NCBI GenBank assembly: GCA_963674595.2
Contig: CAXXFV010000027.1
Coordinates: 1-64,000 of the forward strand
DNA length: 64,000 nt
DNA from: a bacterium
Lineage (GTDB): Bacteria; Zhuqueibacterota; Zhuqueibacteria; Residuimicrobiales; Krinioviventaceae
Direction of reading: 5' to 3'
Part shown: positions 1 to 64,000 of the stretch, one piece after another
How the letters are laid out: every line of letters begins with the position of its first letter
Position numbering within the stretch: the stretch's first letter is position 1
Translations under genes and position numbers: made by a program
Notes under the pieces: generated by a model
What the model saw: only the letters and a program-made list of their open reading frames with translations
What the model was told of the DNA's origin: nothing
The model's database searches: none

Positions 1-2
1 AA

Positions 3-689
3 AAAGGGTCCGAAACTTTGATGAATGTCGGCAAGTTTGCCTCACAAACATCTTCTGAATTGGGTGATTTTCTGCAAAAAATGATGGCAGATATTACAAC
101 CTCAATTAAACCGATGGAAAATTATCCACAAATTAAAAAGGATATTGAAAAAAGTTCTCACCAAATCGTTAATTATCTTTCTACTCTTAATAAAATAAGT
201 ACCGTTACACAGACATTCGAAGCCACTGATCAGGAAATTTCATTAAATGATGTTGTTTCAAATTCATTATTGTTGGCAAAACGAAGACCGGATGTTATAC
301 AGGCGAATATAACAACAAAATTATCCACGCCGCTTCCGGTTACTCAGGCCAAGATATGGTCACTGGTTCAGGTCTGTAATAACCTTATATATAATGCCGT
401 GCATGCGACGCCTGATTTTCAGCCGATTGTTATTTCAACAGGGACAGAGGAAAAGAATTATGTAGTATTGCAGATAAGCGACCATGGTATTGGAATCGCC
501 GAAAATATAATCACTCAAATATTTGATCCGTTTTTTAGCCAATGGCCCAATTCTCAAAACGTTGGGCTTGGACTGACTATATCGAAAAATATTATAGAGT
601 CTTTTAACGGTAAAATTGTGATCGATTCTCAGGTTGGTGAATATACAAATGTCAAGATCTTACTTCCGATATCCGAAATTATATATTAA
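3..689 (+). CDS. C-terminal part of a histidine-kinase-like protein (degenerate HisKA + HATPase_c), 5' truncated by the window edge
   Basis: Frame is open from the window start. SETLMNVGKFASQTSSELGDFL aligns with the H-box SEKLASIGQLAAGVAHELNNPL. N box NLIYNAVHA, G1 DHGIGI, F box IFDPFFS, G2 VGLGL. Confidence 0.8.
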   Translation, partial: KGSETLMNVGKFASQTSSELGDFLQKMMADITTSIKPMENYPQIKKDIEKSSHQIVNYLSTLNKISTVTQTFEATDQEISLNDVVSNSLLLAKRRPDVIQANITTKLSTPLPVTQAKIWSLVQVCNNLIYNAVHATPDFQPIVISTGTEEKNYVVLQISDHGIGIAENIITQIFDPFFSQWPNSQNVGLGLTISKNIIESFNGKIVIDSQVGEYTNVKILLPISEIIY

Positions 690-700
690 CGGAGTTTCAA

Positions 701-1192
701 TTGCTTACTGATAATCAGATACTTGTTGTAGACGACGAAGAAATCATGCGAAAATCGTTGGAGGCGTGGTTAACAGATGAAGGATTTTTAGTAAGAACAG
801 CAGAAAATGGTATGGATGCGTTAAGGTTGATAAGAGAATTGAAACCGGATGTTATTGTGCTGGATATAAAAATGCCCGGTATGGACGGTGTTACATTGTT
901 AAAAAAAATAAAGGAAGTTGATAGTGAATTGCCGGTTATTATGATTACAGCCTATGGCACAATTGAAAATGCCGTTGAATCGATGAAAGAGGGTGCGTTT
1001 GATTTTTTAACAAAACCCTTTCCACCGGAAAAATTATCGCACATGTTAAAACTTGTTCTTGAGCACCAGCATTTAAAAAGAGAAAATATTCGTTTAACAA
1101 AAGAACGAAACCATATTTTACAAATTATGTTGAGTATTATTGTTTCGATGATAATTTTGGGCTTGCTCTATTATTTTGTTCTCGCTAAATGA
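701..1192 (+). CDS. Response regulator receiver (NtrC-like REC) with C-terminal hydrophobic helix
   Basis: ILVVDDEE, VIVLDIKMPGMDG, MITAYG, LTKPF; ends ILQIMLSIIVSMIILGLLYYFVLAK. Confidence 0.85.
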   Translation: MLTDNQILVVDDEEIMRKSLEAWLTDEGFLVRTAENGMDALRLIRELKPDVIVLDIKMPGMDGVTLLKKIKEVDSELPVIMITAYGTIENAVESMKEGAFDFLTKPFPPEKLSHMLKLVLEHQHLKRENIRLTKERNHILQIMLSIIVSMIILGLLYYFVLAK

Positions 1193-1200
1193 GATTGATT

Positions 1201-3228
1201 ATGACCCCAGTTGTAGAAACCATTGAAACCAAATGTAAACGATGTTATTCCTGTATACGCCACTGTCCAGCTAAGGCGATAAAAGTTGAGGGAGGCCAGG
1301 CTAAAGTTATTCCCGAACGATGTATCGCATGCGGCCATTGTATAAGGGTTTGCCCTCAAAATGCAAAAACGATACGCGACGGAATTGAGCCTACCAGAGA
1401 AATATTAAAATCCCATGGAAAAAAAATAGCCGCACTGGCGCCTTCTTTTCCGGCTGCTTTTGCTGATGTGCCCTATGGAAAAGTGGTTTCCGGGATTAAA
1501 AAATTGGGTTTTGATGAGGTTTATGAAGTTGCCTTTGCTGCGGATTTTGTCGGGCGTGAATATGAAAAATTTTTGCAGTTAAACTCCATGCCGGTTTCAA
1601 TTTCTTCGTCATGCCCGGCCATTGTCAATTTAATTGAAAAGCATTATCCAAATTTGTTAATGTTTTTAGTGCCTATTGTTTCACCTATGATCGCTATGGG
1701 GCGGTATTTAAAACAAACATTTAGTGATGCCACTGTTGTCTTTATCGGACCATGTGTTGCCAAAAAGAAAGAAATGGAAGATCCAAAAACCAGTGGGGTT
1801 ATTGATCAGGTCCTGACATTTGAAGAAATTGAAAAAATGTTTAAAGAGGATAATATCATTCTATCAGAGTTGGATGAATCAGAGTTTAGCAATCCTCCGG
1901 TGAGCCTGGGTCGAATTTTCCCGTTGTCCGGTGGTTTATTAAAAACAGCAGAAAAACAAAACGATCTTTTAGAAGACGATATCATTGTAACTGAAGGGCG
2001 TGACCGTGTTATCGAAATTTTAGAAAAAGTGGATGAAGGGAGAATAGAATCTCAATTTTTGGATTTACTTTTCTGCCACGGCTGTATTGACGGCCCTAAA
2101 ATGATAAATGATTTATCTGTTTTTATCCGCAAGGATAAAATTGTTTCCTATTATAAAAATAAAACAAATGATAAAAACAAAATCGATTGTCCTGTCTCTT
2201 TATTAAGAAAGTTTACCTTTGAACCTTTAAATTCTGAATTGCCGGATAAGGAAGAAATAAAAAAGATACTTGCTATTACAAATAAATTTTCGCCGGAAGA
2301 TGAATTAAATTGCGGTTCCTGCGGATATGCTACATGCCGTGAAAAAGCGATTGCTGTTTACCAGGGTTTGGCTGAGGCAGAAATGTGTTTACCGTTTATG
2401 ATTGAAAAACTGGAACAAACCCAACAGGATTTACAAAAGTCAAACAAAGAACTTGTACAGTCTCTTGAGGCATTAAGAAAAACCCAGCATCATCTTGTAC
2501 AATCTGAAAAATTAGCTTCCATAGGGCAATTGGCCGCCGGGGTTGCCCATGAATTGAATAATCCTCTTGGCGGGATATTAATTTACACAAGCCTGTTGCT
2601 TGAAAAGGCAAATCAGAATTCGTTGGAAGCACAGGACTTGAATAAAATTCTTAATGAAACGGAACGTTGTCGTAAAATTGTTCAGGATTTGTTAATCTTT
2701 TCAAAACAAACACGTTTGGAAATGTCACGTGTGGATTTGAATGCAATCATTGAAAATACATTGGCCCTTGTTTCACAACAATCTTTATTTCAGAATATTA
2801 AAATTCATAAAAAATTAGTATCTTGTTCTCCTAAAGTAAAAGTGGATGTCGGTCAAATCCAGCAGGTCCTGTTAAACATAATTATAAATGCTGCTCAGGC
2901 GCTTGCCGGTAAAGGTAACCTGACCATAGAAATAAAGTGTTTAAAAAATTCTAAATTTGTAAATTGTAATATAACAGATGACGGTCCGGGTATACCGGAT
3001 TCAATCAAAGAGAAAATATTTGATCCATTTTTTACTACAAAATCTCATGGAAAGGGTACCGGCCTTGGATTAGCGATAGCTTATGGAATTATACAAAAGC
3101 ATGACGGAGAAATATCTGTAAACAGCTCGAAAAACAAAGGCACAACTTTTAGTATAAAACTACCCATTGCAGAACATGTGGAGACAGAAATTGATAATAG
3201 AAAAAGTGAAAATATTAATTATAGATGA
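1201..3228 (+). CDS. Sensory (group C-like) [FeFe]-hydrogenase domain fused to histidine kinase, copy 1
   Basis: 2x[4Fe-4S] motifs CKRCYSCIRHCP and CIACGHCIRVCP; H-cluster-like motifs SSSCP, GPCVAKKKE, LFCHGCIDGP; FeS domain CGSCGYATC...C; H-box AHELNNPL; GKGTGLGL. Start placed at ATG 1201 by comparison with copy 2. Confidence 0.88.
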   Translation: MTPVVETIETKCKRCYSCIRHCPAKAIKVEGGQAKVIPERCIACGHCIRVCPQNAKTIRDGIEPTREILKSHGKKIAALAPSFPAAFADVPYGKVVSGIKKLGFDEVYEVAFAADFVGREYEKFLQLNSMPVSISSSCPAIVNLIEKHYPNLLMFLVPIVSPMIAMGRYLKQTFSDATVVFIGPCVAKKKEMEDPKTSGVIDQVLTFEEIEKMFKEDNIILSELDESEFSNPPVSLGRIFPLSGGLLKTAEKQNDLLEDDIIVTEGRDRVIEILEKVDEGRIESQFLDLLFCHGCIDGPKMINDLSVFIRKDKIVSYYKNKTNDKNKIDCPVSLLRKFTFEPLNSELPDKEEIKKILAITNKFSPEDELNCGSCGYATCREKAIAVYQGLAEAEMCLPFMIEKLEQTQQDLQKSNKELVQSLEALRKTQHHLVQSEKLASIGQLAAGVAHELNNPLGGILIYTSLLLEKANQNSLEAQDLNKILNETERCRKIVQDLLIFSKQTRLEMSRVDLNAIIENTLALVSQQSLFQNIKIHKKLVSCSPKVKVDVGQIQQVLLNIIINAAQALAGKGNLTIEIKCLKNSKFVNCNITDDGPGIPDSIKEKIFDPFFTTKSHGKGTGLGLAIAYGIIQKHDGEISVNSSKNKGTTFSIKLPIAEHVETEIDNRKSENINYR

Positions 3229-4540
3229 TAACGATTCCTTTCGAAATGCTTGTGCCGAATATTTAAAATATGCAGATTTTGATGTAACAAGTACTGATAA
3301 TGCCGAAACCGGATTGAAACTGTGTAATAAAAATGTATTTAAAATAGTATTTGTTGATTATAAAATGCCGGGGCTGGATGGAATTGAATTTTTATTAAAA
3401 CTTAAAGAAAAAACACCCGATGTTGATGTTGTGATTATAACAGGTTACGCCACAATTGAAATGGCCGTTGAAGCTATAAAGCATGGCGCTTATGATTATA
3501 TTCCTAAACCTTTTCATCCGGACAAATTAAAAGCTGTTATAGACAAAATTTTAGAAAAAAACAAATTATTAAACAAAAAACAATCTAAAGCACTCAGTCT
3601 GGATTTAAATGGAACTCCGTTTCAAATAATCGGCAACAGCCCCCGAATGCAGGAAATTTTTACACTTGTACAAAAAGTTGCTCCATCAGACAGCACCATT
3701 CTTATTCTTGGTGAAAGTGGGACGGGTAAAGAACTGATTGCCAAAGCGATTCATGCCAATAGTCATCGCCGTAAAAAAATGTTTTATACAATGGATTGTG
3801 GTTCTTTGGTAGAGTCACTTTTTGAAAGTGAATTGTTTGGCCATGTTAAAGGTTCATTTACAGGTGCCATTGCCACCAAACATGGATCAATGGAATTGGC
3901 GCATGGCGGTACTTTTTTCTTTGACGAAATCGGAAATATATCCAACAATGTTCAGGCAAAAATTTTAAGGGCCATACAGGAAAAAGAAATTCGGCGGGTG
4001 GGAAGCACGACCACAATACCCGTTGATGTTCGGGTTATTTCAGCAACTAATTTAGACTTGAGAAATGCTGTTGAAAAAGGCACATTTCGGGAAGATCTTT
4101 ATTACAGAATAAGTGTTGTGCCGATTTATCTACCACCTTTGAGAGAACGGAAAGAAGATATACCATTATTAATAGACTATTTTATAAAAAACCAAAATGT
4201 AAATCAGAAAACTCAAATTGATGAAATGGCTCCCGATGCCCAGGAACTGTTTATGCAGTATAATTGGCCTGGAAATATACGTGAGCTTGAAAATGCCATT
4301 GAACGGGCCATTTTAATAGAAGAATCTCCACAAATAACATTACAAAGCTTGCCAAAACAAATCAGAGAATTTCACGATTCGAAAAAACGATCCTTTTTAT
4401 CTCTATCTGCTGTAGAAAAAGAGCATATTATAAACATTTTAACGCAAACAAAATGGAATATCAGCAAAGCAGCAAAGATTTTGGAAATTGATAGAAAATC
4501 TTTATATGCTAAAATCAAAAAATATCAGATTAGTCGGTAA
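3191..4540 (+). CDS. Sigma54-dependent NtrC-family response regulator (REC-AAA+-HTH)
   Basis: REC (IIDDN, VDYKMPG, KPF); Walker A GESGTGKE; ESELFGHVKGSFTGA; FFDEIG; WPGNIRELEN; Fis-type HTH NISKAAKILEIDRKSLY. Likely TTG start 3191 after GGAG. Confidence 0.93.
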   Translation: MIIEKVKILIIDDNDSFRNACAEYLKYADFDVTSTDNAETGLKLCNKNVFKIVFVDYKMPGLDGIEFLLKLKEKTPDVDVVIITGYATIEMAVEAIKHGAYDYIPKPFHPDKLKAVIDKILEKNKLLNKKQSKALSLDLNGTPFQIIGNSPRMQEIFTLVQKVAPSDSTILILGESGTGKELIAKAIHANSHRRKKMFYTMDCGSLVESLFESELFGHVKGSFTGAIATKHGSMELAHGGTFFFDEIGNISNNVQAKILRAIQEKEIRRVGSTTTIPVDVRVISATNLDLRNAVEKGTFREDLYYRISVVPIYLPPLRERKEDIPLLIDYFIKNQNVNQKTQIDEMAPDAQELFMQYNWPGNIRELENAIERAILIEESPQITLQSLPKQIREFHDSKKRSFLSLSAVEKEHIINILTQTKWNISKAAKILEIDRKSLYAKIKKYQISR

Positions 4541-4556
4541 AAATGTTCCTGTTATA

Positions 4557-4590
4557 CCACACTTTTAAAAAAGTGTGGAGAAACTCCACA
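4557..4590. promoter_or_regulatory. Overlapping palindromes, candidate enhancer (UAS) for the sigma54 activator
   Basis: CCACACTTTT-AA-AAAAGTGTGG (4557-4578) and TGTGGAG-AAA-CTCCACA (4574-4590), about 110-145 bp upstream of the candidate sigma54 promoter. Confidence 0.55.
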
Positions 4591-4700
4591 GTATGTTCTA
4601 TCATTTTTGAGATATAAGAAGAAAAAGTATATTAAGCCTATATTTTACAGCTCAAAAATATGAAATTACCTTCATTTTTTTTAAAATAAATGTAAAATTA

Positions 4701-4716
4701 TGGCGTGATTTTTGAT
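4701..4716 (+). promoter_or_regulatory. Candidate sigma54 (-24/-12) promoter
   Basis: TGGCGTGATTTTTGAT versus consensus TGGCACG-N4-TTGCW, correct spacing, GA variant at -12; lies just after the sigma54 activator gene and ~40 bp before ATG 4759. Confidence 0.6.
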
Positions 4717-4758
4717 ATAACCAAGCCAAAAATGTTGTATAAAATCTGTAAGGCAATA

Positions 4759-5133
4759 ATGAATTGCTTACTTATATCAAATCCTCAGTGTAATGAAACA
4801 AAACAGTTGTTGGAATACTTGCAATCACAACATGTCTTGGTTGAAACTATAACCGAGGCGATTGTTGGGATTGAAAAAGCTCAGGAACAACATTTTGACG
4901 TTATTGTTATGGATGCCAAGCCAAAAGGAATAAAAATTGACAAAGCGATTCGTTTGCTAAAGGGATGTATTCCGAATGCACGAATCATTGTTCATACGAA
5001 TGAAAATTCAAAAAGGCTGGAAGCAAACGTAAGAAAGGAACAAATCTACTACTATCATATTAACTCGTTCGGAATGCAAGACTTGACTACTGCTGTAGCT
5101 ACCGCCTTGGGAATAAAAATAATAACCCATTAA
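4759..5133 (+). CDS. Atypical (pseudo) receiver domain protein
   Basis: CheY-like pattern with HFDVIVMD, but no acidic pair after beta1 (LLISN) and no KP motif (YHINSF). Confidence 0.65.
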   Translation: MNCLLISNPQCNETKQLLEYLQSQHVLVETITEAIVGIEKAQEQHFDVIVMDAKPKGIKIDKAIRLLKGCIPNARIIVHTNENSKRLEANVRKEQIYYYHINSFGMQDLTTAVATALGIKIITH

Positions 5134-5150
5134 AACAAACGGAGGATGAA

Positions 5151-5597
5151 ATGGCCAAGACAGCAAGAATTTTAATTGTAGACGACGATCCTGATTTTGT
5201 AGAGATTAACAAGACCATTTTAGAAAGCCATGGTTACACCGTTGAAACGGCTGACAGACCGGCTAACGCATGGGAAAAGGTTAAAAATTGGATGCCGGAC
5301 CTTATTTGTCTTGATGTGATGATGCCCTCCGGTACAGAAGGTTTTCATTTTGCTTATAAGGTAAGGAGTGATACAGAAACCCGTGATATTCCAATTTTAA
5401 TGATTACATCCATTCATGACCATAGTGATTTTCAGTTTTCACCTGATCAGGATGGAGATTTTTTACCGGTTGAATATTTTTTAGAAAAACCAATAAAATC
5501 TGATGTACTTATCTCTCATGTGGAATTGCTGCTTGAAAGCGGACGTGCAAAGAAAGAAACGAAACCTGATAAAGGTATTGGCTTAAAAAGAGATTAA
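5151..5597 (+). CDS. Single-domain response regulator
   Basis: ILIVDDDPDF, LDVMMP, MITS, LEKP; RBS GGAGG. Confidence 0.9.
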   Translation: MAKTARILIVDDDPDFVEINKTILESHGYTVETADRPANAWEKVKNWMPDLICLDVMMPSGTEGFHFAYKVRSDTETRDIPILMITSIHDHSDFQFSPDQDGDFLPVEYFLEKPIKSDVLISHVELLLESGRAKKETKPDKGIGLKRD

Positions 5598-5634
5598 CCA
5601 GGCGCATGAAATCCACTAAAAAAGGTGGTTAATT

Positions 5635-6021
5635 ATGGAAGCAAAACGAATATTATTAGCGGATGATGATCCGGATTTCCTCGAAATAAATAGAACGATT
5701 TTAGAAGCAAATGGATATTTAGTTGAAGAGGCTTCTACTTCTGCAGAAGCTCTCGAAAAACTTGAAACACATGAATTTGATCTGATTATTCTGGATCTCA
5801 TGATGGAAGAACGCGATTCGGGCTTTACAATCGCCTATGCTGTGCGTGAAAACGAACGGTTGCGTCACCTTCCGATTTTAATGTTAACTTCGGCAGAAGA
5901 AAAAACAGGATTTTCATTCAAGTTTTCTAATGATAAGGAATGGATGAAAGTTGATGATTTTGCTGCAAAACCCTTAAAACCAGCAGAACTTGTTATGCGA
6001 ATTGAAAAACTCTTAAAATGA
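5635..6021 (+). CDS. Single-domain response regulator
   Basis: ILLADDDPDF, LDLMME, MLTS, AKP. Confidence 0.9.
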   Translation: MEAKRILLADDDPDFLEINRTILEANGYLVEEASTSAEALEKLETHEFDLIILDLMMEERDSGFTIAYAVRENERLRHLPILMLTSAEEKTGFSFKFSNDKEWMKVDDFAAKPLKPAELVMRIEKLLK

Positions 6022-6033
6022 GGTCATAACATT

Positions 6034-7509
6034 ATGACTGATTCAGAGATTAGAATACTCGTTGTGGACGATGAAGAAATTATTCGTATCGGATGTAAAC
6101 GTATTTTGGAAGATACGCCCTATACTGTTGATATGGCAGAAAATGGTCGTGTTGGACTGGAGCTGTTGAAAAAAAACAGTTATGACCTTGTTTTGATAGA
6201 CCTGATGATGCCGCAAATGGGCGGACTTGAATTGCTGGAATATATTCCCGAAATCGATCCGAACCTTATTTCTATCATTATAACCGGTTTTGCAACGATA
6301 GAAACAGCCGTTGATGCTGTTAAAAAAGGCGCCTATGACTATTTGCCAAAGCCTTTTACTCCTGATGAGTTTCGTGCCCAGGTTCATCGTGGTTTGGAAA
6401 AAAGACGCCTGTTGCTTGAAGCGGAAAAGCTGAGAGAAGAAAGAGACCGGAATTTACTTGAATGCAGCAATGAAAAAACCAAAACGCTCACCATTATAAA
6501 CTGTATGAGTGAAGGAGTTATAGTCACCAACAGGTTAGGGCAAATAGTTTTGGTAAATCCCATTGCTTCTAAAATGCTGAGGACTGACAAATCCAGGCTT
6601 ATCGGCAAAACAGTTGACGGTCTGTTAGGAAGCAACGATCTGGAAAAATTGATTACCGAAACGCTTGAAAAAGTAACAAAAACAGTAACCACAACAAGAC
6701 TTGAAATAAAAACATCAGACGAACGGGTACTTCAACCCAATATAACACCCATTATTGATGAAAATGGTGAGGTTGTTGGTATTGTAACCGTTATAATTGA
6801 TATTACAGAAGAAAAGAAAATTGAAAAAACAAAATCGGAATTTGTCCGGCTGGTTTCTCATGAACTAAAAGCGCCAATAGGCGCCATTGAAGGATACCTT
6901 AATCTTATTATTGACGGACTGATTAAGGACAATCCTGAAAAACAAATGGATATTATAAAAAAATCACGAGACCGCGCCGAAGGACTATTATTATTAATCA
7001 ACGATTTACTGGACCTTTCAAGAGCGGACCGTAAAATATCCAAGGTTATGGAAGTCCTTCAGGTTAATGATATTTTGTGTGATAATTTTGAATTTTATAA
7101 TAATGAGGCTAAAAACAAAAATATTAAATTCATCTGTCAATCGGGAGAAAATATGCCGGCCATTTGGGGAAATGCGGAAGACCTTGCACGTGTTTTTGCC
7201 AATTTGTTTAGCAATGCCATTAAATATACGCCGGAGAACGGAACTGTAACCGTGTCATCTCTTGCAGAAAATTCACACGTTGTTGTCAAAGTTCAAGATT
7301 CCGGTATAGGCATTTCATCCGAAGACAAAAAAAATATATTTAATGAATTTTTCAGGACCAAAGAAGTTATTGCCAAAAAAATTACCGGTACAGGTTTGGG
7401 TTTGGCAATTGCTAAAAAAATTATAGATGACCATCATGGTCATATCGAAGTTGAAAGTACTCTTGGAAAAGGTTCAACATTTATTGTATCTTTTCCAATT
7501 TATCAATAA
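6034..7509 (+). CDS. Hybrid sensor kinase REC-PAS-HisKA-HATPase, copy 1
   Basis: N-terminal REC; PAS (MSEGVIVTNRLGQIVLVNP...DITE); H-box SHELKAP; NAIKY; GTGLGL. Confidence 0.92.
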   Translation: MTDSEIRILVVDDEEIIRIGCKRILEDTPYTVDMAENGRVGLELLKKNSYDLVLIDLMMPQMGGLELLEYIPEIDPNLISIIITGFATIETAVDAVKKGAYDYLPKPFTPDEFRAQVHRGLEKRRLLLEAEKLREERDRNLLECSNEKTKTLTIINCMSEGVIVTNRLGQIVLVNPIASKMLRTDKSRLIGKTVDGLLGSNDLEKLITETLEKVTKTVTTTRLEIKTSDERVLQPNITPIIDENGEVVGIVTVIIDITEEKKIEKTKSEFVRLVSHELKAPIGAIEGYLNLIIDGLIKDNPEKQMDIIKKSRDRAEGLLLLINDLLDLSRADRKISKVMEVLQVNDILCDNFEFYNNEAKNKNIKFICQSGENMPAIWGNAEDLARVFANLFSNAIKYTPENGTVTVSSLAENSHVVVKVQDSGIGISSEDKKNIFNEFFRTKEVIAKKITGTGLGLAIAKKIIDDHHGHIEVESTLGKGSTFIVSFPIYQ

Positions 7510-7549
7510 CCCAATTATACAAAACAAATTTTAATAATATGAGGATTTA

Positions 7550-8014
7550 ATGGACAGTAGAGAATTATATGAAAGACATCCTTCATCTGAAGCATCTGCA
7601 CTTATACCTTTTTTACAAGATTTGCAGGAATTATATGGGTACCTTCCAGAAGATGAAATGCGAAAAGTTGCCAACCATCTAAGATTGCCTTTCAGTCGCG
7701 TTTATGGTGTTGCTACATTTTATAACCAATTCCGGTTGCAACCATTGGGAAAATATGTTATCAAAGTATGCCGTGGTACAGCCTGTCACGTCAAAGGATC
7801 ATTTGATTTGCTAACAACTCTTGAAAATGAGCTCGGAATTAAAGCCGGCGAAACAACCAAAGATTTAAAATTTACTATAGAAACTGTTGCTTGCATAGGA
7901 GCTTGCAGTATGGCTCCCGTTATTGCTATAAATGATGAATTTTACGGTGGATTAACCGTAAAATCTTTGCAAAAGCTGCTGAAAACGATTGATAAAAACG
8001 GAGAAAAGGAGTAG
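7550..8014 (+). CDS. hydC: NuoE-like [2Fe-2S] subunit of multimeric [FeFe]-hydrogenase 1 (HydC)
   Basis: GVATFY, CRGTACH, ACIGACSMAP. Confidence 0.88.
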   Translation: MDSRELYERHPSSEASALIPFLQDLQELYGYLPEDEMRKVANHLRLPFSRVYGVATFYNQFRLQPLGKYVIKVCRGTACHVKGSFDLLTTLENELGIKAGETTKDLKFTIETVACIGACSMAPVIAINDEFYGGLTVKSLQKLLKTIDKNGEKE

Positions 8015-8017
8015 AGA

Positions 8018-10024
8018 GTGGCTAATTTAAACTCTTTGAAAAATATATTTACAAATTGTTGGCATAGTTCCGACAATCCATGTCAATTTTTTATAGAATG
8101 TTTGAATGATGGGCAGAAATGTCATCAATCTCAAACAACAAAATCACGATTAGATGAGTTCAAGAATACCATATTATTTGAAAATAATACCAAACCTGTC
8201 ATTTTAATAGGTATGGGAACGTGTGGACTTGCCAACGGGGCAAAAAAAGTTTATGATAGTTTTAAAAACGAACTGAATGCCAGAAATATAGATGCAACTT
8301 TGGTTTCAACCGGCTGTGTTGGATATTGTGCCAAAGAAGTTATTGTTGATATAAAACTTGCAGGAAAACCAAGAATAAGTTATTGTAAAGTTGTGCCTCA
8401 AGATGTTCCTGAGTTAATTGAATCAACACTCATTAAAGGACAGGTATACACAGATAAATTATTAGGAATTTATAATGCCAATGGTGAAAATTCCGACTGG
8501 AAAGGCCAACAAGATATTCAGGAAATTCCATTTTTCAAAAAACAGCACAAAGTTGTTTTAGCAAATTGTGGTATTATTGATCCTGAAAACATTGATCAAT
8601 ACATTGCTAAAGGTGGCTATGTTGCTCTTTCCAAGTCTGTTAATAAAATGAAACCGGCAGAAGTTATTCAAGAAGTTATTGATGCCGGGCTACGCGGAAG
8701 AGGCGGCGGCGGCTTTCCGACAGGTTTAAAATGGCAATTAGCACATAAAGTTGAAAGTGATATTAAATATCTGGTATGTAACGCTGACGAAGGTGATCCG
8801 GGAGCCTTTATGGACCGGGCCGTGCTTGAAGGTGATCCGCATCGATTGGTTGAAGGAATGACAATCGCTGCTTATGCCATTGGCGCCAGTGTTGGATATG
8901 TTTACTGCCGTGCTGAATATCCTCTGGCCATCAAAAGATTGGAAAAAACAATTAAAGATGCTAAAGAATATGGCCTTTTAGGTGAAAATATCCTGGGCAG
9001 TGGATTTAATTTTGAATTAAAAATCAAAAAAGGAGCCGGTGCTTTTGTTTGTGGGGAAGAAACAGCACTGTTGCATTCTATTGAAGGTAAACGTGGAATG
9101 CCGAGACCACGACCGCCTTATCCATCTGATTCCGGTTTATGGGGTAAACCGACCGTCATTAACAATGTTGAAACATTCTCAAATGTTTCCAATATTTTAG
9201 CAAACGGTGCCGAATGGTATTCAAGTATTGGAACAGAAAATTCTAAAGGAACCAAAATTTTTGCATTGTCCGGTAAAGTAACAAATGTTGGACTGGTTGA
9301 AGTTCCTATGGGTATTTCACTCAGAGAAGTCGTTTTTGATATTGGCGGCGGTATTCCTGATAACAAAGCATTTAAAGCTGTTCAGATAGGCGGCCCTTCA
9401 GGCGGTGCTTTACCTGAACAGGTTATCGATACAAAAATAGATTATGAATCCTTGAAAAAAGTTGGTGCAATGATGGGTTCAGGTGGTCTTGTTGTTATGG
9501 ATGAGACAACCTGTATGGTAGACCTTGCCAAATACTTTATGACATTTATCCAATCGGAATCATGCGGTAAATGTATTCCTTGTCGTGAAGGTACAAAACG
9601 TTTACTGGAAATTTTGGAACGATTAACTACCAGTCATCGAAGTGAAAATTCCGCAACGGAATCGTTGCTCCGATTTCAGGGAATGGTCTATATGGAACGC
9701 CTTGCCGAAGTTATTGCCAATACATCACTGTGTGGGTTGGGACAGACAGCGGCAAATCCTGTATTGAGTACGTTACGTTATTTCCGTGACGAATATGAAG
9801 CACATCTTTATGATCGTAAATGTCCGGCTGGTGAATGTCGTGAGCTGTTAACATTTCATATTGATACGGATAAATGTACTGGATGCCATCTTTGTGCTAA
9901 AAAATGTCCTGAAAATGCCATTATCGGTGAAGTTAAAAAAGCACACTATATTATTGATGATAAATGTGTCCGTTGTGATCAGTGTAGAGCCAATTGTAAA
10001 TTTGATGCGATTTATGTTGATTAA
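8018..10024 (+). CDS. hydB: NuoF-like FMN/NADH subunit of hydrogenase 1 (HydB), bifurcating-type signature
   Basis: GRGGGGFPTG, ADEGDPGAFMDR, GAGAFVCGEET, GGPSGG, SCGKCIPCREG, C-terminal 2x[4Fe-4S] (CTGCHLCAKKCP, CVRCDQCRANC). Confidence 0.9.
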   Translation: MANLNSLKNIFTNCWHSSDNPCQFFIECLNDGQKCHQSQTTKSRLDEFKNTILFENNTKPVILIGMGTCGLANGAKKVYDSFKNELNARNIDATLVSTGCVGYCAKEVIVDIKLAGKPRISYCKVVPQDVPELIESTLIKGQVYTDKLLGIYNANGENSDWKGQQDIQEIPFFKKQHKVVLANCGIIDPENIDQYIAKGGYVALSKSVNKMKPAEVIQEVIDAGLRGRGGGGFPTGLKWQLAHKVESDIKYLVCNADEGDPGAFMDRAVLEGDPHRLVEGMTIAAYAIGASVGYVYCRAEYPLAIKRLEKTIKDAKEYGLLGENILGSGFNFELKIKKGAGAFVCGEETALLHSIEGKRGMPRPRPPYPSDSGLWGKPTVINNVETFSNVSNILANGAEWYSSIGTENSKGTKIFALSGKVTNVGLVEVPMGISLREVVFDIGGGIPDNKAFKAVQIGGPSGGALPEQVIDTKIDYESLKKVGAMMGSGGLVVMDETTCMVDLAKYFMTFIQSESCGKCIPCREGTKRLLEILERLTTSHRSENSATESLLRFQGMVYMERLAEVIANTSLCGLGQTAANPVLSTLRYFRDEYEAHLYDRKCPAGECRELLTFHIDTDKCTGCHLCAKKCPENAIIGEVKKAHYIIDDKCVRCDQCRANCKFDAIYVD

Positions 10025-10041
10025 TATATTAGAGGAATAGA

Positions 10042-11751
10042 ATGAAAATAACGTTAAATGATAAAGAATGCTGGGCAAATCCAGGTGAAACAATATTAAA
10101 AGTTGCTGAACGTGAAGGCGTAAAAATACCAACTTTATGTTATTTAAAAGACTTTTCACCAACGGGTTCATGCCGAATTTGTGTTGTTGATGTAGAAGGT
10201 CAAAGAAGTCTTGTACCTGCTTGTGCTTTTCCTGTTTTTGAAGGAATGAAAGTTCAGACAAATTCTCAAAAAGTACGACGCTCAAGAAAAACAATAATTG
10301 AATTGCTGATTGCCAATCACCCTCAGGATTGTCTGGTATGTGTTCGTAGTGGTAACTGTGAACTGCAAAGTCTTGCACAGGAATATGATATTGCCAGTTT
10401 TCGATATTCTGGTGAAAGAAAACATAACAAACTTGATATTGCCAGTCCGGCAATTGAACGTGACCCAGAAAAATGTATTTTATGTGGACGATGTGTTCGA
10501 ATCTGTCATGAAGTTCAAAAGGTTGGTGCTATTGATTTTGCCAATCGTGGATTTAAAAGTGTTGTAACACCTGCTTTTGACCAGAGTCTCAATACCATGT
10601 CATGTGTTTATTGTGGTCAGTGTATTACAGCATGTCCGGTTGGCGCTTTAAGAGAAAAAAGCCATTTAAAAATGGTATGGGAAGCCATTAATAATAAAGA
10701 TAAATATGTTGTTGTACAGGTTGCACCTGCTGTTCGGGTTGCTCTTGGTGAAGAATTTGGTATGGAAGCGGGATCTGTTGTTACCGGTAAAATTGTTTCT
10801 GCTCTTCGCCGCATAGGGTTTGACCAGGTATTTGACACCAACTTTAGCGCAGATTTAACAATCATTGAAGAAGCAACCGAGCTTCTCGGCCGTTTAAACA
10901 ATGGCGGCACATTGCCGATGATGACTTCATGCAGCCCGGGTTGGATCAAATATATTGAACATTATTATCCGGATTTATTGGATAATTTATCAACCTGTAA
11001 ATCTCCGCACGAAATGCAGGGTGCTTTAATAAAATCCTATTATGCTGAAAAGATGAATATTGATCCTGAAAAAATATTCGTTGTATCGATAATGCCATGT
11101 ACTGCTAAAAAATTTGAAGCCCAACGGCCGGAACTTGGTGATAACTATCAGGATGTTGACGCTGTTTTAACAACACGTGAATTAGGGCGTATGATTAAAA
11201 CGGCCGGAATCGAATTCAACAAATTACCGGACGAGTATTTTGATGATCCTATGGGAGAATCAACCGGCGCTGCTGTTATCTTTGGAAGTGCAGGCGGTGT
11301 TATGGAAGCAGCCATTCGAACAGCTTATTTCACCTTGACCGGCAAAGAAATGGATAATATAGATTTTAAAAGTGTCCGCGGTCTGGACGGCGTTAAAGAT
11401 GCCTCTGTTGAAATAAATGGTATTAAACTTAATATTGCCGCAGTTAATGGATTGAGCAATATGAGCAAAATTCTTGATGATATTCGCAACGGTGAAACCC
11501 AATACCATTTTATTGAAGTCATGGCTTGTCCTGGCGGTTGTATTAATGGTGGTGGACAACCATTGCCTGCAAGTCAGGAAAAAACAGAAAAACGTATGCA
11601 CGCCATTTATAAAATAGACCGTTCATTGCCCAAACGTGCTTCACATCAGAATGAATCCGTTCAAAAATTGTATAAAGAATTTTTAGGCGAACCGAATGGT
11701 CATAAAGCGCATGAATTATTGCACACACACTATGTGAAGAGAGAAATATAA
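10042..11751 (+). CDS. hydA: Group A [FeFe]-hydrogenase catalytic subunit 1 (HydA)
   Basis: [2Fe-2S] motif, His-ligated HxxxCxxCxxxxxC, 2x[4Fe-4S]; H-cluster motifs TSCSPGW, MPCTAKKFE, EVMACPGGCINGGGQP; ends AHELLHT. Confidence 0.95.
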   Translation: MKITLNDKECWANPGETILKVAEREGVKIPTLCYLKDFSPTGSCRICVVDVEGQRSLVPACAFPVFEGMKVQTNSQKVRRSRKTIIELLIANHPQDCLVCVRSGNCELQSLAQEYDIASFRYSGERKHNKLDIASPAIERDPEKCILCGRCVRICHEVQKVGAIDFANRGFKSVVTPAFDQSLNTMSCVYCGQCITACPVGALREKSHLKMVWEAINNKDKYVVVQVAPAVRVALGEEFGMEAGSVVTGKIVSALRRIGFDQVFDTNFSADLTIIEEATELLGRLNNGGTLPMMTSCSPGWIKYIEHYYPDLLDNLSTCKSPHEMQGALIKSYYAEKMNIDPEKIFVVSIMPCTAKKFEAQRPELGDNYQDVDAVLTTRELGRMIKTAGIEFNKLPDEYFDDPMGESTGAAVIFGSAGGVMEAAIRTAYFTLTGKEMDNIDFKSVRGLDGVKDASVEINGIKLNIAAVNGLSNMSKILDDIRNGETQYHFIEVMACPGGCINGGGQPLPASQEKTEKRMHAIYKIDRSLPKRASHQNESVQKLYKEFLGEPNGHKAHELLHTHYVKREI

Positions 11752-11753
11752 TA

Positions 11754-13796
11754 ATGCCTGTTGTTTGGACAATTGAAGAAAAATGTAAGCGCTGTTATAG
11801 CTGCATACGTGAATGTCCTGCAAAGGCTATTAAAGTTGAAAAAGGCCAGGCAAAGGTAATTCAGGATCGTTGTATAGGATGCGGACATTGTGTCAGTGTT
11901 TGTTCTCAAAAGGCAAAAGCTGTGCTCAGTGGAATTGACGCAACATTATCCTTTTTAAATTCGGATTCGCCGACATTTGCTATGTTAGCTCCGGCTTTTC
12001 CGGCAGCCTTTCCGGATGTAGACCCTGGTTTAGTGGTTGGTGCTTTAAAAGCTTTAGGTTTTTCAAAAGTAGTTGAAGTAGCATTTGGTGCTGATTTGAT
12101 AAATCGAAAATATAAAGCCCTGGTATCCCGAAATGAAGAAAAGGATCCGCACAAAACCAATGAACCTGTCATTACCAGTTCCTGCCCGGCAATTTGTGAA
12201 TATATCCAAAAATATGTGCCGGAATTAATATCACATCTGGCACCTATTGTTTCTCCTATGGTAGCAATGGGACGTGTCGTTAAAATGTTTTATGGCGACC
12301 ATAATAAAGTTGTGTTTATTGGCCCATGCTCTGCTAAAAAAGTAGAAATGCTTGATGAAGAAGTTAAGGATTCGGTGGATGAAGTATTGACATTTACAGA
12401 GATTGAAAAAATCTTTGTAAAAAAGAATATACAGTTTGACCAAATTCAAAAAATGCCTTTTGATCCGCCGCACCCATATTTAGGACGATTGTATCCAATT
12501 TCAGGAGGATTATTGAGAAGTGCCGGCCTTCCTTTTGATATTATGAATAATGATATTATTTTAACGGAAGGCAAACAACGTATTCTCAACCTGCTTGAAT
12601 GTATTCATAACCATGAAATTGATGCAAAAATGGTTGACGTGCTTTTCTGTGAAGGGTGTATTAATGGTCCCTATATGAATCACTCTATTAATTATTTTTC
12701 ACGTAAACAAAAAATAGTTAAATATAGCGATTCCAAAAGACCACTTACTAACTATCCTGAATGGGAAAAGAATATTAAAAAATGTACTGACTTGCCGTTA
12801 ACACGAAAGTTTAAATTTCAGGCTATTTCTAAAATTGAACCGTCTGATTCGGAGATTCGGCGAATATTATTAAAGATAAATAAAAGAACCGAATCAGATG
12901 AATTGAATTGCGGCGCTTGTGGGTATGCCTCCTGTAGAGAATACGCAACAGCCGTTTTTCAAGGTTTGGCTGAAGAAGAAATGTGTCTGCCTTTTCTTGT
13001 AGACAAACAGGAAAAAATGCAAATTGAACTTCAGAGCTCCTTTAAAGAGTTGTCCGAAACCCAGGAACAACTCATTCATCATGAAAAATTGGCATCTATC
13101 GGACAATTGGCAGCCGGCGTTGCTCATGAAGTTAATAACCCACTCGGGTCGATTATGCTTTATGCGCATTTGGTGCTGCAAAAGCTGGGACAAGATGATC
13201 CAAATGCAAGCGACCTTTATTTTATAATGGAGGAAGCCAAAAGGTGCCAAAAAATTGTTGCAGGACTTTTAAACTTTGCGCGGCAAGGACATTTAAAGTT
13301 TAATAAACAAGATATTGGTAAAATAATTGAAAAAATTATCAACACAGTTGAAAAACAGAAACTGTTTGAAAATATTAAAATACAGAACCAGCTCGATGCT
13401 AAATTACCGCAAATAGATGTGGATAGAGACCAAATACATCAGGTTTTTCTTAATTTGATTATAAACGCTGCCGAAGCTATGCAGGATAATAATTTAAATA
13501 AAAAACTTGAAATTGAATCGGTTATCGATACTGAAACCAATCGGTTGTTTTTGCATTTTAGAGACAATGGTGTCGGAATCCCCGCAGAAAATATGGGTAA
13601 ACTTTTCACACCTTTTTTCACAACCAAACAAATTGGTGAAGGTACGGGTTTAGGTCTTCCCATTGCCTATGGTATCGTTAAAATGCATCGTGGCAATATT
13701 TCTGTAAAAAGTGAAATTGGCAAAGGTACAACCTTTACGGTTGAATTACCCATGGTATCAGAAACTTTTGCCAGCCAAAATTCAGTATTTAATTGA
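11754..13796 (+). CDS. Sensory (group C-like) [FeFe]-hydrogenase domain fused to histidine kinase, copy 2
   Basis: CKRCYSCIRECP, CIGCGHCVSVC; TSSCP, GPCSAKKVE, LFCEGCINGP; CGACGYASC; H-box AHEVNNPL; GEGTGLGL. Confidence 0.88.
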   Translation: MPVVWTIEEKCKRCYSCIRECPAKAIKVEKGQAKVIQDRCIGCGHCVSVCSQKAKAVLSGIDATLSFLNSDSPTFAMLAPAFPAAFPDVDPGLVVGALKALGFSKVVEVAFGADLINRKYKALVSRNEEKDPHKTNEPVITSSCPAICEYIQKYVPELISHLAPIVSPMVAMGRVVKMFYGDHNKVVFIGPCSAKKVEMLDEEVKDSVDEVLTFTEIEKIFVKKNIQFDQIQKMPFDPPHPYLGRLYPISGGLLRSAGLPFDIMNNDIILTEGKQRILNLLECIHNHEIDAKMVDVLFCEGCINGPYMNHSINYFSRKQKIVKYSDSKRPLTNYPEWEKNIKKCTDLPLTRKFKFQAISKIEPSDSEIRRILLKINKRTESDELNCGACGYASCREYATAVFQGLAEEEMCLPFLVDKQEKMQIELQSSFKELSETQEQLIHHEKLASIGQLAAGVAHEVNNPLGSIMLYAHLVLQKLGQDDPNASDLYFIMEEAKRCQKIVAGLLNFARQGHLKFNKQDIGKIIEKIINTVEKQKLFENIKIQNQLDAKLPQIDVDRDQIHQVFLNLIINAAEAMQDNNLNKKLEIESVIDTETNRLFLHFRDNGVGIPAENMGKLFTPFFTTKQIGEGTGLGLPIAYGIVKMHRGNISVKSEIGKGTTFTVELPMVSETFASQNSVFN

Positions 13797-13811
13797 ATAA
13801 CAGGTTAAAAA

Positions 13812-14207
13812 ATGAAAAAGAAAATACTGCTTGTCGATGATGATACAGATTTTGTAGCAATTAATCGTGATTTTTTGATTAGTAACGGATTTCAAGTCCT
13901 GGTAGCTTATAACGGACAAGAAGCTGAACAAGTATTGGCTGAAGAAATACCGGATTTAATGATATTAGATGTTATGATGAGTGAAGTAGGAGAGGGTTTT
14001 GAGGTGGCGCGAAACGTTCGGGCCGATGAGAGAACAGCACACATTCCTATTCTCATGCTTACCTCTGTCAATCAGGAACATGATTTTAATTTAACAATTG
14101 GGCCTGATGCCAACTGGAACCCGGTTGACCAGTTTGTTGAAAAACCCATTGAACATAAGCAATTACTCGAAAAAGTATATGAACTGCTCAAGATAGAAAA
14201 GGAATAA
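13812..14207 (+). CDS. Single-domain response regulator
   Basis: ILLVDDD, LDVMMS, MLTS, EKP. Confidence 0.9.
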   Translation: MKKKILLVDDDTDFVAINRDFLISNGFQVLVAYNGQEAEQVLAEEIPDLMILDVMMSEVGEGFEVARNVRADERTAHIPILMLTSVNQEHDFNLTIGPDANWNPVDQFVEKPIEHKQLLEKVYELLKIEKE

Positions 14208-14210
14208 GGA

Positions 14211-14609
14211 ATGAATAAGAAAATATTAATGGTTGATGACGATATTGATTTGATAGATATTTACAAGCCGGTTTTGGAAAATGCCGGTTATACCGTTAAA
14301 GCAGCCTATGACAGCAACGAAGGTTTTCAGGCTTTTCAGGACTTTAATCCGGATGTTGTATTGGTTGATTTGGCAATGGAGCATTTTGATTCCGGTTTTG
14401 TTCTTTGCCATAAAATTAAAAAACTTGAAAAATCCAAAAATATACCGGTTATCATTATGACAGCCGCCGGACACGAAACCGGAATTCGTTTTACAACACA
14501 AACAAATGAAGAAAGAAACTGGATTAAAGCTGACGATTATCTGGAAAAACCTATTTCTCCAAGAGATTTATTGCAATATTTGAATGAAAAAGTATTCAAG
14601 GCCAAATGA
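14211..14609 (+). CDS. Single-domain response regulator
   Basis: ILMVDDD, VDLAME, IMTA, LEKP. Confidence 0.9.
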   Translation: MNKKILMVDDDIDLIDIYKPVLENAGYTVKAAYDSNEGFQAFQDFNPDVVLVDLAMEHFDSGFVLCHKIKKLEKSKNIPVIIMTAAGHETGIRFTTQTNEERNWIKADDYLEKPISPRDLLQYLNEKVFKAK

Positions 14610-16114
14610 TAGTTGAAAATCGTCAAATACTTGTCATTGATGATGAACGAGGAATGCGTGAGGGTATAAAACGCATTCTGGAGCTTCAGGGTCACCATGT
14701 AGATACTGCTGATAACGGAACGCTTGGAATAGAGCTTGGTTCCTTTAAAGAATATGATCTCTATTTCATTGATTTAAAAATGCCGGATATTGAAGGAACT
14801 CAGGTTTTACGTGAGATAAAATTATGCTATCCGGAAGCGATCTGCATAATTGTAACAGCTTTTGCATCGATTGAAACCGCAGTAACAACGACCCGTTTAG
14901 GTGCTTATCAGTATATTTCCAAGCCCTTTACTCCGGAAGAGCTTAATATTCTGGTTAACCGCGCTTTGGAACGCAGATGGTACATTCTTGAAGCTCGCCG
15001 ACTAAAAGAAGAACAACAAAGTCGTCTTTTAGAGGTTGCAAATGAAAAGTCCAGAATGCGTACAATTATCAATGCACTGGATGACGGTATTCTTGTAGTA
15101 AATCAAAATGGTGAAATTGTTCTATTTAATCCTGGATTTTTGAAATTACTCGATATTAAAAATGAACTTAAAATAGGTGAAACCATTTATCCATTTTTGC
15201 CGGCAGAACTTTCAAATCAAATCCAGGAAATACTGTTTAACAGAGGTGTTTTTAAGGCTATTAAACAGGAACTTGTAGTAAAACCGCCTGCTGAGATGGT
15301 AATTATGGCCAATACGACACCTATTTTAAATAATAATAATGAACTTGTTGGGCTCGTTTCAGTGTTGCGCGACATTACCGAACTTAAACAAGTTGATGTT
15401 CTTAAATCACAATTTGTTAATATGGCTGCCCATGAATTGAAATCACCTTTATCGGCAGTTCAGGGCTACCTGGAAATGATTGCAGACCATACACTTGGTG
15501 ATGCTCCTGAAATATATGACGGCTATGTTAACCGTTCTCTTGAAAGGACTAAATCATTGGTTGCTTTAATCAATGATTTGCTCAATATCTCTCGTCTTGA
15601 TGCAAATAAAGTTCGAAGAGATATAGTATCTCTTAATTTATCTGATATAATTTTTGATGAGTTAATTAATTTAAAAGATAAATTTTTCAATAAAAATTTG
15701 TATATTGAACTCTCTATTGATAATATGCTTTTTGTTGAGGCAGATGAACAAGAAGTCCGTAGAGTTTTCAAAAACCTGATTTCCAATGCTATAAAATACA
15801 ATCGTGACGACGGTCAGATTTTTATTCGCACCAAAATACTTGCTCATTATTTTTTAATTGAAATAAGAGACACCGGCATTGGTCTGTCACCTGAAGAAAA
15901 AGATCGACTCTTTGAAGAGTTTTTTCGCGCAAAAAACAAGTACACAAGGCGTATTCCTGGTACGGGTTTAGGGCTCAGTATTGTTAAAAAAATATTGGAT
16001 ACTTATGCAGGAAAAATTGAGATAGAAAGTACGTTTGAACAAGGTTCAGTTTTTTTTGTATCATGGCCGAAACCGGTTAAGTCAGCAACACCTGTTAATA
16101 CCCTTAATTCATAA
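14606..16114 (+). CDS. Hybrid sensor kinase REC-PAS-HisKA-HATPase, copy 2
   Basis: REC; PAS (LDDGILVVNQNGEIVLFNP...RDITE); H-box AHELKSP; NAIKY; GTGLGL. Confidence 0.92.
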   Translation: MIVENRQILVIDDERGMREGIKRILELQGHHVDTADNGTLGIELGSFKEYDLYFIDLKMPDIEGTQVLREIKLCYPEAICIIVTAFASIETAVTTTRLGAYQYISKPFTPEELNILVNRALERRWYILEARRLKEEQQSRLLEVANEKSRMRTIINALDDGILVVNQNGEIVLFNPGFLKLLDIKNELKIGETIYPFLPAELSNQIQEILFNRGVFKAIKQELVVKPPAEMVIMANTTPILNNNNELVGLVSVLRDITELKQVDVLKSQFVNMAAHELKSPLSAVQGYLEMIADHTLGDAPEIYDGYVNRSLERTKSLVALINDLLNISRLDANKVRRDIVSLNLSDIIFDELINLKDKFFNKNLYIELSIDNMLFVEADEQEVRRVFKNLISNAIKYNRDDGQIFIRTKILAHYFLIEIRDTGIGLSPEEKDRLFEEFFRAKNKYTRRIPGTGLGLSIVKKILDTYAGKIEIESTFEQGSVFFVSWPKPVKSATPVNTLNS

Positions 16115-16143
16115 ACATTTTTATGCCATAAAAAGGATGATAT

Positions 16144-16485
16144 ATGCAAATTCAAGACATCGTTACGAAACTTGGTCTCCGAATTTTGAGTGGGGAAAAC
16201 AATCTGACCAAAGATGTTACTTGCGGATATATTTCCGACATTTTAAGCGATGTGATGGCCAAATCTGCAAAGGGAGCAATATGGGTAACCAACCAAACCC
16301 ATGAAAATATAATTGCCATTGTTTTTTTTAAAAATTTGGCTGGTGTAATTTTACCTGATAATTTGCAGCCTGAAGAATCTGCTTTACAAAAAGCTAAGGA
16401 AAAATCGATACCGATCTTTGTATCCGAATATTCAGCATTCGATATTGCCGGTAAACTTTATGAACTGGGTATCCGGGGGAAATAG
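16144..16485 (+). CDS. DRTGG-domain-like protein (hydrogenase-associated)
   Basis: GYISDILSDVM, WVTNQTHENIIA, AFDIAGKLYELG pattern typical of small DRTGG proteins found in Hnd/Hyd operons. Confidence 0.75.
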   Translation: MQIQDIVTKLGLRILSGENNLTKDVTCGYISDILSDVMAKSAKGAIWVTNQTHENIIAIVFFKNLAGVILPDNLQPEESALQKAKEKSIPIFVSEYSAFDIAGKLYELGIRGK

Positions 16486-16488
16486 TGA

Positions 16489-17235
16489 ATGCTTTCATTG
16501 TACAAAGCAGACCTTCATATACATTCTGTTTTATCAGCCTGTGCTGAACTGAGTATGGGCCCCAAGGACATTGTTGCAAAAGCCCTGGAAAAAAAACTTG
16601 ATATTATTGCGATAACAGATCATAATTCTGCTGAAAATGCAGGAGCTGTGATTGATTGTGCCAAGGATACTAAACTTTTCGTTATTCCCGGTATAGAGAT
16701 TTATACAAGAGAAGAAGTCCATGTTATTGCTCTGTTTGAATCAGTTGAATCAGCACAACAAATGGAACAATTCATCTATTCACATTTACCGGAAGGTGAT
16801 TATGATGAATCATATTTTGGACAACAAATAGTATGCGATAAAAATCAAAATGTAATTGATTATAACACGAAAATGCTGCCGTTTCCTGTTAATTGCTCGC
16901 TTCATGATGTTGCACATCAGGTGGAACAATTAAACGGAATTTTTTATCCGGCCCACATAAACCGCAAGGCAAACAGTATTCTCCGTGTGCTGGGATTTAT
17001 CCCGGATAATCTGCCGATAAAGGCCCTGGAAATTACAAAACCCTATAAAGAAGCAGTTGAAGAATTACGTTTTTTAAAAAATACAAAATATAGCATCCTT
17101 GTTTCATCCGATGCTCATGATATAAACGATGTGGGCAAAAATTCTACATTGATGAAACTGGAAGAGCCTTCATTTTCTGAAATTAAATTGGCTATTGAAC
17201 AAAAACAAGACCGGACTATTATAAACGAGGAATGA
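16489..17235 (+). CDS. PHP-domain phosphoesterase
   Basis: DLHIHSVLSAC, AITDHN, GIEI, AHINR, SSDAH metal-binding motifs. Confidence 0.88.
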   Translation: MLSLYKADLHIHSVLSACAELSMGPKDIVAKALEKKLDIIAITDHNSAENAGAVIDCAKDTKLFVIPGIEIYTREEVHVIALFESVESAQQMEQFIYSHLPEGDYDESYFGQQIVCDKNQNVIDYNTKMLPFPVNCSLHDVAHQVEQLNGIFYPAHINRKANSILRVLGFIPDNLPIKALEITKPYKEAVEELRFLKNTKYSILVSSDAHDINDVGKNSTLMKLEEPSFSEIKLAIEQKQDRTIINEE

Positions 17236-17780
17236 GAGAACTATCCTTACATATTCTCGATATTGCTACTAATTCTGTTGAAGCAGAAGCGACAAGAGTC
17301 ATTTTATTTATTAAAGAATCTGAAAAAGAGAATCTGTTTCAGATCATAGTAAGAGACAATGGTCGCGGTATGAGCCCGGAATTGCTAAAAAAAGTAATAG
17401 ACCCATTTACTACTTCCCGAACAACACGTAAAGTGGGAATGGGCCTGCCATTAATGAAACTTGCTGCCGAACAGGCAGGAGGTTCTTTGAAGATTAATTC
17501 TGAATTGGGTAAAGGCACCCAGTTATGTGTGACTTTACAAAAAAATAACCTAAACCGCGCGCCGCTTGGTGATATTGGCGATACAGTTGTAAACCTGATA
17601 ATAGGTGCACTTGACGTTCATTTTTGTTATTTGCACCAAACCGATATAGGATGTTTTCGTTTTGATTCTTTTTGGATTTTTGCCGAAATGGCAAATCAAA
17701 ATCTAAATATATATGAAATGGTTGAACCTGCAAAAAAATACATAAATACAGGTTTAACAAATATTAAGTCAGTTGGCTAA
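17232..17780 (+). CDS. Histidine-kinase-like ATPase (HATPase_c only), hydrogenase-associated
   Basis: MRELSLHILDIATNS, DNGRGM, DPFTTSRTTRKVGMGL, RAPLGD; no sensor or HisKA domain. Confidence 0.82.
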   Translation: MRELSLHILDIATNSVEAEATRVILFIKESEKENLFQIIVRDNGRGMSPELLKKVIDPFTTSRTTRKVGMGLPLMKLAAEQAGGSLKINSELGKGTQLCVTLQKNNLNRAPLGDIGDTVVNLIIGALDVHFCYLHQTDIGCFRFDSFWIFAEMANQNLNIYEMVEPAKKYINTGLTNIKSVG

Positions 17781-17840
17781 ATATTAACATAATTAATTAT
17801 AAACCAATAAAACTAAATAACCATTTAGGAGGAACCAAAC

Positions 17841-18203
17841 GTGAAAACATTAGCGGATCTCCGAGCCATTAAGGAGAAAGCGAAAAAAGAGATGGCAGCA
17901 CGAGAAGAGACCGCCAAATACCGCATAATAGTTGCAATGGGCACATGCGGAATTGCGGCAGGTGCTCGAAATGTAATGAGTGCAATTCTTGATGAAATTA
18001 ACAAACGAAATGTAAGTGATACAGTTGTAACGCAAACAGGTTGTTTGGGATATTGTGATCAGGAACCTTTGGTGCAGGTAGCTCAACCGGACAAAACGAT
18101 CATTACTTATGGTAAAGTTTCACCTGAAACAGCCAGACAGATCGTTGCGGAACACATTATAAATAATAATGTTTTGTCAGGACATGTTTTTAAACAGGAT
18201 TAA
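17841..18203 (+). CDS. Thioredoxin-like [2Fe-2S] ferredoxin subunit (HndB/HydD-like)
   Basis: MGTCGIAAGA, TGCLGYCDQEP; GTG start with AGGAGG. Confidence 0.85.
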   Translation: MKTLADLRAIKEKAKKEMAAREETAKYRIIVAMGTCGIAAGARNVMSAILDEINKRNVSDTVVTQTGCLGYCDQEPLVQVAQPDKTIITYGKVSPETARQIVAEHIINNNVLSGHVFKQD

Positions 18204-18252
18204 TCAAAAGAAAATTTAGTAATAACCAATAGAAGATATACATTGGAGGTCT

Positions 18253-18732
18253 ATGATGCCAAATCTGGATCGAGTGGATGAAATTGTACAAAATTATAAT
18301 GACACAAAGACACCACTCATTTACATTTTAAAAGATGTACAGAACGAATACGGATATCTCTCAGAAGATGTTTTAACAAAAGTTGCTTCGGCAACCAATA
18401 TACCACTTTCTGAAATATATGGTGTTGCAACATTCTACAGCTTGTTTACTATAAATGAAAAAGGTAAAAATATCGTTAGATGTTGTAATAATGCTCCTTG
18501 TCATGTTAATGGTTCCAAGGAAGTGCTTGCAAAAGTTCAAGAGTATCTCGGTGTAAATGTTGGTGAAACAACAAATGATAAAGCATTTACATTAGAATTT
18601 ACCAGTTGTCTGGGTCTGTGTGCCGTAGCCCCTGTTATGATGGTTAATGACAATGTTTATGGTAATCTTACTCCTGAAAAAGCAGTTTCCATTTTGAAGG
18701 ACTATAAAATGAAAGGATCATCTAATGAATAG
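18253..18732 (+). CDS. hydC: NuoE-like [2Fe-2S] subunit of hydrogenase 2 (HydC/HndA-like)
   Basis: GVATFYS, CNNAPCH, SCLGLCAVAP. Confidence 0.85.
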   Translation: MMPNLDRVDEIVQNYNDTKTPLIYILKDVQNEYGYLSEDVLTKVASATNIPLSEIYGVATFYSLFTINEKGKNIVRCCNNAPCHVNGSKEVLAKVQEYLGVNVGETTNDKAFTLEFTSCLGLCAVAPVMMVNDNVYGNLTPEKAVSILKDYKMKGSSNE

Positions 18733-20359
18733 ATTACATATACTCATCGCCATGGATCCCCATACAATTGCTCAGGGAGCGCGTTCTGTTAAAGATGCGC
18801 TTGTTAAAGACCTGGCCCTGGCAGGTTTAACTGAAGAAGTTAAAGTCGTTGAAACCGGAAGTTTGGGTATTTATAACAAAGGTGTTGTCTTTGTTGTTTT
18901 TCCTGATGCTGTTTACTATGCCGGTGTCAAGGTTGAAGATGTTGCTGAAATTGTTTCCGAACATTTAGTTAAAGGTCGTCCGGTTGAAAGATTGCAATAC
19001 AAAGAATTTGCCGGTGCAGAAAAAGTGACTGAAAAAGATCAGGCTGCACGATTTGGCAAACAAAAACGTGTTGTATTAAAAAATGCCGGTATTATTGATC
19101 CTGAAAGTATTGAAGAATATATTGCTCATGACGGGTATGAAGCACTTGGTAAAGCCCTGACTGAAATGACACCTGAAAAAGTTATGCAGGAAGTAACAGA
19201 ATCCGGTATGCAGGGACGCGGCGGCGCATTTTTTCCAACCGGATTAAAATGGAGCTTTGCAGCAAAAGAAAAATCCGAAATTAAATATATCGTTTGTAAT
19301 GCCGATGAAGGCGAACCAGGTACATTTAAAGATCGTTTAATTCTTGAAGGTGATCCTCATGCTGTTATTGAAGGTATGGCCCTGGCCGGTTATGCTGTAG
19401 GTGCAAGCATGGGTTATGTATATATTCGTGGTGAATATAAAATGTCAATTGATCGTATGCAGCGTGCAATTGATCAGGCAAAAGAAAAAGGTTTATTGGG
19501 TGAAGATATTTTTGGAAGCAAGTTCTCCTTTAATCTTGAAATTCGTGAAGGTGCCGGTGCCTATATTTGTGGCGAAGAAACCGCACTTATTGAATCAATA
19601 GAAGGCAAACGTGGTGAACCTCGTGATAAACCGCCATTTCCTCCGTCAGAAGGTTTATGGGGTAAACCAACAATTGTTAACAATGTAGAAACACTTGCCA
19701 ATGTACCGCAAATAATTTTAAACAGTGCTGATTGGTACAAAGACATGGGCACTGAAAAAAGCCCTGGTACTAAAGTATTTACAATGGTAGGAAATATCAA
19801 TAATCCTGGATTAATTGAAGTGCCAATGGGAATTACTCTCCGTGAAATTATCTATGACATCGGTCATGGTATTCCAAATGGAAAAGGATTTAAAATGGCG
19901 CAAATGGGTGGTACAACAGGTGGTATTTTAACAGAAGAACACCTGGATATGCCGTTGGCTATTGAAAACCTGCGCGAAATCGGATCCGGCCTGGGATCAG
20001 GCGCTTTGCTTGTTGTTGATGATTCCCAGTGTGTTGTTGATCTGGTTAAAAACTTTGTTGAATTTTTTAATCATGAATCTTGCGGCAAATGTACATTATG
20101 TCGTGAAGGAACCGGTCGTTTACTAGAGTTGTTGGATAAAATATCTGACGGCGAAGGTAAAGAAGGTGACCTGGAATTGATTGAAACACTTTCTTCAACA
20201 ATGATGAAAGGCGCCTTTTGTGGTTTGGGTCAGGCTGCGCCAGTGCCAATTCTTGGATGTTTGAAATATTTCCGACAGGAATTTGCTTCTCATATTGATG
20301 AAAAATCTTGTCAGGCTGGTGTTTGTGAATTTAAATCTGTTGAAGCGGAAATTGCTTAA
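18725..20359 (+). CDS. hydB: NuoF-like FMN/NADH subunit of hydrogenase 2, non-bifurcating-type signature
   Basis: GRGGAFFPTG, ADEGEPGTFKDR, GAGAYICGEET, GGTTGG, SCGKCTLCREG; no C-terminal 2x[4Fe-4S] domain. Confidence 0.88.
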   Translation: MNRLHILIAMDPHTIAQGARSVKDALVKDLALAGLTEEVKVVETGSLGIYNKGVVFVVFPDAVYYAGVKVEDVAEIVSEHLVKGRPVERLQYKEFAGAEKVTEKDQAARFGKQKRVVLKNAGIIDPESIEEYIAHDGYEALGKALTEMTPEKVMQEVTESGMQGRGGAFFPTGLKWSFAAKEKSEIKYIVCNADEGEPGTFKDRLILEGDPHAVIEGMALAGYAVGASMGYVYIRGEYKMSIDRMQRAIDQAKEKGLLGEDIFGSKFSFNLEIREGAGAYICGEETALIESIEGKRGEPRDKPPFPPSEGLWGKPTIVNNVETLANVPQIILNSADWYKDMGTEKSPGTKVFTMVGNINNPGLIEVPMGITLREIIYDIGHGIPNGKGFKMAQMGGTTGGILTEEHLDMPLAIENLREIGSGLGSGALLVVDDSQCVVDLVKNFVEFFNHESCGKCTLCREGTGRLLELLDKISDGEGKEGDLELIETLSSTMMKGAFCGLGQAAPVPILGCLKYFRQEFASHIDEKSCQAGVCEFKSVEAEIA

Positions 20360-20400
20360 GGCATTTCCCGTATAAATTGAGTTTTCATGGAGGAATTAAA

Positions 20401-22134
20401 GTGAATAATATCACGGTAACCATAGATGGAAAAAATATTTCAGTTCCTGTCGGAACAACTGTTTTAGAGGCAGCTGAAAAACTGGGCATCAAAGTCCCCC
20501 GGTTGTGTTATCATCCGGATTTGCCGCCTGTTTCAGCCTGCCGTCTTTGTGTTGTTGAAATTGAAGGGGATCGTCTCCTGCGTACGTCTTGTTCCTGGAA
20601 ATGCCAGGATGGTATGAAAATTTCAACACGATCAAAAACCGTACGTGAGTCTCGACGAATGGCAATGGAATTACTGCTGTCAAGACACCCAATGAAATGT
20701 ACGGAATGTGTTAGAAACGGATCATGTGAATTGCGTGATGTAGCTGACCAACTTGGTATTCGCGAAAACAGTTTTGAATACAATGAAAGAAAAGGTACAC
20801 TTGATCTTTCCAGTGCAGCTATCGTTCGTGATCCTTCAAAGTGTATTTTATGTCGCCGCTGTGTTCAGACATGTGAGCTGGTCCAGAGCGTCAGCGCTAT
20901 CGGTCTTGAAGGCAGAGGATACGATGTTTGGGTAGACACCCCATTTGGTAAAGGTATTGGCGATATTGCCTGTGTATCCTGTGGTCAGTGTATTGATCGT
21001 TGTCCGGTTGGTGCATTGTATGAAAACAGCCATATTCAGCGTGTTTGGGATGCTCTTGATGATCCTAAAAAACATGTTGTTGTTCAAACAGCACCGGCTG
21101 TTCGCGCATCCATTGGTGAAGAATTCGGCCTTCCTGCCGGTTCTTTGGTAACCAAAAAGATGGTTGCTGCGCTGCGTATGATGGGTTTTGATAAAGTATT
21201 TGATACGGATTTTACAGCCGATTTAACAATTCTCGAAGAAGGCCATGAATTGTTGGGACGTATTAATAATGGTGGAACACTTCCAATGTTGACATCCTGC
21301 AGCCCGGGATGGATCAATTTTATCGAACATTTTTATCCGCAATTATTACCACATGTATCTTCATGTAAATCTCCACAACAAATGTTTGGTGCTTTGGCAA
21401 AAACATATTATGCTGAAAAATTTGGCATTAAACCGGAAGATATTTATGTTGTATCTATCATGCCTTGTACAGCTAAAAAATATGAAGCTGGTCGTGATGA
21501 AATGTCGGACAGTGGCTTCCAGGATGTTGATGCCGTATTAACAACGCGTGAAGCCGGTACGATGATCAAACAATTGGGTATTGATTTTGAAAACTTGCCT
21601 GATGAAAAGTTTGATGAACCTTTGGGTATTTCCACAGGTGCGGCTGTTATTTTTGGAAACACCGGTGGTGTTATGGAAGCTGCATTAAGAACGGTTTATG
21701 AAGTTCTGACCAAAAAACCATTGGATGATATCGAAATTAAAGCAGTACGTGGATTAGAAGGTATTAAAGAAGCAGAAGTTGAAATTGCCGGTATAAAAGT
21801 TAAAGCCGCTGTTGCTAACGGCCTTGCAAATGCCCGCAAGTTGATGGATAAAATTGTAGCCGGTGAAGCCGATTATCACTTTATTGAAATCATGGCTTGT
21901 CCTGGTGGATGTATAGGTGGTGGCGGTCAGCCAATACCGACTTCAACCTTAATCCGACAAAAACGTTCAGAGGCAATTTATGAAGAGGATCGTGGTTTGG
22001 AACTTCGAAAATCTCATGAAAATCCTGCTGTTATTAAACTGTATGAAGAATTTTTGGGTGAACCAAACGGTCATAAATCTCATGAATTACTTCACACAAA
22101 ATATACTCCGAAAACAGTATATAAAACTGCTTAA
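20401..22134 (+). CDS. hydA: Group A [FeFe]-hydrogenase catalytic subunit 2 (HydA/HndD-like)
   Basis: Same FeS motif set as copy 1; TSCSPGW, MPCTAKKYE, EIMACPGGCIGGGGQP. GTG start 20401 after GGAGG. Confidence 0.95.
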   Translation: MNNITVTIDGKNISVPVGTTVLEAAEKLGIKVPRLCYHPDLPPVSACRLCVVEIEGDRLLRTSCSWKCQDGMKISTRSKTVRESRRMAMELLLSRHPMKCTECVRNGSCELRDVADQLGIRENSFEYNERKGTLDLSSAAIVRDPSKCILCRRCVQTCELVQSVSAIGLEGRGYDVWVDTPFGKGIGDIACVSCGQCIDRCPVGALYENSHIQRVWDALDDPKKHVVVQTAPAVRASIGEEFGLPAGSLVTKKMVAALRMMGFDKVFDTDFTADLTILEEGHELLGRINNGGTLPMLTSCSPGWINFIEHFYPQLLPHVSSCKSPQQMFGALAKTYYAEKFGIKPEDIYVVSIMPCTAKKYEAGRDEMSDSGFQDVDAVLTTREAGTMIKQLGIDFENLPDEKFDEPLGISTGAAVIFGNTGGVMEAALRTVYEVLTKKPLDDIEIKAVRGLEGIKEAEVEIAGIKVKAAVANGLANARKLMDKIVAGEADYHFIEIMACPGGCIGGGGQPIPTSTLIRQKRSEAIYEEDRGLELRKSHENPAVIKLYEEFLGEPNGHKSHELLHTKYTPKTVYKTA

Positions 22135-22150
22135 TCTTTGTAATTAGAAC

Positions 22151-22189
22151 AAGCCTCAAAGAAATTTTCTTTGGGGCTTTTTTCTTTTT
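22151..22189 (+). terminator. Rho-independent terminator closing the hydrogenase cluster
   Basis: AAGCCTCAAAGAA / TTCTTTGGGGCTT stem followed by a T tract. Confidence 0.8.
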
Positions 22190-22202
22190 ATGAACTTACT
22201 AT

Positions 22203-22231
22203 TTGCCTTTTAGGGATATTTAAAATATATT
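22203..22231 (+). promoter_or_regulatory. Candidate sigma70 promoter for the SSS gene
   Basis: TTGCCT-N17-TATATT. Confidence 0.35.
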
Positions 22232-22311
22232 AAAGACAATTGTAATTTGAAAAATAATCCTTTTCATATAAAATTCCTTTACTAACCCCTAACACACAAG
22301 AGAGAAGATTT

Positions 22312-24267
22312 ATGACTTTTGGACTTCCCTGGATCGATTATTTTGTCATTTTCATTTATCTGATTATAATGGTGGGCATTGGTGTTTATTTTTCCCGTAT
22401 GATGAAGGGAGGAAAAGACTTTTTTGTAGGCGGTAATCTTATTCCCTGGTGGGTTGCCGGTGTATCTTTATACATGACAATGTTTTCCGCATGGACATTT
22501 ACCGGTGCTGCCAGTTTTACTTATAATACGGGCTGGTATGGTATAATCTTTTTTAGCACATGGCCTCTTTCGTTTTTTATAGGATTTCAAATGTCTGCCA
22601 GAAAATGGCGACGGGCCAGAGTGACATCACCGGTTGAATATGTAAAATCAAGATTTAACAAAACGACCCACATGTTTTTAACAATCATCATGGTCCTTAG
22701 TTCAGCATATTGGCCCGCACAACACCTGGCATCATTAGGTAAAATATGTGCTCCGACTCTTTTCCCCAATTCAATGCTGGCGATTGATATTATGATTATT
22801 GTCGCCGGAATTATTATCATGTTTTATACTTTTTCAGGCGGATTGTGGGCTGTTTGTATTACTGATGTTGTTCAATTTTTAATACTTGTATCAGTATGTA
22901 TCGTTTTAATCCCAACAGCTTTTTTATCAAATGATTTAGGTTCCATCAGCAATTTCATTTCAAAAATACCTGAATTAAAGTTTCATCATGTTCTCAGTGA
23001 TGGAATTTCCTATGATTATTGGTATCTGCTGGGCATTCCGGCTACTTATTTATTTTCTTATGCTGTTGGAGCCAATGCACAGCGTTACTTTAGTGTTAAA
23101 GATGAAAAATCAGCTAAAAATTTGGGCTGGCTGGCATTTGTACTATTTTGTTTCGGACCGCTATTATTCGGAATTCCGCCGCTAATCGGCAAAGTTTTAT
23201 GGCCGGATATAAATATGCTGCATTATTTTTCTCAAGTAACCAAACCGGATGAAAACATTTATATCGCTGTTGTTCTGAAATACATGCCTGCCGGTGTTGT
23301 GGGAATTTTTCTCGCGGCCATGATGTCTGCATCCATGTCGGCAATGGATAGTGCCTGGAACGCGGTTTCTGCCATGATCTCTCTGGATATTTATAAAAAC
23401 ATATTCCGTCCAAATGCTTCGGAAGAAGAAGTATTAAAAGTGGGACGATTTTCAGTGGTTCTTCTTTGTGTTATGGCCATTGCTATGGCATTAACAATTA
23501 TTCACAGTTCCTATAGTATTTTTTCTTTTTCAAATATATTTTTCGGTTTAACCGGTGTACCTATTGCCATTCCATTATTACTGGGAATTATTTCCCGAAA
23601 AATGTCGCGATGGTCTGCCATATCTTCAATTCTGGCCGGAACCCTTATGGCTTCTACAGCAAAATTTGCTTTAAATTATACTCTTGGACCACAATATCTG
23701 ATAACGGTTGCCATAACCCTCTTGTTCGTTTTTGCTTCTGCTCCATTGGCACAATTATATACAAAAAGTAAAAACCAGGCTCTTTTGGTTAACGTCACCA
23801 TGGGAGTTTTACTCTGGTTGTTCTTTTTAAATGTTAATCTCAATCCAAATCTTTCGTTGAGTTCGTTCGGTACTATCTTTGAAAACGGGTTTTTAAATAT
23901 CTTAAAAACATCTGCCTTTTGGGTTTCTGTTACTTCTATACTGCTTGTCGTATTATCGCAAAAATTTTCCAAATTATACGCCAAAGATTTGTTGGAAGAT
24001 CAAACAGAACTAAACGCCTTTTTCAAAAAAATGGACACGCCGGTTGATGTAGAGAAAGAAGTTATGGTTGAAGGAGCAAAGGAAGTAAATGTTTTTCCGC
24101 TTGTTGGTGGTGTATCAATTTTAATAGGATTATTATCATTGCTGCTTTTAATAAATCCTCAGGCCAGAGCAAATGTTTTTGTAAATGTGAGCATAACCGG
24201 ATTGCTGGTTGTTATTGGTTTATTGATGCTTTTTTCGAATAAAATTCAAAAAATCTTTGCAAAATAA
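22312..24267 (+). CDS. Sodium:solute symporter (SSS family)
   Basis: DFFVGGNLIPWW, SAWTFTG, GGLWAVCITDVVQF, AAMMSASMS; many TM helices. Confidence 0.9.
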   Translation: MTFGLPWIDYFVIFIYLIIMVGIGVYFSRMMKGGKDFFVGGNLIPWWVAGVSLYMTMFSAWTFTGAASFTYNTGWYGIIFFSTWPLSFFIGFQMSARKWRRARVTSPVEYVKSRFNKTTHMFLTIIMVLSSAYWPAQHLASLGKICAPTLFPNSMLAIDIMIIVAGIIIMFYTFSGGLWAVCITDVVQFLILVSVCIVLIPTAFLSNDLGSISNFISKIPELKFHHVLSDGISYDYWYLLGIPATYLFSYAVGANAQRYFSVKDEKSAKNLGWLAFVLFCFGPLLFGIPPLIGKVLWPDINMLHYFSQVTKPDENIYIAVVLKYMPAGVVGIFLAAMMSASMSAMDSAWNAVSAMISLDIYKNIFRPNASEEEVLKVGRFSVVLLCVMAIAMALTIIHSSYSIFSFSNIFFGLTGVPIAIPLLLGIISRKMSRWSAISSILAGTLMASTAKFALNYTLGPQYLITVAITLLFVFASAPLAQLYTKSKNQALLVNVTMGVLLWLFFLNVNLNPNLSLSSFGTIFENGFLNILKTSAFWVSVTSILLVVLSQKFSKLYAKDLLEDQTELNAFFKKMDTPVDVEKEVMVEGAKEVNVFPLVGGVSILIGLLSLLLLINPQARANVFVNVSITGLLVVIGLLMLFSNKIQKIFAK

Positions 24268-24309
24268 AAAAAGTTGCGGCTATTTTGAATTCCGGAGAGG
24301 TAATGAACA

Positions 24310-25377
24310 ATGTCTGAATTCACTGTTTTTGTAATTAATCCCGGTTCTACATCGACAAAAATTGCGTTGTTTAAAAACAGTACCAAGGTATTTTCTCAAA
24401 CGCTTGCTCATGAACCTGCTGAATTAAGTAAATTCAAATCCAACTGGGACCAGTTTGATTTTCGGTTAGATGCTATCGAAAAAGTGTTAAAAACGGAGCT
24501 CTCCAACGTAAAAAAGCTGGATGCCGTTGTAGGCCGCGGGGGATTACTAAAACCGGTTAAACGGGGTACCTTTTTAGTTAATCAGGAAATGCTGCAAGAT
24601 GCTAAAAAGGGCGTCCAGGGGGACCACATTTCCAATACCGGATGTGCTTTGGCCCAAAAAATTGCGGAACAATATGGCTGTTCCGCCTATATTGTTGATC
24701 CGGTTTCTGTAGATGAATTTGAAGCCATTGCACGATTGTCCGGCCATCCGCTGATTGAGCGAAAATCCCTTTCTCATTCTTTAAACCTACGGGCTGCGGC
24801 TTTTCGTGCAGCACATGAACAACATGTAAATATTCAGGATTCCTGTTATATCGTGGCGCACCTTGGCGGGGGCATTTCTGTCGCGCCTGTTTTAGCCGGC
24901 CGTGTTATAGATGTTAACGATGCATCAAATGCCGGTCCGTTTTCTCCGGAACGATCCGGAACATTGCCGCTCACACCCTTGATTGATCTCTGTTTTTCGG
25001 GAAAATATGATAAAAGAGAAATTAAGAGTATGGTCATGGGTAACGGCGGTATGAAGGCCTATTTAAATACCAGCAATTTAATCGAAATAGAAAGCAGGAT
25101 TGAAAACGGTGACGAGTTTGCTTTACTGGTATTGCAGGCAATGGCCTATCAAATAGCCAAAGAAATAGGGGCGATGGCTGCCGTTGTAAGGGGAAAAATT
25201 AATTCTATTATTCTAACCGGTGGTTTGGCAAAATCTGAAAACTTGGTTGCTTTAATTTCCGAACGGATCTCTTTTCTTGCACCCATAAAAATATATGCCG
25301 GTGAATATGAAATGGAAGCGATGGCAGAAGGTGTTTTACGAATTTTAAACAAACAGGAAGAATTACAACAATATTAG
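24310..25377 (+). CDS. buk: Butyrate kinase, copy 1
   Basis: INPGSTSTK, VGRGGLLKP, HLGGGISV, GPFSPERSG, LTGGLA. Confidence 0.9.
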   Translation: MSEFTVFVINPGSTSTKIALFKNSTKVFSQTLAHEPAELSKFKSNWDQFDFRLDAIEKVLKTELSNVKKLDAVVGRGGLLKPVKRGTFLVNQEMLQDAKKGVQGDHISNTGCALAQKIAEQYGCSAYIVDPVSVDEFEAIARLSGHPLIERKSLSHSLNLRAAAFRAAHEQHVNIQDSCYIVAHLGGGISVAPVLAGRVIDVNDASNAGPFSPERSGTLPLTPLIDLCFSGKYDKREIKSMVMGNGGMKAYLNTSNLIEIESRIENGDEFALLVLQAMAYQIAKEIGAMAAVVRGKINSIILTGGLAKSENLVALISERISFLAPIKIYAGEYEMEAMAEGVLRILNKQEELQQY

Positions 25378-25389
25378 TTGGAGGATAGA

Positions 25390-25698
25390 ATGATTGTCAC
25401 CTGTGTTTCCGTATATGTTAAACAAGAGTATATTGATGCGTTTATTAAAGCTTGTATCGAAAACCATAAAGCCTCAGTTCAGGAGTCGGGCAATTTAAGA
25501 TTTGATGTTCTTCAGGGAAAAGAAGACCCGACCCATTTTATGTTATATGAAGCTTATGAAACAGAGGAAGCATCTGCGAACCATAAAAAAACAGAACATT
25601 ATAATAAATGGCGTGAGACTGTTACTGATTATATGGCAAAACCACGTACCGGAACACCCTATAATGTTATTCAACCGCTTGACAGGGAAATGTGGTAG
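25390..25698 (+). CDS. ABM-family (LsrG-like) protein
   Basis: ESGNLRFDVLQ, FMLYEAY, HKKTEHY..WRE; ATG 25390 after GGAGG. Confidence 0.8.
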   Translation: MIVTCVSVYVKQEYIDAFIKACIENHKASVQESGNLRFDVLQGKEDPTHFMLYEAYETEEASANHKKTEHYNKWRETVTDYMAKPRTGTPYNVIQPLDREMW

Positions 25699-25752
25699 CT
25701 AAGACTATTATATAATAATCAGTATTTAATTATAACCAGAGGGATTACTTTT

Positions 25753-26121
25753 TTGCACGAAATGTCGTTAATGCAAAGTTTGTTAAAAATTGTAGAACAA
25801 AAAGCAAAAGAAAAGAATAGCACCAAAGTTTTATCTATTTCTATTTCTGTGGGTGCTCTTTCAGGAGTTGAACCGGATTTGTTATCCTTTGCTTTTGATT
25901 CTTTTTCAGACGGCACCTGTGCAAAAGGAGCAAAATTTTTCATTAACAAAAAACCGCTAGTCATCCATTGTAAACATTGTGGTGTTGTTGAGTCAGGCGC
26001 AAACGAATATCTTTTTCAATGTCCAAAATGTAAATCAGATCAAATCAGTATACCTGAAAATGATGAACTATTAATTGAAAAGATGGAGCTTGAAATTGAA
26101 AACGAATGTGACGGTTTATGA
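25753..26121 (+). CDS. hypA: Nickel metallochaperone HypA
   Basis: MHEMSL start, GALSGVEP, CKHC...CPKC zinc motif. Confidence 0.9.
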   Translation: MHEMSLMQSLLKIVEQKAKEKNSTKVLSISISVGALSGVEPDLLSFAFDSFSDGTCAKGAKFFINKKPLVIHCKHCGVVESGANEYLFQCPKCKSDQISIPENDELLIEKMELEIENECDGL

Positions 26122-26761
26122 AAAGATACTTAAGGTAAACGATTATCTAGCCAAAGCCAATCACTTGTTATTTGACACGAACAGGGTTTTTACTTTGAGT
26201 ATAATCGGTTCCCCGGGAGCAGGAAAAACATTACTTTTAGAAAAAACAGTTAAAGAATTACTTGAGCAAAATTATCAATGTGCTGTATTAGTAGGAGATA
26301 TTGCAACAACCCGTGATGCCGAGCGTCTCCACAAATTCGGTATTCCGGCTATACAGTTGACAACCGGCGGGGCCTGTCATCTTGAAGCTCAGCAGATTCA
26401 GGAAGCCGTTAATGATTTAAAGCTTCAGGAGATCGATTTTCTGTTTATTGAGAATGTCGGTAATCTCGTTTGTCCATCATCTTATGATTTGGGAGAACAT
26501 TTACGTATTGTTCTTACTAGTGTGCCGGAAGGTGATGATAAAATTGAAAAATATCCATCTACCTACAAAAAGGCGGATGTTGTTATTTTAAACAAGATAG
26601 ACTATATCGATAAAAATTTTAACATCGATAAAGTCAAAAAAGATTTGGGTATCCTGGCCCCAAATTGCCATTGGTTTGAGTTGTCTTGTTATACAGGGAC
26701 CGGAATAGATACATGGATAAATTTTTTGATTGAACAAAAAAAGATTCGCCTTGACAAATAA
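26096..26761 (+). CDS. hypB: Nickel-insertion GTPase HypB
   Basis: GSPGAGKT, GGACHLEA, ENVGNLVCP, EGDDK, NKID. Confidence 0.92.
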   Translation: MKTNVTVYEKILKVNDYLAKANHLLFDTNRVFTLSIIGSPGAGKTLLLEKTVKELLEQNYQCAVLVGDIATTRDAERLHKFGIPAIQLTTGGACHLEAQQIQEAVNDLKLQEIDFLFIENVGNLVCPSSYDLGEHLRIVLTSVPEGDDKIEKYPSTYKKADVVILNKIDYIDKNFNIDKVKKDLGILAPNCHWFELSCYTGTGIDTWINFLIEQKKIRLDK

Positions 26762-26868
26762 CTTTATTTATTGGATATTTAATAAAGTCACTGAGTTATA
26801 GAAAAGTGAATGATAAAATCGGATAGGGAACAGGTGTGACTTCCAACTATTAATAAAAGGAGGTTAAA

Positions 26869-27354
26869 ATGCCTATCTCAACCAAGCTTCGAAACTATCT
26901 TGACGATAACAATGTCAAGTATATAACGATTACTCATTCAAAGGCCTATACGGCGCAGGAAATCGCTGCCGCTATTCATTGTCCCGGGAAAGAGCTTGCA
27001 AAATCTATTATGGTCAAAGTAAACGACCAATTTGTCATGATTGTTTTGTCTGCGTCTGAAAAAATAGATTTTGATCTGTTGAAAAAGTTATTTAATCAGG
27101 AAACAGTTGAATTGGCCACAGAAAGCGAATTTAAAAGTCTGTTCCCGGAATGTGAGATCGGTGCCATGCCGGTTTTTGGTAATATTTATGGTGTGGATGT
27201 TTATGCTACCGAAAATATTGCCAAAGACGAAGAAATATTTTTTAATGCCGGTTCACATACGATAGCTATCAAGTTGGATACGAAATATTTTTTGGAACTG
27301 GTCCAGCCACAGATAGTTAAAGTAGCATTAACCAGAGAAAAAATTATTGGTTGA
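26869..27354 (+). CDS. YbaK/EbsC (ProX-like) aminoacyl-tRNA deacylase family protein
   Basis: HSKAYTAQEIA, LAKS, FPECEIGAMPVFG, FNAGSH. Confidence 0.85.
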   Translation: MPISTKLRNYLDDNNVKYITITHSKAYTAQEIAAAIHCPGKELAKSIMVKVNDQFVMIVLSASEKIDFDLLKKLFNQETVELATESEFKSLFPECEIGAMPVFGNIYGVDVYATENIAKDEEIFFNAGSHTIAIKLDTKYFLELVQPQIVKVALTREKIIG

Positions 27355-27394
27355 GATAAAGTGATTTATAATTTTTTAGTTAAAAAGAAATGTA

Positions 27395-27423
27395 TTGATT
27401 AATACCTTTATGTTTGCTATTAT
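27395..27423 (+). promoter_or_regulatory. Candidate sigma70 promoter for mlaEFD
   Basis: TTGATT-N17-TATTAT with extended -10 TG. Confidence 0.4.
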
Positions 27424-27469
27424 TGCAAGTCTCTAGCTAACATTCTAATAGATTCTCTGTGTCGATATA

Positions 27470-28258
27470 TTGGATACTAATAAAACATTTTTAAAAAGAC
27501 AACTTGCCCGGTTTGGTATTTTTCTCACACATCTGCATGGTTTAGCAGAAATGTTTGGGCGTTCTGTTATATATTCTTTTACCAGACCTCTCTATCTTCA
27601 AGATACGATTAATCACATGCATAATATCGGGGTCAAGTCGCTTGTTATTATCGTTATGACATCCGGATTCACAGGACTTGTTTTGGCTTTACAATCCGGT
27701 TACGAACTGGCGATTTATGGCGCAAAAATGTATGTCGGAACATTATTAAGTGTTTCGCTTGTACGTGAATTGGGACCGGTTTTAATGGCGCTTGTCATTG
27801 CCGGACGAGTTGGCGCCGGTATAAGTGCCGAATTAGGATCAATGGCTGTTACGGAACAGATTGATGCCATGCGTGCCCTTGGGACCAATCCTGTGAAAAA
27901 ACTGGCCTCAACACGGTTTGTTGCGATAACCGTTATGCTGCCGGTATTGACTGTTATTGGTGATTTAATGGGTATTCTTGGCGGGCTGGTGATTGCCGTA
28001 ACAAACCTTGGAATCAGTCCATCTTTTTACTGGACGACTGTTATTCGGGCGCTTACTTTTAACGACATTTTTACCGGCCTTTTAAAACCGGTTGTTTTTG
28101 CCATGACCATAGGCACTGTAAGTTGTTATATGGGCTTTACGGCAACAGGCGGCACAAAAGGTGTTGGGGAAGCGACAACAAAGTCGGTTGTTGTTTCTTC
28201 TATTCTTATATTTATTCTGGACTTTTTTATTACAAAAATAATTTTGTCTCTTTTATGA
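27470..28258 (+). CDS. mlaE: MlaE-family ABC permease
   Basis: RELGPVL, AGRVGAGISAELGSM, TEQIDAMRALG, GVGEATT. Confidence 0.9.
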   Translation: MDTNKTFLKRQLARFGIFLTHLHGLAEMFGRSVIYSFTRPLYLQDTINHMHNIGVKSLVIIVMTSGFTGLVLALQSGYELAIYGAKMYVGTLLSVSLVRELGPVLMALVIAGRVGAGISAELGSMAVTEQIDAMRALGTNPVKKLASTRFVAITVMLPVLTVIGDLMGILGGLVIAVTNLGISPSFYWTTVIRALTFNDIFTGLLKPVVFAMTIGTVSCYMGFTATGGTKGVGEATTKSVVVSSILIFILDFFITKIILSLL

Positions 28259-29004
28259 TAGAAAATAACTCAAAATATCTGATCCGATTTGAATCGGTAT
28301 TTAAATCCTTTGAAAATAAAAATGTGTTAAAAGGATTTGATCTGGGCATTAAAAAGGGTGAAACTCTAGTTGTTTTAGGCCGTAGTGGATGTGGCAAAAG
28401 TGTTATGTTAAAATTGCTGTTAGCTTTAATGCCGCCGGATAGCGGTGAAATTTGGGTTAATGACCAGGAAATAACTAATTTGTCTGAAAATTCACTTGTA
28501 CCGATTCGCCAAAAAATGGGTATGTTGTTTCAGGGCGCAGCATTATTTGACTCATTAACTGTTGGTGAAAATGTTGCCTTTGCTTTAAATGAACATTCCA
28601 GGCACTCCAGGGACGAAATTTATAAAGCAGTGCAAAAAAATCTGGAATTTGTAGATTTAAAAAACACTGAAAATCTTATGCCTTCCGAACTATCCGGGGG
28701 CATGAGAAAACGAGTTGCATTGGCACGGGCTATGGTTTATCAACCACAAATTATGCTTTATGATGAACCGACGACAGGGCTCGATCCTATCACCGCAACC
28801 ACAATAAACGCATTGATTCGTAAAACCCAAAAAGAGCTGGGCGCCACTTCAATTGTTGTTACCCATGAATTGGAGAGTGGTTTTAGTGTGGCTGACAGAA
28901 TTGCTGTTATAAATAATGGAAAAATTATTGAAATAGGCACAAAAGAAGAAATTAAAAAAAGTTCAAATGAATTTGTTCAAACATTTATTGCGGGGCCAAA
29001 ATGA
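28255..29004 (+). CDS. mlaF: MlaF-family ABC ATPase
   Basis: GRSGCGKS, LSGGMRKRVALARA, YDEPTTGLDP; ATG 28255 overlaps the mlaE stop (ATGA). Confidence 0.9.
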   Translation: MIENNSKYLIRFESVFKSFENKNVLKGFDLGIKKGETLVVLGRSGCGKSVMLKLLLALMPPDSGEIWVNDQEITNLSENSLVPIRQKMGMLFQGAALFDSLTVGENVAFALNEHSRHSRDEIYKAVQKNLEFVDLKNTENLMPSELSGGMRKRVALARAMVYQPQIMLYDEPTTGLDPITATTINALIRKTQKELGATSIVVTHELESGFSVADRIAVINNGKIIEIGTKEEIKKSSNEFVQTFIAGPK

Positions 29005-29969
29005 GAACTCGACAATCAGAAGAAAAACGCCATGAAATCAAAGTTGGAGCTCTGATATTAATAGGCCTGGCTGTTACTATATTTGCCATTCTCTCTGTTA
29101 CGCAGCAACGAGGGCTTTTTCAGGACAGATACCAATTAAAAATTCACATGTCACGAGTGAATGGCTTGCAAACAGGAGCCCCGGTCCGATTAGCCGGAGT
29201 GCGGGTGGGTAGTGTGGTTAAAGTAGAGTTTACCAAAAACACCCTCGATCCTATTATTGAAGTTGTTATCGAAGTTGAAAAAAAAGTGCAGCAAAGAATT
29301 CGTAAGGATTCGGAAGCGCATATCGGCACCCTGGGATTGCTGGGAGATAAGTTTATCGGCATTACCATGGGTTCTTATACAGAGCCGGTTTTGCAGCATG
29401 GAGACCTTTTAAAAAGTTCCGACCCCATTGATGTGGAAAAACTTATTGATGAGGGGGTAGGTGTTGTTATGTCTTTGAAAAAAGCCACAGTTGTTCTTAA
29501 TGAAATTGCGGACAAGATCAATACCGGTAAAGGAACATTGGGACTGTTGGTAAACGATCCGAGAATGTATCTTGATATTGAAAAACTTTTATTAATAACA
29601 CAGAAATTGACGGATCAGATTGAAAGCGGTGAAGGGACCCTTTCAAGGCTATTTAAAGACCCGAATTTATATGATGAACTGGTTAATGTGTTAGCCTCAT
29701 CGGATACATTGGTTAAAAATATCAGTAACGGAGATGGTTCTCTGAGTAAAATAGTAAATGATCCGAAATTTTATAATGAGCTGACTCAATCAATAGAAAA
29801 ATTTAATCTGATAATGCAAAACCTGGAAAAGGGAGAAGGAACGGTTGGTCAGGCTTTACAGGATAAACAACTTTATGAAGAGCTTTTACGAATTACGACT
29901 GAAATGGACAGTCTTATTAAGGATGTACGCAGAAATCCGCAGCGTTATTTAAAAGTAGAAATTTTTTAA
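29001..29969 (+). CDS. mlaD: MlaD/MCE-domain protein with helical extension
   Basis: N-terminal TM, GLQTGAPVRLAGVRVG, GLLGDKFI, repeated G(K/E)GTL motifs. Confidence 0.88.
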   Translation: MRTRQSEEKRHEIKVGALILIGLAVTIFAILSVTQQRGLFQDRYQLKIHMSRVNGLQTGAPVRLAGVRVGSVVKVEFTKNTLDPIIEVVIEVEKKVQQRIRKDSEAHIGTLGLLGDKFIGITMGSYTEPVLQHGDLLKSSDPIDVEKLIDEGVGVVMSLKKATVVLNEIADKINTGKGTLGLLVNDPRMYLDIEKLLLITQKLTDQIESGEGTLSRLFKDPNLYDELVNVLASSDTLVKNISNGDGSLSKIVNDPKFYNELTQSIEKFNLIMQNLEKGEGTVGQALQDKQLYEELLRITTEMDSLIKDVRRNPQRYLKVEIF

Positions 29970-30028
29970 AGAATAAAAAAAAATAAATATTTAATGAATT
30001 AAATTTTTAAAATATTGTATTATAAAAT

Positions 30029-30460
30029 ATGGAAGATAAAAAAGAAAATTTAGACCAAGAAAATAGCCAACGACTTGACAAGTGGTTGAATTACTCTTGT
30101 TTATTTAAAACACGTGCCCAGGCAACACGCGCCTGTGATGAAAGAAAAATTAAAGTCAACGAACAGGTAGCAAAACCATCCCGTATGATAAAACCGGGTG
30201 ATGAAATTACCATAAAACAAAAAGCCGGAAATTATATAAAACTCGAAATATTAAAAGTTTCCCATAAAAATATTCCTTTAAAAGATGCCAGAGAGCTTTA
30301 TAAAAAGCATGAAATAGAGATATCGGAAGAATCCAGAGAATTACTGGAAATGTATAAAGAATCAGAAAAATCTATGAAAGTGAAATATAAAGGTCGCCCA
30401 ACTAAAAAAGAAAGAAGAAAAATGGAAAAGCTGAAAGGAAATTATTATCCCTGGAGCTGA
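30029..30460 (+). CDS. hslR: S4-domain RNA-binding protein (Hsp15)
   Basis: RLDKWL...FKTRAQA, AKPS, GRPTKKERR. Confidence 0.85.
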   Translation: MEDKKENLDQENSQRLDKWLNYSCLFKTRAQATRACDERKIKVNEQVAKPSRMIKPGDEITIKQKAGNYIKLEILKVSHKNIPLKDARELYKKHEIEISEESRELLEMYKESEKSMKVKYKGRPTKKERRKMEKLKGNYYPWS

Positions 30461-30517
30461 TATTTTTTATTACCTATAATAAACCATATATAACTAAAAA
30501 CCAATTACAAAACCAAC

Positions 30518-31789
30518 ATGGAGCGTTTTATGGAGAAAAATGGAGTTTTCTCGATGGCTCTCGAGCAGCTCGAAAATGCTGCCCGACGACTAAAACTCGA
30601 TGCAAGTACGTTAAGAGTTCTTAGTCATCCTGAAAGAGAACTGACAGTAGCTCTGCCAGTTGTTATGGATGATGGACGTATTGAAGTGTTCACAGGACAT
30701 CGTGTTCAACATTCAAATGCGCGCGGACCCTGTAAAGGCGGTATCCGATATCACCAAAGTGTAACCCTTGATGAAGTAAAAGCCCTTTCCATGTGGATGA
30801 CCTGGAAATGTGCGGTCGTTAATATTCCCTATGGCGGCGCAAAAGGTGGTATTCAGGTCGATGTAACAAATCTGAGCCGGGAAGAAATTCGCCGGCTTAC
30901 AAGACGATTTACTGTTGCTATTATGCCGATTATTGGTCCCCATAGCGATATACCTGCGCCCGATGTTAATACAAACGCGGAAACTATGGGCTGGATCATG
31001 GATACCGTAAGCATGTTCCAGGGATCTACAGTTTTAGATATTGTTACCGGAAAATCTGTAGAGTTGGGCGGATCATTGGGCCGACGTGAAGCAACAGGTC
31101 GTGGTGTTATGTTTAACACGCTTGAATTGTTGAAAAGATGGGACCAAAAACCTTCGCAGACTACTGTGGCTGTTCAGGGATTTGGTAATGTGGGTTCAGT
31201 AAGTGCTGATCTTTTAAGTAAAGAAGGATGCCGTATTGTTGCTGTTTCCGATGTTAGCGGTGCCTATTACAAAGAAGATGGTTTGCCCATTGACGAAATG
31301 ATAAAACATTGTTCAACTTCTAAAAACGGTTTGCTTGCCGGGTTTGATGGCGCAGGTATCAGCAAAATATCGAACGAAGAGCTTTTAGAGCTAAATGTTG
31401 ATGTCCTTGTGCCCGCAGCACTCGAAAAACAAATAACAAAAGAAAATGCCGACAAAATAAAAGCCAAAGCCATTGTTGAAGGCGCCAACGGTCCTACAAC
31501 TCCCATTGCAGAAAAAATTCTGCTGCAAAACAATAAAATAGTTATACCTGATATTTTGGCCAACAGTGGCGGTGTTGTTGTCTCTTATTTTGAATGGGTC
31601 CAAAGTATTCAATCCTTTTTCTGGGATGAGGATGAAGTCAATCGCAATTTAAAGCGAGTTATGGTTAATAGTTTTGCCTCTGTTTGGGACATTGCTCAAA
31701 AAGAGAAAACCGATATGAGAAATGCTGCCATGATGATTGCTGTTGATCGTGTTGCAAAAGCACTCGTTCAACGTGGTATTTTCCCTTAA
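30518..31789 (+). CDS. gdhA: Glu/Leu/Phe/Val dehydrogenase (probably glutamate dehydrogenase)
   Basis: KGGIRYH, MTWKC, GGAKGG, PAPDVNT, GFGNVG, GGVVVSYFEW. Confidence 0.9.
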   Translation: MERFMEKNGVFSMALEQLENAARRLKLDASTLRVLSHPERELTVALPVVMDDGRIEVFTGHRVQHSNARGPCKGGIRYHQSVTLDEVKALSMWMTWKCAVVNIPYGGAKGGIQVDVTNLSREEIRRLTRRFTVAIMPIIGPHSDIPAPDVNTNAETMGWIMDTVSMFQGSTVLDIVTGKSVELGGSLGRREATGRGVMFNTLELLKRWDQKPSQTTVAVQGFGNVGSVSADLLSKEGCRIVAVSDVSGAYYKEDGLPIDEMIKHCSTSKNGLLAGFDGAGISKISNEELLELNVDVLVPAALEKQITKENADKIKAKAIVEGANGPTTPIAEKILLQNNKIVIPDILANSGGVVVSYFEWVQSIQSFFWDEDEVNRNLKRVMVNSFASVWDIAQKEKTDMRNAAMMIAVDRVAKALVQRGIFP

Positions 31790-31795
31790 TATTAC

Positions 31796-31833
31796 AAACC
31801 AGCTCCCGATTATTACGGGAGCTGGTTTTATTT
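31796..31833 (+). terminator. Rho-independent terminator after gdhA
   Basis: AAACCAGCTCCCG-N7-CGGGAGCTGGTTT perfect stem plus T-rich tail. Confidence 0.85.
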
Positions 31834-31891
31834 AAATTTAAAAAAATAAACTGATGCATATATAAAAAATGAAAAGGAATGGAAAGATTTT

Positions 31892-33232
31892 ATGTCAGAT
31901 AATATTATAACAGGCACGAGGGAATATTTTCCTGAAATTAAAAAAATTAAATACGAAGGCCCCGAATCGACTAATCCACTGGCTTTTAAATTTTATGATG
32001 AAAATTTAATAATAGACGGAAAATCTCTCAAAGAACATTTACGATTTTCAATTGCATACTGGCATACATTTTGTGGAACGGGTGATGATCCCTTCGGCCC
32101 TGGGACTCAAAAGTTACCATGGCTTGATGGTGATGATCCCATGACCATTGCCTTTCAAAAACTGGATGCAGCCTTTGAGTTTTTCACAAAATTAGGCGCA
32201 CCTTTTTATTGTTTTCATGATCGTGATATGGCCCCTGAAGGATCAACCGTCAAGCAGTCCCGTGACAATTTATTAAAATTGGTTGAAAAAGCTGCTGAAA
32301 AACAAAAACTTTCTGGTGTAAAACTTTTATGGGGTACGGCAAACGTGTTCTCCCATCCAAGATACATGAACGGAGCCGCGACTAATCCGGATTTTTCTGT
32401 TTTAACTCATGCTGCTGCTCAGGTAAAAACAGCTTTGGATGCAACGGTGGCACTTGGCGGAGAAAATTATGTTTTTTGGGGCGGACGTGAAGGTTATTTT
32501 TCGTTGTTAAATACGGATATGAAAAGAGAGTTGGAACACCTTGCCATGTTTCTGAAAAAATCCAGGGACTATGGCAGAAAAATTGGATTCAAGGGTACAT
32601 TTTTAATCGAACCAAAACCGATGGAACCGACTAAACACCAGTATGATTTTGATTCTGCTACTGTTATCGGATTTTTACAAAAATATGGACTGGATAAAGA
32701 CTTTAAAATTAATATTGAAAACAATCACGCGACACTGGCCAGACACACCTTTGCACATGAAATGCAGGTTGCATCCGATGCCGGATTTTTAGGCAGTCTG
32801 GATGTCAACCAGGGTGATCCGCATAACGGCTGGGATACCGATGAATTTTTATATAATATTTATGACGCTGTTGAAGCAATGATGGTGCTCATTAAAAACG
32901 GTGGAATCGGCAGCGGCGGGCTTAATTTTGACGCCAAAACCAGACGCAGTTCAACCGACCTTGAGGATATTTTTATTGCACATATCCATTCTATGGATAC
33001 TCTTGCCAGTGGTTTTTTGATAGCACATAAAATTTTGAATGATTCTGAATTACCGGCAATGAAAAAAGACAGATATAAATCCTATGATTCCGGATTAGGA
33101 AAACAGTTTGAAAACAGTGAACTGGACCTTGAAACGCTTGCTGATCTGGCTGACAAAAACGGTGAACCGGAGCAAAAAAGCGGAAAACAGGAATTGTATG
33201 AAAGCATTTTAAATCGCTATATTCTCGGTTAA
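31892..33232 (+). CDS. xylA: Xylose isomerase (class II)
   Basis: AYWHTF, FHDRD, WGGREGY, IEPKPMEPTKHQYD, GWDTDEF. Confidence 0.95.
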   Translation: MSDNIITGTREYFPEIKKIKYEGPESTNPLAFKFYDENLIIDGKSLKEHLRFSIAYWHTFCGTGDDPFGPGTQKLPWLDGDDPMTIAFQKLDAAFEFFTKLGAPFYCFHDRDMAPEGSTVKQSRDNLLKLVEKAAEKQKLSGVKLLWGTANVFSHPRYMNGAATNPDFSVLTHAAAQVKTALDATVALGGENYVFWGGREGYFSLLNTDMKRELEHLAMFLKKSRDYGRKIGFKGTFLIEPKPMEPTKHQYDFDSATVIGFLQKYGLDKDFKINIENNHATLARHTFAHEMQVASDAGFLGSLDVNQGDPHNGWDTDEFLYNIYDAVEAMMVLIKNGGIGSGGLNFDAKTRRSSTDLEDIFIAHIHSMDTLASGFLIAHKILNDSELPAMKKDRYKSYDSGLGKQFENSELDLETLADLADKNGEPEQKSGKQELYESILNRYILG

Positions 33233-33277
33233 GCCTTTTAATTCAACATTTATTATATACATCTATTTAATAATTGA

Positions 33278-33321
33278 GCAGCGCTTAAGATACTTGTAAA
33301 ATTGGTGTTTTAAAGCGCTGC
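33278..33321. terminator. Stem-loop after xylA (possible terminator or RNA structure)
   Basis: GCAGCGCTT ... AAGCGCTGC stem, extendable with G-U pairs (AAGATAC/GTGTTTT); no clean U tract. Confidence 0.4.
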
Positions 33322-33501
33322 AAATACACTTGAAAAGTAAAAGTTTTTTATTTCCTCATAGAATATTTCCTATGCTATTTGTATATTAAAAGCATAGGAT
33401 AAATCAAATTAATTAAAATTTTGGGAATAATTCCTGATAAAATTTCGTATCTTGCTTAAAACAAACCACAAAGATTAAAAGATTATTCATCATAAAAATA
33501 A

Positions 33502-33531
33502 TTGACAGTATTTTTAATTTCGTTCTAAACT
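33502..33531 (+). promoter_or_regulatory. Candidate sigma70 promoter for the act operon
   Basis: TTGACA-N18-TAAACT, ~30 bp before the actA start. Confidence 0.4.
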
Positions 33532-33559
33532 GCCTGTTTAAAATAAAGGAAAAAATCTA

Positions 33560-34207
33560 TTGGCTCAATTATTTCCCCGCTGGACGAATAAAGCACCACT
33601 TTATGTTTTAATTGCCGTTACCTGTCTTATATTTTTGACTATTTTTGTTATCTGGTATTATGGCTCGCCCAAATATACGGACGCAGGCTATCAACCTCAA
33701 CAACCCATTCCATACAGTCATAAGCTTCATGTTGGGGACCTTGGGATGGATTGCCGGTATTGCCATTCTCAAATCGAATTTACAGCTATGGCCAACATAC
33801 CATCCACACAAACCTGCATGAATTGCCACAGTATTATTTTTAAAGACAGTGATAAATTGATGCCATTGAAGGAAAGCCGGCTGACCAACAAACCCATACA
33901 ATGGATCAAAATTCACAAGCTGCCGGATTATGCTTATTTTGATCACAGCGCCCATCTTTCTGCCGGAATCGGATGTTCATCATGTCATGGTCAGATTGAT
34001 AAAATGGAAGTTGTCCATCAGGTCCAACCATTGAGTATGAGTTGGTGTCTGGAGTGTCATAGAAAACCCGAAAAACATATTCGCCCCGTATCTGAAATAA
34101 CAAATATGAATTGGAAACCTTTGGAAAATCAAAAAGAATTCGCACTTGACGTAATAGATGAAAAAAAATTGAATCCGCCGGTTGAATGTTCAGGATGTCA
34201 TCGATGA
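33560..34207 (+). CDS. actA: Alternative complex III pentaheme cytochrome c, ActA
   Basis: N-terminal TM; five CxxCH motifs (CRYCH, CMNCH, CSSCH, CLECH, CSGCH); QPIPYSHKLH. Confidence 0.92.
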   Translation: MAQLFPRWTNKAPLYVLIAVTCLIFLTIFVIWYYGSPKYTDAGYQPQQPIPYSHKLHVGDLGMDCRYCHSQIEFTAMANIPSTQTCMNCHSIIFKDSDKLMPLKESRLTNKPIQWIKIHKLPDYAYFDHSAHLSAGIGCSSCHGQIDKMEVVHQVQPLSMSWCLECHRKPEKHIRPVSEITNMNWKPLENQKEFALDVIDEKKLNPPVECSGCHR

Positions 34208-37173
34208 AAAATTTAAAACAAAAACGTTTATGGCACAGTTTGGATCAGTTAAAACAAACCCAAAAATTTAAAGAGTTTGTTGAAAACGAGTTTCCGCCTT
34301 TGCCCGACAACAGTCATCTCGTTTCACGACGCAAGTTTATTTCATTAATGGGAGCATCTTTTGCTCTGGCAGGGCTGGTGTCATGCAGAAGACCTATTGA
34401 AAAAATAATACCCTATGTAAAACCACCGGAAAATTCTATTCTTGGACAGCCCAATTATTTTGCTACAACCATGCCCTTTGCTAATACGGCCCAGGGATTG
34501 TTGATTAAAACTAATGAAGGACGACCGACAAAAGTTGAAGGAAATGATCTGCACCCGGCCAATTTGGGCGCGACCAATATTTTTTCTCAAGCCTCTGTTT
34601 TAAATTTATACGATCCGGACCGTGCTAAATCTGTTACGTTGGAAGGAAAAAAGAAAAGCCGGCAGGATTTTGTTGATGATTGGCAGAACCAGTATAAATT
34701 ATTAGGTGATAAAAAGGGGAGAGGTGTCGCTGTTTTATCGACTGCTTTTTCATCGCCCACATTAGCACGTCTGGCAGATAAGTTTAAAAATACGTTTCCC
34801 CAGGCGGAATGGTATGTTTATGAACCAATCAATAATGAAAATGTATTTCAAGGTATAAAAACAGCAACAGGTGAACAATTTTTCCCTGTTTATCATTTTG
34901 ATAAAGCAAAAGTAATTTTGTCCCTGGACTTTGATTTTTTATATTCTGATCCGGACAGCGTTTTTTACACACAACAATTTTCTTCAGGACGTGAAGCCGG
35001 GCACTCTTTAGAGGACATGAACCGACTTTATTGTGTTGAAAGTGTTTTTTCAGTAACCGGCGCCAATGCAGACCACAGACTGTGTTTAACTTCGCAATAT
35101 ATGTTGCCTTTTCTCCAGAGTTTAATAACTGAGTTAAATGCTCTTGGATTAAAAATTAATATTGATGATGCTGAAATTGGCAGTGATATTGAGCTAAATA
35201 AAGAGTGGATCAAAGCCGTTGCCCGTGATTTATACCTCAACAAAGGCACGTCTCTTATTGTTGCCGGGCCCAATCAACCTTCTGTTGTACATGCTTTAGT
35301 CCTGTTGATTAACAAACATCTATCAAATATAAATAATACGGTAAAATATCGTCAACCTGTTGACAGTTATAGATCAGACACTTCCGGTCTTTATCGACTG
35401 CAAAATCAAATTCAAAACAATGAAATTGATACGCTAATTATTTTAGGTGGTAACCCTGTTTATAACACTCCGGGAGATATTGACTTTGCTTCTTTGTTTA
35501 AAAATGTGGATTATACGGTTCATTTGAGCGAATCGTTTAACGAAACATCTGAAAGAGTCAAGTGGCATATTCCTGAAACCCATTACATGGAGTCCTGGGG
35601 CGATGCATATTCATTGCAGGGAATTGCCGGTATCATTCAGCCATTAATTCAACCCTTGTTTGATGCTCACAGTAATGTTGAATTGTTAAATCTTTTGTCA
35701 AGCGGCGAGGATGTGAAAGGTTATGACCTTGTTCGTGATACCTGGGTGAAAATATTACCCAAAGGAAATTTTGAGTACCAATGGCAAAAATTATTACATG
35801 ATGGATATTATTCAAATACTGTAGATTATAAAACAGATTTTAAAATAAATGAAAAAAATATTTCTAAAAATGTAGTCAAGACTCTGCAAAGCATTAAACC
35901 TGTTTCCAAAGAAAATCCGGAATTGATATGCCTTGCTTCGGGAAATGTATATGACGGACGTTTCAGCAATAACGGTTGGCTGCAGGAACTGCCTGATCCG
36001 ATTTCCAAGCTGTCCTGGGACAATGCCTTGTACATGAACCAAAAAACAGCAGATGCTTTGAGCGTTAAAAACGAAGATCTGGTAAAAATACAACTTGATG
36101 ACAAAACGGTTACAGCCCCGGTTTGGATTGTTCCGGGCTATGCTGATTTTACCCTGGCAATTGCTCATGGTTACGGAAGAACAAAATGCGGTGATGTGGG
36201 CAATAATGTCGGCACCAATATATATCCGCTTCAAAGGCAGAATGCCATGAATGTGATCAGAGGTATTCGTATTGAAAAGACCGGAAAAAAATATTCGTTA
36301 GCTTCTACCCAGGACCACGGTAGTATGGAAGGCCGGCCTCTGGCTTTGGAAGCTTCTTTACAGGAATTTTTAAAACACCCGGAATTTGTTCATGAACACA
36401 GTGAACATCCGCCTCTTAAAAACCTTGGATTTGAGCACAAGTATGATAAAGGTTATCAATGGGGAATGACGATCGATCTAAACCGGTGTATAGGCTGTAA
36501 TGCCTGTACCATTGCCTGTCAGAGCGAGAACAATATCCCTATTGTGGGTAAAAAACAGGTAAAAAACGGCCGGGAAATGCACTGGATAAGACTGGACCGG
36601 TATTTCACCGGAGAACCGGATAATCCGGGTATCATCCATCAGCCGGTTGCCTGTCACCATTGCGAAAATGCGCCCTGTGAGCAGGTTTGTCCGGTTGCTG
36701 CAACGATCCACGACAAAGAGGGTTTGAATTTGATGACCTATAACCGCTGTGTCGGCACACGATATTGCTCCAACAATTGTCCTTATAAAGTAAGGCGATT
36801 CAACTTTTTCAACTATACGTCAGACATGCCGGAAATTTTCAAAATGACACAAAACCCGGATGTAACAGTTCGGTCCCGTGGTGTTATGGAAAAATGTACT
36901 TATTGTGTTCAGCGCATCAACGAAGCCAAGTTGAAAGCGAAAAAACAGGGCACAACAGTAAAAGACGGTGAATTAAAAACAGCTTGTCAACAAGCATGTC
37001 CGGCGCAGGCCATTCAATTTGGAAATATTTTGGAAGAAAACAGCACTGTTGTCAACTTGAAGCAAAATCATCGTGCTTATGAAATGCTGGCCGAACTGAA
37101 TATTCGACCAAGGACTTCTTATCTGGCAAGAATTAAAAATATAAACCCTGAAATAGAAAAGCTGGAAATTTGA
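34204..37173 (+). CDS. actB: Alternative complex III ActB (Tat lipoprotein; molybdopterin-oxidoreductase-like + FeS domain)
   Basis: [21 protein letters not shown]; GRPTKVEGN; [43 protein letters not shown]. Confidence 0.92.
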
Positions 37174-37174
37174 T

Positions 37175-38584
37175 ATGGGTGAAACAGTGAATTCTTATAA
37201 AAATCATCATATAGATGTCGATTCGGACCAGGCATTAATACTGGGTAATCCGACGTTCCATTCCATCACTCAGGATGTTTCCGGAATTGTAGAAAAAAGA
37301 ACACCGTTGCCGTGGTATTTTCTTGTTGCTTTGACCACATCACTGGCTTTGCTCATGTTTGGAATGATCGGGTATCTGTTTTTTGAGGGTATCGGCATAT
37401 GGGGATTGAATAACCCTGTCGGCTGGGGATGGGCAATCATCAATTTTGTCTTTTGGGTTGGTATTGGTCATGCCGGAACATTGATCTCGGCGATTCTTTT
37501 TCTGTTGAGACAAAAGTGGCGGACATCAATAAACCGTTTTGCAGAAGGAATGACAATTTTTGCCGTCATTACGGCACTCATATTCCCGGGAATCCATGTT
37601 GGTCGGGTTTGGGTGGTTTACTGGCTTTTACCCTATCCAAATCAAATGTCCATGTGGCCCAACTTTCGCAGTCCATTGGTATGGGATATTTTTGCCGTAG
37701 GAACATATTTTCTGGTTTCCTTTACATTCTGGTATATGGGGCTCATTCCGGATTTTGCAACTTTGCGTGATCGCACCAAAAAGAAATTAAAAAAGATGGT
37801 CTATGGCTTTTTTGCAATGGGATGGAGAGGAGGCAACCGGCAATGGAAACATTATGAACTGGCTTATCTTTTGCTGGCCGGTCTTTCCACGCCGCTTGTT
37901 CTGTCCGTCCATAGTGTCGTAAGTACCGATTTTGCTACCAGTATACTACCAGGCTGGCACACCACTATATTTCCCCCTTATTTTGTTGCCGGCGCGGTTT
38001 TTTCCGGGTTTGCCATGGTGACAACATTGGCTATTATCGTCCGTAAAATTTTTAAAATTGAACACATTATTACCGTTAATCATCTGGAAAAGATGGCTAA
38101 AATCATGCTGGCAACCGGTATGATGGTTGGTTATTCATATTCCATAGAATTTTTTATGGCCTGGTACAGTGGAAATGGGTATGAAGCTTTTACATTTTTA
38201 AACCGGGCTTTTGGTCCCTATGCCTGGGCTTATTGGATTATGATTTCCTGCAACGTTCTTGTTCCGCAGTTTTTCTGGTTTAAAAAACTTCGTAATAGTA
38301 TTCCATTTTTATTTGTGGCAACAATTTTTATAAACATAGGAATGTGGTTCGAACGTTTTGTTATTGTGGTTTCATCGTTATCACGTGATTTTTTACCATC
38401 CAGTTGGGACTATTTTACTCCGACAATGTATGATATTGGCATTTTTGTCGGTTCTTTTGGATTGTTTTTAACACTGTTTTTATTATTTGTAAGATTTCTA
38501 CCCATAATTGCCATGTCGGAAGTGAAAGGCGTATTACCACAGGCACAAGTTGATCATCACAAAACTGATAGTAAAACATTATGA
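37175..38584 (+). CDS. actC: Alternative complex III ActC (NrfD/PsrC-type quinol-binding membrane subunit)
   Basis: [45 protein letters not shown]. Confidence 0.93.
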
Positions 38585-39156
38585 GTAAAGAAAATAAGAT
38601 ACTGGGCATATTAGCCGAATTTGATGGTCCGGACGCATTATTAAATGCTGCGGAAAATGTTAAAAAAGCCGGATATAAAAAATTTGACTGTCATTCTCCT
38701 TTTCCCATTCATGGAATGGATGAGGCTATGGGGCTAAAACGGTCACCATTGGGATGGATTGTTGGTATTTCCGCCTTGACCGGCGCGGCACTCGGTATGC
38801 TGTTGCAATGGTGGACAAGCAGTGTGGATTATCCTCTGGTTATATCTGGTAAATCCTTTTTTAGTTATCAGGCATTTGTGCCGGTAACCTTTGGTGTGGC
38901 TGTGCTTTTTGGAGCGTTGAGTGCCTTTTTGGGGATGCTTGTGCTGAATAAACTACCCAGACTGCATCATCCTGTTTTTTATTCCGACCGGTTTGAAAAA
39001 TTTTCAGATGATGCCTTTTTCCTGAGTATGGATGCGAATGATCCGAAATTTGATTCAGGAACAATTCACGATTTTCTTACAAACTTGAATTCTACAAATA
39101 TAACATTTATTGAACCCGATGATGCTAAAGTTGTTGCGGTTGAGGAGGAACAATAA
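38581..39156 (+). CDS. actD: Alternative complex III ActD (DUF3341)
   Basis: [21 protein letters not shown], two TM helices; operon position. Confidence 0.88.
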
Positions 39157-39762
39157 ATGAAAAAAACGAGCCTTTTATTTTGTATTCTATTTTTATCCTT
39201 TTTTGCCAACTGTTATCGCGGTAGTTCTTCTGAAAAACCGCCTGTTCATATAGTGCCTGATATGGACAATCAACCTAAATACAAAGCACAATCCGAATCC
39301 AAATTTTTCGATGATCAATCGACCATGAGGTTACCTGTGCCCGGAACAGTGGCTCAAAATGCTTTCCCAATAGATATTGTATACTCGACAGGAAGAAATG
39401 ACGATTCAAGTTATATTACCATAATTCCTGAAAAATTAACTGCATCTGTTCTAAAACGGGGTAAAGAACGATTTAATATCTTTTGTTCACCCTGTCATAG
39501 CCAGACAGGAGATGGACAGGGAGTCGTTGTGAATCGTGGTTACATTCCGCCACCGTCATTTCACACCGATTATTTGATAAACATCCCGGATGGATATATT
39601 TTTAATGTGATTACCAATGGAATTCGAAATATGCCTTCCTATGCACATCAAATCCCTGTAAAAGACAGATGGGCGATTGTGGGTTATGTTCGTGCTCTTC
39701 AAATATCCCAGAGCGCAAAAATAAATGATTTTCCTGCTGAATTATTATCAGAAATTAAATGA
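39157..39762 (+). CDS. actE: Alternative complex III monoheme lipoprotein ActE
   Basis: Lipoprotein-like signal (FANC), DMDNQPKYKAQ, CSPCH, MPSYAHQI. Confidence 0.88.
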   Translation: MKKTSLLFCILFLSFFANCYRGSSSEKPPVHIVPDMDNQPKYKAQSESKFFDDQSTMRLPVPGTVAQNAFPIDIVYSTGRNDDSSYITIIPEKLTASVLKRGKERFNIFCSPCHSQTGDGQGVVVNRGYIPPPSFHTDYLINIPDGYIFNVITNGIRNMPSYAHQIPVKDRWAIVGYVRALQISQSAKINDFPAELLSEIK

Positions 39763-39772
39763 GATACCGCTT

Positions 39773-40945
39773 ATGCAAGATTCATTTTATTTTAAAGTCA
39801 ATAGTCGTAATCGTAACATATTTTTAATAATCGGTTCAATCGGACTGATCATTTCATTTATAGGCGCATTTTTAAAACCTGATTTGTTTTATAGCTCTTA
39901 TCTGGTCTCTTTTGTCTTTTGGCTTTCAATTGCCCTGGGAAGTTTGTTTTTACTTGTGTTACATTATTTAACCGGGGCTGTTTGGAGTGTGGTGCTGCGC
40001 CGGTTATTTGAGCATTTGACATCTGTTATTCCGTTATTCCTGATTTTGTTTATACCGGTTATCTTTGGGATTCATCATTTGTTTGAATGGAGCCATACAG
40101 AAATTGTTAAAAACGATGCCCTGCTTACTCATAAATCCGCTTTTTTAAACACACCTTTTTTTATTATTCGCTCTCTTGTTTATTTTGTGATCTGGTCATT
40201 TACAGCATTATTCTTTTTTAAATTATCTCTTAAACAAGACCAAACAGGTGACAGTTCAATATTAACAACGTTAAGACGAACCAGTCCGCCGGCTATTATC
40301 TTGTTTGCGCTTACGTTAACTTTTGCGTCGTTTGATTGGTTAATGTCTCTTGAAGCACACTGGTATTCCACTATTTTTGGTGTTTACATCTTTAGTGGTG
40401 CAACCGTAGGAGCTCTGGCAGGCATGATTATATTAGTTTTGTTTCTGCACAAAAATAACATGCTTAAAAATACCATTACTGTTGAACATTATCATGATCT
40501 TGGTAAATTGTTATTCACTTTTACGGTATTTTGGGCTTATATGGCTTTTTCGCAATACTTTTTAATTTGGTATGCCAACATCCCGGAGGAAACGATTTGG
40601 TATCAACACCGCTGGATAGGCTCATGGAAAATTATTAGTTTATTATTGGTTTTCGGACATTTTGTAGTGCCTTTTTTCACACTGCTGATCAGAGCAATGA
40701 AAAGAAGTGCCGGTTTTATTCTGTTTATATCATTATGGATGCTTTTTATGCACTGGATTGATATTTACTGGATTATTATGCCGACTTTTAGTCATCATGG
40801 TTTTCATTTAACACTTTTCGATTTGAGCTGTTTTATAGGAATCGGTGGATTGGGTATTTGGTTTATTTTATCTCAAATCGGCAGATATCCGCTTGTGCCG
40901 ACTAAAGACCCAAATCTTGAAAAATCAATCCTGAAAAAGAATTAG
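39773..40945 (+). CDS. actF: Alternative complex III membrane subunit ActF
   Basis: DWLMSLEAHWYSTIFG, HDLGK, SQYFLIWYANIPEE; ~10 TM helices. Confidence 0.9.
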   Translation: MQDSFYFKVNSRNRNIFLIIGSIGLIISFIGAFLKPDLFYSSYLVSFVFWLSIALGSLFLLVLHYLTGAVWSVVLRRLFEHLTSVIPLFLILFIPVIFGIHHLFEWSHTEIVKNDALLTHKSAFLNTPFFIIRSLVYFVIWSFTALFFFKLSLKQDQTGDSSILTTLRRTSPPAIILFALTLTFASFDWLMSLEAHWYSTIFGVYIFSGATVGALAGMIILVLFLHKNNMLKNTITVEHYHDLGKLLFTFTVFWAYMAFSQYFLIWYANIPEETIWYQHRWIGSWKIISLLLVFGHFVVPFFTLLIRAMKRSAGFILFISLWMLFMHWIDIYWIIMPTFSHHGFHLTLFDLSCFIGIGGLGIWFILSQIGRYPLVPTKDPNLEKSILKKN

Positions 40946-41289
40946 TAAATTTACTAAAGTCCGTTAACGTTAATTCTGGTTAGTACTATCGGGGGTTTTT
41001 ACACAATATCACAATGTTTTAAAACACAGCACATCAATTTTGAATGAATCAATGACAATTCAAACAATTTCAATTTTTTATTACATAAATATTGGGACAA
41101 CAAACAGGTAATATTAAAAAAATCAGATAAAGCAATTATATTGATAACACAATATTTACCTTATCACACTTTTATAAAGATACTCCTTTGAATAATTTTT
41201 TAAAATTTATGGCATAATTGTCAGCGTTTTTGGTGTTTTCAAGTATGTATGGAAGAGGGGAATTTTATAATTTTTGAAGGAGAATAATT

Positions 41290-41940
41290 TTGAAAATATT
41301 ATATTTATATTTAGGATTTTTCGCACTTTGTGCCGGTATGGCGTTTTCCCAGGACCTTAAAGAGCCGGTTTTAACGGCTTATGTTGAACCGGATTCCGGT
41401 AAAACAAGTATTCGGGTTTCTGACGTTCAATTAAGTTTTAAATTTGCCGGATATGGGGTTTATAATCCTGAAGATTATCCTGTTATGAACAAAATTCCGC
41501 TTGAAAACGGCATGACAATAAAGCTGAACCAGATAGCAGAAATGCAATTCAGAGCGGAACGCGTCTCCTGGAAAAAGTTTATTCCCCAAAAGGAACGGCA
41601 TCAGTATAAAGATGTTGATGAAGAGGGATATCGTCGTTGGTCTGCAGTAGAAGTAAATGCAAAAATTAAAGATTGGGATGGTAAAAGTTTCAACTCGCGC
41701 ATCCTCAGACCGGAATTTGCTGATATATACCTGACAGGACAAACAAATAACGGAGTTTATAATCTGCAAATAGACCAGGAAAATGATAAAGTAATTCATG
41801 TTGTTTTTGAAGCTGAATTTGTCATGCAATGTGAAAAGGATCATCAGCACATTTTTCCAAATAAATCCTGGAAATATTGTCCCTTGTGCGGCGCTAAACT
41901 GAAAAAGCACACACGGAAAGATTATATCAAAAAAGAATAG
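41290..41940 (+). CDS. Hypothetical secreted protein with C-terminal zinc-ribbon-like motif
   Basis: Signal peptide (MKILYLYLGFFALCAGMAFSQ); CEKDHQH...CPLCG; RBS AGGAG. Confidence 0.7.
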   Translation: MKILYLYLGFFALCAGMAFSQDLKEPVLTAYVEPDSGKTSIRVSDVQLSFKFAGYGVYNPEDYPVMNKIPLENGMTIKLNQIAEMQFRAERVSWKKFIPQKERHQYKDVDEEGYRRWSAVEVNAKIKDWDGKSFNSRILRPEFADIYLTGQTNNGVYNLQIDQENDKVIHVVFEAEFVMQCEKDHQHIFPNKSWKYCPLCGAKLKKHTRKDYIKKE

Positions 41941-42043
41941 CTTTTTTCTTTGAGCAAGATTCTTGGATTTTACATTTTTTTTTCTTATCATGTCAGTATT
42001 AAACTCTGAAAACGCACTAAATCTTTTTATTTAAAAGTGATAT

Positions 42044-42568
42044 ATGGGCCAAATTCATTACGCAACAAAAGTCAGACTAATTTCCGCATTCTGTTATAAT
42101 GATAAAAAATTAATGCAGCAGGCCGTACAAAAATTTTGTGACAGTGTCGGAGATATTGATTCTACGAGTCAGGTATTTGAATTTGATCATACACCATATT
42201 ATCAAAAAGAAATGGGAAAAGATTTAAATAAAGTTTACATGTCCTTTAAAAATCTGATTAATCCGGAAGAAATAATAGAAATTAAACATTTATCAAATTC
42301 CATAGAAGACCAGCTTAGTTCAAATGGTCAACGCAATGTGAATGTAGATCCGGGATATATTGAAATCCCGAAACTGGTTTTAGCAACGACAAAAAACTAT
42401 GGACACCGCATATATCTCGGGAAAGGTATATACGGTGATGTGCAGCTTTTCTGGAGAGGCGGGGCATTTCAAACCAATCCGTGGACTTATCCGGATTATA
42501 AAGAAATAAAAAGTATTGATTTTTTTACAGATATAAGAAAAAAATTATTAGAAAGAGGAGAAAAATAA
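42044..42568 (+). CDS. DUF4416-family protein
   Basis: FDHTPYYQKEMG, RNVNVDPGY, LATTKNYGHRIYL, PWTYPDY. Confidence 0.75.
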   Translation: MGQIHYATKVRLISAFCYNDKKLMQQAVQKFCDSVGDIDSTSQVFEFDHTPYYQKEMGKDLNKVYMSFKNLINPEEIIEIKHLSNSIEDQLSSNGQRNVNVDPGYIEIPKLVLATTKNYGHRIYLGKGIYGDVQLFWRGGAFQTNPWTYPDYKEIKSIDFFTDIRKKLLERGEK

Positions 42569-43576
42569 TTGTCAGTAACATATAAAGACGCAGGCGTAAA
42601 CCTTGAAGCCGCCGAAGCTTCAACAAAATCCATATCTGCACTTGCAAAATCAACATTTAATTCAAATGTTCTTAAAAATATCGGGTTGTTTTCCGGTTTT
42701 TTCGAACTGGACTTGAAAAAATACTCTCATCCTGTTATTGTATCCAGTGTAGATGGTGTCGGCACAAAACTAAAAATTGCCTTTATGATGGGCAAACATG
42801 ACACTGTAGGTCATGACCTTGTAAATCATTGTGTTAACGATATTATGACATCCGGTGCTGATCCTTTATTTTTTCTTGATTATATTGGTACCTTAAATTT
42901 AACGCCTGAAAACGCCACTCAAATTGTTAAAGGGATGGCTGAAGGATGTAAAGAAAACGGATGTGCATTGATTGGCGGAGAAACCGCAGAAATGCCCGGC
43001 TTTTATCAGGCGGGTGAATATGATCTTGTCGGCTCTATTGTCGGTGCTGTTAATCGTCAGGACATCATTGACGGTTCTACGATAAAAGCAGGGGACGTTT
43101 TACTGGGCCTCCCATCTAACGGCTTGCATACCAACGGATATTCGCTTGCACGTAAAGTAATACTTGATATGGGCTCCATTGATGTTAAAGAATTTGATAA
43201 TGAATTGGGTGATTCATGGGGCAATATGCTTTTAAAAGTCCATAAAAGTTATGCACAACCCATTAAAGCTGTCAGACAGCATAAAGGCCTTGCCGGTATT
43301 AGTCATATAACCGGCGGCGGTATTGAAGGAAATACCAAACGACTTCTTTCTGACGATTTGGGTTTGAGTATAAATTGGGACAGTTGGACCGTGCCCAAAG
43401 AATTTCAGCTTATTCAAAAATATGCCTCCATTTCGGATGAAGAAATGAGACGGGTTTTTAATATGGGTATTGGATTAATTTTTGTTGTTCATCCGGAAAG
43501 TGTAGAGGAAATCAAGTCCCAACTTGAAGCCGTGGGTGAAAACGCGGTTGAAATGGGATCAATTATTAAAGGATAG
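42569..43576 (+). CDS. purM: Phosphoribosylformylglycinamidine cyclo-ligase (AIR synthetase)
   Basis: YKDAGV, DGVGTK, GGETAEMPG, SNGLHTNGYSL, HITGGG, FNMGIG. Confidence 0.95.
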   Translation: MSVTYKDAGVNLEAAEASTKSISALAKSTFNSNVLKNIGLFSGFFELDLKKYSHPVIVSSVDGVGTKLKIAFMMGKHDTVGHDLVNHCVNDIMTSGADPLFFLDYIGTLNLTPENATQIVKGMAEGCKENGCALIGGETAEMPGFYQAGEYDLVGSIVGAVNRQDIIDGSTIKAGDVLLGLPSNGLHTNGYSLARKVILDMGSIDVKEFDNELGDSWGNMLLKVHKSYAQPIKAVRQHKGLAGISHITGGGIEGNTKRLLSDDLGLSINWDSWTVPKEFQLIQKYASISDEEMRRVFNMGIGLIFVVHPESVEEIKSQLEAVGENAVEMGSIIKG

Positions 43577-43580
43577 TTTT

Positions 43581-44600
43581 TTGTTTGAAAAGTTTAAAAT
43601 ATCAGTTATTGGTGCAGGAAGCTGGGGAATGGCATTGGCGAATCATGCCGCCGGTCTGGGACATGATATCGTTTTATGGGAATTCAACCCTGATGATGCT
43701 TTAAAATTATCGTCTACACGTAAACGAGAAAGCGTTTTAAAAAATGTCATTCTCAACGAACATATACATGTTACTTCAAATCTGGATAAAGCTGTTAAAG
43801 ACGCACATATCATACTTTTGGTTATACCGTCACATGTTTTTCGAAATGTTGTAAAACAAATCGCCCAATGCGACATATTACCGGAATCATTTATCGTAAG
43901 TTGTACTAAAGGTATAGAAAATGATTCTTTGATGAGTATGTCGGAAATTATTTTTCAGGAAATGCCGGGTATTGATCCTGACCATGTCCTTGTATTATCG
44001 GGCCCAAGTCATGCCGAAGAAGTCAGCAGAGGTGTACCGACAGCGGTTGTGGTTGCATCCAAACACGAACACATGGCCACAACCATTCAAAAAGCTTTAA
44101 GTAATGTTTCATTTAGAATTTACAGAAGTAATGATATTATTGGTGTTGAGTTAGGCGGATCGCTTAAAAATGTTATTGCCATAGCCGCCGGTATTTGTGA
44201 CGGTGCCGGTTTTGGTGATAACACCAAAGCCGCTTTACAACCTCGCGGTCTTGCCGAAATTATACGTTTGGGAAGAAAGCTTGGTGCGGCACCAATTACT
44301 TTTTCAGGATTGTCAGGTATGGGTGATTTGATAGTTACCTGTATGAGCATGCACAGTCGAAATCGATACGTTGGCGAACAAATTGGCAAAGGAAACACCC
44401 TGGAATCGGTTTTAGCCAACATGACCATGGTTGCCGAAGGAATTCGTACCTGTAAATCAACCTATGATCTTGCTCAAAAATACAATGTTGAAATGCCGAT
44501 TTGTTCAGAAGTTTATGGAATTCTTTTTGAAAACAAGGAACCCATACACGCTATGACAGACCTGATGAATCGGGACGTAAAACCTGAAATATGGTATTAA
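43581..44600 (+). CDS. gpsA: NAD(P)H-dependent glycerol-3-phosphate dehydrogenase
   Basis: GAGSWG, KGIE, SGPSHAEEV, LKNVIAI, GMGDLIVTC, SRN. Confidence 0.94.
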   Translation: MFEKFKISVIGAGSWGMALANHAAGLGHDIVLWEFNPDDALKLSSTRKRESVLKNVILNEHIHVTSNLDKAVKDAHIILLVIPSHVFRNVVKQIAQCDILPESFIVSCTKGIENDSLMSMSEIIFQEMPGIDPDHVLVLSGPSHAEEVSRGVPTAVVVASKHEHMATTIQKALSNVSFRIYRSNDIIGVELGGSLKNVIAIAAGICDGAGFGDNTKAALQPRGLAEIIRLGRKLGAAPITFSGLSGMGDLIVTCMSMHSRNRYVGEQIGKGNTLESVLANMTMVAEGIRTCKSTYDLAQKYNVEMPICSEVYGILFENKEPIHAMTDLMNRDVKPEIWY

Positions 44601-44643
44601 ATAATGTTTTTTTCTCTTTGAAATTTTAACTCGGGAGAACAAG

Positions 44644-45480
44644 ATGTTTAAAAATATTATGCTCGCTGTGGATGGTTCACAACATACGGATTCGGTTATC
44701 AAAACCGGAATTGCAATGGCTAAAGCTTTTCATAGCAAGATTCATGTTATCTCCGTTGCCGATATTCGCATATTTGAATGGGCAACAGCCGTAGGTGCCG
44801 ATGGATTTGTGCCCATTGTTCCATCCGGTATTTATCAGGAAGAATCAAAAAAACTTTTGGTTGAAAAGTGTGATAAAGTTTTACAAAAATGTGCAGAAAT
44901 GCTGCAACATGAAAATATTGATTTTATAACCGAAAAGATAATCGGGTCACCGGTCGATTCCATTACCGAAAAGGCACAATTAACGGATTTGCTTATTCTA
45001 GGCAAGCACGGAGAATTTGCCAGATGGGATAAAAAATCATTAGGCGCAACCGTTGAAGCTGTAACAAGAAATATTCGAAAACCTGTCATTGTTGTTCAAC
45101 AAAAAATGCAGCCTGTAAAAAAAATTCTTGTCTGTTATGATGGCAGTTCTCATGCCAACCAGATGCTTCAATATGCAGGACATCTGGCTGAAACGTTGAT
45201 GGCTGTTATTGATATTTTGTGTGTTACAAATAATAAACAACTGGGTGAACATACCTGTACGGAAGCAAAGGTCTACCTGGATAATTATAAGATAAAATGC
45301 AATACCCATGTTATTCCCGGAAATACTGAAAAAGAAATTTTAAAATTTGCTAATGAAAATGATTCCGACATAATAACCCTTGGTTCCTATGGAAAATCCC
45401 GAATACGCGAAGCATTGCTTGGTAGTACAACAGAACATATTTTACGCTTTTCACCATGTCAAGTTTTATTAGGAAAATAA
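44644..45480 (+). CDS. Tandem universal stress protein
   Basis: IMLAVDGS and ILVCYDGS; [17 protein letters not shown]. Confidence 0.88.
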
Positions 45481-45502
45481 ATTCAATAGAAAGGTAAATG
45501 TA

Positions 45503-46798
45503 ATGGCTACAAAATGTTATATTGAATCGGCTGCTGAATATATGGATCAGGAAGTTCAGATATCCGGGTGGCTATATAATAAAACCCATAAAGGAAAATT
45601 AAATTTTTTAATGGTGCGGGACGGAACGAGCACAATTCAGGCTGTTATTTTTAAAAAAGCAGTTTCGGAAGAGGTTTGGGATGCTTGTTTAAACCTGCCC
45701 CAGGAGAGCTCTCTTGAAATTATCGGAACTGTTTCCAAAGATGAACGTGCAAAAGGCGGCTGCGAAATTCAGGTTTCGGATGTTAACGTTATACAGACTG
45801 CTGAAGAATACCCGATTACGCCGAAAGAACATGGCACTGATTTCCTTATGGACCATCGTCATTTGTGGCTGCGTTCATCAAAACAACATGCTATTATGCG
45901 CGTCCGTCATGAAATTATCAAAGCCTGCCGTGATTTTTTTGACAGTAATGGCTTTACATTAATTGACGCACCTATTTTTACTCCTGCCGCATGTGAAGGA
46001 ACAACCAACCTTTTTGAAACAGAATATTTTGACAGAAAAGCATATCTCACCCAAAGCGGACAGCTTTATATGGAAGCCGGAGCAATGGCTTTTGGCAAAG
46101 TTTACTGTTTTGGCCCCACTTTCCGTGCAGAAAAATCCAAAACACGAAGACATTTAACCGAATTTTGGATGATTGAACCGGAAATTGCCTATTGTGATTT
46201 AAACGGTGTTATGGATTATGCTGAGGCATTTATTGAATTTATTGTTCAACGCGTATTGGAAAACAAAAAAGATGAGCTGGAAATTTTAGAACGTGATATT
46301 TCCAAACTCGAAAGTGTTGTCCGGCCTTTTCCGCGTATTGATTATGATGAAGCCGCTAAAATACTTAAAGATGCGAATGCCGAGTTTACCTATGGTGATG
46401 ATTTCGGCGGCACCGATGAAACTATTATTGCCAATGCATTTGACAGACCTGTTATGGTTACGCATTATCCGGCGGCTGTAAAAGCTTTTTATATGAAAAA
46501 AGATAAAGACAGACCGGACCGTGCCCTTGGTGTTGATGTGCTGGCCCCTGAAGGTTTTGGAGAAATTATCGGAGGTGGTCAACGTGAAGATAACCTTGAT
46601 ATTCTCCTGGAAGGTATTAGAACCCACAATCTGCCGGAAGAAGCATTTAAATGGTATACAGACTTGAGAAGATATGGCAGTGTGCCTCACGGTGGTTTCG
46701 GATTGGGTATTGAACGTACGGTTGCATGGATTTGCGGGCGTAGTCATATTCGCGAGACGATTCCGTTCCCGCGTACACTATACAGGTTGTATCCATAA
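45503..46798 (+). CDS. asnS: Asparagine--tRNA ligase
   Basis: OB-fold N-terminus, [42 protein letters not shown]. Confidence 0.93.
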
Positions 46799-46819
46799 TT
46801 TTAATAAACTGTATTTAAT

Positions 46820-47095
46820 ATGACAGTATGTGCTAAAATTACAGTTAAAGGTGTTGTGCAGGGTGTCGGGTTCCGATATTTTGCACAACAAAACGCCGTA
46901 AAATTTCAATTAAAGGGATATGTGAAAAATCTTTTCAACGGAGACGTTGAAACTGAAGTTGAAGGGGACAAGGGAAATATTATGGGATATTATAACACCC
47001 TTAAAATCGGGTCACGATTTTCACATGTTACTGCAATTGATATTCAATGGTACGAATATACGGCAAAATATAATTCATTCAAGGTCGTCTGTTAA
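46820..47095 (+). CDS. acyP: Acylphosphatase
   Basis: GVVQGVGFR, GYVKNL.NGDVE. Confidence 0.9.
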   Translation: MTVCAKITVKGVVQGVGFRYFAQQNAVKFQLKGYVKNLFNGDVETEVEGDKGNIMGYYNTLKIGSRFSHVTAIDIQWYEYTAKYNSFKVVC

Positions 47096-47109
47096 TAAAC
47101 GAGGTATTT

Positions 47110-47631
47110 ATGAATTTGGCAGAAACAATCAGAAATGTTCCAGATTTTCCGAAAAAAGGTATCGGATTTAAAGATATAACAACCCTTCTTGGTAATGGAG
47201 AGGCACTTTGCGAATCCATAAGACAGATGAAAAAACTTTTTGAAAATGAACATATTGATGCAGTTGTGGGGATCGAGTCAAGGGGATTTATTTTTGCTTC
47301 CATTCTGGCGCATGAGTGGCGGATTGCAATGGTCCCTGTTCGTAAACCAGGCAAATTACCGGCTGAAACAATCAGTGAATCTTATGATTTGGAATATGGA
47401 ACAGATACCATTGAAATTCACAAGGACGCTGTACAAAAGGGGCAAAAAGTACTGATTGTTGACGATTTACTGGCGACAGGCGGTACTGTGGTTGCGACAA
47501 CAAAACTCTTGCAAAGACTTGGTGCTGAAATTGTTGGCTGTTGTTTTGTAATAGAGCTTGAATTTTTAAATCCCAGAGAAAAATTAAGCCAGTTTCGCGT
47601 AGAGTCTTTGGTTAAATATCAAAGCGAATAA
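47110..47631 (+). CDS. apt: Adenine phosphoribosyltransferase
   Basis: PDFPKKGIGFKDI, ESRGF, RKPGKLP, LEYG, VDDLLATGGT. Confidence 0.95.
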   Translation: MNLAETIRNVPDFPKKGIGFKDITTLLGNGEALCESIRQMKKLFENEHIDAVVGIESRGFIFASILAHEWRIAMVPVRKPGKLPAETISESYDLEYGTDTIEIHKDAVQKGQKVLIVDDLLATGGTVVATTKLLQRLGAEIVGCCFVIELEFLNPREKLSQFRVESLVKYQSE

Positions 47632-47652
47632 TTTTTTACACCGAGTGTAATA

Positions 47653-47681
47653 TTGACTTTGTCACTCTTTTTTTATAAACT
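47653..47681 (+). promoter_or_regulatory. Candidate sigma70 promoter for buk-ptb
   Basis: TTGACT-N17-TAAACT; palindrome TTACAC-N3-GTGTAA (47636-47650) immediately upstream. Confidence 0.45.
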
Positions 47682-47727
47682 AATAACAAGATAAATGCGT
47701 AATACACTCCATTTACAGGGAAAATGG

Positions 47728-48816
47728 ATGTTTAAAATATTCGTAATTAATCCAGGTTCAACCTCAACCAAAGTCGCATATTTTGAAAATGTAACTGAAA
47801 AATATGCTGAAACATTACATCATTCTGTAGATGACCTAACCAGATTTCCGACCGTATTAAGTCAACTGGATTTTCGATTGCAAACTATTCTAACAATATC
47901 GGATAACAATGGTTTTTCATTGCCTGAAATGGACGTCTTTGTAGGGCGTGGGGGACTTTTGAAACCGATTCCAGGAGGTACATATCTTGTTGATGAAAAT
48001 ATGGTGCAAGACCTTACAATTGGTGTGCAGGGCGAACATGCATCCAATCTGGGGGGATTATTGGCAAACGATTTAGCAAAAAAATATCACAAGCCTGCTT
48101 TTATTGTTGATCCGGTCGTTGTTGATGAACTTGATGATATTGCCCGTTATTCCGGCCATCCTCTTTTACCGCGTAAAAGCATTTTTCACGCATTAAACCA
48201 CAAAGCTGTCGGGCGGAAAGTAGCTGAAAAACTGGGAAACCGTTACGACCAAATGAACCTTATTATTGTTCATTTAGGCGGAGGAATATCCGTAGCAGCA
48301 CATCATTATGGAAAAGTTATTGATGTCAATAATGCCCTGGACGGCGAAGGACCATTTACCCCGGAAAGAAGCGGTACCTTGCCTGCCGGAGATCTTTGCC
48401 GCTTGTGTTTTTCCGGCAAGTATGATAAAAAAACTGTCGGAAAAATGATTAAAGGAAACGGCGGTATTGTTTCCTATTTAGGTACAAACGATATGCGCGT
48501 TATTCAAAAAAGAATTAACGAAAAGGATTTGCAAGCTTTATTAATTTATCAGGCTATGGCATACCAGATTTCCAAAGATATATGTGCTATGTCGGCTGTT
48601 CTTAAAGGAAAGGTTGATGCAATTGCATTAACCGGAGGTATTGCAAACGACAATGACTTTGTCGAATGGATAAAAAACCGTGTTGATTTCCTGGCACCCG
48701 TTTATGTTTTTCCCGGTGAAAAAGAAATGGAAGCCCTTGCAATGGGTGCCTTAAGAATCCTTAATGGGGAAGAAACAGCAAAAAACTATTCAACAGAGGC
48801 ACACAAAAATGATTAA
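47728..48816 (+). CDS. buk: Butyrate kinase, copy 2
   Basis: INPGSTSTK, GEHASNLGG, SIFHALNHKA, HLGGGISV, GPFTPERSG. Confidence 0.93.
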   Translation: MFKIFVINPGSTSTKVAYFENVTEKYAETLHHSVDDLTRFPTVLSQLDFRLQTILTISDNNGFSLPEMDVFVGRGGLLKPIPGGTYLVDENMVQDLTIGVQGEHASNLGGLLANDLAKKYHKPAFIVDPVVVDELDDIARYSGHPLLPRKSIFHALNHKAVGRKVAEKLGNRYDQMNLIIVHLGGGISVAAHHYGKVIDVNNALDGEGPFTPERSGTLPAGDLCRLCFSGKYDKKTVGKMIKGNGGIVSYLGTNDMRVIQKRINEKDLQALLIYQAMAYQISKDICAMSAVLKGKVDAIALTGGIANDNDFVEWIKNRVDFLAPVYVFPGEKEMEALAMGALRILNGEETAKNYSTEAHKND

Positions 48817-49720
48817 AACCTTTAATGAACTTCTTGATGTTATCAAGTCCAAACCTAAAAAGACCATAGCAGTGGCTATGGCCGAAGAATACCATGTTTT
48901 ATCCGCATTATCCAATGCTTTTGATCATGGAATTGCTGATGCTGTACTGGTTGGAAATAAGAAAAAAATTTTAGAAATTAGTAAACAACACAATATAAAT
49001 ATTCAAAACTTTGATATTGTAAACACAACCAGCGAAGACCAGTCTGTTGTGCGTGCTGTACAGTTGGTCCGGGAACGGCTTGCAGATACATTAATGAAAG
49101 GTAAATGCTCTTCGGCAAATTTATTGCGTGGTGTTTTAAATAAACAAAAAGGTGTAAGAACCGACCAACTTCTTTCGCATGTTGCCGCATTTGAAATTGC
49201 AAATTACCCTAAATTATTGCTAATGTCCGATGGCGGAATGAACATTTTACCGGATCTGCAGCAAAAAGTTGGCATCATTAATAATGCTATTTTGGCTGCA
49301 AAACATTTGCAAATTGAAAACCCCAAGGTTGCTTTAATAGCTGCCATTGAAAAGGTAAATCACGGTCCTATGCCGTGTACATCCGATGCAGCAATTCTGT
49401 CTAAAATGGGCGACCGGGGACAAATACAGGGTGCTATTATTGACGGGCCATTAGCGCTGGATAATGCCATCAGTAAAAAAGCCTGTGAAGTAAAAGGAAT
49501 TAACAGTCCGATCAACGGAGAAGCGGATATTTTGATTATGCCGAATATTGAAACCGGTAATGTTTTTTACAAAGCAATTACTTATTTAGGATACGCAAAA
49601 AGTGCGGGAGTAATTTTAGGCGCCAAAGTTCCGATTATTTTAACTTCACGCGCTGATAGTGAAGAATCAAAATTTATGTCCATAGCTTTTGGAATGTTGA
49701 CAAGCGAACACCTGTCATAA
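48809..49720 (+). CDS. ptb: Phosphate butyryltransferase
   Basis: LMKG, SDGGMNILP, DGPLALDNA, PNIETGN, LTSRADS; adjacent to buk. Confidence 0.88.
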   Translation: MIKTFNELLDVIKSKPKKTIAVAMAEEYHVLSALSNAFDHGIADAVLVGNKKKILEISKQHNINIQNFDIVNTTSEDQSVVRAVQLVRERLADTLMKGKCSSANLLRGVLNKQKGVRTDQLLSHVAAFEIANYPKLLLMSDGGMNILPDLQQKVGIINNAILAAKHLQIENPKVALIAAIEKVNHGPMPCTSDAAILSKMGDRGQIQGAIIDGPLALDNAISKKACEVKGINSPINGEADILIMPNIETGNVFYKAITYLGYAKSAGVILGAKVPIILTSRADSEESKFMSIAFGMLTSEHLS

Positions 49721-49735
49721 TCATAAGTTAATGAT

Positions 49736-52678
49736 ATGAGGTACAAATTATTTATGAAATTAATTAAACTTTATTTAATTCTCTTTCTCTGTTTATTCCA
49801 TGAATTTGTTATTCCGATCTATGGACAAACAGTCACAGAAACGAAATCCTGGTCTGATGGTGATCCTGTTTTCAACTATGCTAATTATGAAAAGGACAAG
49901 TTTAATTTCATTATAAACGATTCACTCTACTTTGCACCAACAGACAGCATAACCAGCAATGATGATTCTTTACACATCATTTTGGATGGTATTAACTGGA
50001 CATGGCCGAGACAAAGTATAGACATCAGTTCGGTTGAAGATATTGATTCAAGAACTATTGGTACTCAGGACCTTTATTTGGTCACGGATGCCCTGGCGAG
50101 ACGTGTGTTTGAAATGAATCCAAATCCGGACGATGAAAATATTGTTTGGAACTTTGGAAGTCAAAATGTTTGGGATGTTAAATATCTTGAACGTCCTGTT
50201 GATGCTGATATTTTTACAGAAAATGGACTTGTTAAAGTACTGATTACTGATCAAGGACGACATCGTGTTATCAAAGTTGACCGTCAAACTCAAAATGTTG
50301 AATGGCAATACGGTGACCCAAACGGACTCGAAGGAATTGGAGATAACCAGTTGTCCAATCCGGCAGATGCCGTTAAAATTAAGGGAACAAATGAGTTTGT
50401 CATTGCAGACCGCGGTAACAACAGAGTTATTATCGTAGCAGAGGACACAAACCAACCTGTCTGGGAGATTGATTCCAACGAATTGAATTCACCGGTAGAT
50501 GTTGAATATATACACTCTAAAAATCAGATACTTGTAACGGATCGTGGCAACCATCGTGTTATTATTGTGGATCGTGATTCGAATAATGTCGTCTGGCAGT
50601 TTGGAGAAAAGGGTGTCGCAGGAAATGATTCTCTTCATTTATCAACCCCTATTGATGCCGACACGCTGGCCAATGGCAATATTCTAATAGCTGACAGAGG
50701 AAATAATCGAATTATTGAAGTCAATCAAGATAAAGAGATTGTCTGGCAGTTTGAGCGTTCTTTAAGCGGACTTAGAGACGTCGACCGGCTTGACGATAAC
50801 CGCCATTTAGCTGTTTATCTTGACGAAGATTTAAATGCTTTTTCACCAACACGCCTGGGTTTTCAAGATTCCAGTGTCGTTTCAAAAGTCTATGATTTAA
50901 ATAAAGAAGTCGTTTTTAACCGAATTTTTTGGGATGCGGATACACTCGCCGGTATAACCTCTCTTAAAATGCAAATTCATTCTGCCAATTCGCTGGGCGA
51001 ACTGGAAATTGCACCCTGGATGGACCGGACGGGTCAACGACATATTACCATAATTCAGGTGAAAAACTAAACAGTTATCACAATGGACATCGTTTTTACC
51101 AATTTAAAGTATTTTTATCAACAAATAATCCTTTATATACACCTGTTCTTAATAATGTTCAATTAGAATACCTTTACTTTAATACGACCAAAATTCACCA
51201 TTTTTATTCTCAAAAAATCACAAATACTCCGGGAAATATTATTTCACAATGGAAACAACTCGAATTTAATACAATTCTTCCGGAAGATCGTGAAAAAAGA
51301 GATAAAATAGAACTGGAAATACAAATAGTTGATGGCGAGTCACCTTATCAAGTATTAGCCCGTTATACAGCAAGTCGTACAATAGAGCAAAACTCATACG
51401 CGCTTGATTTGGAAAGTAAACTTGAGGGAGTACAAAGTGTTACTTTACATGGTTATGCTTCCACAATAAACAGTTCTGTGGCACCAATATTGGATTACTG
51501 GAAAATTACCTGGGAATCAGTTCCAATTTCCACGTCTGAAATACGTTTTGTAAATTCAAAAGGGGCAAATGTTAATTATTATCGTGCTACGGATATATTA
51601 CCAGCCGATGAATTAAAAGTCGACAGTTTGGATATTATCCTCCAGGATAATGATCAGGCGCCGTTTAATGCGGTTATTGAGCTGCAAGCAAAAGCGCTTG
51701 TAAGCGGTGATAGTGAAAAAGTCGTTTTAAACCTGCAAACCAACGGTATGTTCTATCAGGATAATAAAATCCCGTTGCTGATAAGCAATCAGTTTACTCC
51801 AAACAATCAAATTCTTGAAGTTTTGGATAGAGATACCCTGGTAGTAACCTATTATGATGACAACCATGAAGGTGAAAGCGCATCAGACACGGTCGTTATA
51901 ATTCAAAATACGCCTGGTGAATTATATATTGAAGATAAAGAAGGAACTGTTTTAGAGGATGCTAAACTGGGTAATATTCTTTATTTCAGAATTAAAAATG
52001 AGTTTGACCAGAACCTTGATCCGTTAAAACAGGAAAGTGTAAAAATTTCCTTATTTGATCGTGCTTACCGTTGACGAAGAAGAGATTGAACTCTTTGAGA
52101 TGGAAGGCCCAGAAAGCAATCAATGGGATACAGGTGAATTTATAAGTGTTGATGGTGTGCGTATTGAAAAAAGTAATAACGGCTTTAAAGACGATGGGGC
52201 CATTCAAACTCTGCCGGGGCATCGTGTAACGGCAGAATATGAAGATAATGTTATATTAACAAAATCCGTACTTTTGCCGGATTCGGGAAGCACATCTGAT
52301 ACCTATATTTATTTAGGCGGCGCGCCGGTTACTGTTGATGTTGCGCCAAATCCGTTTTATGCAAATGAATATGATAATTTCAGGTTACGTGTTGCTTCCG
52401 CAACAGGTACTCTATCGGTCAGAAAGCTTGAAGTTTTTAACCTGGCTGGAGAACTGGTCAGATCCATTGACAGATCTCAATTAAACTTTGACACTGGATT
52501 GGATGTACCCAAAGAACGCTATGGCATTGCCGAACATTGGTGGGATTTACGAAATAACAATGGCTCAATGGTTACCAGCGGAACATATTGGGTAAAAATC
52601 CATGCGGATCTGAACCACGCAGACACAAACAAGTTTGAAAGTGTTACATTTATAAGAAAGTTTGTCCTTGTTCGTTAG
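49736..52678 (+). CDS. Large secreted NHL/beta-propeller-repeat protein with FlgD-Ig-like C-terminal domain, split by two frameshifts
   Basis: Signal peptide; repeats of L..P.D...(I/V)(T/A)D.G(N)(H/N)RVI...W(Q)FG. Frame change near 51021 gives W-M-GPDGSTTYY...; a second near 52066; tail PNPF...NLAGELVR...WDLRNNNG...SGTY...KFVLVR. Confidence 0.7.
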
Positions 52679-52710
52679 TTTTCTAATCAACTTACTTTAG
52701 TGGAGTAAGA

Positions 52711-54564
52711 ATGAATTACAATTTATTTATTAAATATAAATCTAGTTTAATCAAAACATTGATTTTACTTGCTTTTATTTTTCCGGCATTAAAATATACA
52801 GATGGAATGGCAGGAAACTCGGGCATTGGCTACAATGGCGCCTCCGTTTTTAAAAATAAGCCCGGCTGCACGTCAAGTGGCTATGGGAGAAGCGTTCACA
52901 GCGCTAGCAGATGATATTAATGTAATGCGATATAATATTGGTGCATTGAGTAATATTCAAAAAACGTCCCTGGCTATTAATTTTCATAACTGGATCGATG
53001 ACACAAAACAGGGATCTGTCGCTCTCGGTCTGCCATTATGGTATGGTACTCTTGGTGTAGAGTTGACCTATTTTGATGAAGGTGAAATTACGGAACTGGA
53101 TGAATACTTTCGGCTGACAGGTGGCAAAGGACATAGTAATGATATTTTATTTCATGCCGGATATGGATCACGCATTAAGGTATTGGACCGTATTATCAGT
53201 GTAGGAGCCGGATTTAAATTGATCAGAATGGATTTGGTTGGTCAACAGAGCACATCCTTTGCAATGGATGCCGGTGCTTATTATCAATTAAAAAATTTCT
53301 CATTCGGTGCTGTTTTCCAAAATTTGGGATATAAAAAAATAAAATTTCAAAATGAAAGCGCTTCTTTACCACAGTCGTTTAAAACAGGTGCTGCCGGCAG
53401 GTTTGCCATCGGTAAAACTCTTAATTTAAATCTGGCGTCTGATATAAAGTGGATTGCCCATGAAAAATTGCATTATGCGGTTGGTGGTGAGCTTGATATG
53501 AACCAATTATTATTTCTTCGTGCCGGATATCAATTTCAAGACACATCGCCGACACCATTATCAATGGGTTTTGGTATAAATATGCCCATGGCCTGGTTTG
53601 CAAATTCTCAAACACGGCTTGATTATGCCTATTCTCCCATTGATGATTTTGAAACTTCCATGCATCGCTTTTCTTTTAATTTTATTTTTGGCACCATTGA
53701 AGATAATCGATATGATGATATCAATGCTAAATTACAGGCACAACTTGAAGCTGCAAATAAAGCACGAATGGCCCTTGAAGATGCAGAAGAAAAAACAAAA
53801 CTGATGCAAAAAGAAATGGCCCGCAGGCTGGCAAATATTATGAAAATTGCCGCTGAAAGTGAAGGAAAAATTGAAGTTGAAGAAAAGGAAAACAAACGAA
53901 TTCTTGTCAGTATGAGAATTAACTTTGATTTTGACAAAGCTGCCGTCCGGCAGGATGATTATCTAACAATGAAACAAGTAGGGCGAAATTCTTAACACAT
54001 ATCCTGAGGCCAAAGTCCATGTGTCCGGCCATACGGATAACATCGGGACAGACCTTTATAACGTCAGACTTTCACATCGACGGGTTGACAGTGTTATGAC
54101 CTATCTGTCACGAAAAGAAAACGTTGCTTCAAATCGATTTTTTATGCCGATAGGCTTTGGCGAATCCAAACCTATTGCTGAAAACGCAACTGCGGAAGGG
54201 CGGTTTAGAAACAGAAGAGTTGAATTTTTGCTGTTCACCTTTGACTCAAAACCGGAAGTTCCAAGCGGTTCAGCCTTGAAAACAATCTATAAAGATTACC
54301 AGGGGCATATTGTTTTAGAATGTAATGGTATTGTTGAATATACTGATAAAATATTGTCTGACCCTGATAAACTAATCATTGATTTACCCGGCATTGTCCC
54401 GTTAACAGAAGTTAAAAATTATGATTTCAATTTCGGTGCATTTATTCGTGCCCCGTGTTGGTTATCATCCGGACGAAAATTTCACACGTGTTGTGCTGGA
54501 TTTAAGCCGAGCTATTACACCACAAATTACAACACTGGAAAATTTGATTCTTATAAAGGAATAG
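52711..54564 (+). CDS. PorV/PorQ-like outer-membrane barrel fused to OmpA-like peptidoglycan-binding domain and AMIN-like tail, frameshifted
   Basis: Signal peptide; FLKISPAARQVAMGEAFTALADD; RLDYAY; INFDFDKA, GHTDNIG, N.RLSHRR, NRRVEF; TRVVLDL tail. Frame changes near 52845, 53985 and 54455. Confidence 0.7.
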
Positions 54565-54714
54565 TTTATTCTAATAAAATGGGGGTAATTCCTTTAATAC
54601 ATTACGTAAAATGAATCTCATGTTGATTTTGATATGATTTATCCTTAAGTTGGCCTTCCCTTATATATTTTAGTAATAACATATTTTAATTTTAAACGTG
54701 TATGAAATGATGTT

Positions 54715-57123
54715 ATGGGTACTGACTATATACTAAACATATAACGATTTCAACAGCGAAAATATAGATATTGTCGGCGCCAAGGCATCCAGACTTGTAC
54801 AGTTAAAAAAAGCTGGATTTACTGTTCCGGACTTTTTTATTCTTTCCTTTTCATGCTTTCAGAAATTTTACAAATCAAACAGATATAAAAATAAAATTCC
54901 TAAAGAGCTAAGTTTAGATTCTCATCTAAAATTTCTTGATTTTGATAAAGACTCATCTTCAAAAATGCTGGCTGTACGCTCCTCAGCTTTAAACGAAGAC
55001 GGATCGGTTTTAACATTGGCCGGTCAATTTGACACAATACTTGGAATTAATAATATTTCAGGATTATGGCAGGGCATACATAAAGTCTGGCATTCTGTTG
55101 AAAACAAAAATGCACGCTGGTATTTAAAACACTTTAACTTTCGTCAGAAAAAGTCTAAAATGGCGGTCATTGTTCAGGACATGCTGCAAGCTGACTATGC
55201 CGGTGTAATTTTTACCAAACATCCCGTTCTTAGCGATCAAAATGAAATATTTGTAGAAATTACTCAAGGCGTTGGTGATAAGCTGGTTTCGCGGGCAGAT
55301 TGAACCTTTTCGGTTTACCATAAACAGGGATACTGAAAAGATTGATAACGACAGTAACATTGATCCCGATATTTTGAATTATTTTTCAAAAAATGGTCTT
55401 TTTCATGATCTTTATAAAACAGCTATGGATATTGAACATTTTTTTGAAGAAGCTCAGGACATTGAGTGGGCTGGTTAAAGACCAACAATTATTTATTCTT
55501 CAATCCCGGTCTATTCATTCTATAAAAAAGAAAAATACAATCGTTAAAGACAAAAAGGGAAAAATCTGGACGGATTATTTTTTTATAGAACGTTTTGTAG
55601 AAGGACTTTCCACCGCTTGGCTGGTCTGTTTTGGAAAAAAGCACTGTAAAAAATGCATTCAAGGAACCCTTGTGGTACCTTGGGTTTTGAAAAGGTGTTT
55701 AAATCCGGTAAAATTACCAAACTTTACAACGGAATGCCTTATACGGATATAAATGTATTTCAGAAACTCTATTCACCTGTACCTTTGTCGTTCATTTTCC
55801 GCTGATAAAATTCATTCATTACAACTTTTAAATAACAGAAAATCTTTTTTATCCGCTTTTTTTCCTTGTTTATATTTTGTTACAGTGCGAATGTTGTTTA
55901 AAGATTGGCAATGGTTGCCGGAAATTAATTTAAGAGAGTGGTATCGGTTTGTATCATCTTCAAATAAACTGATAAATAAATACCGTTCGGAAATCAGTCA
56001 TGATAAAAGTGTTTCAAAAAATGTTGAAATTATTGCCAAGTGTGAACAACTGAATGACCGTTTTCTGGCTGTTCATCGCTGGAGCATTACTTTTGCCGAT
56101 ATTTTTTATGTTCTTTTGCACAGTGTTCTCAAAAGGATTTTTCCGCAAAAAGAAAGTTTAAAGGCATTAAATGCCTTGTTAACCCGGTTTGGATAATTAT
56201 ACTATCCAGGCAAATAAACATTTATTAAAACTGGGCCGCACACCTGGGGACCGAACAGTTTGATGGTGAACAGGAAAAATTTTTACAAATTCATGGGCAT
56301 CGTTCGGAAAGTCTGGATATTGCCAAATCATCCTGGTATGATAACCCCAAAATGATCAAGAAATATCTAAAACATATTGATTTGGAGACAATGTCCTGCT
56401 TTTTAAACCGTTTTGATGAAAAATATAAAGAGCGCAGGGAATATGAAAAGAAAGCCCTGGTTGAAATAAAACAACTCAATATACTGCAACGATTGTATTT
56501 AACGCCGCTTTACCATATTGTTCTTCGGTACAGTCAGCAATTTACACTTTTGCGAGAAAACCAGCGAAACCAGTGGCATAAAATTTTATTTATCATTCGT
56601 CAGGCTGTTCTTAATATCGGACAAGAGCTTTTAAAAGAGGGTGTTATCAGCAATGTTGATGATCTGTTTTTTCTCACTCAAAAAGAACTTTTTCAACTTT
56701 GCATGGATAAAAAGATCGATTTTATACGGATCGAAAAGCGTAAACTAGTAACAAAAAATATTGACCAAAACGAAAAAACATTCAATTCACAACAAACAAT
56801 TGTCGGTGTTGGAGTTAGTCATGGTAAAAGTTTGGGTTTTGTACGTATTGTGCGGAATTTATCCGAGGCATCTGAAGTACAGCCCGGAGAAATTTTAGTG
56901 GCCCCCGTCCGCAGACCCTTCCTGGTCTCCGTTATTTGCTGTTATATCCGGTTTGATTCTTGAAAAAGGTGGTGTTTTATCACATGCTTCCGTTGTGGCC
57001 CGTGAATTTGGTTTGCCGGCCATTACAAGCGTTGAAAATGCCACACATGTATTAAAAAATGGTGATTATATTTCTATTGATGGTGATAAAGGTACCATTG
57101 AATTAAAGGACAAAGCTGCATGA
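54715..57123 (+). CDS. PEP-utilising enzyme with PPDK/PEP-synthase ATP-grasp N-domain and C-terminal phospho-His swivel domain (rifampicin-phosphotransferase-like architecture), heavily frameshifted
   Basis: [10 protein letters not shown]...GFTVP; [10 protein letters not shown]...AGQFDT; MAVIVQ; GVGDKLVS; DIEWA; LQSR; [18 protein letters not shown]. Confidence 0.7.
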
Positions 57124-59440
57124 ACATTGATCAAATTATCGACGTACTGCAAAGAGATGAAAAGTTTTTATCCTGCGTAACACGATGGGAAAAAATTCCG
57201 GCCCAAGAAGCCCGGTTTCGTGATTTCCCGGAAAGCATTGATCCTCGACTTGCAGCAGCCTTTTACAAACATGGCATCAAACAGCTCTATACACACCAGG
57301 AACAATCCATAAAAAATATTCTCAATAAAAAGAATACGGTTATTGTTACACCTACGGCATCGGGGAAAACACTTTGTTATAACATTCCTGTTTTAAATGA
57401 AATTTTAAAAAATGAAGCGGCACGGGCCTTGTACCATGTTTCCCACCAAAGCTTTGGCCCAGGACCAGTTGGTGGAATTACAACGTGTTGTTGATTTATT
57501 GGAAGGTTCCATTTCTTTTGATATAAAGACCTATACTTTTGACGGCGATACACCGCAAACAGCGCGAAAAAGCATCCGCAGTTCGGGGCACATTGTTGTT
57601 ACCAATCCGGATATGCTGCATAGCGGTATTTTACCGCACCATACCTTATGGGTAAAGAGCTTTTTGAAAATTTAAAATATATTGTTATAGACGAAATTCA
57701 TAATTACCGGAGGCGTTTTTTGGAAGCCATTTGGCAAATGTTCTGCGCAGATTGAAACGCATTTGCACTTTTTATAATAGCAATCCTATTTTTATTTGCT
57801 GTTCCGCAACAATTGCCAATCCTGCTGAATTGGCGGAATCTTTAACAGGCGAACCGGTACAGTTGGTTGATGAAAACGGGGCACCTCGCGGCGAAAAAAC
57901 ATTTTATTCTTTACAATCCGCCGGTTATTAACCGCGAATTGGGTATCCGGCGTTCCTATATTAAAGAAACCCAGCGCATTGCCGCTAAATTTATCACCCA
58001 AATGCAGCAAACTATTGTTTTTGTCCGATCTCGTATGAGTACTGAAATTTTATTAACCTATCTTAAAAAACACCATGCGTTCCTTTAAAAAATCTTCCCG
58101 TCTGGTGCGTGGTTACCGGGGGAGGATACTTGCCATTGCAGCGCCGGGAAATTGAACGCGGTTTACGCGATGGATCCATTATCGGCGTTGTCAGCACGAA
58201 TGCTCTTGAGTTGGGTATTGATATCGGTCAATTACAGGTCTGTGTTATTGCCGGTTATCCGGGCACAGTAGCCAGTACCCTGCAACAGGCCGGCAGGGGC
58301 AGGGCGTCGTCTCGGTGCGTCCGTATCCGTTCTTGTCGCGTCATCATCACCATTGGACCAGTATATAATTTCTAATCCTGAATACATTCTTGGCAAGTCG
58401 CCGGAAGCCGGTATTGTCGATCCTGATAATCTACTTATCCTGCTTAGTCATATAAAATGTGCGGCCTTTGAATTGCCTTTTACTTCTACAGAAAAATTCG
58501 GATTAAAGTTTAACGGATCCGGTGGATTGGACGCCACATTCGAAATTCTTGAATATCTGGAAGAGATGAATGTCATCCACCAGGCCAATGACAAATACCA
58601 CTGGATGGCGGAGACCTATCCGGCTGAAGCAGTCAGCTTGCGAAGTGCGGCTGAAGAAAACATTGTCATTATCGACAAAACCGAACCTAAAGAAAAAGTC
58701 ATCGGTGAAATTGATCTGTTTGCCGCACAATTAATGGTACACGATGAAGCTATTTATATCCACGAGGGCCAGCAGTTTCATGTAGATAAATTGGACTGGG
58801 AACGCAAAAAAGCATACATTCATAAAGTAAATGTCGATTATTATACGGATGCTCAGCTAAAATCCAACCTCAAGGTTTTGGAAGAATTTGAACAAAAAGA
58901 CGATTCAAAAGGGGGGAGGTTCGGTTATGGAGAAGTCGTGGTTACCAGTTTGGCGACCATGTATAAAAAAGTTAAATTCAATACTCATGAAAATGTCGGT
59001 GTGGGGAAAAATCAGCCTTCCGGAACTCGAACTTCACACCATGTCATTTTGGTATAGCTTTACAGATGATATTGCCCGGGAATTGGAATTGGATGAGCAG
59101 CAACTGGGAGACGGACTCAAAAGGCTTGGCCCATGTTTTATCTCATGTTGTTCCGTTGTATGTGATGGGAGATCCGCGTGACTTTTCATCTCTGCCGATG
59201 GTCCGCTCGCCTCTCTGGGAAAGGTCTACAGTGTTTATATGGGAACAATATCCGGGTGGTGTTGGTTTTAGTAAAAAATTATTTCATATTTTTCCTCAGG
59301 TATGTCGTTCCGCTATTGATTTGATTAAAGACTGCCAATGTAAAAACGGATGCCCTTCCTGTGTTGGGCCGACATTGGAGGCAGGTGAATTTAGTAAAAT
59401 AACAGCTATAAAATTACTAGAGCATATTATTTCCGAATAA
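57120..59440 (+). CDS. DEAD/DEAH-box helicase with DUF1998 (MrfA/YprA/Hrq1-like), frameshifted
   Basis: [46 protein letters not shown]-terminal [10 protein letters not shown]. Confidence 0.85.
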
Positions 59441-59453
59441 AAGATAACGTAAC

Positions 59454-60699
59454 GTGTCTTCCATAAAATCGAAATTATACGAGTTAAACAAAAACCAGAC
59501 TGGTTTTTCTCCCCCCAAAAGAAAAAATCCAACCTAATGAAAATTCTCATGTTATAGATGCTGTATTGTACTCCAACAAGTTTGGAGAATATCTGGTTCG
59601 TGAAAAAAAGTTTCTTGTTTCCTATAATCACGGTGTGCCTCTGGCAAGACTTTTTCACTGTAAATCCAAAAGAAATTGCCATTGCTTCACGGGACATGTC
59701 TTATACCGAGATGGACTCGAACTGCATTTTTATCGATACGGAAACAACAGGGCTGGCAGGGGGAACCGGTACATACGTGTTTTTAGTTGGTGTCGGCTTT
59801 TTCCAGGACAATTCTTTTCTAGTCAGACAATTTCTTTTAAAAAGTCCTGCTGATGAACAGGGCATTTGTCGAGGCGCTTGCTGAATTTTTTAAGGACAAG
59901 AACACGTTTATATCGTTTAACGGCAAATCCTACGATATTCCGCTTTTAAAAACGCGGTTTGTTTTGAATAAAACAGATATTTTTGAAACGCAACACCATT
60001 TGGATCTTTTATTTATTTCGGCGCAGACTGTGGCGAAAATCAATCGGGTCATGCTCATTATCCAATCTGGAACAGGCCGTACTGGGTTTTAAAAGAGAAA
60101 ATGATATTCCCGGCCATGAAATCCCGGAAATCTATTTTAATTTTTTAAAAACAAACGACTATCTGCCTTTAAAATCCGTTTTGCAGCATAATGTGATTGA
60201 TATCCTGAGCATGGTTTCCCTGACGACGGTTATTTGCCGGTTTATTTCTATGGAAAACCAGGATTTGGATAAAGTCGACGTGCTGAATTTAATGAAATTA
60301 TTTCATGAATTAAAACTTAACAAGGACATCTCCACTGCTTCCGCTAAAATTCCCAAAGACCATGATGATATAATACCGTTGCTGTTACTCAAAGCAAAAA
60401 GTTATAAACAAAACATGAAATATGACCTGGCCGAACAGATATGGCTGGAAATTATAGAAAACCATGCCAGGTTCGAACCTGAACCTTATATAGAACTGGC
60501 AAAATATTATGAACATAAAATACGAGCTTATGATAAAGCGCTCGATATTATTGACCGTATTTTGAAACGGATTGATATCCTTTTTGAATTAAGACCCAAT
60601 TCTATTATTAAAGAACACCGTAAAGAGCTTTTGCATCGAAAACAACGCGTTTTGGCAAAACAACAAAAAGTAAAAATGGAGAATAATATTGACACATAA
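59454..60699 (+). CDS. YprB/MrfB-like RNase-H-fold exonuclease with TPR-like tail, frameshifted; start approximate
   Basis: FIDTETTGLAGGTGT, SFNGKSYDIP, HLDL, HNVIDILS, IELAKYYEH. Confidence 0.8.
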
Positions 60700-61876
60700 A
60701 TTATACCAACAAGACAGTTATATATCAAGTTTTTCAGCAGACATTTTAGAACGAAAAATTATCAACAATCAACCGGCCGTACTTTTGGACAAAACTGCCT
60801 TTTATCCGACATCCGGCGGACAAATGAATGACAGAGGCAGGATCGATGATATTAATGTCCTTGACGTTATTATTGAGGATGATAATATCTGGCATGTGCT
60901 TGAAAAGGAGTTGACAGACAAAAATCGCGTTGAATGTAACATAGACTGGCCGCGTCGTTTTGATTTTATGCAGCAGCACACCGGTTTTCATATTTTAGCA
61001 CAATCTTTTTTGAGAACTTTAAGTGCGGAAACTGTTTCTTCTCATCTGGGTGAAGGAATGAGCACCATTGATGTGAATATTGATAACATCTCCTGGGATG
61101 CTGTTGAAAAAGTAGAAACATTATCAAACTCTGTGATATGGGAAAACAGGCCGGTACACATCGTTTGGGCCGATGAAAAGGACCTGGATAACCCGATGCT
61201 GCGAAAAGTACCGGAAAACCATGCAAAACCACGATTAATCGAAATAGAAAATTTCGATCTTGATCCCTGCGGCGGTACCCATGTCTCGCTAACAGGTCAA
61301 GTCGGACTTGTTAAAATCCTCAGTTTTGAACGAATTCGGGGATACCTGCGTTTTAACTTTGTGGCCGGTGAGAGGGCGGTCAGTACATTTCGTAAATATT
61401 TTAACGATATGCAATCCTTGTGTAAAATAATGACAACCGGTCCGGATGAAATTGTAGACAGTATCTATAAACTTTTCGTTGATTATAAATCATTATTTAA
61501 GCAAAATCAGGATCTGGAAAAAACGATTAATGATTTTTATACTAAAGGGTTGCTTGAGCAAGCACAGGAAAGTTCGGTAATATATTCAATTATTCCCAAT
61601 AAGAATATTGACGCTTTAAGAAAAATGGCCGGTGCGCTTGTAAAACAAAGTTCATCTGTTTTTCTGCTGGGATCCAATGATGAAAAAGCAGCTGTTGTGT
61701 TTGCCAGCGCTCGTAACGATTTAAACCTTAAAGACATATTTACCGAAACCATGGATTGTATTAACGGACGGGGAGGAGGCTCGCCAAATTTTTTACAAGG
61801 CGGAGGAACCGATGTTGAAAAGTTGGATGAGGCTTTGATAAATGCTCAAAAAGCAATTCTTGATATGATAAATTAA
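60689..61876 (+). CDS. Alanyl-tRNA editing protein (AlaX-L type) with DHHA1 domain
   Basis: TAFYPTSGGQ, QQHTGFH, CGGTH, GRGGG. Confidence 0.88.
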   Translation: MTHKLYQQDSYISSFSADILERKIINNQPAVLLDKTAFYPTSGGQMNDRGRIDDINVLDVIIEDDNIWHVLEKELTDKNRVECNIDWPRRFDFMQQHTGFHILAQSFLRTLSAETVSSHLGEGMSTIDVNIDNISWDAVEKVETLSNSVIWENRPVHIVWADEKDLDNPMLRKVPENHAKPRLIEIENFDLDPCGGTHVSLTGQVGLVKILSFERIRGYLRFNFVAGERAVSTFRKYFNDMQSLCKIMTTGPDEIVDSIYKLFVDYKSLFKQNQDLEKTINDFYTKGLLEQAQESSVIYSIIPNKNIDALRKMAGALVKQSSSVFLLGSNDEKAAVVFASARNDLNLKDIFTETMDCINGRGGGSPNFLQGGGTDVEKLDEALINAQKAILDMIN

Positions 61877-61932
61877 GTCTTTATTCTTTATGAACCAATT
61901 TCATAAAATTTCTTAACCTTTCCGGAGGAACA

Positions 61933-62889
61933 ATGAACAAAACAGTGCTCCTGATAATATCCTTAATGTTATCCCTGACAACAAATCCAATTTGGGCGCA
62001 AAATCAATCCAAAGCAAAAATTGCCCTAGTTCAACTGGAACAGCTAAAGGAACAAAATCCGGATGCCTACATCAAAGCATCTTTGAATGCAATTGACAGC
62101 GCCGGAGCATTGCAGCCGGATTTGATTGTTCTTCCTGAAGCCGTCAACTATGGACCGGGTATTGACCTGCAATATGAGGACGTTGCAATTTCTCTGGAAA
62201 GTGAAACAATTAAAAAGGTGCAATTGCTGGCTGAAAAGTATCAAACCTATATTATTTATTGTTTTATAGAAAAAAATGATACGGATATTTTTAATACCGC
62301 CGCACTGTTCAATCGATCAGGAGAATTAGAGGGAGTCTATCATAAAACTCATGAACCAAGGGCCGTATTAGAGTCTCAAAAAATTACTCTGGGAGATTCT
62401 TTCCCTGTATTTAAAACGGATTTTGGCCGTATTGGAATATTAATTTGTTATGACACCATCACACCGGAGCCGGCGCAGATTTACAGTCTTTTGGGCGCTG
62501 ATATGATTGTTTTTCCGCATCTTATTTCTATTATGGGAAGAGGTGACAAATTTGCAATTCGCACCCGAACCAGAGCTTTGGACGCATGTGTTCACATCGC
62601 TTCCTGCGGCTGGGCACGACCTTTTGATGAGGGTGAACCTGGCCCTGTTTCTGCGACATGTTTTATTGACTTTAAAGGAGATGTTATTGCCCAGGCAGAC
62701 AAGGCAAAAATGGACATCGTAATGGTTGAGATGGATATTACAGAACCCTATATTACTGAAAATTTGGGTGTTTATGGAAAAGCTGAGTGGAAAAAAGTTT
62801 ATTGGGAAGAACGACGCCCGCATTTGTACAAGTTGTTAACGGAAGACAATTTAAACCGTAAAAATTGGGTTGATAAAAAAAATTATTGA
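61933..62889 (+). CDS. Carbon-nitrogen hydrolase (nitrilase superfamily) with signal peptide
   Basis: Signal peptide; E-K-C triad (LPE, YHKTH, ICYD); RRPHLY. Confidence 0.85.
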   Translation: MNKTVLLIISLMLSLTTNPIWAQNQSKAKIALVQLEQLKEQNPDAYIKASLNAIDSAGALQPDLIVLPEAVNYGPGIDLQYEDVAISLESETIKKVQLLAEKYQTYIIYCFIEKNDTDIFNTAALFNRSGELEGVYHKTHEPRAVLESQKITLGDSFPVFKTDFGRIGILICYDTITPEPAQIYSLLGADMIVFPHLISIMGRGDKFAIRTRTRALDACVHIASCGWARPFDEGEPGPVSATCFIDFKGDVIAQADKAKMDIVMVEMDITEPYITENLGVYGKAEWKKVYWEERRPHLYKLLTEDNLNRKNWVDKKNY

Positions 62890-62898
62890 GGTGCCAAT

Positions 62899-64000
62899 AT
62901 GCCATTTTCCAGAAGAAATTTTTTAAAATCGGTTGCCTTAAATAGTCTGATATTTACAGGAGCAGGCCATCTTGATCTTTATGGACAAACGCCTCCGGAA
63001 AATAAAGATGTGAAACACTGGGACGTTATTGTTGTCGGTGGCGGTCCTGGTGGTGTACCGGCCGCCGTTGCTGCAGCACGAAACGGAGCCCGGGTTTTGC
63101 TTATTGAAAGGTACGGATTTCTGGGTGGTATGGCAACATCAGCCCTTGTCCATCCTTATATGAAATATAACGCAGGCGATCAAATTATTATTCAGGGACT
63201 TTTTAAGGAATTCCTGGATATTTTGGAGGAAAACGGGGCTTTGTTACCGGACCGCAGGACATTTGATGTCGAATCCATGAAATGGCTTCTTGATCGATTT
63301 GTTTTGGACTCGAATGTTGATCTTTTATTACACACATCTGCGATTGGGGTCTTTCATAAAGATAATCAAATCAAAGCTGTAAAAGTTTATCACAAGGGCG
63401 GCGTTGAAGATCTGAGTGCTGATTTTTTTATAGACGCCACCGGTGACGGAGATATTGCCGCATGGGCCGGTTCAAAAATAGAAATCGGACGCGATAGTGA
63501 TCATGCTGTTCAACCGATGACAACCTGTTTTCGTATGGCAAATGTTGAAATCGATAAAATACCAGAATCAGGTGAAATAAATAAATTATATGATAAAGCC
63601 AAAGCAAACGGTGAAATTGAAAATCCCCGTGAAAATGTATTGAAATTTAAAACCGTTCATCCGGATGTTGTGCATTTCAACACAACACGGATTATCGGCA
63701 AGTCCGCATTAGATGGATGGGAACTAACTCAAGCTGAATGTGAAGGACGAAGGCAGGTTGAGCAAATGGTGAGTTTTTTAAAGAAATATATTTCCGGTTT
63801 TGAACAATCCTATCTTTCCAAAATTGCCGCACAAATAGGTATTCGTGAATCAAGAAGAGTTATTGGGGAATACATTTTAACAGGTGAGGATGTTATAAAA
63901 GCGCGCCATTTTAAAGACGCTATAGCCTGTGCTTCTTATGATATTGATATACATAATCCATCGGGTACCGGGACAGTCATTCGTCGTTTGGAACCAGGAA
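62899..64000 (+). CDS. Tat-exported FAD-dependent oxidoreductase, 3' truncated (absent from the ORF track)
   Basis: Read manually: MPFSRRNFLKSVAL..., DVIVVGGGPGG, LIERYGFLGGMAT, IDATGDGDIA, GIRESRR; RBS GAGG. Confidence 0.85.
   Translation, partial: MPFSRRNFLKSVALNSLIFTGAGHLDLYGQTPPENKDVKHWDVIVVGGGPGGVPAAVAAARNGARVLLIERYGFLGGMATSALVHPYMKYNAGDQIIIQGLFKEFLDILEENGALLPDRRTFDVESMKWLLDRFVLDSNVDLLLHTSAIGVFHKDNQIKAVKVYHKGGVEDLSADFFIDATGDGDIAAWAGSKIEIGRDSDHAVQPMTTCFRMANVEIDKIPESGEINKLYDKAKANGEIENPRENVLKFKTVHPDVVHFNTTRIIGKSALDGWELTQAECEGRRQVEQMVSFLKKYISGFEQSYLSKIAAQIGIRESRRVIGEYILTGEDVIKARHFKDAIACASYDIDIHNPSGTGTVIRRLEPG

What the first reader, a model, noticed from the sequence alone, without database searches (positions are those of the whole stretch)
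1201..22134. Duplicated sensor-relay-hydrogenase modules: a candidate H2-sensing switch between two hydrogenases
Seen: the same architecture occurs twice in tandem, [FeFe]-sensor-His kinase -> two single-domain receivers -> REC-PAS hybrid kinase -> multimeric NAD-linked [FeFe]-hydrogenase (1201-11751 and 11754-22134). Counting from base 1 to 16114 there are 9 receiver domains and 5 kinase domains, but only one DNA-binding output. Known: group C [FeFe]-hydrogenases are proposed H2 sensors, and the kinase-linked subgroup has had little biochemical study. Inference: two differently tuned sensors feed a branched phosphorelay that selects between two catalytically different hydrogenases according to H2 partial pressure. 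I do not know this arrangement as a described system.
Basis: partly seen in the sequence, partly recalled or inferred. Interest (0 to 1): 0.9.

Follow-up and report, generated by a model that had tools for sequence, protein, structure and literature searches.

The report
Hydrogen-sensor kinases beside two hydrogenases
This bacterium carries two hydrogenase-like sensor proteins fused to signalling kinases, wired with relay proteins and one gene activator next to two different hydrogen-producing enzymes, a layout partly noted in print but never tested that could show how fermenting bacteria sense hydrogen.

Summary
Window 1-22134 encodes two paralogous gene sets (42-58% aa identity). Each has a histidine-kinase-fused sensory [FeFe]-hydrogenase (HydS-HK), two single receivers, a REC-PAS-kinase and a HydC/B/A NAD-linked hydrogenase.

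- An NtrC-type activator is followed by a palindrome (4574-4590) and a sigma-54 promoter motif (4701-4716). Both are conserved in relatives, and the palindrome is unique in the genome.
- The 17 genes from there to a strong terminator (22151-22179) have gaps of 61 bp or less, so both hydrogenases may share one transcript.
- Published HydB signatures separate the enzymes. Hyd1 is bifurcating-type; Hyd2 is non-bifurcating, NADH-only type (10 of 10 orthologues).
- The block from the weak receiver to hydA2 was seen in 9 of 9 relatives examined. Sensor 1 lies elsewhere in all 11 relatives examined.
- In more distant families the unit is hydCBA-sensor-REC-kinase, so the sensor follows the hydrogenase.

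Kinase-fused sensors beside bifurcating hydrogenases, and clusters with two such sensors, were noted in a 2024 paper with "unclear" implications.

Best reading: H2- or redox-responsive two-component control of a sigma-54 hydrogenase super-operon. A true switch between the two enzymes is possible but not shown. This is a new variant of a known kind.

The parts
3..689 (+). C-terminal fragment of a histidine-kinase-like protein, cut by the contig start
   Evidence: HATPase_c 2.4e-19. No H-box in the visible part. About 25% identical to the third HydS-HK paralogue of relatives, so not its orthologue.
701..1192 (+). Receiver with a C-terminal hydrophobic tail (probable membrane anchor)
   Evidence: Response_reg 1.2e-36. 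The tail is conserved in 6 orthologues next to type-1 sensors. 37-41% identical to the NtrC and REC-PAS-HK1 receivers.
1189..3228 (+). HydS-HK1: sensory-type [FeFe]-hydrogenase domain fused to a HisKA/HATPase kinase
   Evidence: Pfam; motifs. AF2 pLDDT 85.7, with one helix 401-473 running from the last FeS cysteine (C400) through His454.
3167..4540 (+). NtrC-type sigma-54 activator (REC, AAA+, HTH_8)
   Evidence: Sigma54_activat 8.4e-68, HTH_8 5.1e-13. Walker A GESGTGKE and GSFTGA loop. Nearest NCBIfam models AtoC and ZraR, below their cut-offs.
4574..4590 (.). Perfect palindrome TGTGGAG-N3-CTCCACA, probable activator binding site
   Evidence: The only zero-mismatch copy in the 6.6 Mb genome. 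Present at the same place in 6 relatives at 2 or fewer mismatches.
4701..4716 (+). Sigma-54 promoter motif TGGCGT-N5-TTGAT, 111 bp after the palindrome
   Evidence: Conserved column block in alignment A2. Motif at the same place in 8 relatives. rpoN is present. The TTGA variant is 22% intergenic against a 9.5% baseline.
4759..5133 (+). Degenerate (pseudo-)receiver. The ORF call starts at 4705; the conserved start MNCL is at 4759.
   Evidence: Response_reg 23.3 bits, below the cut-off. Keeps Asp and Thr but has SN for DD and NS for KP. Conserved start in relatives.
5151..5597 (+). Single-domain receiver
   Evidence: Response_reg 3.6e-19. DD, Asp, Thr and Lys present.
5635..6021 (+). Single-domain receiver
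   Evidence: Response_reg 1.3e-19. Nearest models are PhoB/OmpR-type receivers.
6034..7509 (+). REC-PAS-HisKA-HATPase hybrid kinase 1
   Evidence: Pfam. H-box SHELKAPI, plus N, G1 and G2 boxes. Nearest models PnpS, WalK and PhoR.
7550..8014 (+). HydC1 (NuoE-like 2Fe-2S subunit)
   Evidence: 2Fe-2S_thioredx 4e-53.
8018..10024 (+). HydB1, bifurcating-type flavoprotein subunit
   Evidence: Complex1_51K, NADH_4Fe-4S and a C-terminal 2x4Fe4S domain. PGAFMDR, GAGAFVCGE, GGPSG.
10042..11751 (+). HydA1, catalytic [FeFe]-hydrogenase subunit
   Evidence: Fe_hyd_lg_C 1e-106, Fe_hyd_SSU. Best PDB match is the T. kivui bifurcating HydA1, 7.8e-209.
11754..13796 (+). HydS-HK2, second sensor kinase; its start lies 3 bp after the hydA1 stop
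   Evidence: Pfam; motifs. Orthologues directly follow hydA1 in 9 of 9 relatives.
13812..14207 (+). Single-domain receiver
   Evidence: Response_reg 6.8e-19.
14211..14609 (+). Single-domain receiver
   Evidence: Response_reg 2.1e-19. This type follows the sensor in 7 loci of distant families.
14606..16114 (+). REC-PAS-HisKA-HATPase hybrid kinase 2
   Evidence: Pfam; H-box AHELKSPL.
16144..16485 (+). DRTGG-domain protein
   Evidence: DRTGG 3e-06. Also follows the type-1 cassette in 8 of the 11 relatives examined.
16489..17235 (+). PHP-domain (phosphoesterase-like) protein
   Evidence: PHP 2.4e-10.
17232..17780 (+). HATPase_c-only protein (no HisKA)
   Evidence: HATPase_c 4.6e-17. No H-box. Weak likeness to anti-sigma F factor SpoIIAB, 9.1e-8.
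17841..18203 (+). HydD, small thioredoxin-like 2Fe-2S protein
   Evidence: 2Fe-2S_thioredx 1.4e-07. 37% identical to HydB1 residues 55-145.
18253..18732 (+). HydC2
   Evidence: 2Fe-2S_thioredx 1.1e-51.
18725..20359 (+). HydB2, non-bifurcating-type flavoprotein subunit
   Evidence: No C-terminal Fer4 domain. PGTFKDR, GAGAYICGE, GGTTG, and no Cys in the first 130 residues.
20377..22134 (+). HydA2, catalytic [FeFe]-hydrogenase subunit
   Evidence: Fe_hyd_lg_C 9.8e-105, Fe_hyd_SSU.
22151..22179 (+). Terminator-like hairpin (13 pairs) followed by a T run
   Evidence: Best-scoring site of that scan and the first strong one after 4716.

Best explanation
This is an H2- (or hydrogenase-redox-) responsive two-component network that controls a sigma-54-dependent hydrogenase super-operon.

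Shown by sequence:
- There are two HydS-HK proteins. Each has all four H-cluster cysteines but no proton-relay cysteine, an N-terminal 2x[4Fe-4S] domain, and a C-terminal Cx2Cx4Cx16C cluster. The last cysteine of that cluster starts one long helix that carries the phospho-accepting His.
- There is an NtrC-type activator, followed by a conserved palindrome and a conserved sigma-54 promoter motif.
- Seventeen co-directional genes with gaps of 61 bp or less run to a strong terminator.
- The two HydCBA enzymes differ in their HydB signatures: Hyd1 is bifurcating-type and Hyd2 is NADH-only type.

Inferred:
- H2 reduces the H-cluster and accessory clusters, and the redox change is passed down the helix to set kinase or phosphatase activity.
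- The AtoS/ZraS-like kinase cores of the sensors phosphorylate NtrC-like receivers: the activator, the tail-anchored receiver, and the N-terminal receivers of the two REC-PAS-kinases.
- Phospho-NtrC binds the palindrome and opens the sigma-54 promoter, driving the weak receiver, relay 1, Hyd1, sensor 2, relay 2, the DRTGG/PHP/HATPase genes and Hyd2.
- The PhoR/WalK-like REC-PAS-kinases form a second tier acting on the four PhoB-like single receivers. These may act as phosphate sinks or protein-level effectors.
- Because sensor 2 is expressed from the operon it helps control, the system would include feedback.

Which enzyme is active at a given H2 pressure would then be set by thermodynamics or by protein-level control (the DRTGG/PHP/HATPase trio). 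Separate transcription is not indicated.
For: Sensors:
- Pfam architecture.
- In 37 family members, the H-cluster Cys are 37/37, the relay-Cys position is S/P/A/F (0/37 Cys), Gly at the Met353 position is 35/37, the Cx2Cx4Cx16C motif is 37/37 and the His is 37/37.
- These are the traits the literature uses for putative sensory hydrogenases.
- AF2 model: pLDDT 85.7, helix 401-473.

Kinase and activator:
- Kinase boxes are intact.
- The sensor kinase core is nearest AtoS/ZraS and the activator nearest AtoC/ZraR.
- In 6 of 8 loci from other phyla, kinases with this core are followed by an NtrC-type gene.
- In G080 a type-1 sensor is followed by the tail-anchored receiver and then NtrC.

Promoter and operon:
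- Palindrome plus sigma-54 motif conserved. The palindrome is unique in the genome. rpoN is present.
- Gaps and terminator.

HydB dichotomy: 10/10 against 17-18/18, using the criteria of PMC7311640 and PMC11406978.

Conservation: 38/41 genomes of the order carry such sensors, and the cluster was seen in 9/9 relatives examined.
Against: - There are no expression, H2-response or phosphotransfer data, and no RNA run was listed.
- The -12 element is TTGA, not the canonical TTGC. In this genome TTGC sites are 61% intergenic and TTGA sites only 22%.
- NtrC is not adjacent in G002 or G009.
- In 7 loci of distant families the sensor comes with only a receiver and a second kinase, with no DNA-binding protein nearby. 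Transcription may therefore not be the ancestral output.
- Sensor 1 sits beside NtrC only in this genome and in G080.
- Partner assignment rests on family likeness with scores below the curated cut-offs.
- Internal promoters cannot be excluded. In G040, G025 and G027 there is a 0.6-1.3 kb gap before the DRTGG gene.
- Mapping of the Phe367 criterion is uncertain, and at the nearest aromatic position both HydB1 and HydB2 have Tyr.
Confidence: 0.6

Rival explanations
1. Two differently tuned H2 sensors feed a branched phosphorelay that turns on either the bifurcating Hyd1 or the NADH-only Hyd2, according to H2 partial pressure.
For: - The two sensor paralogues are only 50% identical, and both are kept across the order.
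- The two enzymes carry different HydB signatures.
- NADH-only H2 production is feasible only at very low H2; purified HydAB reached 2.2-40.2 Pa (abstract of PMC7311640).
- Each hydrogenase is preceded by its own relay set.
Against: - There is one activator, one palindrome and one sigma-54 motif, all upstream of both enzymes.
- No convincing terminator lies between them.
- hydA1 and sensor 2 are 3 bp apart.
- Sensor 1 is unlinked in 11 of 11 relatives examined.
- The ancestral unit places the sensor after Hyd1.
- The genome holds a third HydBAC cluster on contig C34.
Confidence: 0.2
2. The HydS-HK proteins are redox sensors (ferredoxin/NAD pool) rather than H2 sensors. The H-domain serves as an iron-sulfur scaffold, with or without a 2Fe subcluster.
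For: - Each has three accessory cluster motifs besides the H-cluster.
- PMC11406978 reports difficulty finding H-cluster motifs in some group C1 sequences.
- The sensory role of group C is called putative in reviews.
Against: - All four H-cluster cysteines and the P2 and P3 motif cores are invariant in 37 of 37 members. That is hard to explain without an H-cluster.
- The genes are tied to hydrogenase operons.
Confidence: 0.1
3. The main output of the relay is at protein level, not transcription. The single receivers, the REC-PAS-kinases and the DRTGG/PHP/HATPase-only trio would modify or bind the hydrogenases, and NtrC would be a lineage-specific add-on.
For: - Seven loci of distant families have sensor-REC-kinase without any DNA-binding gene.
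- A DRTGG gene follows both cassette types in relatives.
- The HATPase-only protein weakly resembles the serine kinase/anti-sigma factor SpoIIAB, and PHP is a phosphoesterase fold.
Against: - No target site or interaction is known.
- The NtrC, palindrome and sigma-54 unit is conserved in most relatives.
- A search for DRTGG + PHP + hydrogenase found no paper.
Confidence: 0.1

Closest known systems
Kinase-domain 'BfuT' sensory [FeFe]-hydrogenases beside group A3 BfuABC (sub-type V clusters; Hydrogenedentota, Calditrichota, three Bacteroidota genomes), PMC11406978
   Same: A hydrogenase-like protein with a histidine-kinase domain sits directly downstream of the catalytic subunit gene. Some clusters have a second sensor upstream of the C-subunit gene. 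BfuB without the B3/B4 clusters is taken to be non-bifurcating.
   Different: In the text I read, that paper does not mention response regulators ('response regulator' occurs 0 times), an NtrC/sigma-54 promoter, or a second, non-bifurcating hydrogenase in the same gene string. It calls the meaning of two sensors unclear. I could not see its supplementary figures.
Putative sensory group C/D [FeFe]-hydrogenases TmHydS and TamHydS
   Same: N-terminal 2x[4Fe-4S], H-domain, C-terminal Cx2Cx4Cx16C. Changes at the Cys299, Met353 and Met497 positions. Encoded beside a bifurcating hydrogenase.
   Different: Those proteins carry a PAS domain or no signalling domain. Here a complete HisKA/HATPase kinase is fused. 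Position 353 is Gly as in TmHydS and position 497 is Leu as in TamHydS.
[NiFe] regulatory hydrogenase system (HydDB group 2b, histidine-kinase-linked; HoxBC-HoxJ-HoxA / HupUV-HupT-HupR)
   Same: It works alike in outline: a non-catalytic hydrogenase reports H2 to a histidine kinase, and a response regulator controls hydrogenase genes (HydDB table row). That the regulator there is NtrC-type is recalled, not checked.
   Different: The metal centre and protein family are unrelated. There the sensor and kinase are separate proteins. That system controls uptake hydrogenases in aerobes.
Non-bifurcating NADH-dependent [FeFe]-hydrogenases (S. wolfei Hyd1ABC, S. aciditrophicus HydAB), PMC7311640
   Same: HydB2 has Thr/Lys at the 232/234 positions, no GGPSG, and fewer Fe-S domains.
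   Different: HydB2 is closest overall to bifurcating HydB structures. It comes with an extra HydD, and its activity is untested.
HydDB [FeFe] group C1 'histidine kinase-linked (putative)'
   Same: The label fits: a sensory-type hydrogenase linked to a histidine kinase, role undetermined.
   Different: The subgroup could not be assigned here. PMC11406978 reports that HydDB puts the kinase-domain BfuT in C3.

Membership tests
Putative sensory (group C-like) [FeFe]-hydrogenase | H-cluster binding cysteines present (P1 Cys, P2 Cys, two P3 Cys) | tested here: met
   C142, C189, C296 and C299 are invariant in 37 of 37 family members, including both window proteins.
Putative sensory (group C-like) [FeFe]-hydrogenase | Conserved proton-relay cysteine next to the H-cluster is missing | tested here: met
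   That position is Ser in both window sensors and S/P/A/F in all 37 (0 Cys). The catalytic HydA1 and HydA2 have Cys there. Criterion as stated in PMC8924675 and PMC8163306.
Putative sensory (group C-like) [FeFe]-hydrogenase | N-terminal 2x[4Fe-4S] domain and C-terminal Cx2Cx4Cx16C motif | tested here: met
   Fer4 and FeS (PF04060) hits. Motif cysteines 37 of 37. Feature as described in PMC8163306.
Putative sensory (group C-like) [FeFe]-hydrogenase | Placement in HydDB group C and its subgroup (C1 or C3) | not testable with these tools
   HydDB could not be run, and the literature is inconsistent on the subgroup.
Putative sensory (group C-like) [FeFe]-hydrogenase | H2-dependent signalling | not testable with these tools
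   Needs biochemistry.
HisKA-type two-component histidine kinase | H-box His plus N, G1 and G2 ATP-binding boxes | tested here: met
   All four boxes are present in HydS-HK1, HydS-HK2, REC-PAS-HK1 and REC-PAS-HK2. They are absent or incomplete in the 3-689 fragment and in the 17232-17780 protein.
NtrC-family sigma-54 enhancer-binding response regulator | Receiver with phospho-Asp; AAA+ domain with Walker A and GAFTGA loop; HTH_8 | tested here: met
   Pfam; Asp in alignment A3; GESGTGKE and the variant loop GSFTGA.
NtrC-family sigma-54 enhancer-binding response regulator | Sigma-54 present, and a -24/-12 promoter with an upstream binding site nearby | tested here: met
   rpoN. TGGCGT-N5-TTGAT lies 111 bp after a conserved palindrome. 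This is motif level only, and the -12 element is non-canonical.
Electron-bifurcating HydABC (group A3) | HydB with Ala/Glu232 + Met234, GGPSG, and the C-terminal 2x[4Fe-4S] (B3/B4) domain | tested here: met
   This row is for Hyd1. It has PGAFMDR, GGPSG and two CxxCxxCxxxC motifs. By contrast, Hyd2's HydB2 fails all three, with PGTFKDR, GGTTG and no such motifs, in 10 of 10 orthologues.
Non-bifurcating NADH-dependent [FeFe]-hydrogenase | HydB with Thr/Ser232, Lys/Ser/Ala234, no GGPSG, and a reduced Fe-S complement | tested here: met
   HydB2 and its 9 orthologues meet all of these. Criteria from PMC7311640 section 17.
Non-bifurcating NADH-dependent [FeFe]-hydrogenase | Tyr instead of Phe at the position of T. 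maritima HydB 367 | tested here: inconclusive
   I had no T. maritima alignment in view. By offset, the position falls near W[F/Y], where both HydB1 and HydB2 have Tyr. At the GAGA[F/Y] site HydB1 has Phe and HydB2 has Tyr.
Non-bifurcating NADH-dependent [FeFe]-hydrogenase | Ferredoxin-independent H2 production from NADH | not testable with these tools
   Needs enzyme assays.

The most novel reading that the evidence does not exclude
The cluster is a hard-wired H2-pressure gauge. Two [FeFe] sensor kinases with different H2 set-points, a two-tier kinase-receiver-kinase cascade and a kinase/phosphatase-like trio together decide whether reducing power leaves the cell through the ferredoxin-plus-NADH (confurcating) hydrogenase or the NADH-only hydrogenase. 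That would make it the first defined H2-sensing signal pathway built on an [FeFe] centre.
Probability: 0.2. Interest if true: 0.85.

Novelty: new variant of a known kind. Interest (0 to 1): 0.6.

Why it matters
How fermenters and syntrophs sense H2 is an open question. All [FeFe] 'sensory' hydrogenases are still called putative, and none has a defined downstream pathway.

This locus offers a complete and testable chain on one piece of DNA:
- a sensor fused directly to a kinase;
- a candidate activator with a unique, conserved binding palindrome and a sigma-54 promoter;
- as cargo, two enzymes predicted to differ in the very property (need for ferredoxin) that makes H2 pressure matter.

If confirmed, it would be the [FeFe] counterpart of the classic [NiFe] H2-sensing system, and it could serve as a genetic H2 biosensor for anaerobes. 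The pairing of a bifurcating-type and a non-bifurcating-type enzyme in one conserved gene string also gives a natural test bed for the sequence rules that predict bifurcation.

Tried and rejected
- Canonical sigma-54 consensus TGGCAC-N5-TTGCW with up to 2 mismatches: 29 matches against 30.9 expected, none useful. The real motif was found only by aligning orthologous intergenic regions.
- My first palindrome and promoter patterns had the wrong spacing and missed the site.
- Sigma-70 and terminator scans over 1-20000 were at chance level. The palindrome is listed there as a weak hairpin. I reject a terminator role as the main reading because its sequence, not only its pairing, is conserved and no T run follows.
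- The search for related loci with the whole sensor mostly returned unrelated kinases matching only the kinase core. I used those only for the kinase-NtrC adjacency count.
- NCBIfam gave no match above a curated cut-off for any signalling protein.
- The fragment at 3-689 is not a third HydS-HK paralogue.
- The PAS domains show no LOV-type cysteine motif by eye.
- No RNA holder was listed, so expression could not be examined.
- Laid contigs: only X1, probably the source sample, bridges the sensor 1/NtrC junction. X3, X4 and X8 give pieces that do not bridge it.
- SusD was not found in the genome. I did not name the taxon.
- Complex prediction was not used. Any kinase-receiver pair is likely to score by likeness to solved pairs, so a pass would not tell partners apart.
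- HydDB classification and a rooted tree of the four hydrogenase domains were not done.
- Literature searches found no paper describing the NtrC/sigma-54 wiring or the pairing of bifurcating-type and non-bifurcating-type enzymes in one cluster. Subscription journals and all supplementary files were not searched. The supplementary figures of PMC11406978 (gene cluster maps) and the tables of PMC7311640 may bear on this.

Full report
**What is there**

The window is the first 64 kb of contig C27 of a 6.6 Mb genome. From base 3 to 22134 every gene lies on the + strand. Pfam gives, in order:
- a kinase fragment cut by the contig start (3-689);
- a receiver (701-1192);
- HydS-HK1 (1189-3228: 2x4Fe4S, Fe_hyd_lg_C, FeS, HisKA, HATPase_c);
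- an NtrC-type activator (3167-4540: REC, Sigma54_activat, HTH_8);
- a weak receiver (4705-5133);
- two single receivers (5151-5597, 5635-6021);
- REC-PAS-HK1 (6034-7509);
- HydC1, HydB1, HydA1 (7550-11751);
- HydS-HK2 (11754-13796);
- two single receivers (13812-14609);
- REC-PAS-HK2 (14606-16114);
- DRTGG, PHP and HATPase-only proteins (16144-17780);
- HydD, HydC2, HydB2, HydA2 (17841-22134).

The caveats are that one receiver is degenerate and one kinase is truncated. The two sets are paralogues at 42-58% amino-acid identity, so they are old rather than a recent duplication. A Logan contig of run X1, probably the source sample, covers window 2-9586 with 2 differences and extends 2.1 kb further upstream. 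This supports the assembly across the sensor 1/NtrC junction. Runs from other studies do not bridge it.

**The sensors**

I aligned both sensors with the two catalytic subunits and with 35 relatives.
- The four H-cluster cysteines are kept in 37 of 37.
- The cysteine that catalytic enzymes have just before the P1 ligand is never Cys (0 of 37; S, P, A or F).
- The Met353 position is Gly in 35 of 37, and the Met497 position is Leu in 35 of 37.
- The C-terminal Cx2Cx4Cx16C motif and the kinase His are invariant.

These are the traits by which TmHydS and TamHydS are called putative sensors (passages of PMC8163306, and PMC8924675). Here the PAS domain of those proteins is replaced by a complete kinase with H, N, G1 and G2 boxes. 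An AlphaFold2 model built on the 37-sequence alignment has mean pLDDT 85.7 and pTM 0.64. It shows one unbroken helix from residue 401, directly after the last cluster cysteine (C400), to residue 473, passing through His454. That gives a simple inferred route from cluster redox state to the kinase.

**The output**

I aligned the region after the NtrC gene with the same region of seven relatives. Two conserved blocks appeared:
- a perfect palindrome, TGTGGAG-N3-CTCCACA (4574-4590);
- 111 bp later, TGGCGT-N5-TTGAT (4701-4716), a -24/-12 type motif.

Evidence on these two sites:
- Both occur once in the window, and the exact palindrome occurs once in the whole genome.
- With loose patterns, both are at the equivalent place in 6 relatives. 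The promoter motif alone is there in 2 more. Neither is there in G009.
- The genome has rpoN and about 30 sigma-54 activators.
- Canonical TTGC motifs are 61% intergenic against a crude 9.5% baseline. The TTGA variant is 22% and a reversed control 10%. So the -12 element here is a weaker, non-canonical form.
- The conserved start MNCL places the weak receiver's start at 4759.
- From there to hydA2, gaps between genes are at most 61 bp, and hydA1 and sensor 2 are 3 bp apart.
- The terminator scan of 1-20000 is at chance level.
- A 13-pair hairpin with a T run follows hydA2 at 22151-22179.

The simplest reading is one long sigma-54 transcript of 17 genes. Internal promoters cannot be excluded.

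**Who talks to whom (inferred)**

- The sensor kinase cores are nearest to AtoS and ZraS, and the activator to AtoC and ZraR. The REC-PAS-kinases are nearest to PnpS, WalK and PhoR, and the four single receivers to PhoB/OmpR-type receivers. All scores are below the curated cut-offs.
- The receivers of NtrC, of the 701-1192 protein and of REC-PAS-HK1 are 37-42% identical to each other, but only 23-33% identical to the single receivers.
- In 6 of 8 loci from other phyla, a kinase with this core is followed by an NtrC-type gene.
- In G080 a type-1 sensor is followed by the tail-anchored receiver and then NtrC.

I therefore propose two tiers. The sensors act on the NtrC-like receivers, and the REC-PAS-kinases act on the single receivers. 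Eight receivers keep the acidic pair, the Asp, the Thr and the Lys. The weak one keeps only the Asp and the Thr.

**The two enzymes**

Both HydA proteins are full M3-type catalytic subunits. HydA1 matches the bifurcating HydA1 of T. kivui at 7.8e-209.

The HydB subunits differ. HydB1 (668 aa) has the C-terminal 2x[4Fe-4S] domain. HydB2 (544 aa) lacks it and has no cysteine in its N-terminal thioredoxin-like domain, and a separate HydD carries such cysteines.

Section 17 of PMC7311640 gives these criteria:
- Bifurcating subunits have Ala/Glu232, Met234, Phe367, GGPSG and more Fe-S domains.
- Non-bifurcating subunits have Thr/Ser232, Lys/Ser/Ala234, Tyr and no GGPSG.

PMC11406978 likewise ties loss of the B3/B4 clusters to loss of bifurcation.

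By offsets in the PDB alignments, 232/234 fall in PG-x-F-x-DR.
- All 18 HydB1-type proteins examined (window, 9 relatives, 7 distant families, contig C34) have PGAFMDR and GAGAFVCGE. Seventeen have GGPSG and two ferredoxin motifs; the exception is a broken ORF.
- All 10 HydB2-type proteins have PGTFKDR, GAGAYICGE, GGTTG and no ferredoxin motif.

I could not map position 367 with certainty. So Hyd1 is predicted to be confurcating (NADH plus reduced ferredoxin) and Hyd2 NADH-only. Activity is untested.

**Relatives**

- The sensor's hydrogenase part finds matches in 38 of 41 genomes of the order, the window's own included, usually as two or three paralogues. It finds matches in 64 of 151 genomes sampled across the phylum.
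- I fetched type-2 sensor loci from 9 relatives. All 9 show hydC1-hydB1-hydA1-sensor 2-REC-REC-REC-PAS-HK2-DRTGG-PHP-HATPase-HydD-hydC2-hydB2, as far as each locus reaches. hydA1 is split in G009, and there is a 0.6-1.3 kb gap before DRTGG in G040, G025 and G027.
- NtrC plus the weak receiver lie upstream in 7 of the 9. A receiver plus REC-PAS-HK1 lie between them and hydC1 in 4 of the 9.
- Type-1 sensor loci from 11 relatives never lie by this cluster. The sensor is alone, with a DRTGG gene, or with REC, REC, REC-PAS-HK and DRTGG. In four genomes it is preceded by a third sensor paralogue and the tail-anchored receiver.
- Of 12 loci from 10 genomes of other families, 7 show hydC-hydB(bifurcating type)-hydA-sensor-REC-kinase of 373-419 aa.

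So the oldest recognisable unit has the sensor after the bifurcating enzyme.

**What is known**

- PMC11406978 (section 7 read in full, passages of sections 8 and 9) describes kinase-domain 'BfuT' sensors beside A3 hydrogenases as sub-type V. It notes three Bacteroidota genomes with one bfuT upstream of bfuC and one downstream of bfuA, and calls the implications unclear. The term 'response regulator' does not occur in its main text.
- My searches found nothing on the NtrC/sigma-54 wiring, the two-tier relay, or the pairing with a non-bifurcating enzyme. Subscription journals and supplements were not covered.
- The nearest functional analogue is the [NiFe] regulatory hydrogenase with its kinase and regulator (HydDB row 2b; details recalled).

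**Verdict**

The locus is best read as an H2- or redox-responsive two-component network controlling one sigma-54 hydrogenase super-operon that holds a bifurcating-type and an NADH-only-type enzyme (confidence 0.6). A genuine switch between the two remains possible (0.2), but the promoter layout does not point to it. It is a new variant of a known kind. It is interesting mainly because it makes [FeFe]-based H2 sensing directly testable.

Noticed in passing
window 701-1192; L099:10680-11177, L101:9936-10427, L105:9795-10307, L106:9833-10342, L116:7106-7624, L117:11331-11855: A receiver domain with a conserved C-terminal hydrophobic tail (about 22 residues), i.e. a probable tail-anchored membrane receiver. 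It always lies next to a type-1 HydS-HK sensor.
   Followed up: partly
window 10042-11751 and 20377-22134: Both catalytic HydA proteins have TSCSPGW in motif P1 (Ser, not Cys, at the fifth position), as does A. woodii HydA1 in the PDB alignment. PMC11406978 says Ser there is common in four of its five sub-types.
   Followed up: partly
window 17841-18203 and 18725-19100: The N-terminal thioredoxin-like domain of HydB2 has lost every cysteine in all 10 orthologues, while the separate small HydD keeps them. HydD may stand in for the lost cluster domain.
   Followed up: partly
G000 contigs C34 (L114:6853-11323), C7 (L113:7117-11749), C23 (L115:6928-8619): The genome has 8 Fe_hyd_lg_C proteins. These include a third multimeric cluster in the order hydB-hydA-hydC with a bifurcating-type HydB of 727 aa, and three further hydrogenase-like proteins of 483, 574 and 563 aa.
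   Followed up: partly
L100:14169-15332 (G040) and the matching stretch of L102 (G025): A 387-aa ORF with a GxxGxxGKT-like motif (Mur-ligase-like by eye) is inserted between REC-PAS-HK2 and the DRTGG gene in two relatives. The window has only 30 bp there.
   Followed up: no
L098:7988-9699 (G009): The hydA1 orthologue is split into two ORFs (345 and 221 aa). This could be a frameshift or a sequencing error.
   Followed up: no
window 22312-26761: Directly downstream lie an SSF-family symporter, an acetate-kinase/BadF-like ATPase fold protein, an ABM monooxygenase-like protein, and HypA and HypB ([NiFe] maturation).
   Followed up: no
window 33560-37173: A multihaem cytochrome c7/c3-like protein is followed by a 995-aa iron-sulfur protein, which suggests a respiratory complex.
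   Followed up: no
L122 (G043:C1:16500-36400): In a distant family, a REC-HydS-HK-REC-REC-PAS-HK cassette lies about 2.3 kb (no scored gene between) from a string DRTGG, kinase-less HydS-like protein (421 aa), DRTGG, PHP, HATPase and HydC. This links the kinase cassette to the Hyd2-type cluster there.
   Followed up: no
window 1 (contig start): The Logan contig of run X1 extends 2130 bases upstream of window base 2. The truncated kinase gene at 3-689 could therefore be completed from public data.
   Followed up: no

Follow-up and report, generated by a model that had tools for sequence, protein, structure and literature searches.

Two probable group C3 hydrogenase-kinase sensors with a shortened P3 loop beside two hydrogenase gene sets

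The window, that is, the whole 64-kb stretch of DNA analysed, carries two genes that each encode a hydrogenase domain joined to a histidine kinase, interspersed with two hydrogenase gene sets and two signalling cassettes:

1189..3228, + strand, sensor kinase copy 1 (679 aa if begun at the ATG of 1189, 675 aa if begun at 1201)
1438-1449, + strand, copy 1 pocket motif APSF
1603-1617, + strand, copy 1 P1 motif SSSCP
1747-1773, + strand, copy 1 P2 motif GPCVAKKKE
2062..2085, + strand, copy 1 short P3 motif DLLFCHGC (CxxC; motif search and alignment gap)
3167..4540, + strand, NtrC-type sigma54 activator (receiver, AAA+, HTH_8), true start probably downstream of 3167
4574..4590, no strand, perfect 7-bp intergenic inverted repeat, noted post hoc as a candidate site for activator binding or a hairpin
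4701..4716, + strand, weak candidate sigma54 -24/-12 promoter, 9/12 consensus positions, post hoc
4705..7509, + strand, signalling cassette 1 (receivers and hybrid kinase)
from 4705, likely start 4759, + strand, degenerate receiver of cassette 1
5151-5597 and 5635-6021, + strand, single-domain receivers of cassette 1
6034-7509, + strand, REC-PAS-HisKA-HATPase hybrid kinase of cassette 1
7550..11751, + strand, hydC-hydB-hydA (bfuCBA) set 1, HydB with C-terminal 2x[4Fe-4S]
11754..13796, + strand, sensor kinase copy 2 (680 aa), starting 2 nt past the hydA1 stop codon
11988-11999, + strand, copy 2 pocket motif APAF
12174-12188, + strand, copy 2 P1 motif TSSCP
12321-12347, + strand, copy 2 P2 motif GPCSAKKVE
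12636..12659, + strand, copy 2 short P3 motif DVLFCEGC (CxxC; motif search)
13812..16114, + strand, signalling cassette 2, comprising a pair of single-domain receivers plus a REC-PAS-HisKA-HATPase hybrid kinase
16144..17780, + strand, DRTGG protein, PHP-domain protein and HATPase_c protein
17841..22134, + strand, hydD-hydC-hydB-hydA set 2, HydB without N-terminal Cys and without C-terminal 2x[4Fe-4S]
22151..22179, + strand, 13-bp stem and T run that probably terminate the gene run

The sequence-only reading had placed the sensors at 1201-3228 and 11754-13796, and an ORF and motif check recovered both, together with every motif it had quoted; a small correction is that copy 1 possibly starts at 1189, overlapping the stop codon upstream. 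The C-terminal domain of its HydB suggests that hydrogenase set 1 is of the bifurcating type, and the missing clusters of set 2 point to a probably non-bifurcating, NADH-linked enzyme. The hybrid kinases of the two cassettes share 42% identity. Adjacency makes the sigma54 activator the likely phospho-acceptor of copy 1. A repeat comparable to that at 4574..4590 arose in 3/300 shuffles, and a promoter as good as that at 4701..4716, which lies ahead of the gene run from 4759 to 22134, in 24/2000. A sigma54 pattern search allowing <=2 mismatches returned 29 sites versus 30.9 by chance, and the 4701 site needs 3 mismatches. HydE/HydG-type motifs were absent from the 64-kb window.

Both sensors were soluble single chains of the form 2x[4Fe-4S]–H-domain–FeS–HisKA–HATPase (Pfam order Fer4-Fe_hyd_lg_C-FeS-HisKA-HATPase_c), with an N-terminal 2x[4Fe-4S], a C-terminal Cx2Cx4Cx16C FeS motif and the H, N and G boxes of the kinase. 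Their description as PAS-less fusions held: no PAS model matched either sensor at the Pfam cut-off of E<=0.001, a scan that detected PAS in the adjoining kinases at 6034 and 14606, and the FeS domain was joined to the kinase by a predicted helix. From FeS to the H-box His, this linker spanned 54 residues in copy 1 and 47 in copy 2, its length modulo 7 being identical in 161/163 fusions (one heptad register). In an AlphaFold model of copy 2 (pLDDT 94, pTM 0.77), a single helix (residues 412-478) led from the final Cys of the FeS domain into the DHp of the kinase. The predicted model matched the fold of CbA5H (Z 42.0, rmsd 2.5, 348 aligned) as well as that of CpI (Z 39.1, rmsd 2.8, 355 aligned); sequence and fold searches matched no solved structure from group C or D. 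Homodimer prediction for residues 66-515 with four cubanes scored 0.38 (mark 0.42) and carries no weight here.

Neither sensor had the group A traits (proton-transfer Cys, MPC, ExMAC), and their TIGR02512 scores of 120.6 and 106.3 bits fell short of the 405.95-bit cut-off for group A HydA. The catalytic HydAs of the window read TSCSP, MPCTAKK[FY]E and E[VI]MACPGGC, and the sensors carried Ser, Gly and Leu at the CpI positions C299, M353 and M497. As had been noticed from the letters alone, CxxC replaces the canonical CxxxC of P3 in both copies, a one-residue deletion that appeared as a gap when the sensors were aligned to solved HydA. The motif check likewise bore out that the conserved Lys is retained and that the pocket differs between copies, APSF versus APAF; the F417 region reads RIFPLSGG in copy 1 and RLYPISGG in copy 2. 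Lys and pocket have the roles in [FeFe]-hydrogenase familiar from CpI, and the diiron-pocket residues (Ala-Pro pocket, Ser-Pro, Lys, Glu) were intact in both sensors.

The short P3 recurred in 220/221 close homologs, which rules out a sequencing error, chance or the quirk of one genome. The P3 Glu was replaced by Asp in 221/221, alongside a bulky Phe ahead of the first Cys. Lys and the Ala-Pro pocket were each conserved in 221/221 (APSF 215, APTF 3, APAF 2, APSY 1), all four cubane Cys were present in 119/119 of the first homolog set, and 11 N-terminal and C-terminal FeS Cys were invariant or nearly so. FastTree, run after exclusion of one partial HydA, recovered a CxxC clade of 232 (support 86). 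IQ-TREE (77/351 sequences) counted 4 changes of CxxC versus 21.2 when shuffled and left deep branches open, so that the trait is clustered but not demonstrably monophyletic. The sensors grouped with HydS-type sequences: FeS-tailed sequences formed a clade of 70 (support 99) apart from group A.

The sensors probably belong to a catalogued type in which a hydrogenase domain is joined to a signalling kinase. Their FeS domains, substitutions and kinase are those of group C, HydDB class C3 ("fusion with histidine kinase"), whose entries include Ignavibacterium album WP_014559402.1 and Caldithrix abyssi WP_006928132.1. These entries are of near-equal length (659 and 670 aa) and resemble the window sensors in their APSF pocket, GPCxxKKxE and short P3: I. 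album reads APSF/ISSACP/GPCVAKKHE/DILFCEGC, and the P3 of C. abyssi is EVLCCTGC. Five LFCEGC entries are placed in C3 by HydDB. The link between the C3 entries, which were absent from the tree, and the sensors is one of matching motifs. HydDB lists a PAS domain in both rows, whereas the window sensors have none; the rows are silent on the short loop, and their sensory function label is a prediction. BfuT of the sub-type V bfuABCT clusters, as described in passages of PMC11406978, also belongs to group C3 and carries a histidine kinase domain in place of PAS, and in three Bacteroidota one bfuT lies upstream of bfuC and another downstream of bfuA, as in the window; the motif analysis presented there is on BfuA, not BfuT. 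Fusion class and two-sensor arrangement are thus already published, and the window goes beyond those clusters in having another hydrogenase set as well as two receiver/hybrid-kinase cassettes. Our literature search, which covered few subscription papers, brought up no publication about the CxxC motif, and published sequence-logo figures may already show the gap.

Comparison with the two characterised sensory hydrogenases upheld the earlier assignment of the domains to the HydS type. TmHydS, from Thermotoga maritima (group C, M2f), likewise lacks Cys at C299 and Met at M497 and has Gly at M353, an aromatic-Pro at F417/G418, 2x[4Fe-4S] and a C-terminal Cx2Cx4Cx16C, and its mutagenesis primers, translated by eye, encode TT(A131)CP and (G177)PCIAKK, matching the P1 and P2 changes of the sensors. 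Unlike the sensors, with their CxxC, Asp, Leu-Phe and direct helix to HisKA, TmHydS has a CxxxC P3 (SACYGSC, translated by eye), a P3 Glu, the PAS after the C-terminal FeS cluster that marks M2f, and no fused kinase. TamHydS, from Thermoanaerobacter mathranii (group D, M2e), resembles the sensors in the absence of PAS, Leu at M497, the C-terminal FeS motif and an Ala-Pro-Ser pocket, but its P3 is CxxxC (LACIGGC, translated by eye), it has Ser at M353 and no fused output, and the Glu252 of its proton path, a Val in group A, is Leu in the sensors. A near relative of TamHydS is HydDB C1; Leu for Glu252, Gly at M353 (Ser/Thr in the TamHydS type) and the fused kinase set the sensors apart from group D and C1.

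Taking these data together, we consider it fairly likely that the two proteins are kinases sensing H2 through an H-cluster and that they regulate two hydrogenase operons. Each would be a cytoplasmic group C3 sensory [FeFe]-hydrogenase fused to an NtrC-family histidine kinase, with a complete H-cluster despite the CxxC loop, the second Cys bridging to the diiron site. TmHydS, without Cys299, Met353 and Met497, still incorporates the diiron site. Against this reading, CxxxC is treated by Greening et al. 2024 as required for ligation of the centre, and Asp replaces the P3 Glu, a change that in TamHydS (E289D) lowered H2 oxidation to 3% or less; the absence of HydE/HydG-type motifs from the window also counts against it.

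The sequence-only reading had also suggested that the shortened loop might hold a [4Fe-4S] cluster only. CxxC would turn the bridging Cys out of the pocket, no diiron site would form, and the kinase, as a redox or O2 sensor, would respond to the redox state or intactness of its [4Fe-4S] chain; we regard this as unlikely. Nar1/CIAO3 offers a precedent, a hydrogenase fold with the cubane Cys kept and no H-cluster, although it is a eukaryotic Fe-S assembly factor with no kinase. CxxC is missing from both characterised HydS, TmHydS and TamHydS, which may also argue against a complete H-cluster, and the deletion is coupled with the Phe and Asp changes throughout the 221. The short-loop set, moreover, repeatedly gives pocket-less members that keep four Cys: among 225 short-loop sequences the pocket was lost in 15/16 Lys-less members versus 9/209 others, and 15/16 Lys-less members retained the four Cys. 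Lys state changed 9 times on the tree of this set; on independent pairs the co-loss fell below significance (6 pairs, median p 0.125). The window copies are not among these offshoots and, like all 221 close homologs, retain Lys and the Ala-Pro pocket, which disfavours the cubane-only idea. A group A HydA homolog adjoined 17/19 full-length fusion loci among the matches listed. Ferredoxin chemistry shows, furthermore, that CxxC is able to bind two irons of one cubane, so the bridge could stay in place despite the deletion. At two loci (L016, L017) the neighbouring HydA has lost the Lys and the sensor has not, so Lys is perhaps kept for structural reasons too.

If the H-cluster is complete, H2 would reduce or bind the diiron site and be turned over slowly, as TmHydS does, and a conformational change would pass through the C-terminal FeS domain into the register-locked helix that continues as the kinase DHp helix; with a continuous helix, a PAS domain would not be needed. 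A loaded diiron site might instead serve an input from the ferredoxin/NADH redox pool via the N-terminal 2x[4Fe-4S] relay, or from H2 and redox together, which we judge quite improbable. The ferredoxin motifs are conserved and H2 does not reduce TamHydS's C-terminal cluster, but the same relay occurs in all HydS and the domain scan of the window found no ferredoxin partner gene beside either sensor. At two related loci (L009, L010) the gene ahead of hydC, compared by eye, resembles the NADH sensor Rex, in favour of a redox input.

Gene order suggests that, as an H2 sensor, copy 1 probably phosphorylates the adjoining sigma54 activator, which would drive the downstream hydrogenase gene run, and that copy 2 would feed the single-domain receivers and the REC-PAS hybrid kinase. 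A receiver-kinase gene followed the fusion in 19/19 full-length loci among the matches listed. The main reason for the retention of two copies may be that each is connected to an output of its own and that they are placed before two different hydrogenases. That they are redundant, or differ by drift after a recent duplication, appears very improbable. Ser at the C299 position in both copies does wipe out one lineage difference (usually P versus S), and APAF is sporadic. The copies nevertheless share 50% identity across 674 alignment columns and fall in separate clades supported at 99 and 97 in one tree and 100 and 100 in another, as members of what alignment and trees indicate are old, separate lineages. 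The copies differ in downstream regulators, and the lineages in linker length (54 versus 47) and in a fixed residue at the CpI F417 position (F in 119/119, Y in 67/67, the latter being the lineage of copy 2). The proposal that APSF/APAF tunes the paralogs was rejected: APAF occurred in 2/221 homologs and in 1/67 of the lineage to which copy 2 belongs and in which APSF is usual, which marks it in these alignments as a sporadic substitution, not a paralog trait. A difference in H2 threshold is possible, and its basis would be the F/Y difference at the F417 position together with linker length, not the pocket; the slight activity change of TmHydS Y223F argues against large tuning by that residue.

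Signal transmission by sensory [FeFe]-hydrogenases is described as untested in PMC13104023. The two model enzymes have no fused output, whereas a one-chain H-domain kinase offers direct autophosphorylation as a readout, and such a sensor would show whether an H-cluster forms on CxxC, against the survey-filter assumption of Greening et al. 2024. The opportunity is wider than the window, as catalogued short-loop proteins also come from organisms in culture, namely I. album, C. abyssi and Moorella thermoacetica. What is new here is the extent of CxxC, the heptad-locked linker, the actual lineage differences and the pocket-less offshoots as natural controls. More tentatively, these may be joined into one reading, which we hold as possible though doubtful: the output-fused group C branch (kinase, sigma54 activator and chemotaxis fusions) would have an H-cluster site built with CxxC, Asp and Phe, having given up catalysis in exchange for a conformational switch acting directly on a register-locked helix; several offshoots without the diiron pocket would be pure [4Fe-4S] sensors; and the two lineage-specialised versions in the window would gate bifurcating and non-bifurcating hydrogenases at different H2 levels.

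The sequence-only reading had described two hydrogenase-kinase fusions lacking PAS domains, and both open reading frames proved real, with each quoted motif located in the sequence. The features concerned are as follows.

1189/1201-3228, + strand, ORF call for sensor 1 (copy 1)
11754-13796, + strand, ORF call for sensor 2 (copy 2)
22151-22179, terminator-like hairpin after a run of 22 genes

The two proteins share 50% identity and one domain order, comprising two [4Fe-4S] ferredoxin domains, Fe_hyd_lg_C, an FeS domain (Cx2Cx4Cx16C), HisKA, and HATPase_c. The domain scan gave no PAS match in either sensor while detecting PAS in two nearby hybrid kinases. Hydropathy maxima were low (1.7 and 1.6), showing both sensors to be soluble. 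Neither sensor belongs to M2f, the PAS domain being absent, nor to the sequences with a canonical third H-cluster motif (P3, CxxxC).

Judged by its sequence, the H-cluster loop of both sensors is unusual, reading CxxC (DLLFCHGC in copy 1, DVLFCEGC in copy 2). Unlike the window sensors, the Thermotoga maritima sensor TmHydS has a long P3, its primers reading IEA(S267)ACYGSCL (PMC10055695), as does the Thermoanaerobacter mathranii sensor TamHydS, whose gene reads EGLACIGGC (both translated by eye). The short form was present in 220 of 221 close homologs (two copies of the window proteins excluded), all 221 of which retained the Asp, Leu, and Phe of D-x-L-F-C; the CxxC loop is a family trait. With proteins, loci, and window pooled, short spacing occurred in 228/351 H-domains, spanning kinase, PAS-kinase, and sigma54-activator fusions, while 80/82 members of the PAS-length HydS clade had CxxxC; these counts are not frequencies in nature, since the sample was gathered by similarity to the query. 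CxxC is strongly clustered on the tree, a single origin being no more than possible. Greening et al. 2024 regard CxxxC as necessary for ligating the center, yet five distinct C3 entries in HydDB (PMC5037454) carry LFCEGC. We found no discussion of the motif in the literature searched, chiefly open-access text without figures; published sequence logos may already show the P3 gap. One sub-lineage (L005, L009, L011, L012, and L014-L020) read [EDQ]-x-L-C-C-x-G-C, with an additional Cys beside the short loop; its sensor lay at about 10000 in most loci, and several members had Asp at the C299 position (SSDCP).

Both sensors are probably H-cluster H2-sensor kinases. The predicted model of copy 2 adopts a hydrogenase fold (Z 39-42, with rmsd 2.5-2.8 across about 350 residues). 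The residues of the diiron pocket are strongly constrained: its Lys and Ala-Pro were each invariant in 221/221 close homologs, and the first homolog set retained SPM and the four Cys in 119/119 sequences. In the hydrogenase CpI, the Lys and the Ala of this pocket are K358 and A498. The Lys was lost in 16/225 short-loop sequences, 15 of which kept the four Cys and 15 of which also lacked Ala-Pro (vs. 9/209 Lys-keeping ones); this internal control group resembles cubane-only offshoots and does not include the window sensors. Lys and Ala-Pro were lost with the four Cys kept in L008:1957-4020, L017:3366-5258 (-), P0155, P0179, P0190, and others, which are candidate cubane-only sensors. That the window sensors are themselves cubane-only, without a diiron site, is unlikely. 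Counting against that site are the nonsignificant co-loss of Lys and Ala-Pro over six independent pairs (p 0.125), the harmful P3 Glu-to-Asp change in TamHydS, the intact sensor Lys in L016 and L017 beside a HydA that lacks its own, and the lack of any maturase motif within the window. These HydA homologs (L016:8001-9818, L017:8258-9979), which adjoin Lys-keeping sensors, have degenerate H-cluster motifs (ACP, TPCMAMKFE). A loaded diiron site serving a redox-pool sensor is less probable still. Numbering of C299, M353, F417, and M497 follows CpI in the literature.

The last FeS Cys preceded the H-box His by 33, 40, 47, 54, 61, or 68 residues in 161/163 PAS-less fusions (54 in copy 1, 47 in copy 2), as a phase-sensitive signaling coiled coil should show, and a single helix (412-478) enters DHp in the predicted copy 2 model. 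The phase of such coiled coils matters in sensor kinases. H2 does not reduce TamHydS's C-terminal cluster (PMC13104023), which fits a mechanical role for the C-terminal FeS domain.

Both sensors lie among 22 genes on one strand (18 to 22134), separated by at most 60 nt except for one 218-nt gap 3' of the sigma54 activator. In gene order come sensor 1, an NtrC-type activator, three receivers, a REC-PAS kinase, and hydCBA, then sensor 2, two receivers, a REC-PAS kinase, DRTGG/PHP/HATPase, and hydDCBA. In two loci (L009, L010), the gene ahead of hydC resembles, by eye, that of the redox repressor Rex. The gap held a weak sigma54-like candidate (9/12 positions; 24/2000 shuffles) and a 7-bp inverted repeat (3/300 shuffles), both chosen post hoc; a stricter sigma54 site search gave matches at chance level. 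In 3/11 related loci, a site scoring at least 9 was no more than 70 nt from where hydC begins, the background rate being 0.027 per 120 nt. Among the matches listed (80 loci fetched), 19 loci encoded full-length kinase fusions, a receiver-kinase gene coming next in all 19 and a group A HydA homolog being present in 17, with genes labeled by best BLAST match to window proteins. A receiver with a C-terminal hydrophobic helix (701-1192; hydropathy 2.53) overlaps the sensor 1 start, preceded by a kinase truncated at the window edge. Elsewhere, hypA and hypB ([NiFe] maturation) occupy 25753-26761, with no [NiFe] hydrogenase recognized nearby; genes at 33560-40945 resemble, in translation, an act operon for alternative complex III; and several short ORFs at 54965-60699 resemble, by eye, frameshifted pieces of a PEP-utilizing enzyme and of a DEAD/DEAH helicase, which may reflect errors in sequencing. 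Both catalytic HydAs, named NADH-dependent group A6 by NCBIfam, have Ser at the position of CpI cubane ligand C300 (TSCSP, 10924-10938 and 21292-21306), a substitution described as frequent in PMC11406978. The C-terminal ferredoxin domain is retained in HydB1 and missing from HydB2; the same paper ties bifurcation loss to loss of these HydB clusters.

The window sensors are a further example of a catalogued kind. HydDB (PMC5037454) places a protein from Ignavibacterium album (WP_014559402.1) and one from Caldithrix abyssi (WP_006928132.1) among the sensory C3 enzymes, as "fusion with histidine kinase," and according to PMC11406978 BfuT has a kinase-domain form, two bfuT genes flanking bfuCBA in three Bacteroidota.

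Copies 1 and 2 belong to old lineages and did not arise by recent duplication (FastTree support 100 for each). The copy 1 lineage (n = 119) had Phe at the F417 position throughout, Pro at C299 in 114, and APSF in 118; in the copy 2 lineage (n = 67), Tyr occupied the F417 position throughout, 59 members had Ser at C299, 63 carried APSF, and 1 carried APAF. APAF is thus a private change, and APSF versus APAF was not supported as a tuning difference between the paralogs. Window copy 1 is atypical, with Ser where its lineage has Pro, leaving F/Y, the linker, and downstream partners as differences between the copies; that they are redundant is very improbable. In TmHydS, the Y223F change at the equivalent of the F417 position shifts activity no further than roughly +25% and -10%; differing wiring of the two copies is therefore better supported than differing thresholds.

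Follow-up and report, generated by a model that had tools for sequence, protein, structure and literature searches.

Two [FeFe]-hydrogenase operons at one locus

The window, a stretch of 64,000 nucleotides, comes from the 6.6-Mb genome of an uncultured KSB1-type bacterium. A 22-kb block of co-directional genes within it encodes two complete HydABC-type [FeFe]-hydrogenases, accompanied by sensor-type kinases and response regulators (Table 1). The search of the locus for promoters and regulator-binding sites found none, and no match to a sigma-54 promoter was obtained.

Table 1. Genes of the hydrogenase locus, with positions in the window. G052 is a complete genome and the only relative aligned gene by gene.
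Feature	Position	Strand	Evidence
HydS-HK1, sensory-type [FeFe]-hydrogenase domain fused to histidine kinase	1189..3228	+	Pfam Fer4 dicluster, Fe_hyd_lg_C, FeS (PF04060), HisKA, HATPase_c
NtrC-type sigma-54-dependent response regulator	3167..4540	+	Pfam Response_reg, Sigma54_activat, AAA_lid_14, HTH_8; syntenic in G052
Three single-domain response regulators	4705-5133, 5151-5597, 5635-6021	+	Pfam Response_reg (first one weak, 23.3 bits, under the curated cut-off)
Hybrid receiver-PAS-histidine kinase 1	6034..7509	+	Pfam Response_reg, PAS, HisKA, HATPase_c; syntenic in G052
HydC1, NuoE-like [2Fe-2S] subunit	7550..8014	+	Pfam 2Fe-2S_thioredx, E = 4e-53; Cys 74, 79, 115, 119
HydB1, bifurcating-type (Bfu) flavoprotein subunit	8018..10024	+	Motifs, Pfam, structural relatives
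HydA1, catalytic [FeFe]-hydrogenase subunit	10042..11751	+	Pfam Fer2_4, NADH-G_4Fe-4S_3, Fer4, Fe_hyd_lg_C, Fe_hyd_SSU
HydS-HK2, H2-sensor-type kinase between the two hydrogenase operons	11754..13796	+	Domain set as HydS-HK1
Two single-domain response regulators	13812-14207, 14211-14609	+	Pfam Response_reg; syntenic in G052
Hybrid receiver-PAS-histidine kinase 2	14606..16114	+	Pfam; 64% identity to G052 counterpart
DRTGG protein	16144-16485	+	Pfam; syntenic in G052
PHP phosphoesterase	16489-17235	+	Pfam; syntenic in G052
HATPase_c-only protein	17232-17780	+	Pfam; syntenic in G052
HydD-like small thioredoxin-like protein	17841..18203	+	Pfam 2Fe-2S_thioredx, partial match, E = 1.4e-7
HydC2, NuoE-like [2Fe-2S] subunit	18253..18732	+	Pfam 2Fe-2S_thioredx, E = 1.1e-51
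HydB2, non-bifurcating-type flavoprotein subunit	18725..20359	+	Motifs, Pfam
HydA2, catalytic [FeFe]-hydrogenase subunit	20377..22134	+	Pfam domains as HydA1

The bifurcating-type enzyme of operon 1

Both HydB frames and their motifs, described in the initial annotation, were recovered on the + strand. The residue sets named there correspond to those proposed as diagnostic of bifurcating and non-bifurcating HydB (Losey 2020, Tables S1-S3), which are correlations from 17 enzymes and not mechanistic proof; HydB1 carries all of the bifurcating markers and HydB2 all of the non-bifurcating ones. HydB1 is a protein of 668 aa with a GTG start 4 nt past the HydC1 stop. Its motifs ADEGDPGAFM (aa 256-265), GAGAFVCGEE (aa 339-348) and GGPSG (aa 458-462) supply the marker residues A263, M265 and F343 besides GGPSG itself, and the same combination was present in 11/11 bifurcating-type rows compared. 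Pfam detected Complex1_51K, NADH_4Fe-4S and a Fer4 dicluster (aa 614-665), the latter containing eight Cys in two CxxCxxCxxxC ferredoxin motifs (aa 620-631 and 650-661). HydB1 likewise has the Cys of the N3-type cluster and, at the B2/Zn site, the residues C, H, C and C. The C-terminal B3/B4 domain occurs in all characterised bifurcating HydB and is absent from non-bifurcating ones, according to Furlan 2022, Schut 2022 and Zheng & Huang 2024 (PMC11406978), and later structural papers tied ferredoxin coupling to it.

The best solved relatives of HydB1 were bifurcating HydB chains (7t2r_B, 760 bits; 7q4v_B, 759 bits). HydB1 aligned end to end with the Bfu-type HydABC (PDB 7q4v/8a5e, 8a6t and 7p5h; NiFe-HydABCSL 7t2r), sharing with these chains A/M/F, GGPSG, the B2/Zn ligands and the B3/B4 Cys, whereas its N-terminal domain has three canonical Cys instead of four. 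An N-terminal extension of 60 aa was additionally noticed, the Cys residues of which are not conserved in G052. The H-cluster motifs of HydA1 were TSCSPGW, MPCTAKK and EVMACPGGCINGGGQ. HydA1B1C1 would be an ordinary Bfu-type bifurcating (confurcating) enzyme, coupling NADH and reduced ferredoxin to H2.

The non-bifurcating-type enzyme of operon 2

HydB2 comprises 544 aa, ending 10 residues beyond C534, and contains ADEGEPGTFK (aa 193-202), GAGAYICGEE (aa 276-285) and GGTTG (aa 395-399), with T200, K202, Y280 and GGTTG as marker residues. The Cys of the N3-type cluster are retained. Pfam found no Fer4 or C-terminal 2x[4Fe-4S] domain in HydB2, as the initial annotation had maintained, and the alignment to the Bfu-type chains stops at the hinge. 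The N-terminal thioredoxin-like domain is homologous, yet four of four [2Fe-2S] Cys are replaced (A, T, S, Y), a loss overlooked by that annotation. HydA2 showed 57% identity to HydA1 and intact H-cluster motifs; its best solved relative was 7q4v_A (709 bits), and the P1 motif TSCSPGW is common to HydA1, HydA2 and 7q4v_A. HydC2, sharing 40% identity with HydC1, retains Cys 78, 83, 119 and 123. In HydA2B2C2, electrons would most likely follow one line that bypasses ferredoxin, from NADH to FMN and the N3-type [4Fe-4S] cluster of HydB2, then through the HydA2 clusters to the H-cluster.

What counts against this ferredoxin-free reading is the retention of the C1 cluster in HydC2 and of the four B2/Zn ligands in HydB2 (C436, H523, C529 and C534), which belong to the proposed low-potential branch. 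HydA2B2C2 could still be coupled to ferredoxin, or bifurcate, by another route, with docking near the C1 and B2/Zn sites or with the help of the HydD-like protein encoded just upstream, the three Cys of which (36, 68, 72) follow the pattern of the HydB1 N-terminal domain. Such a route would also agree with the loci L015 and L018, where bifurcating-type residues occur in short HydB ORFs (555-561 aa), which shows that domain content and residue type are imperfectly linked. This alternative was nevertheless considered improbable: the residues at the NADH and FMN sites represent the NuoF-like set in 120/120 homologues among the matches listed, operon 2 leaves no room for a ferredoxin-like ORF in its gaps of 18-60 bp, and Schut 2022 (legend to Fig. 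1) places 'hisK' and 'hydD' of such operons outside the A. mobile holoenzyme. The use of NADPH instead of NADH, as in a Hnd-like NADP-linked hydrogenase, was judged quite improbable. Some homologues are annotated as 'NADP-reducing hydrogenase subunit HndC', these being automatic names, but the nucleotide-site residues of HydB2 are common to NADH-specific NuoF/Nqo1.

Cofactor sites in the HydB2 family

T, K and Y occupied the three diagnostic positions in 120/120 HydB2 homologues among the matches listed, and a Cys-rich C-terminal extension (B3/B4) was found in 0/120 of them; because of this uniformity the residue and domain pattern of HydB2 is not due to chance. Among the 86 closest homologues, T/K/Y were retained in all (86/86) and the N3-cluster Cys in 84, the remaining 2 being gapped there, and the N-terminal [2Fe-2S] Cys were present in none (0/86). 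The full B2/Zn ligand set was found in only 44 of the 86 and was lost in 42, the G052 orthologue included, which means that the HydB2 family can do without this site and further weakens the case for ferredoxin coupling by another route. The sites under relaxed constraint in the HydB2 lineage are exactly the bifurcation-specific ones, and their erosion inside this lineage is a new observation.

Stepwise loss of cofactor sites would also be seen if operon 2 were a decaying, functionless remnant of a bifurcating hydrogenase. Such a reading was found highly improbable, as no frame is broken, none of the FMN, N3-cluster and H-cluster motifs has been lost and more than 100 relatives of the same architecture were present among the matches listed. 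Moreover, HydB2 orthologues with 75-82% identity were detected in 36/36 sampled genomes of the order (16/16 from the same family and 20/20 others of the order), which indicates selection on the gene.

In the careful tree, HydB2 was placed outside the clade with A/M residues (clade support 96/90). Three branches, namely the HydB2 family, the short type of Syntrophomonadaceae/Gelria and the bifurcating clade, formed an unresolved fork, and the AU test neither rejected nor demonstrated a grouping of HydB2 with the short type (p = 0.68), the S. wolfei-type short HydB being represented here by the stand-ins L019 and L020 and not by the true S. wolfei sequence.

Relation to known enzymes

The tested non-bifurcating enzymes are S. 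wolfei Hyd1ABC, S. aciditrophicus HydAB and fungal Hyd+NuoEF, which are of other types; no characterised enzyme of the ~540-aa HydB2 type was found in the literature. The initial annotation had likened HydB2 to S. wolfei Hyd1B, and the two agree in having T/K/Y at the sites for NADH and FMN and a NuoE-like partner besides HydA, and in lacking both GGPSG and the C-terminal 2x[4Fe-4S] domain. The likeness did not extend further: Hyd1B is NuoF-sized (~407 aa) and proteins of its type (~402-434 aa; Losey 2020, Table S1/S3) are devoid of the N-terminal domain, whereas HydB2 belongs to a ~540-aa family and possesses a cluster-less thioredoxin-like N-terminal domain and the B2/Zn-site residues, which the Syntrophomonadaceae stand-in L019 lacks. 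The sole counterpart of HydB2 by length in the Losey tables is the HymB-like beta subunit of Ca. Cloacimonas acidaminovorans (YP_001741249, 520 aa), likened here by table entries and not by sequence. It has T/K/Y and GGAAG in place of GGPSG, and its operon is of the tetrameric type with a HydD-like gene, as is operon 2. It alone among the 'group 3 tetrameric' hydrogenases listed by Losey was predicted to be non-bifurcating, and it is uncharacterised. The HydB2 family is large, falls into the same length class and is known from sequence only. The function of HydB2 is extrapolated, since its family is unlike Hyd1B and its nearest counterpart by length is uncharacterised.

By description, HydB2 also resembles BfuB of the 'sub-type II' BfuABC from Hydrogenedentota and relatives, which has no B3, B4 and B5 and was read as non-bifurcating. 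In the available part of that account (PMC11406978), sub-type II is described in silico only, with nearest relatives in Acidobacteriota, Actinomycetota and Planctomycetota; a BfuB sub-type without B3/B4/B5 nearly always co-occurs in one genome with bifurcating sub-types, and there is no mention of a tandem in which a sensor kinase separates it from a bifurcating operon.

The tandem and its sensor kinases

At least 18 of the 36 sampled genomes of the order have a HydB1-like gene on the contig of the HydB2 orthologue, at a distance of 10.4-12.1 kb, and G052 displayed full gene-for-gene synteny of the tandem. The pairing of a bifurcating with a predicted NADH-only type is real, conserved and of a kind already in print; its arrangement as a tandem of two operons conserved across the order is new.

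HydS-HK1 contains the P1 motif SSSCP and Cx2Cx4Cx16C at aa 375-400, in agreement with the M2e/M2f features that Land 2020 gives for sensory enzymes. HydS-HK2 (51% identity to HydS-HK1) has TSSCP and the same Cys pattern at aa 386-411. Both kinases share with the putative sensory [FeFe]-hydrogenases of groups C/D (TmHydS, TamHydS; Land 2020) the N-terminal 2x[4Fe-4S] domain, the C-terminal Cx2Cx4Cx16C, an H-domain in which TSCCP lacks its first Cys and adjoining group A hydrogenase genes. They differ in the direct fusion of the sensor domain to HisKA-HATPase_c, Pfam finding no PAS domain. In G052, the HydS-HK2 orthologue is flanked by HydA1 on one side and by the second regulator block on the other, and weaker-class matches (45-49% identity to HydS-HK1) were found between the two HydB genes on the contig of the tandem in 18 genomes. 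The best matches of HydS-HK1 were situated off the tandem, ~0.84 Mb away in G052, ~0.75 Mb away in G098 and on another contig in G111. One H2-sensor-type kinase always between the two operons, with the second sensor elsewhere in these three long-contig relatives, is a new observation. The proposal that two H2 regimes explain the dual sensors therefore did not hold as put forward, only the kinase between the operons being syntenic in G052.

Proposed working of the two enzymes

HydA1B1C1 and HydA2B2C2 probably form a pair of a bifurcating and a ferredoxin-independent enzyme, the expression of which would be set by HydS-HK2. HydA2B2C2 would be reversible, reducing NAD+ with H2 when H2 is high and forming H2 from NADH only when it is very low. 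With both enzymes working at once, the energy of ferredoxin would be short-circuited, because H2 from the first enzyme would be re-oxidised to NADH by the second, and it is for this reason that HydS-HK2 and the receiver/kinase relay may determine which enzyme is expressed. The idea of two enzymes for two H2 regimes is a hypothesis already in print: Losey 2020 noted genomes with both types and suggested in the discussion their use according to H2 level, and Zheng & Huang 2024 described the co-occurrence. The interpretation given in the initial annotation is supported in part, by the residue sets and the domain content.

Alternatively, HydA2B2C2 might serve mainly in H2 uptake, as a soluble NAD+-reducing hydrogenase feeding electrons from H2 into NADH when H2 is plentiful, a possibility regarded as rather unlikely. 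It would fit the characterised non-bifurcating enzymes, which work reversibly and can use H2 to reduce NAD+ (Losey 2020), a direction that is favourable unless H2 is very low (Schut 2022), as well as the H2 sensor kinase directly upstream and a large, versatile genome with Rnf and a complex-I-like module. However, Nobu 2020 reported that KSB1 bacteria in methanogenic reactors express an amino-acid catabolism that forms H2, and uptake is compatible with the favoured pairing, as the same enzyme would switch direction with the H2 level.

Regarding electron carriers, the genome encodes a 1190-aa PFOR-type frame, three additional POR_N matches, all well above the cut-off, an Rnf cluster and HydF, so that both carriers have sources and sinks. 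The further hydrogenases of the genome are a third bifurcating-type HydABC, a monomeric HydA and two additional sensor-type proteins.

Organization of the hydrogenase region

All genes called from base 18 to base 22134 of the window, which is the start of contig C27 in a genome of 6.6 Mb and 37 contigs, were located on the + strand and separated by short gaps. They include two sets of hydrogenase subunit genes, coding for HydA1B1C1 (enzyme 1) and HydA2B2C2 (enzyme 2), together with two sensory [FeFe]-hydrogenase–histidine kinase fusions, HydS-HK1 and HydS-HK2.

Genes of the hydrogenase region with their positions in the window
Feature	Position	Strand	Basis
HydS-HK1, sensory-type [FeFe]-hydrogenase fused to histidine kinase	1189-3228	+	Pfam
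Sigma-54-dependent response regulator	3167-4540	+	Pfam
Three single receivers	4705-6021	+	Pfam
Receiver-PAS-kinase, first	6034-7509	+	Pfam
HydC1	7550-8014	+	Pfam
HydB1	8018-10024	+	Pfam
HydA1	10042-11751	+	Pfam
HydS-HK2, second sensor-kinase	11754-13796	+	Pfam
Two receivers	13812-14609	+	Pfam
Receiver-PAS-kinase, second	14606-16114	+	Pfam
DRTGG, PHP and HATPase_c-only proteins	16144-17780	+	Pfam
HydD-like small thioredoxin-like protein	17841-18203	+	Pfam
HydC2	18253-18732	+	Pfam
HydB2	18725-20359	+	Pfam
HydA2	20377-22134	+	Pfam

The H-cluster motifs were intact in HydA1 and HydA2, and the P1 motif of both was TSCSPGW, a sequence shared with the solved chain 7q4v_A. The PDB entries 7q4v and 8a5e are taken here to be from A. 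woodii and 8a6t from T. kivui. The entry 7p5h is linked to T. maritima through the excerpted text of Furlan 2022 (PMC9499530), which names 7P8N, and 7t2r was assigned to A. mobile because its residue numbering matches the numbering quoted from Feng 2022 (PMC8880783). The P1 motif of HydA1 and HydA2 agrees with a remark excerpted from Zheng & Huang 2024 (PMC11406978) that this position often holds Ser. The four NuoE-type Cys were kept in both HydC subunits; in HydC1 they are residues 74, 79, 115 and 119, the ligands of the C1 [2Fe-2S] cluster expected in the partner of a bifurcating (Bfu-type) HydB. The HydD-like protein has three Cys, patterned like those of the N-terminal domain of HydB1. According to a figure legend of Schut 2022 (PMC9304861), the 'hisK' and 'hydD' genes of operons of this kind do not contribute to the A. 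mobile holoenzyme. The intergenic gaps of operon 2, at 18–60 bp, were too short to hold a separate ferredoxin gene.

An origin of operon 2 by recent tandem duplication was rejected, the identity being about 49% for HydB1/HydB2, 57% for HydA1/HydA2 and 40% for HydC1/HydC2, and because the nearest relatives of HydB2 outside its own clade are proteins of about 540 aa with about 60% identity, not HydB1.

The scan for a strict -24/-12 sigma-54 pattern gave 0 matches, and allowing two mismatches gave 19 matches vs 19.6 expected, none of them usefully intergenic. The sigma-70 scan (88 found vs 72.4 expected) and the terminator scan (18 found vs 15.2 expected) were near chance, and neither supports a claim on operon boundaries.

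HydB1 and HydB2 differ in diagnostic residues and cofactor sites

Section 17 of Losey 2020 (PMC7311640) gives the residues on which the initial annotation had based its typing of the two beta subunits. In T. maritima numbering, bifurcating subunits are described there with Ala/Glu at 232 and Met at 234, and further with a Phe beside the FMN site, GGPSG and additional FeS domains, and non-bifurcating ones with Thr/Ser at 232, Lys/Ser/Ala at 234, Tyr and no GGPSG. In the excerpts of the structural papers, non-bifurcating homologues lack clusters B2–B5 (Schut 2022, PMC9304861), and the C-terminal B3/B4 domain of HydB is present in all characterised bifurcating enzymes and absent from non-bifurcating ones (Furlan 2022, PMC9499530). 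The 'sub-type II' BfuB, which has no B3, B4 and B5, is read as non-bifurcating in the excerpted part of Zheng & Huang 2024 (PMC11406978), where nearly all strains with this sub-type are stated to possess a bifurcating sub-type as well. The interpretive rule and the co-occurrence used here were thus already in print.

The assignment of HydB1 to the bifurcating type was borne out. The motifs ADEGDPGAFM (aa 256–265), GAGAFVCGEE (aa 339–348) and GGPSG (aa 458–462) were present, with A263, M265 and F343 at the three diagnostic positions. Two CxxCxxCxxxC motifs at aa 620–631 and 650–661, with eight Cys in total, formed the C-terminal 2x[4Fe-4S] domain, and Fer4 families were assigned by Pfam at aa 614–665, as expected of the ferredoxin-like B3/B4 domain. 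In the alignment, the B2/Zn hinge columns were occupied by C, H, C and C. The quoted ligands of this site are three Cys and a His, in A. mobile C438, H525, C531 and C536 (Feng 2022, PMC8880783), and the site was modelled as Zn by Furlan 2022 (PMC9499530), unlike in Feng 2022, as far as the excerpts of the two papers go. The N-terminal B5 domain of HydB1 carried three Cys (69, 100 and 104), with Gly replacing the first canonical Cys, and the same three-Cys pattern was seen in the aligned solved chain 8oh5_B.

The first 60 aa of HydB1 (window 8018–8200) form an extension with C14, H16, C22, C28, C35 and H36. Its role as an extra metal site was considered and rejected, only one of the four Cys being kept in the orthologue from the complete genome G052, and the extension is probably not a metal site.

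The features reported for HydB2 were likewise found in place: ADEGEPGTFK (aa 193–202), GAGAYICGEE (aa 276–285), GGTTG (aa 395–399) and the absence of the C-terminal 2x[4Fe-4S] domain, the protein ending ten residues past C534 with no Fer4 family detected by Pfam. T200 occupied position 232 (mapped through the 7t2r_B alignment, in which A202 corresponds to T200), K202 position 234 and Y280 the place of the Phe beside the FMN site, and GGTTG replaced GGPSG in the SLBB region. The initial annotation overlooked a further loss. The alignment of HydB2 with the solved HydB chains began at its residue 3 and took in their N-terminal [2Fe-2S] domain, and the four columns occupied by Cys in its relatives of about 60% identity held A, T, S and Y in HydB2, so that all N-terminal Cys and with them the cluster site were gone. 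The B2/Zn ligands, mapped with the 7t2r_B alignment and the ligand list quoted from Feng 2022 (PMC8880783), were all kept (C436, H523, C529 and C534), with S474 at a semi-conserved fifth position; the HydB2 orthologues in G052 and in G147, a genome from outside the order, had no full ligand set.

By this pattern of features only, no B3, B4 and B5, HydB2 resembled sub-type II as excerpted from Zheng & Huang 2024 (PMC11406978), and the co-occurrence stated there was mirrored here, the genome also encoding the bifurcating-type HydB1 and HydB3.

Graded loss of cofactor sites in the HydB2 family

The 120 listed homologues of HydB2 fell into two groups, the 86 closest (64–82% identity), whose named members were from KSB1/Calditrichaeota, and 34 at 59–62% identity, with named members from Firmicutes/Bacillota/Bacteroidota. 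The nearest named homologues were labelled candidate division KSB1 or Calditrichaeota. The T, K and Y residues were found in every protein of both groups (86/86 and 34/34) and the C-terminal Cys-rich domain in none (0/86 and 0/34). Cys of the N-terminal [2Fe-2S] site were absent from the closest group (0/86) and occurred at all four columns in at least 80% of the 34 more distant proteins, which themselves served to define these columns. The full B2/Zn ligand set was kept in all 34 of the latter and in 44 of the 86 closest homologues. The Cys of the N3-type cluster were kept in 84 of these 86, and the remaining two were gapped there. B3/B4 were thus missing from the whole HydB2 family, B5 from the KSB1-type clade and B2/Zn from about half of that clade.

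Sites that current models connect with bifurcation decay in the HydB2 lineage while the NADH–FMN–N3 core is held, which gives independent support for a ferredoxin-independent enzyme. Enzyme 2 is quite probably ferredoxin-independent. This functional call is reasonable and applies published rules to a sub-family without an assayed member. The family of about 540-aa proteins is large, and its natural variation in B5 and B2/Zn makes it a useful series, which could show which of the cofactor sites Bfu bifurcation really needs.

Two HydB-like ORFs of 555–561 aa, on an Elusimicrobia MAG contig (L015:5857-7524) and a Caldisericota MAG contig (L018:5827-7512), had A, M, F, GGPSG and the B2/Zn ligands and no C-terminal dicluster in the same ORF, with HydA about 3 kb farther downstream. 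In these two ORFs residue type and domain content do not go together as they otherwise do.

Relation to the S. wolfei-type subunits

The initial annotation likened HydB2 to the NADH-only type of S. wolfei Hyd1ABC. The diagnostic residues and the missing C-terminal FeS domain agreed with this likeness; the length class did not, HydB2 having 544 aa vs the 402–434 aa of the predicted non-bifurcating bacterial subunits in the Table S1 and Table S3 rows excerpted from Losey 2020 (PMC7311640). In these rows the N. ovalis entry is a 1198-aa fusion, and the single length exception is a 520-aa Ca. Cloacimonas entry of the 'tetrameric' group, which HydB2 resembled in being of the longer kind and in having a HydD-like gene upstream.

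The tree comprised 57 hand-picked rows and 517 columns, with 18 HydB2-family, 9 short T/K/Y-labelled, 13 NuoF-like, 6 Fds/Hox-like and 11 bifurcating-type rows. Of 80 fetched contig loci 38 were used, and L021, L034 and L071 were omitted as oddly long or motif-less. The HydA H-domain lay within the fetched stretch at five of the loci used (L019, L028 with a partial match, L032, L033 and L054), and the labelling was inexact, two rows among the nine short ones (L033 and L054) having no T/K. Sequences from S. wolfei, S. aciditrophicus, Cloacimonas and T. maritima lay outside the sampling, and Hyd1B was represented by L019, a 407-aa protein of a Syntrophomonadaceae MAG adjoining a HydA.

In a quick tree, the bifurcating clade was the sister group of the HydB2 family. 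This placement was not relied on, as a constraint that united HydB2 and the short Syntrophomonadaceae/Gelria type gave a tree scoring 7.2 lnL better (p-AU 0.68) and the careful tree left the node open. The latter recovered the cluster-less KSB1-type clade (100/99) nested within the HydB2 family (94/71), and an A/M-residue clade (96/90) of the 11 bifurcating rows, two HoxF-like rows and L054, with HydB2 outside it. The HydB2 family, the Syntrophomonadaceae/Gelria pair (100/100), L033 and the bifurcating/Fds/Hox group met in an open fork, which is where the comparison with the S. wolfei type stands. By the careful tree, the T/K/Y residues of HydB2 are the NuoF-like state, not a reversal within a sampled bifurcating lineage.

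Conservation of the tandem and its sensor

Among 151 genomes of the phylum, that of the window included, HydB2 orthologues (cut-off of at least 65% identity) were found in 16/16 genomes of the same family and 20/20 other genomes of the same order, and outside the order in 4 of 114 (G010, G042, G135 and G147). Two genomes flagged as unpublished, G088 and G144, enter this survey only as outside-order genomes with no orthologue. A HydB1-like frame of 653–689 aa, 48–52% identical to HydB2, was located on the same contig at a distance of 10.4–12.1 kb in at least 18 of 36 same-order genomes, a lower bound given that a further 146 weaker matches lay outside the listing and that many assemblies are fragmented. 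The gene order in G052 was that of the window, gene for gene, from the sigma-54 regulator through HydA2: the regulator, receivers (with distinct counterparts for just two of the three in the window), receiver-PAS-kinase, HydC1-B1-A1, HydS-HK, two receivers, receiver-PAS-kinase, DRTGG, PHP, HATPase, HydD and HydC2-B2-A2. What is new here is this order-wide conserved tandem with its intervening sensor kinase, together with the graded loss of the Bfu cofactor sites.

Both HydS-HK proteins had an N-terminal dicluster, an H-domain with Ser in place of the first Cys of TSCCP (SSSCP and TSSCP, read by eye) and a C-terminal Cx2Cx4Cx16C motif, features of the sensory class described in the excerpted text of Land 2020. 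Both were fused directly to HisKA-HATPase_c. When 41 genomes of the order were searched, the best matches to HydS-HK1 (51–63% identity) lay away from the tandem in relatives with long contigs (G052, 2.48 vs 3.32 Mb; G098, 0.41 vs 1.15 Mb; G111, contig C5 vs C2). Weaker matches (45–49% identity) were found inside the tandem, and that of G052 was the HydS-HK2 orthologue. The conserved unit therefore has one sensor, placed between the two operons, and the flanking 'dual sensor' layout is peculiar to this genome or to its close relatives. The proposal that the enzyme pairing explains the dual sensors accordingly does not hold as stated: the sensors do not map one to one onto the enzymes, and only the intervening one belongs to the conserved unit. 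Two further sensor-type proteins were encoded elsewhere in the genome, so H2 sensing is plainly elaborate.

Tandem HydS-HK paralogues about 2.5 kb apart occurred off the hydrogenase tandem in several genomes of the order (among them G115:C687, G004:C65, G131:C14, G134:C4, G080:C2 and G085:C3), with 2–4 sensor-kinase matches per genome. On contig C23 of the window's genome, at about 589.9–591.6 kb (L004:6928-8619, - strand), a 563-aa protein combined a sensory-type [FeFe]-hydrogenase domain (Fer4, Fe_hyd_lg_C and PF04060 FeS) with an MCP signalling domain and is a candidate H2 chemoreceptor.

Possible role of the two enzymes

Enzymes 1 and 3, the latter a third HydABC encoded elsewhere in the genome, would confurcate electrons of NADH and reduced ferredoxin to H2, which would be workable at higher H2, and enzyme 2 would pass NADH electrons straight to the H-cluster. 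HydAB of S. aciditrophicus, according to the excerpted text of Losey 2020 (PMC7311640), supports only 2.2–40.2 Pa H2 at NADH/NAD+ ratios of 1–5, and by analogy enzyme 2 would run backwards above this range. Co-expression of enzymes 1 and 2 at high H2 would then dissipate ferredoxin energy, which would make sense of a sensor-driven choice between them. The intervening sensory hydrogenase-kinase may read H2 and switch between the ferredoxin-plus-NADH confurcating and the ferredoxin-independent NADH enzyme, and such gating would avoid a futile H2 cycle. The ecological reading itself is an existing hypothesis, its general idea being already published. That the tandem is a conserved H2-gated two-gear unit, and that the HydB2 lineage records a stepwise loss of cofactor sites from Bfu-like ancestors, is a tentative and rather doubtful proposal.

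The ability to dispose of NADH as H2 without a ferredoxin cost decides the H2 sensitivity of a fermentation and, through it, the dependence on H2-consuming partners. If the proposal is true, both options are present as a single regulated unit throughout an order of the uncultured KSB1 phylum, which would fit the reported expression of both H2-sensitive and H2-tolerant amino-acid pathways by KSB1 in methanogenic reactors (Nobu 2020).

Other hydrogenases and redox genes of the genome

Eight Fe_hyd_lg_C matches and six Complex1_51K matches were found in the genome. Among the latter, only HydB1, HydB2 and HydB3 were of true NuoF/HydB type, the other three being RnfC-like, and no NuoF-type gene apart from the HydB genes was found in the genome. 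HydB3 (727 aa) was of the bifurcating type with two N-terminal thioredoxin-like domains. Its HydABC, in B-A-C gene order (L001:6853-11323, - strand), shared contig C34 with HypF, HypD and a HypE-like gene, a contig of only 11.6 kb in an assembly with an estimated contamination of 5%, and resembled 'sub-type III' as excerpted from Zheng & Huang 2024 (PMC11406978).

The genome also had an Rnf cluster, HydF, a PFOR-type frame of 1190 aa and three further POR_N matches that exceeded the cut-off by a wide margin. With the Rnf and PFOR-type/POR_N genes, NADH and reduced ferredoxin are expected to be both made and interconverted. In the Rnf cluster, on contig C8 (L002:10456-11494), RnfD was divided between two ORFs that overlap, one of 109 aa covering profile positions 2–99 and one of 258 aa covering positions 96–296, a split for which a frameshift or sequencing error is a possible cause.

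A cluster on contig C7 (L003:7117-12629, - strand) encoded a 483-aa HydA of the monomeric ferredoxin type, a SpoIIE/PP2C phosphatase, a HydS-like sensor of 574 aa that lacks a kinase, and a regulator resembling Rex (CoA_binding and Put_DNA-bind_N). The only NuoD/[NiFe] large-subunit-like locus found was on contig C6 (375688-376650), where the NiFeSe_Hases match lay within a 560-aa frame with one in-frame TGA; KSB1 is mentioned in a 2026 paper about group 4 [NiFe] hydrogenases that contain selenocysteine.
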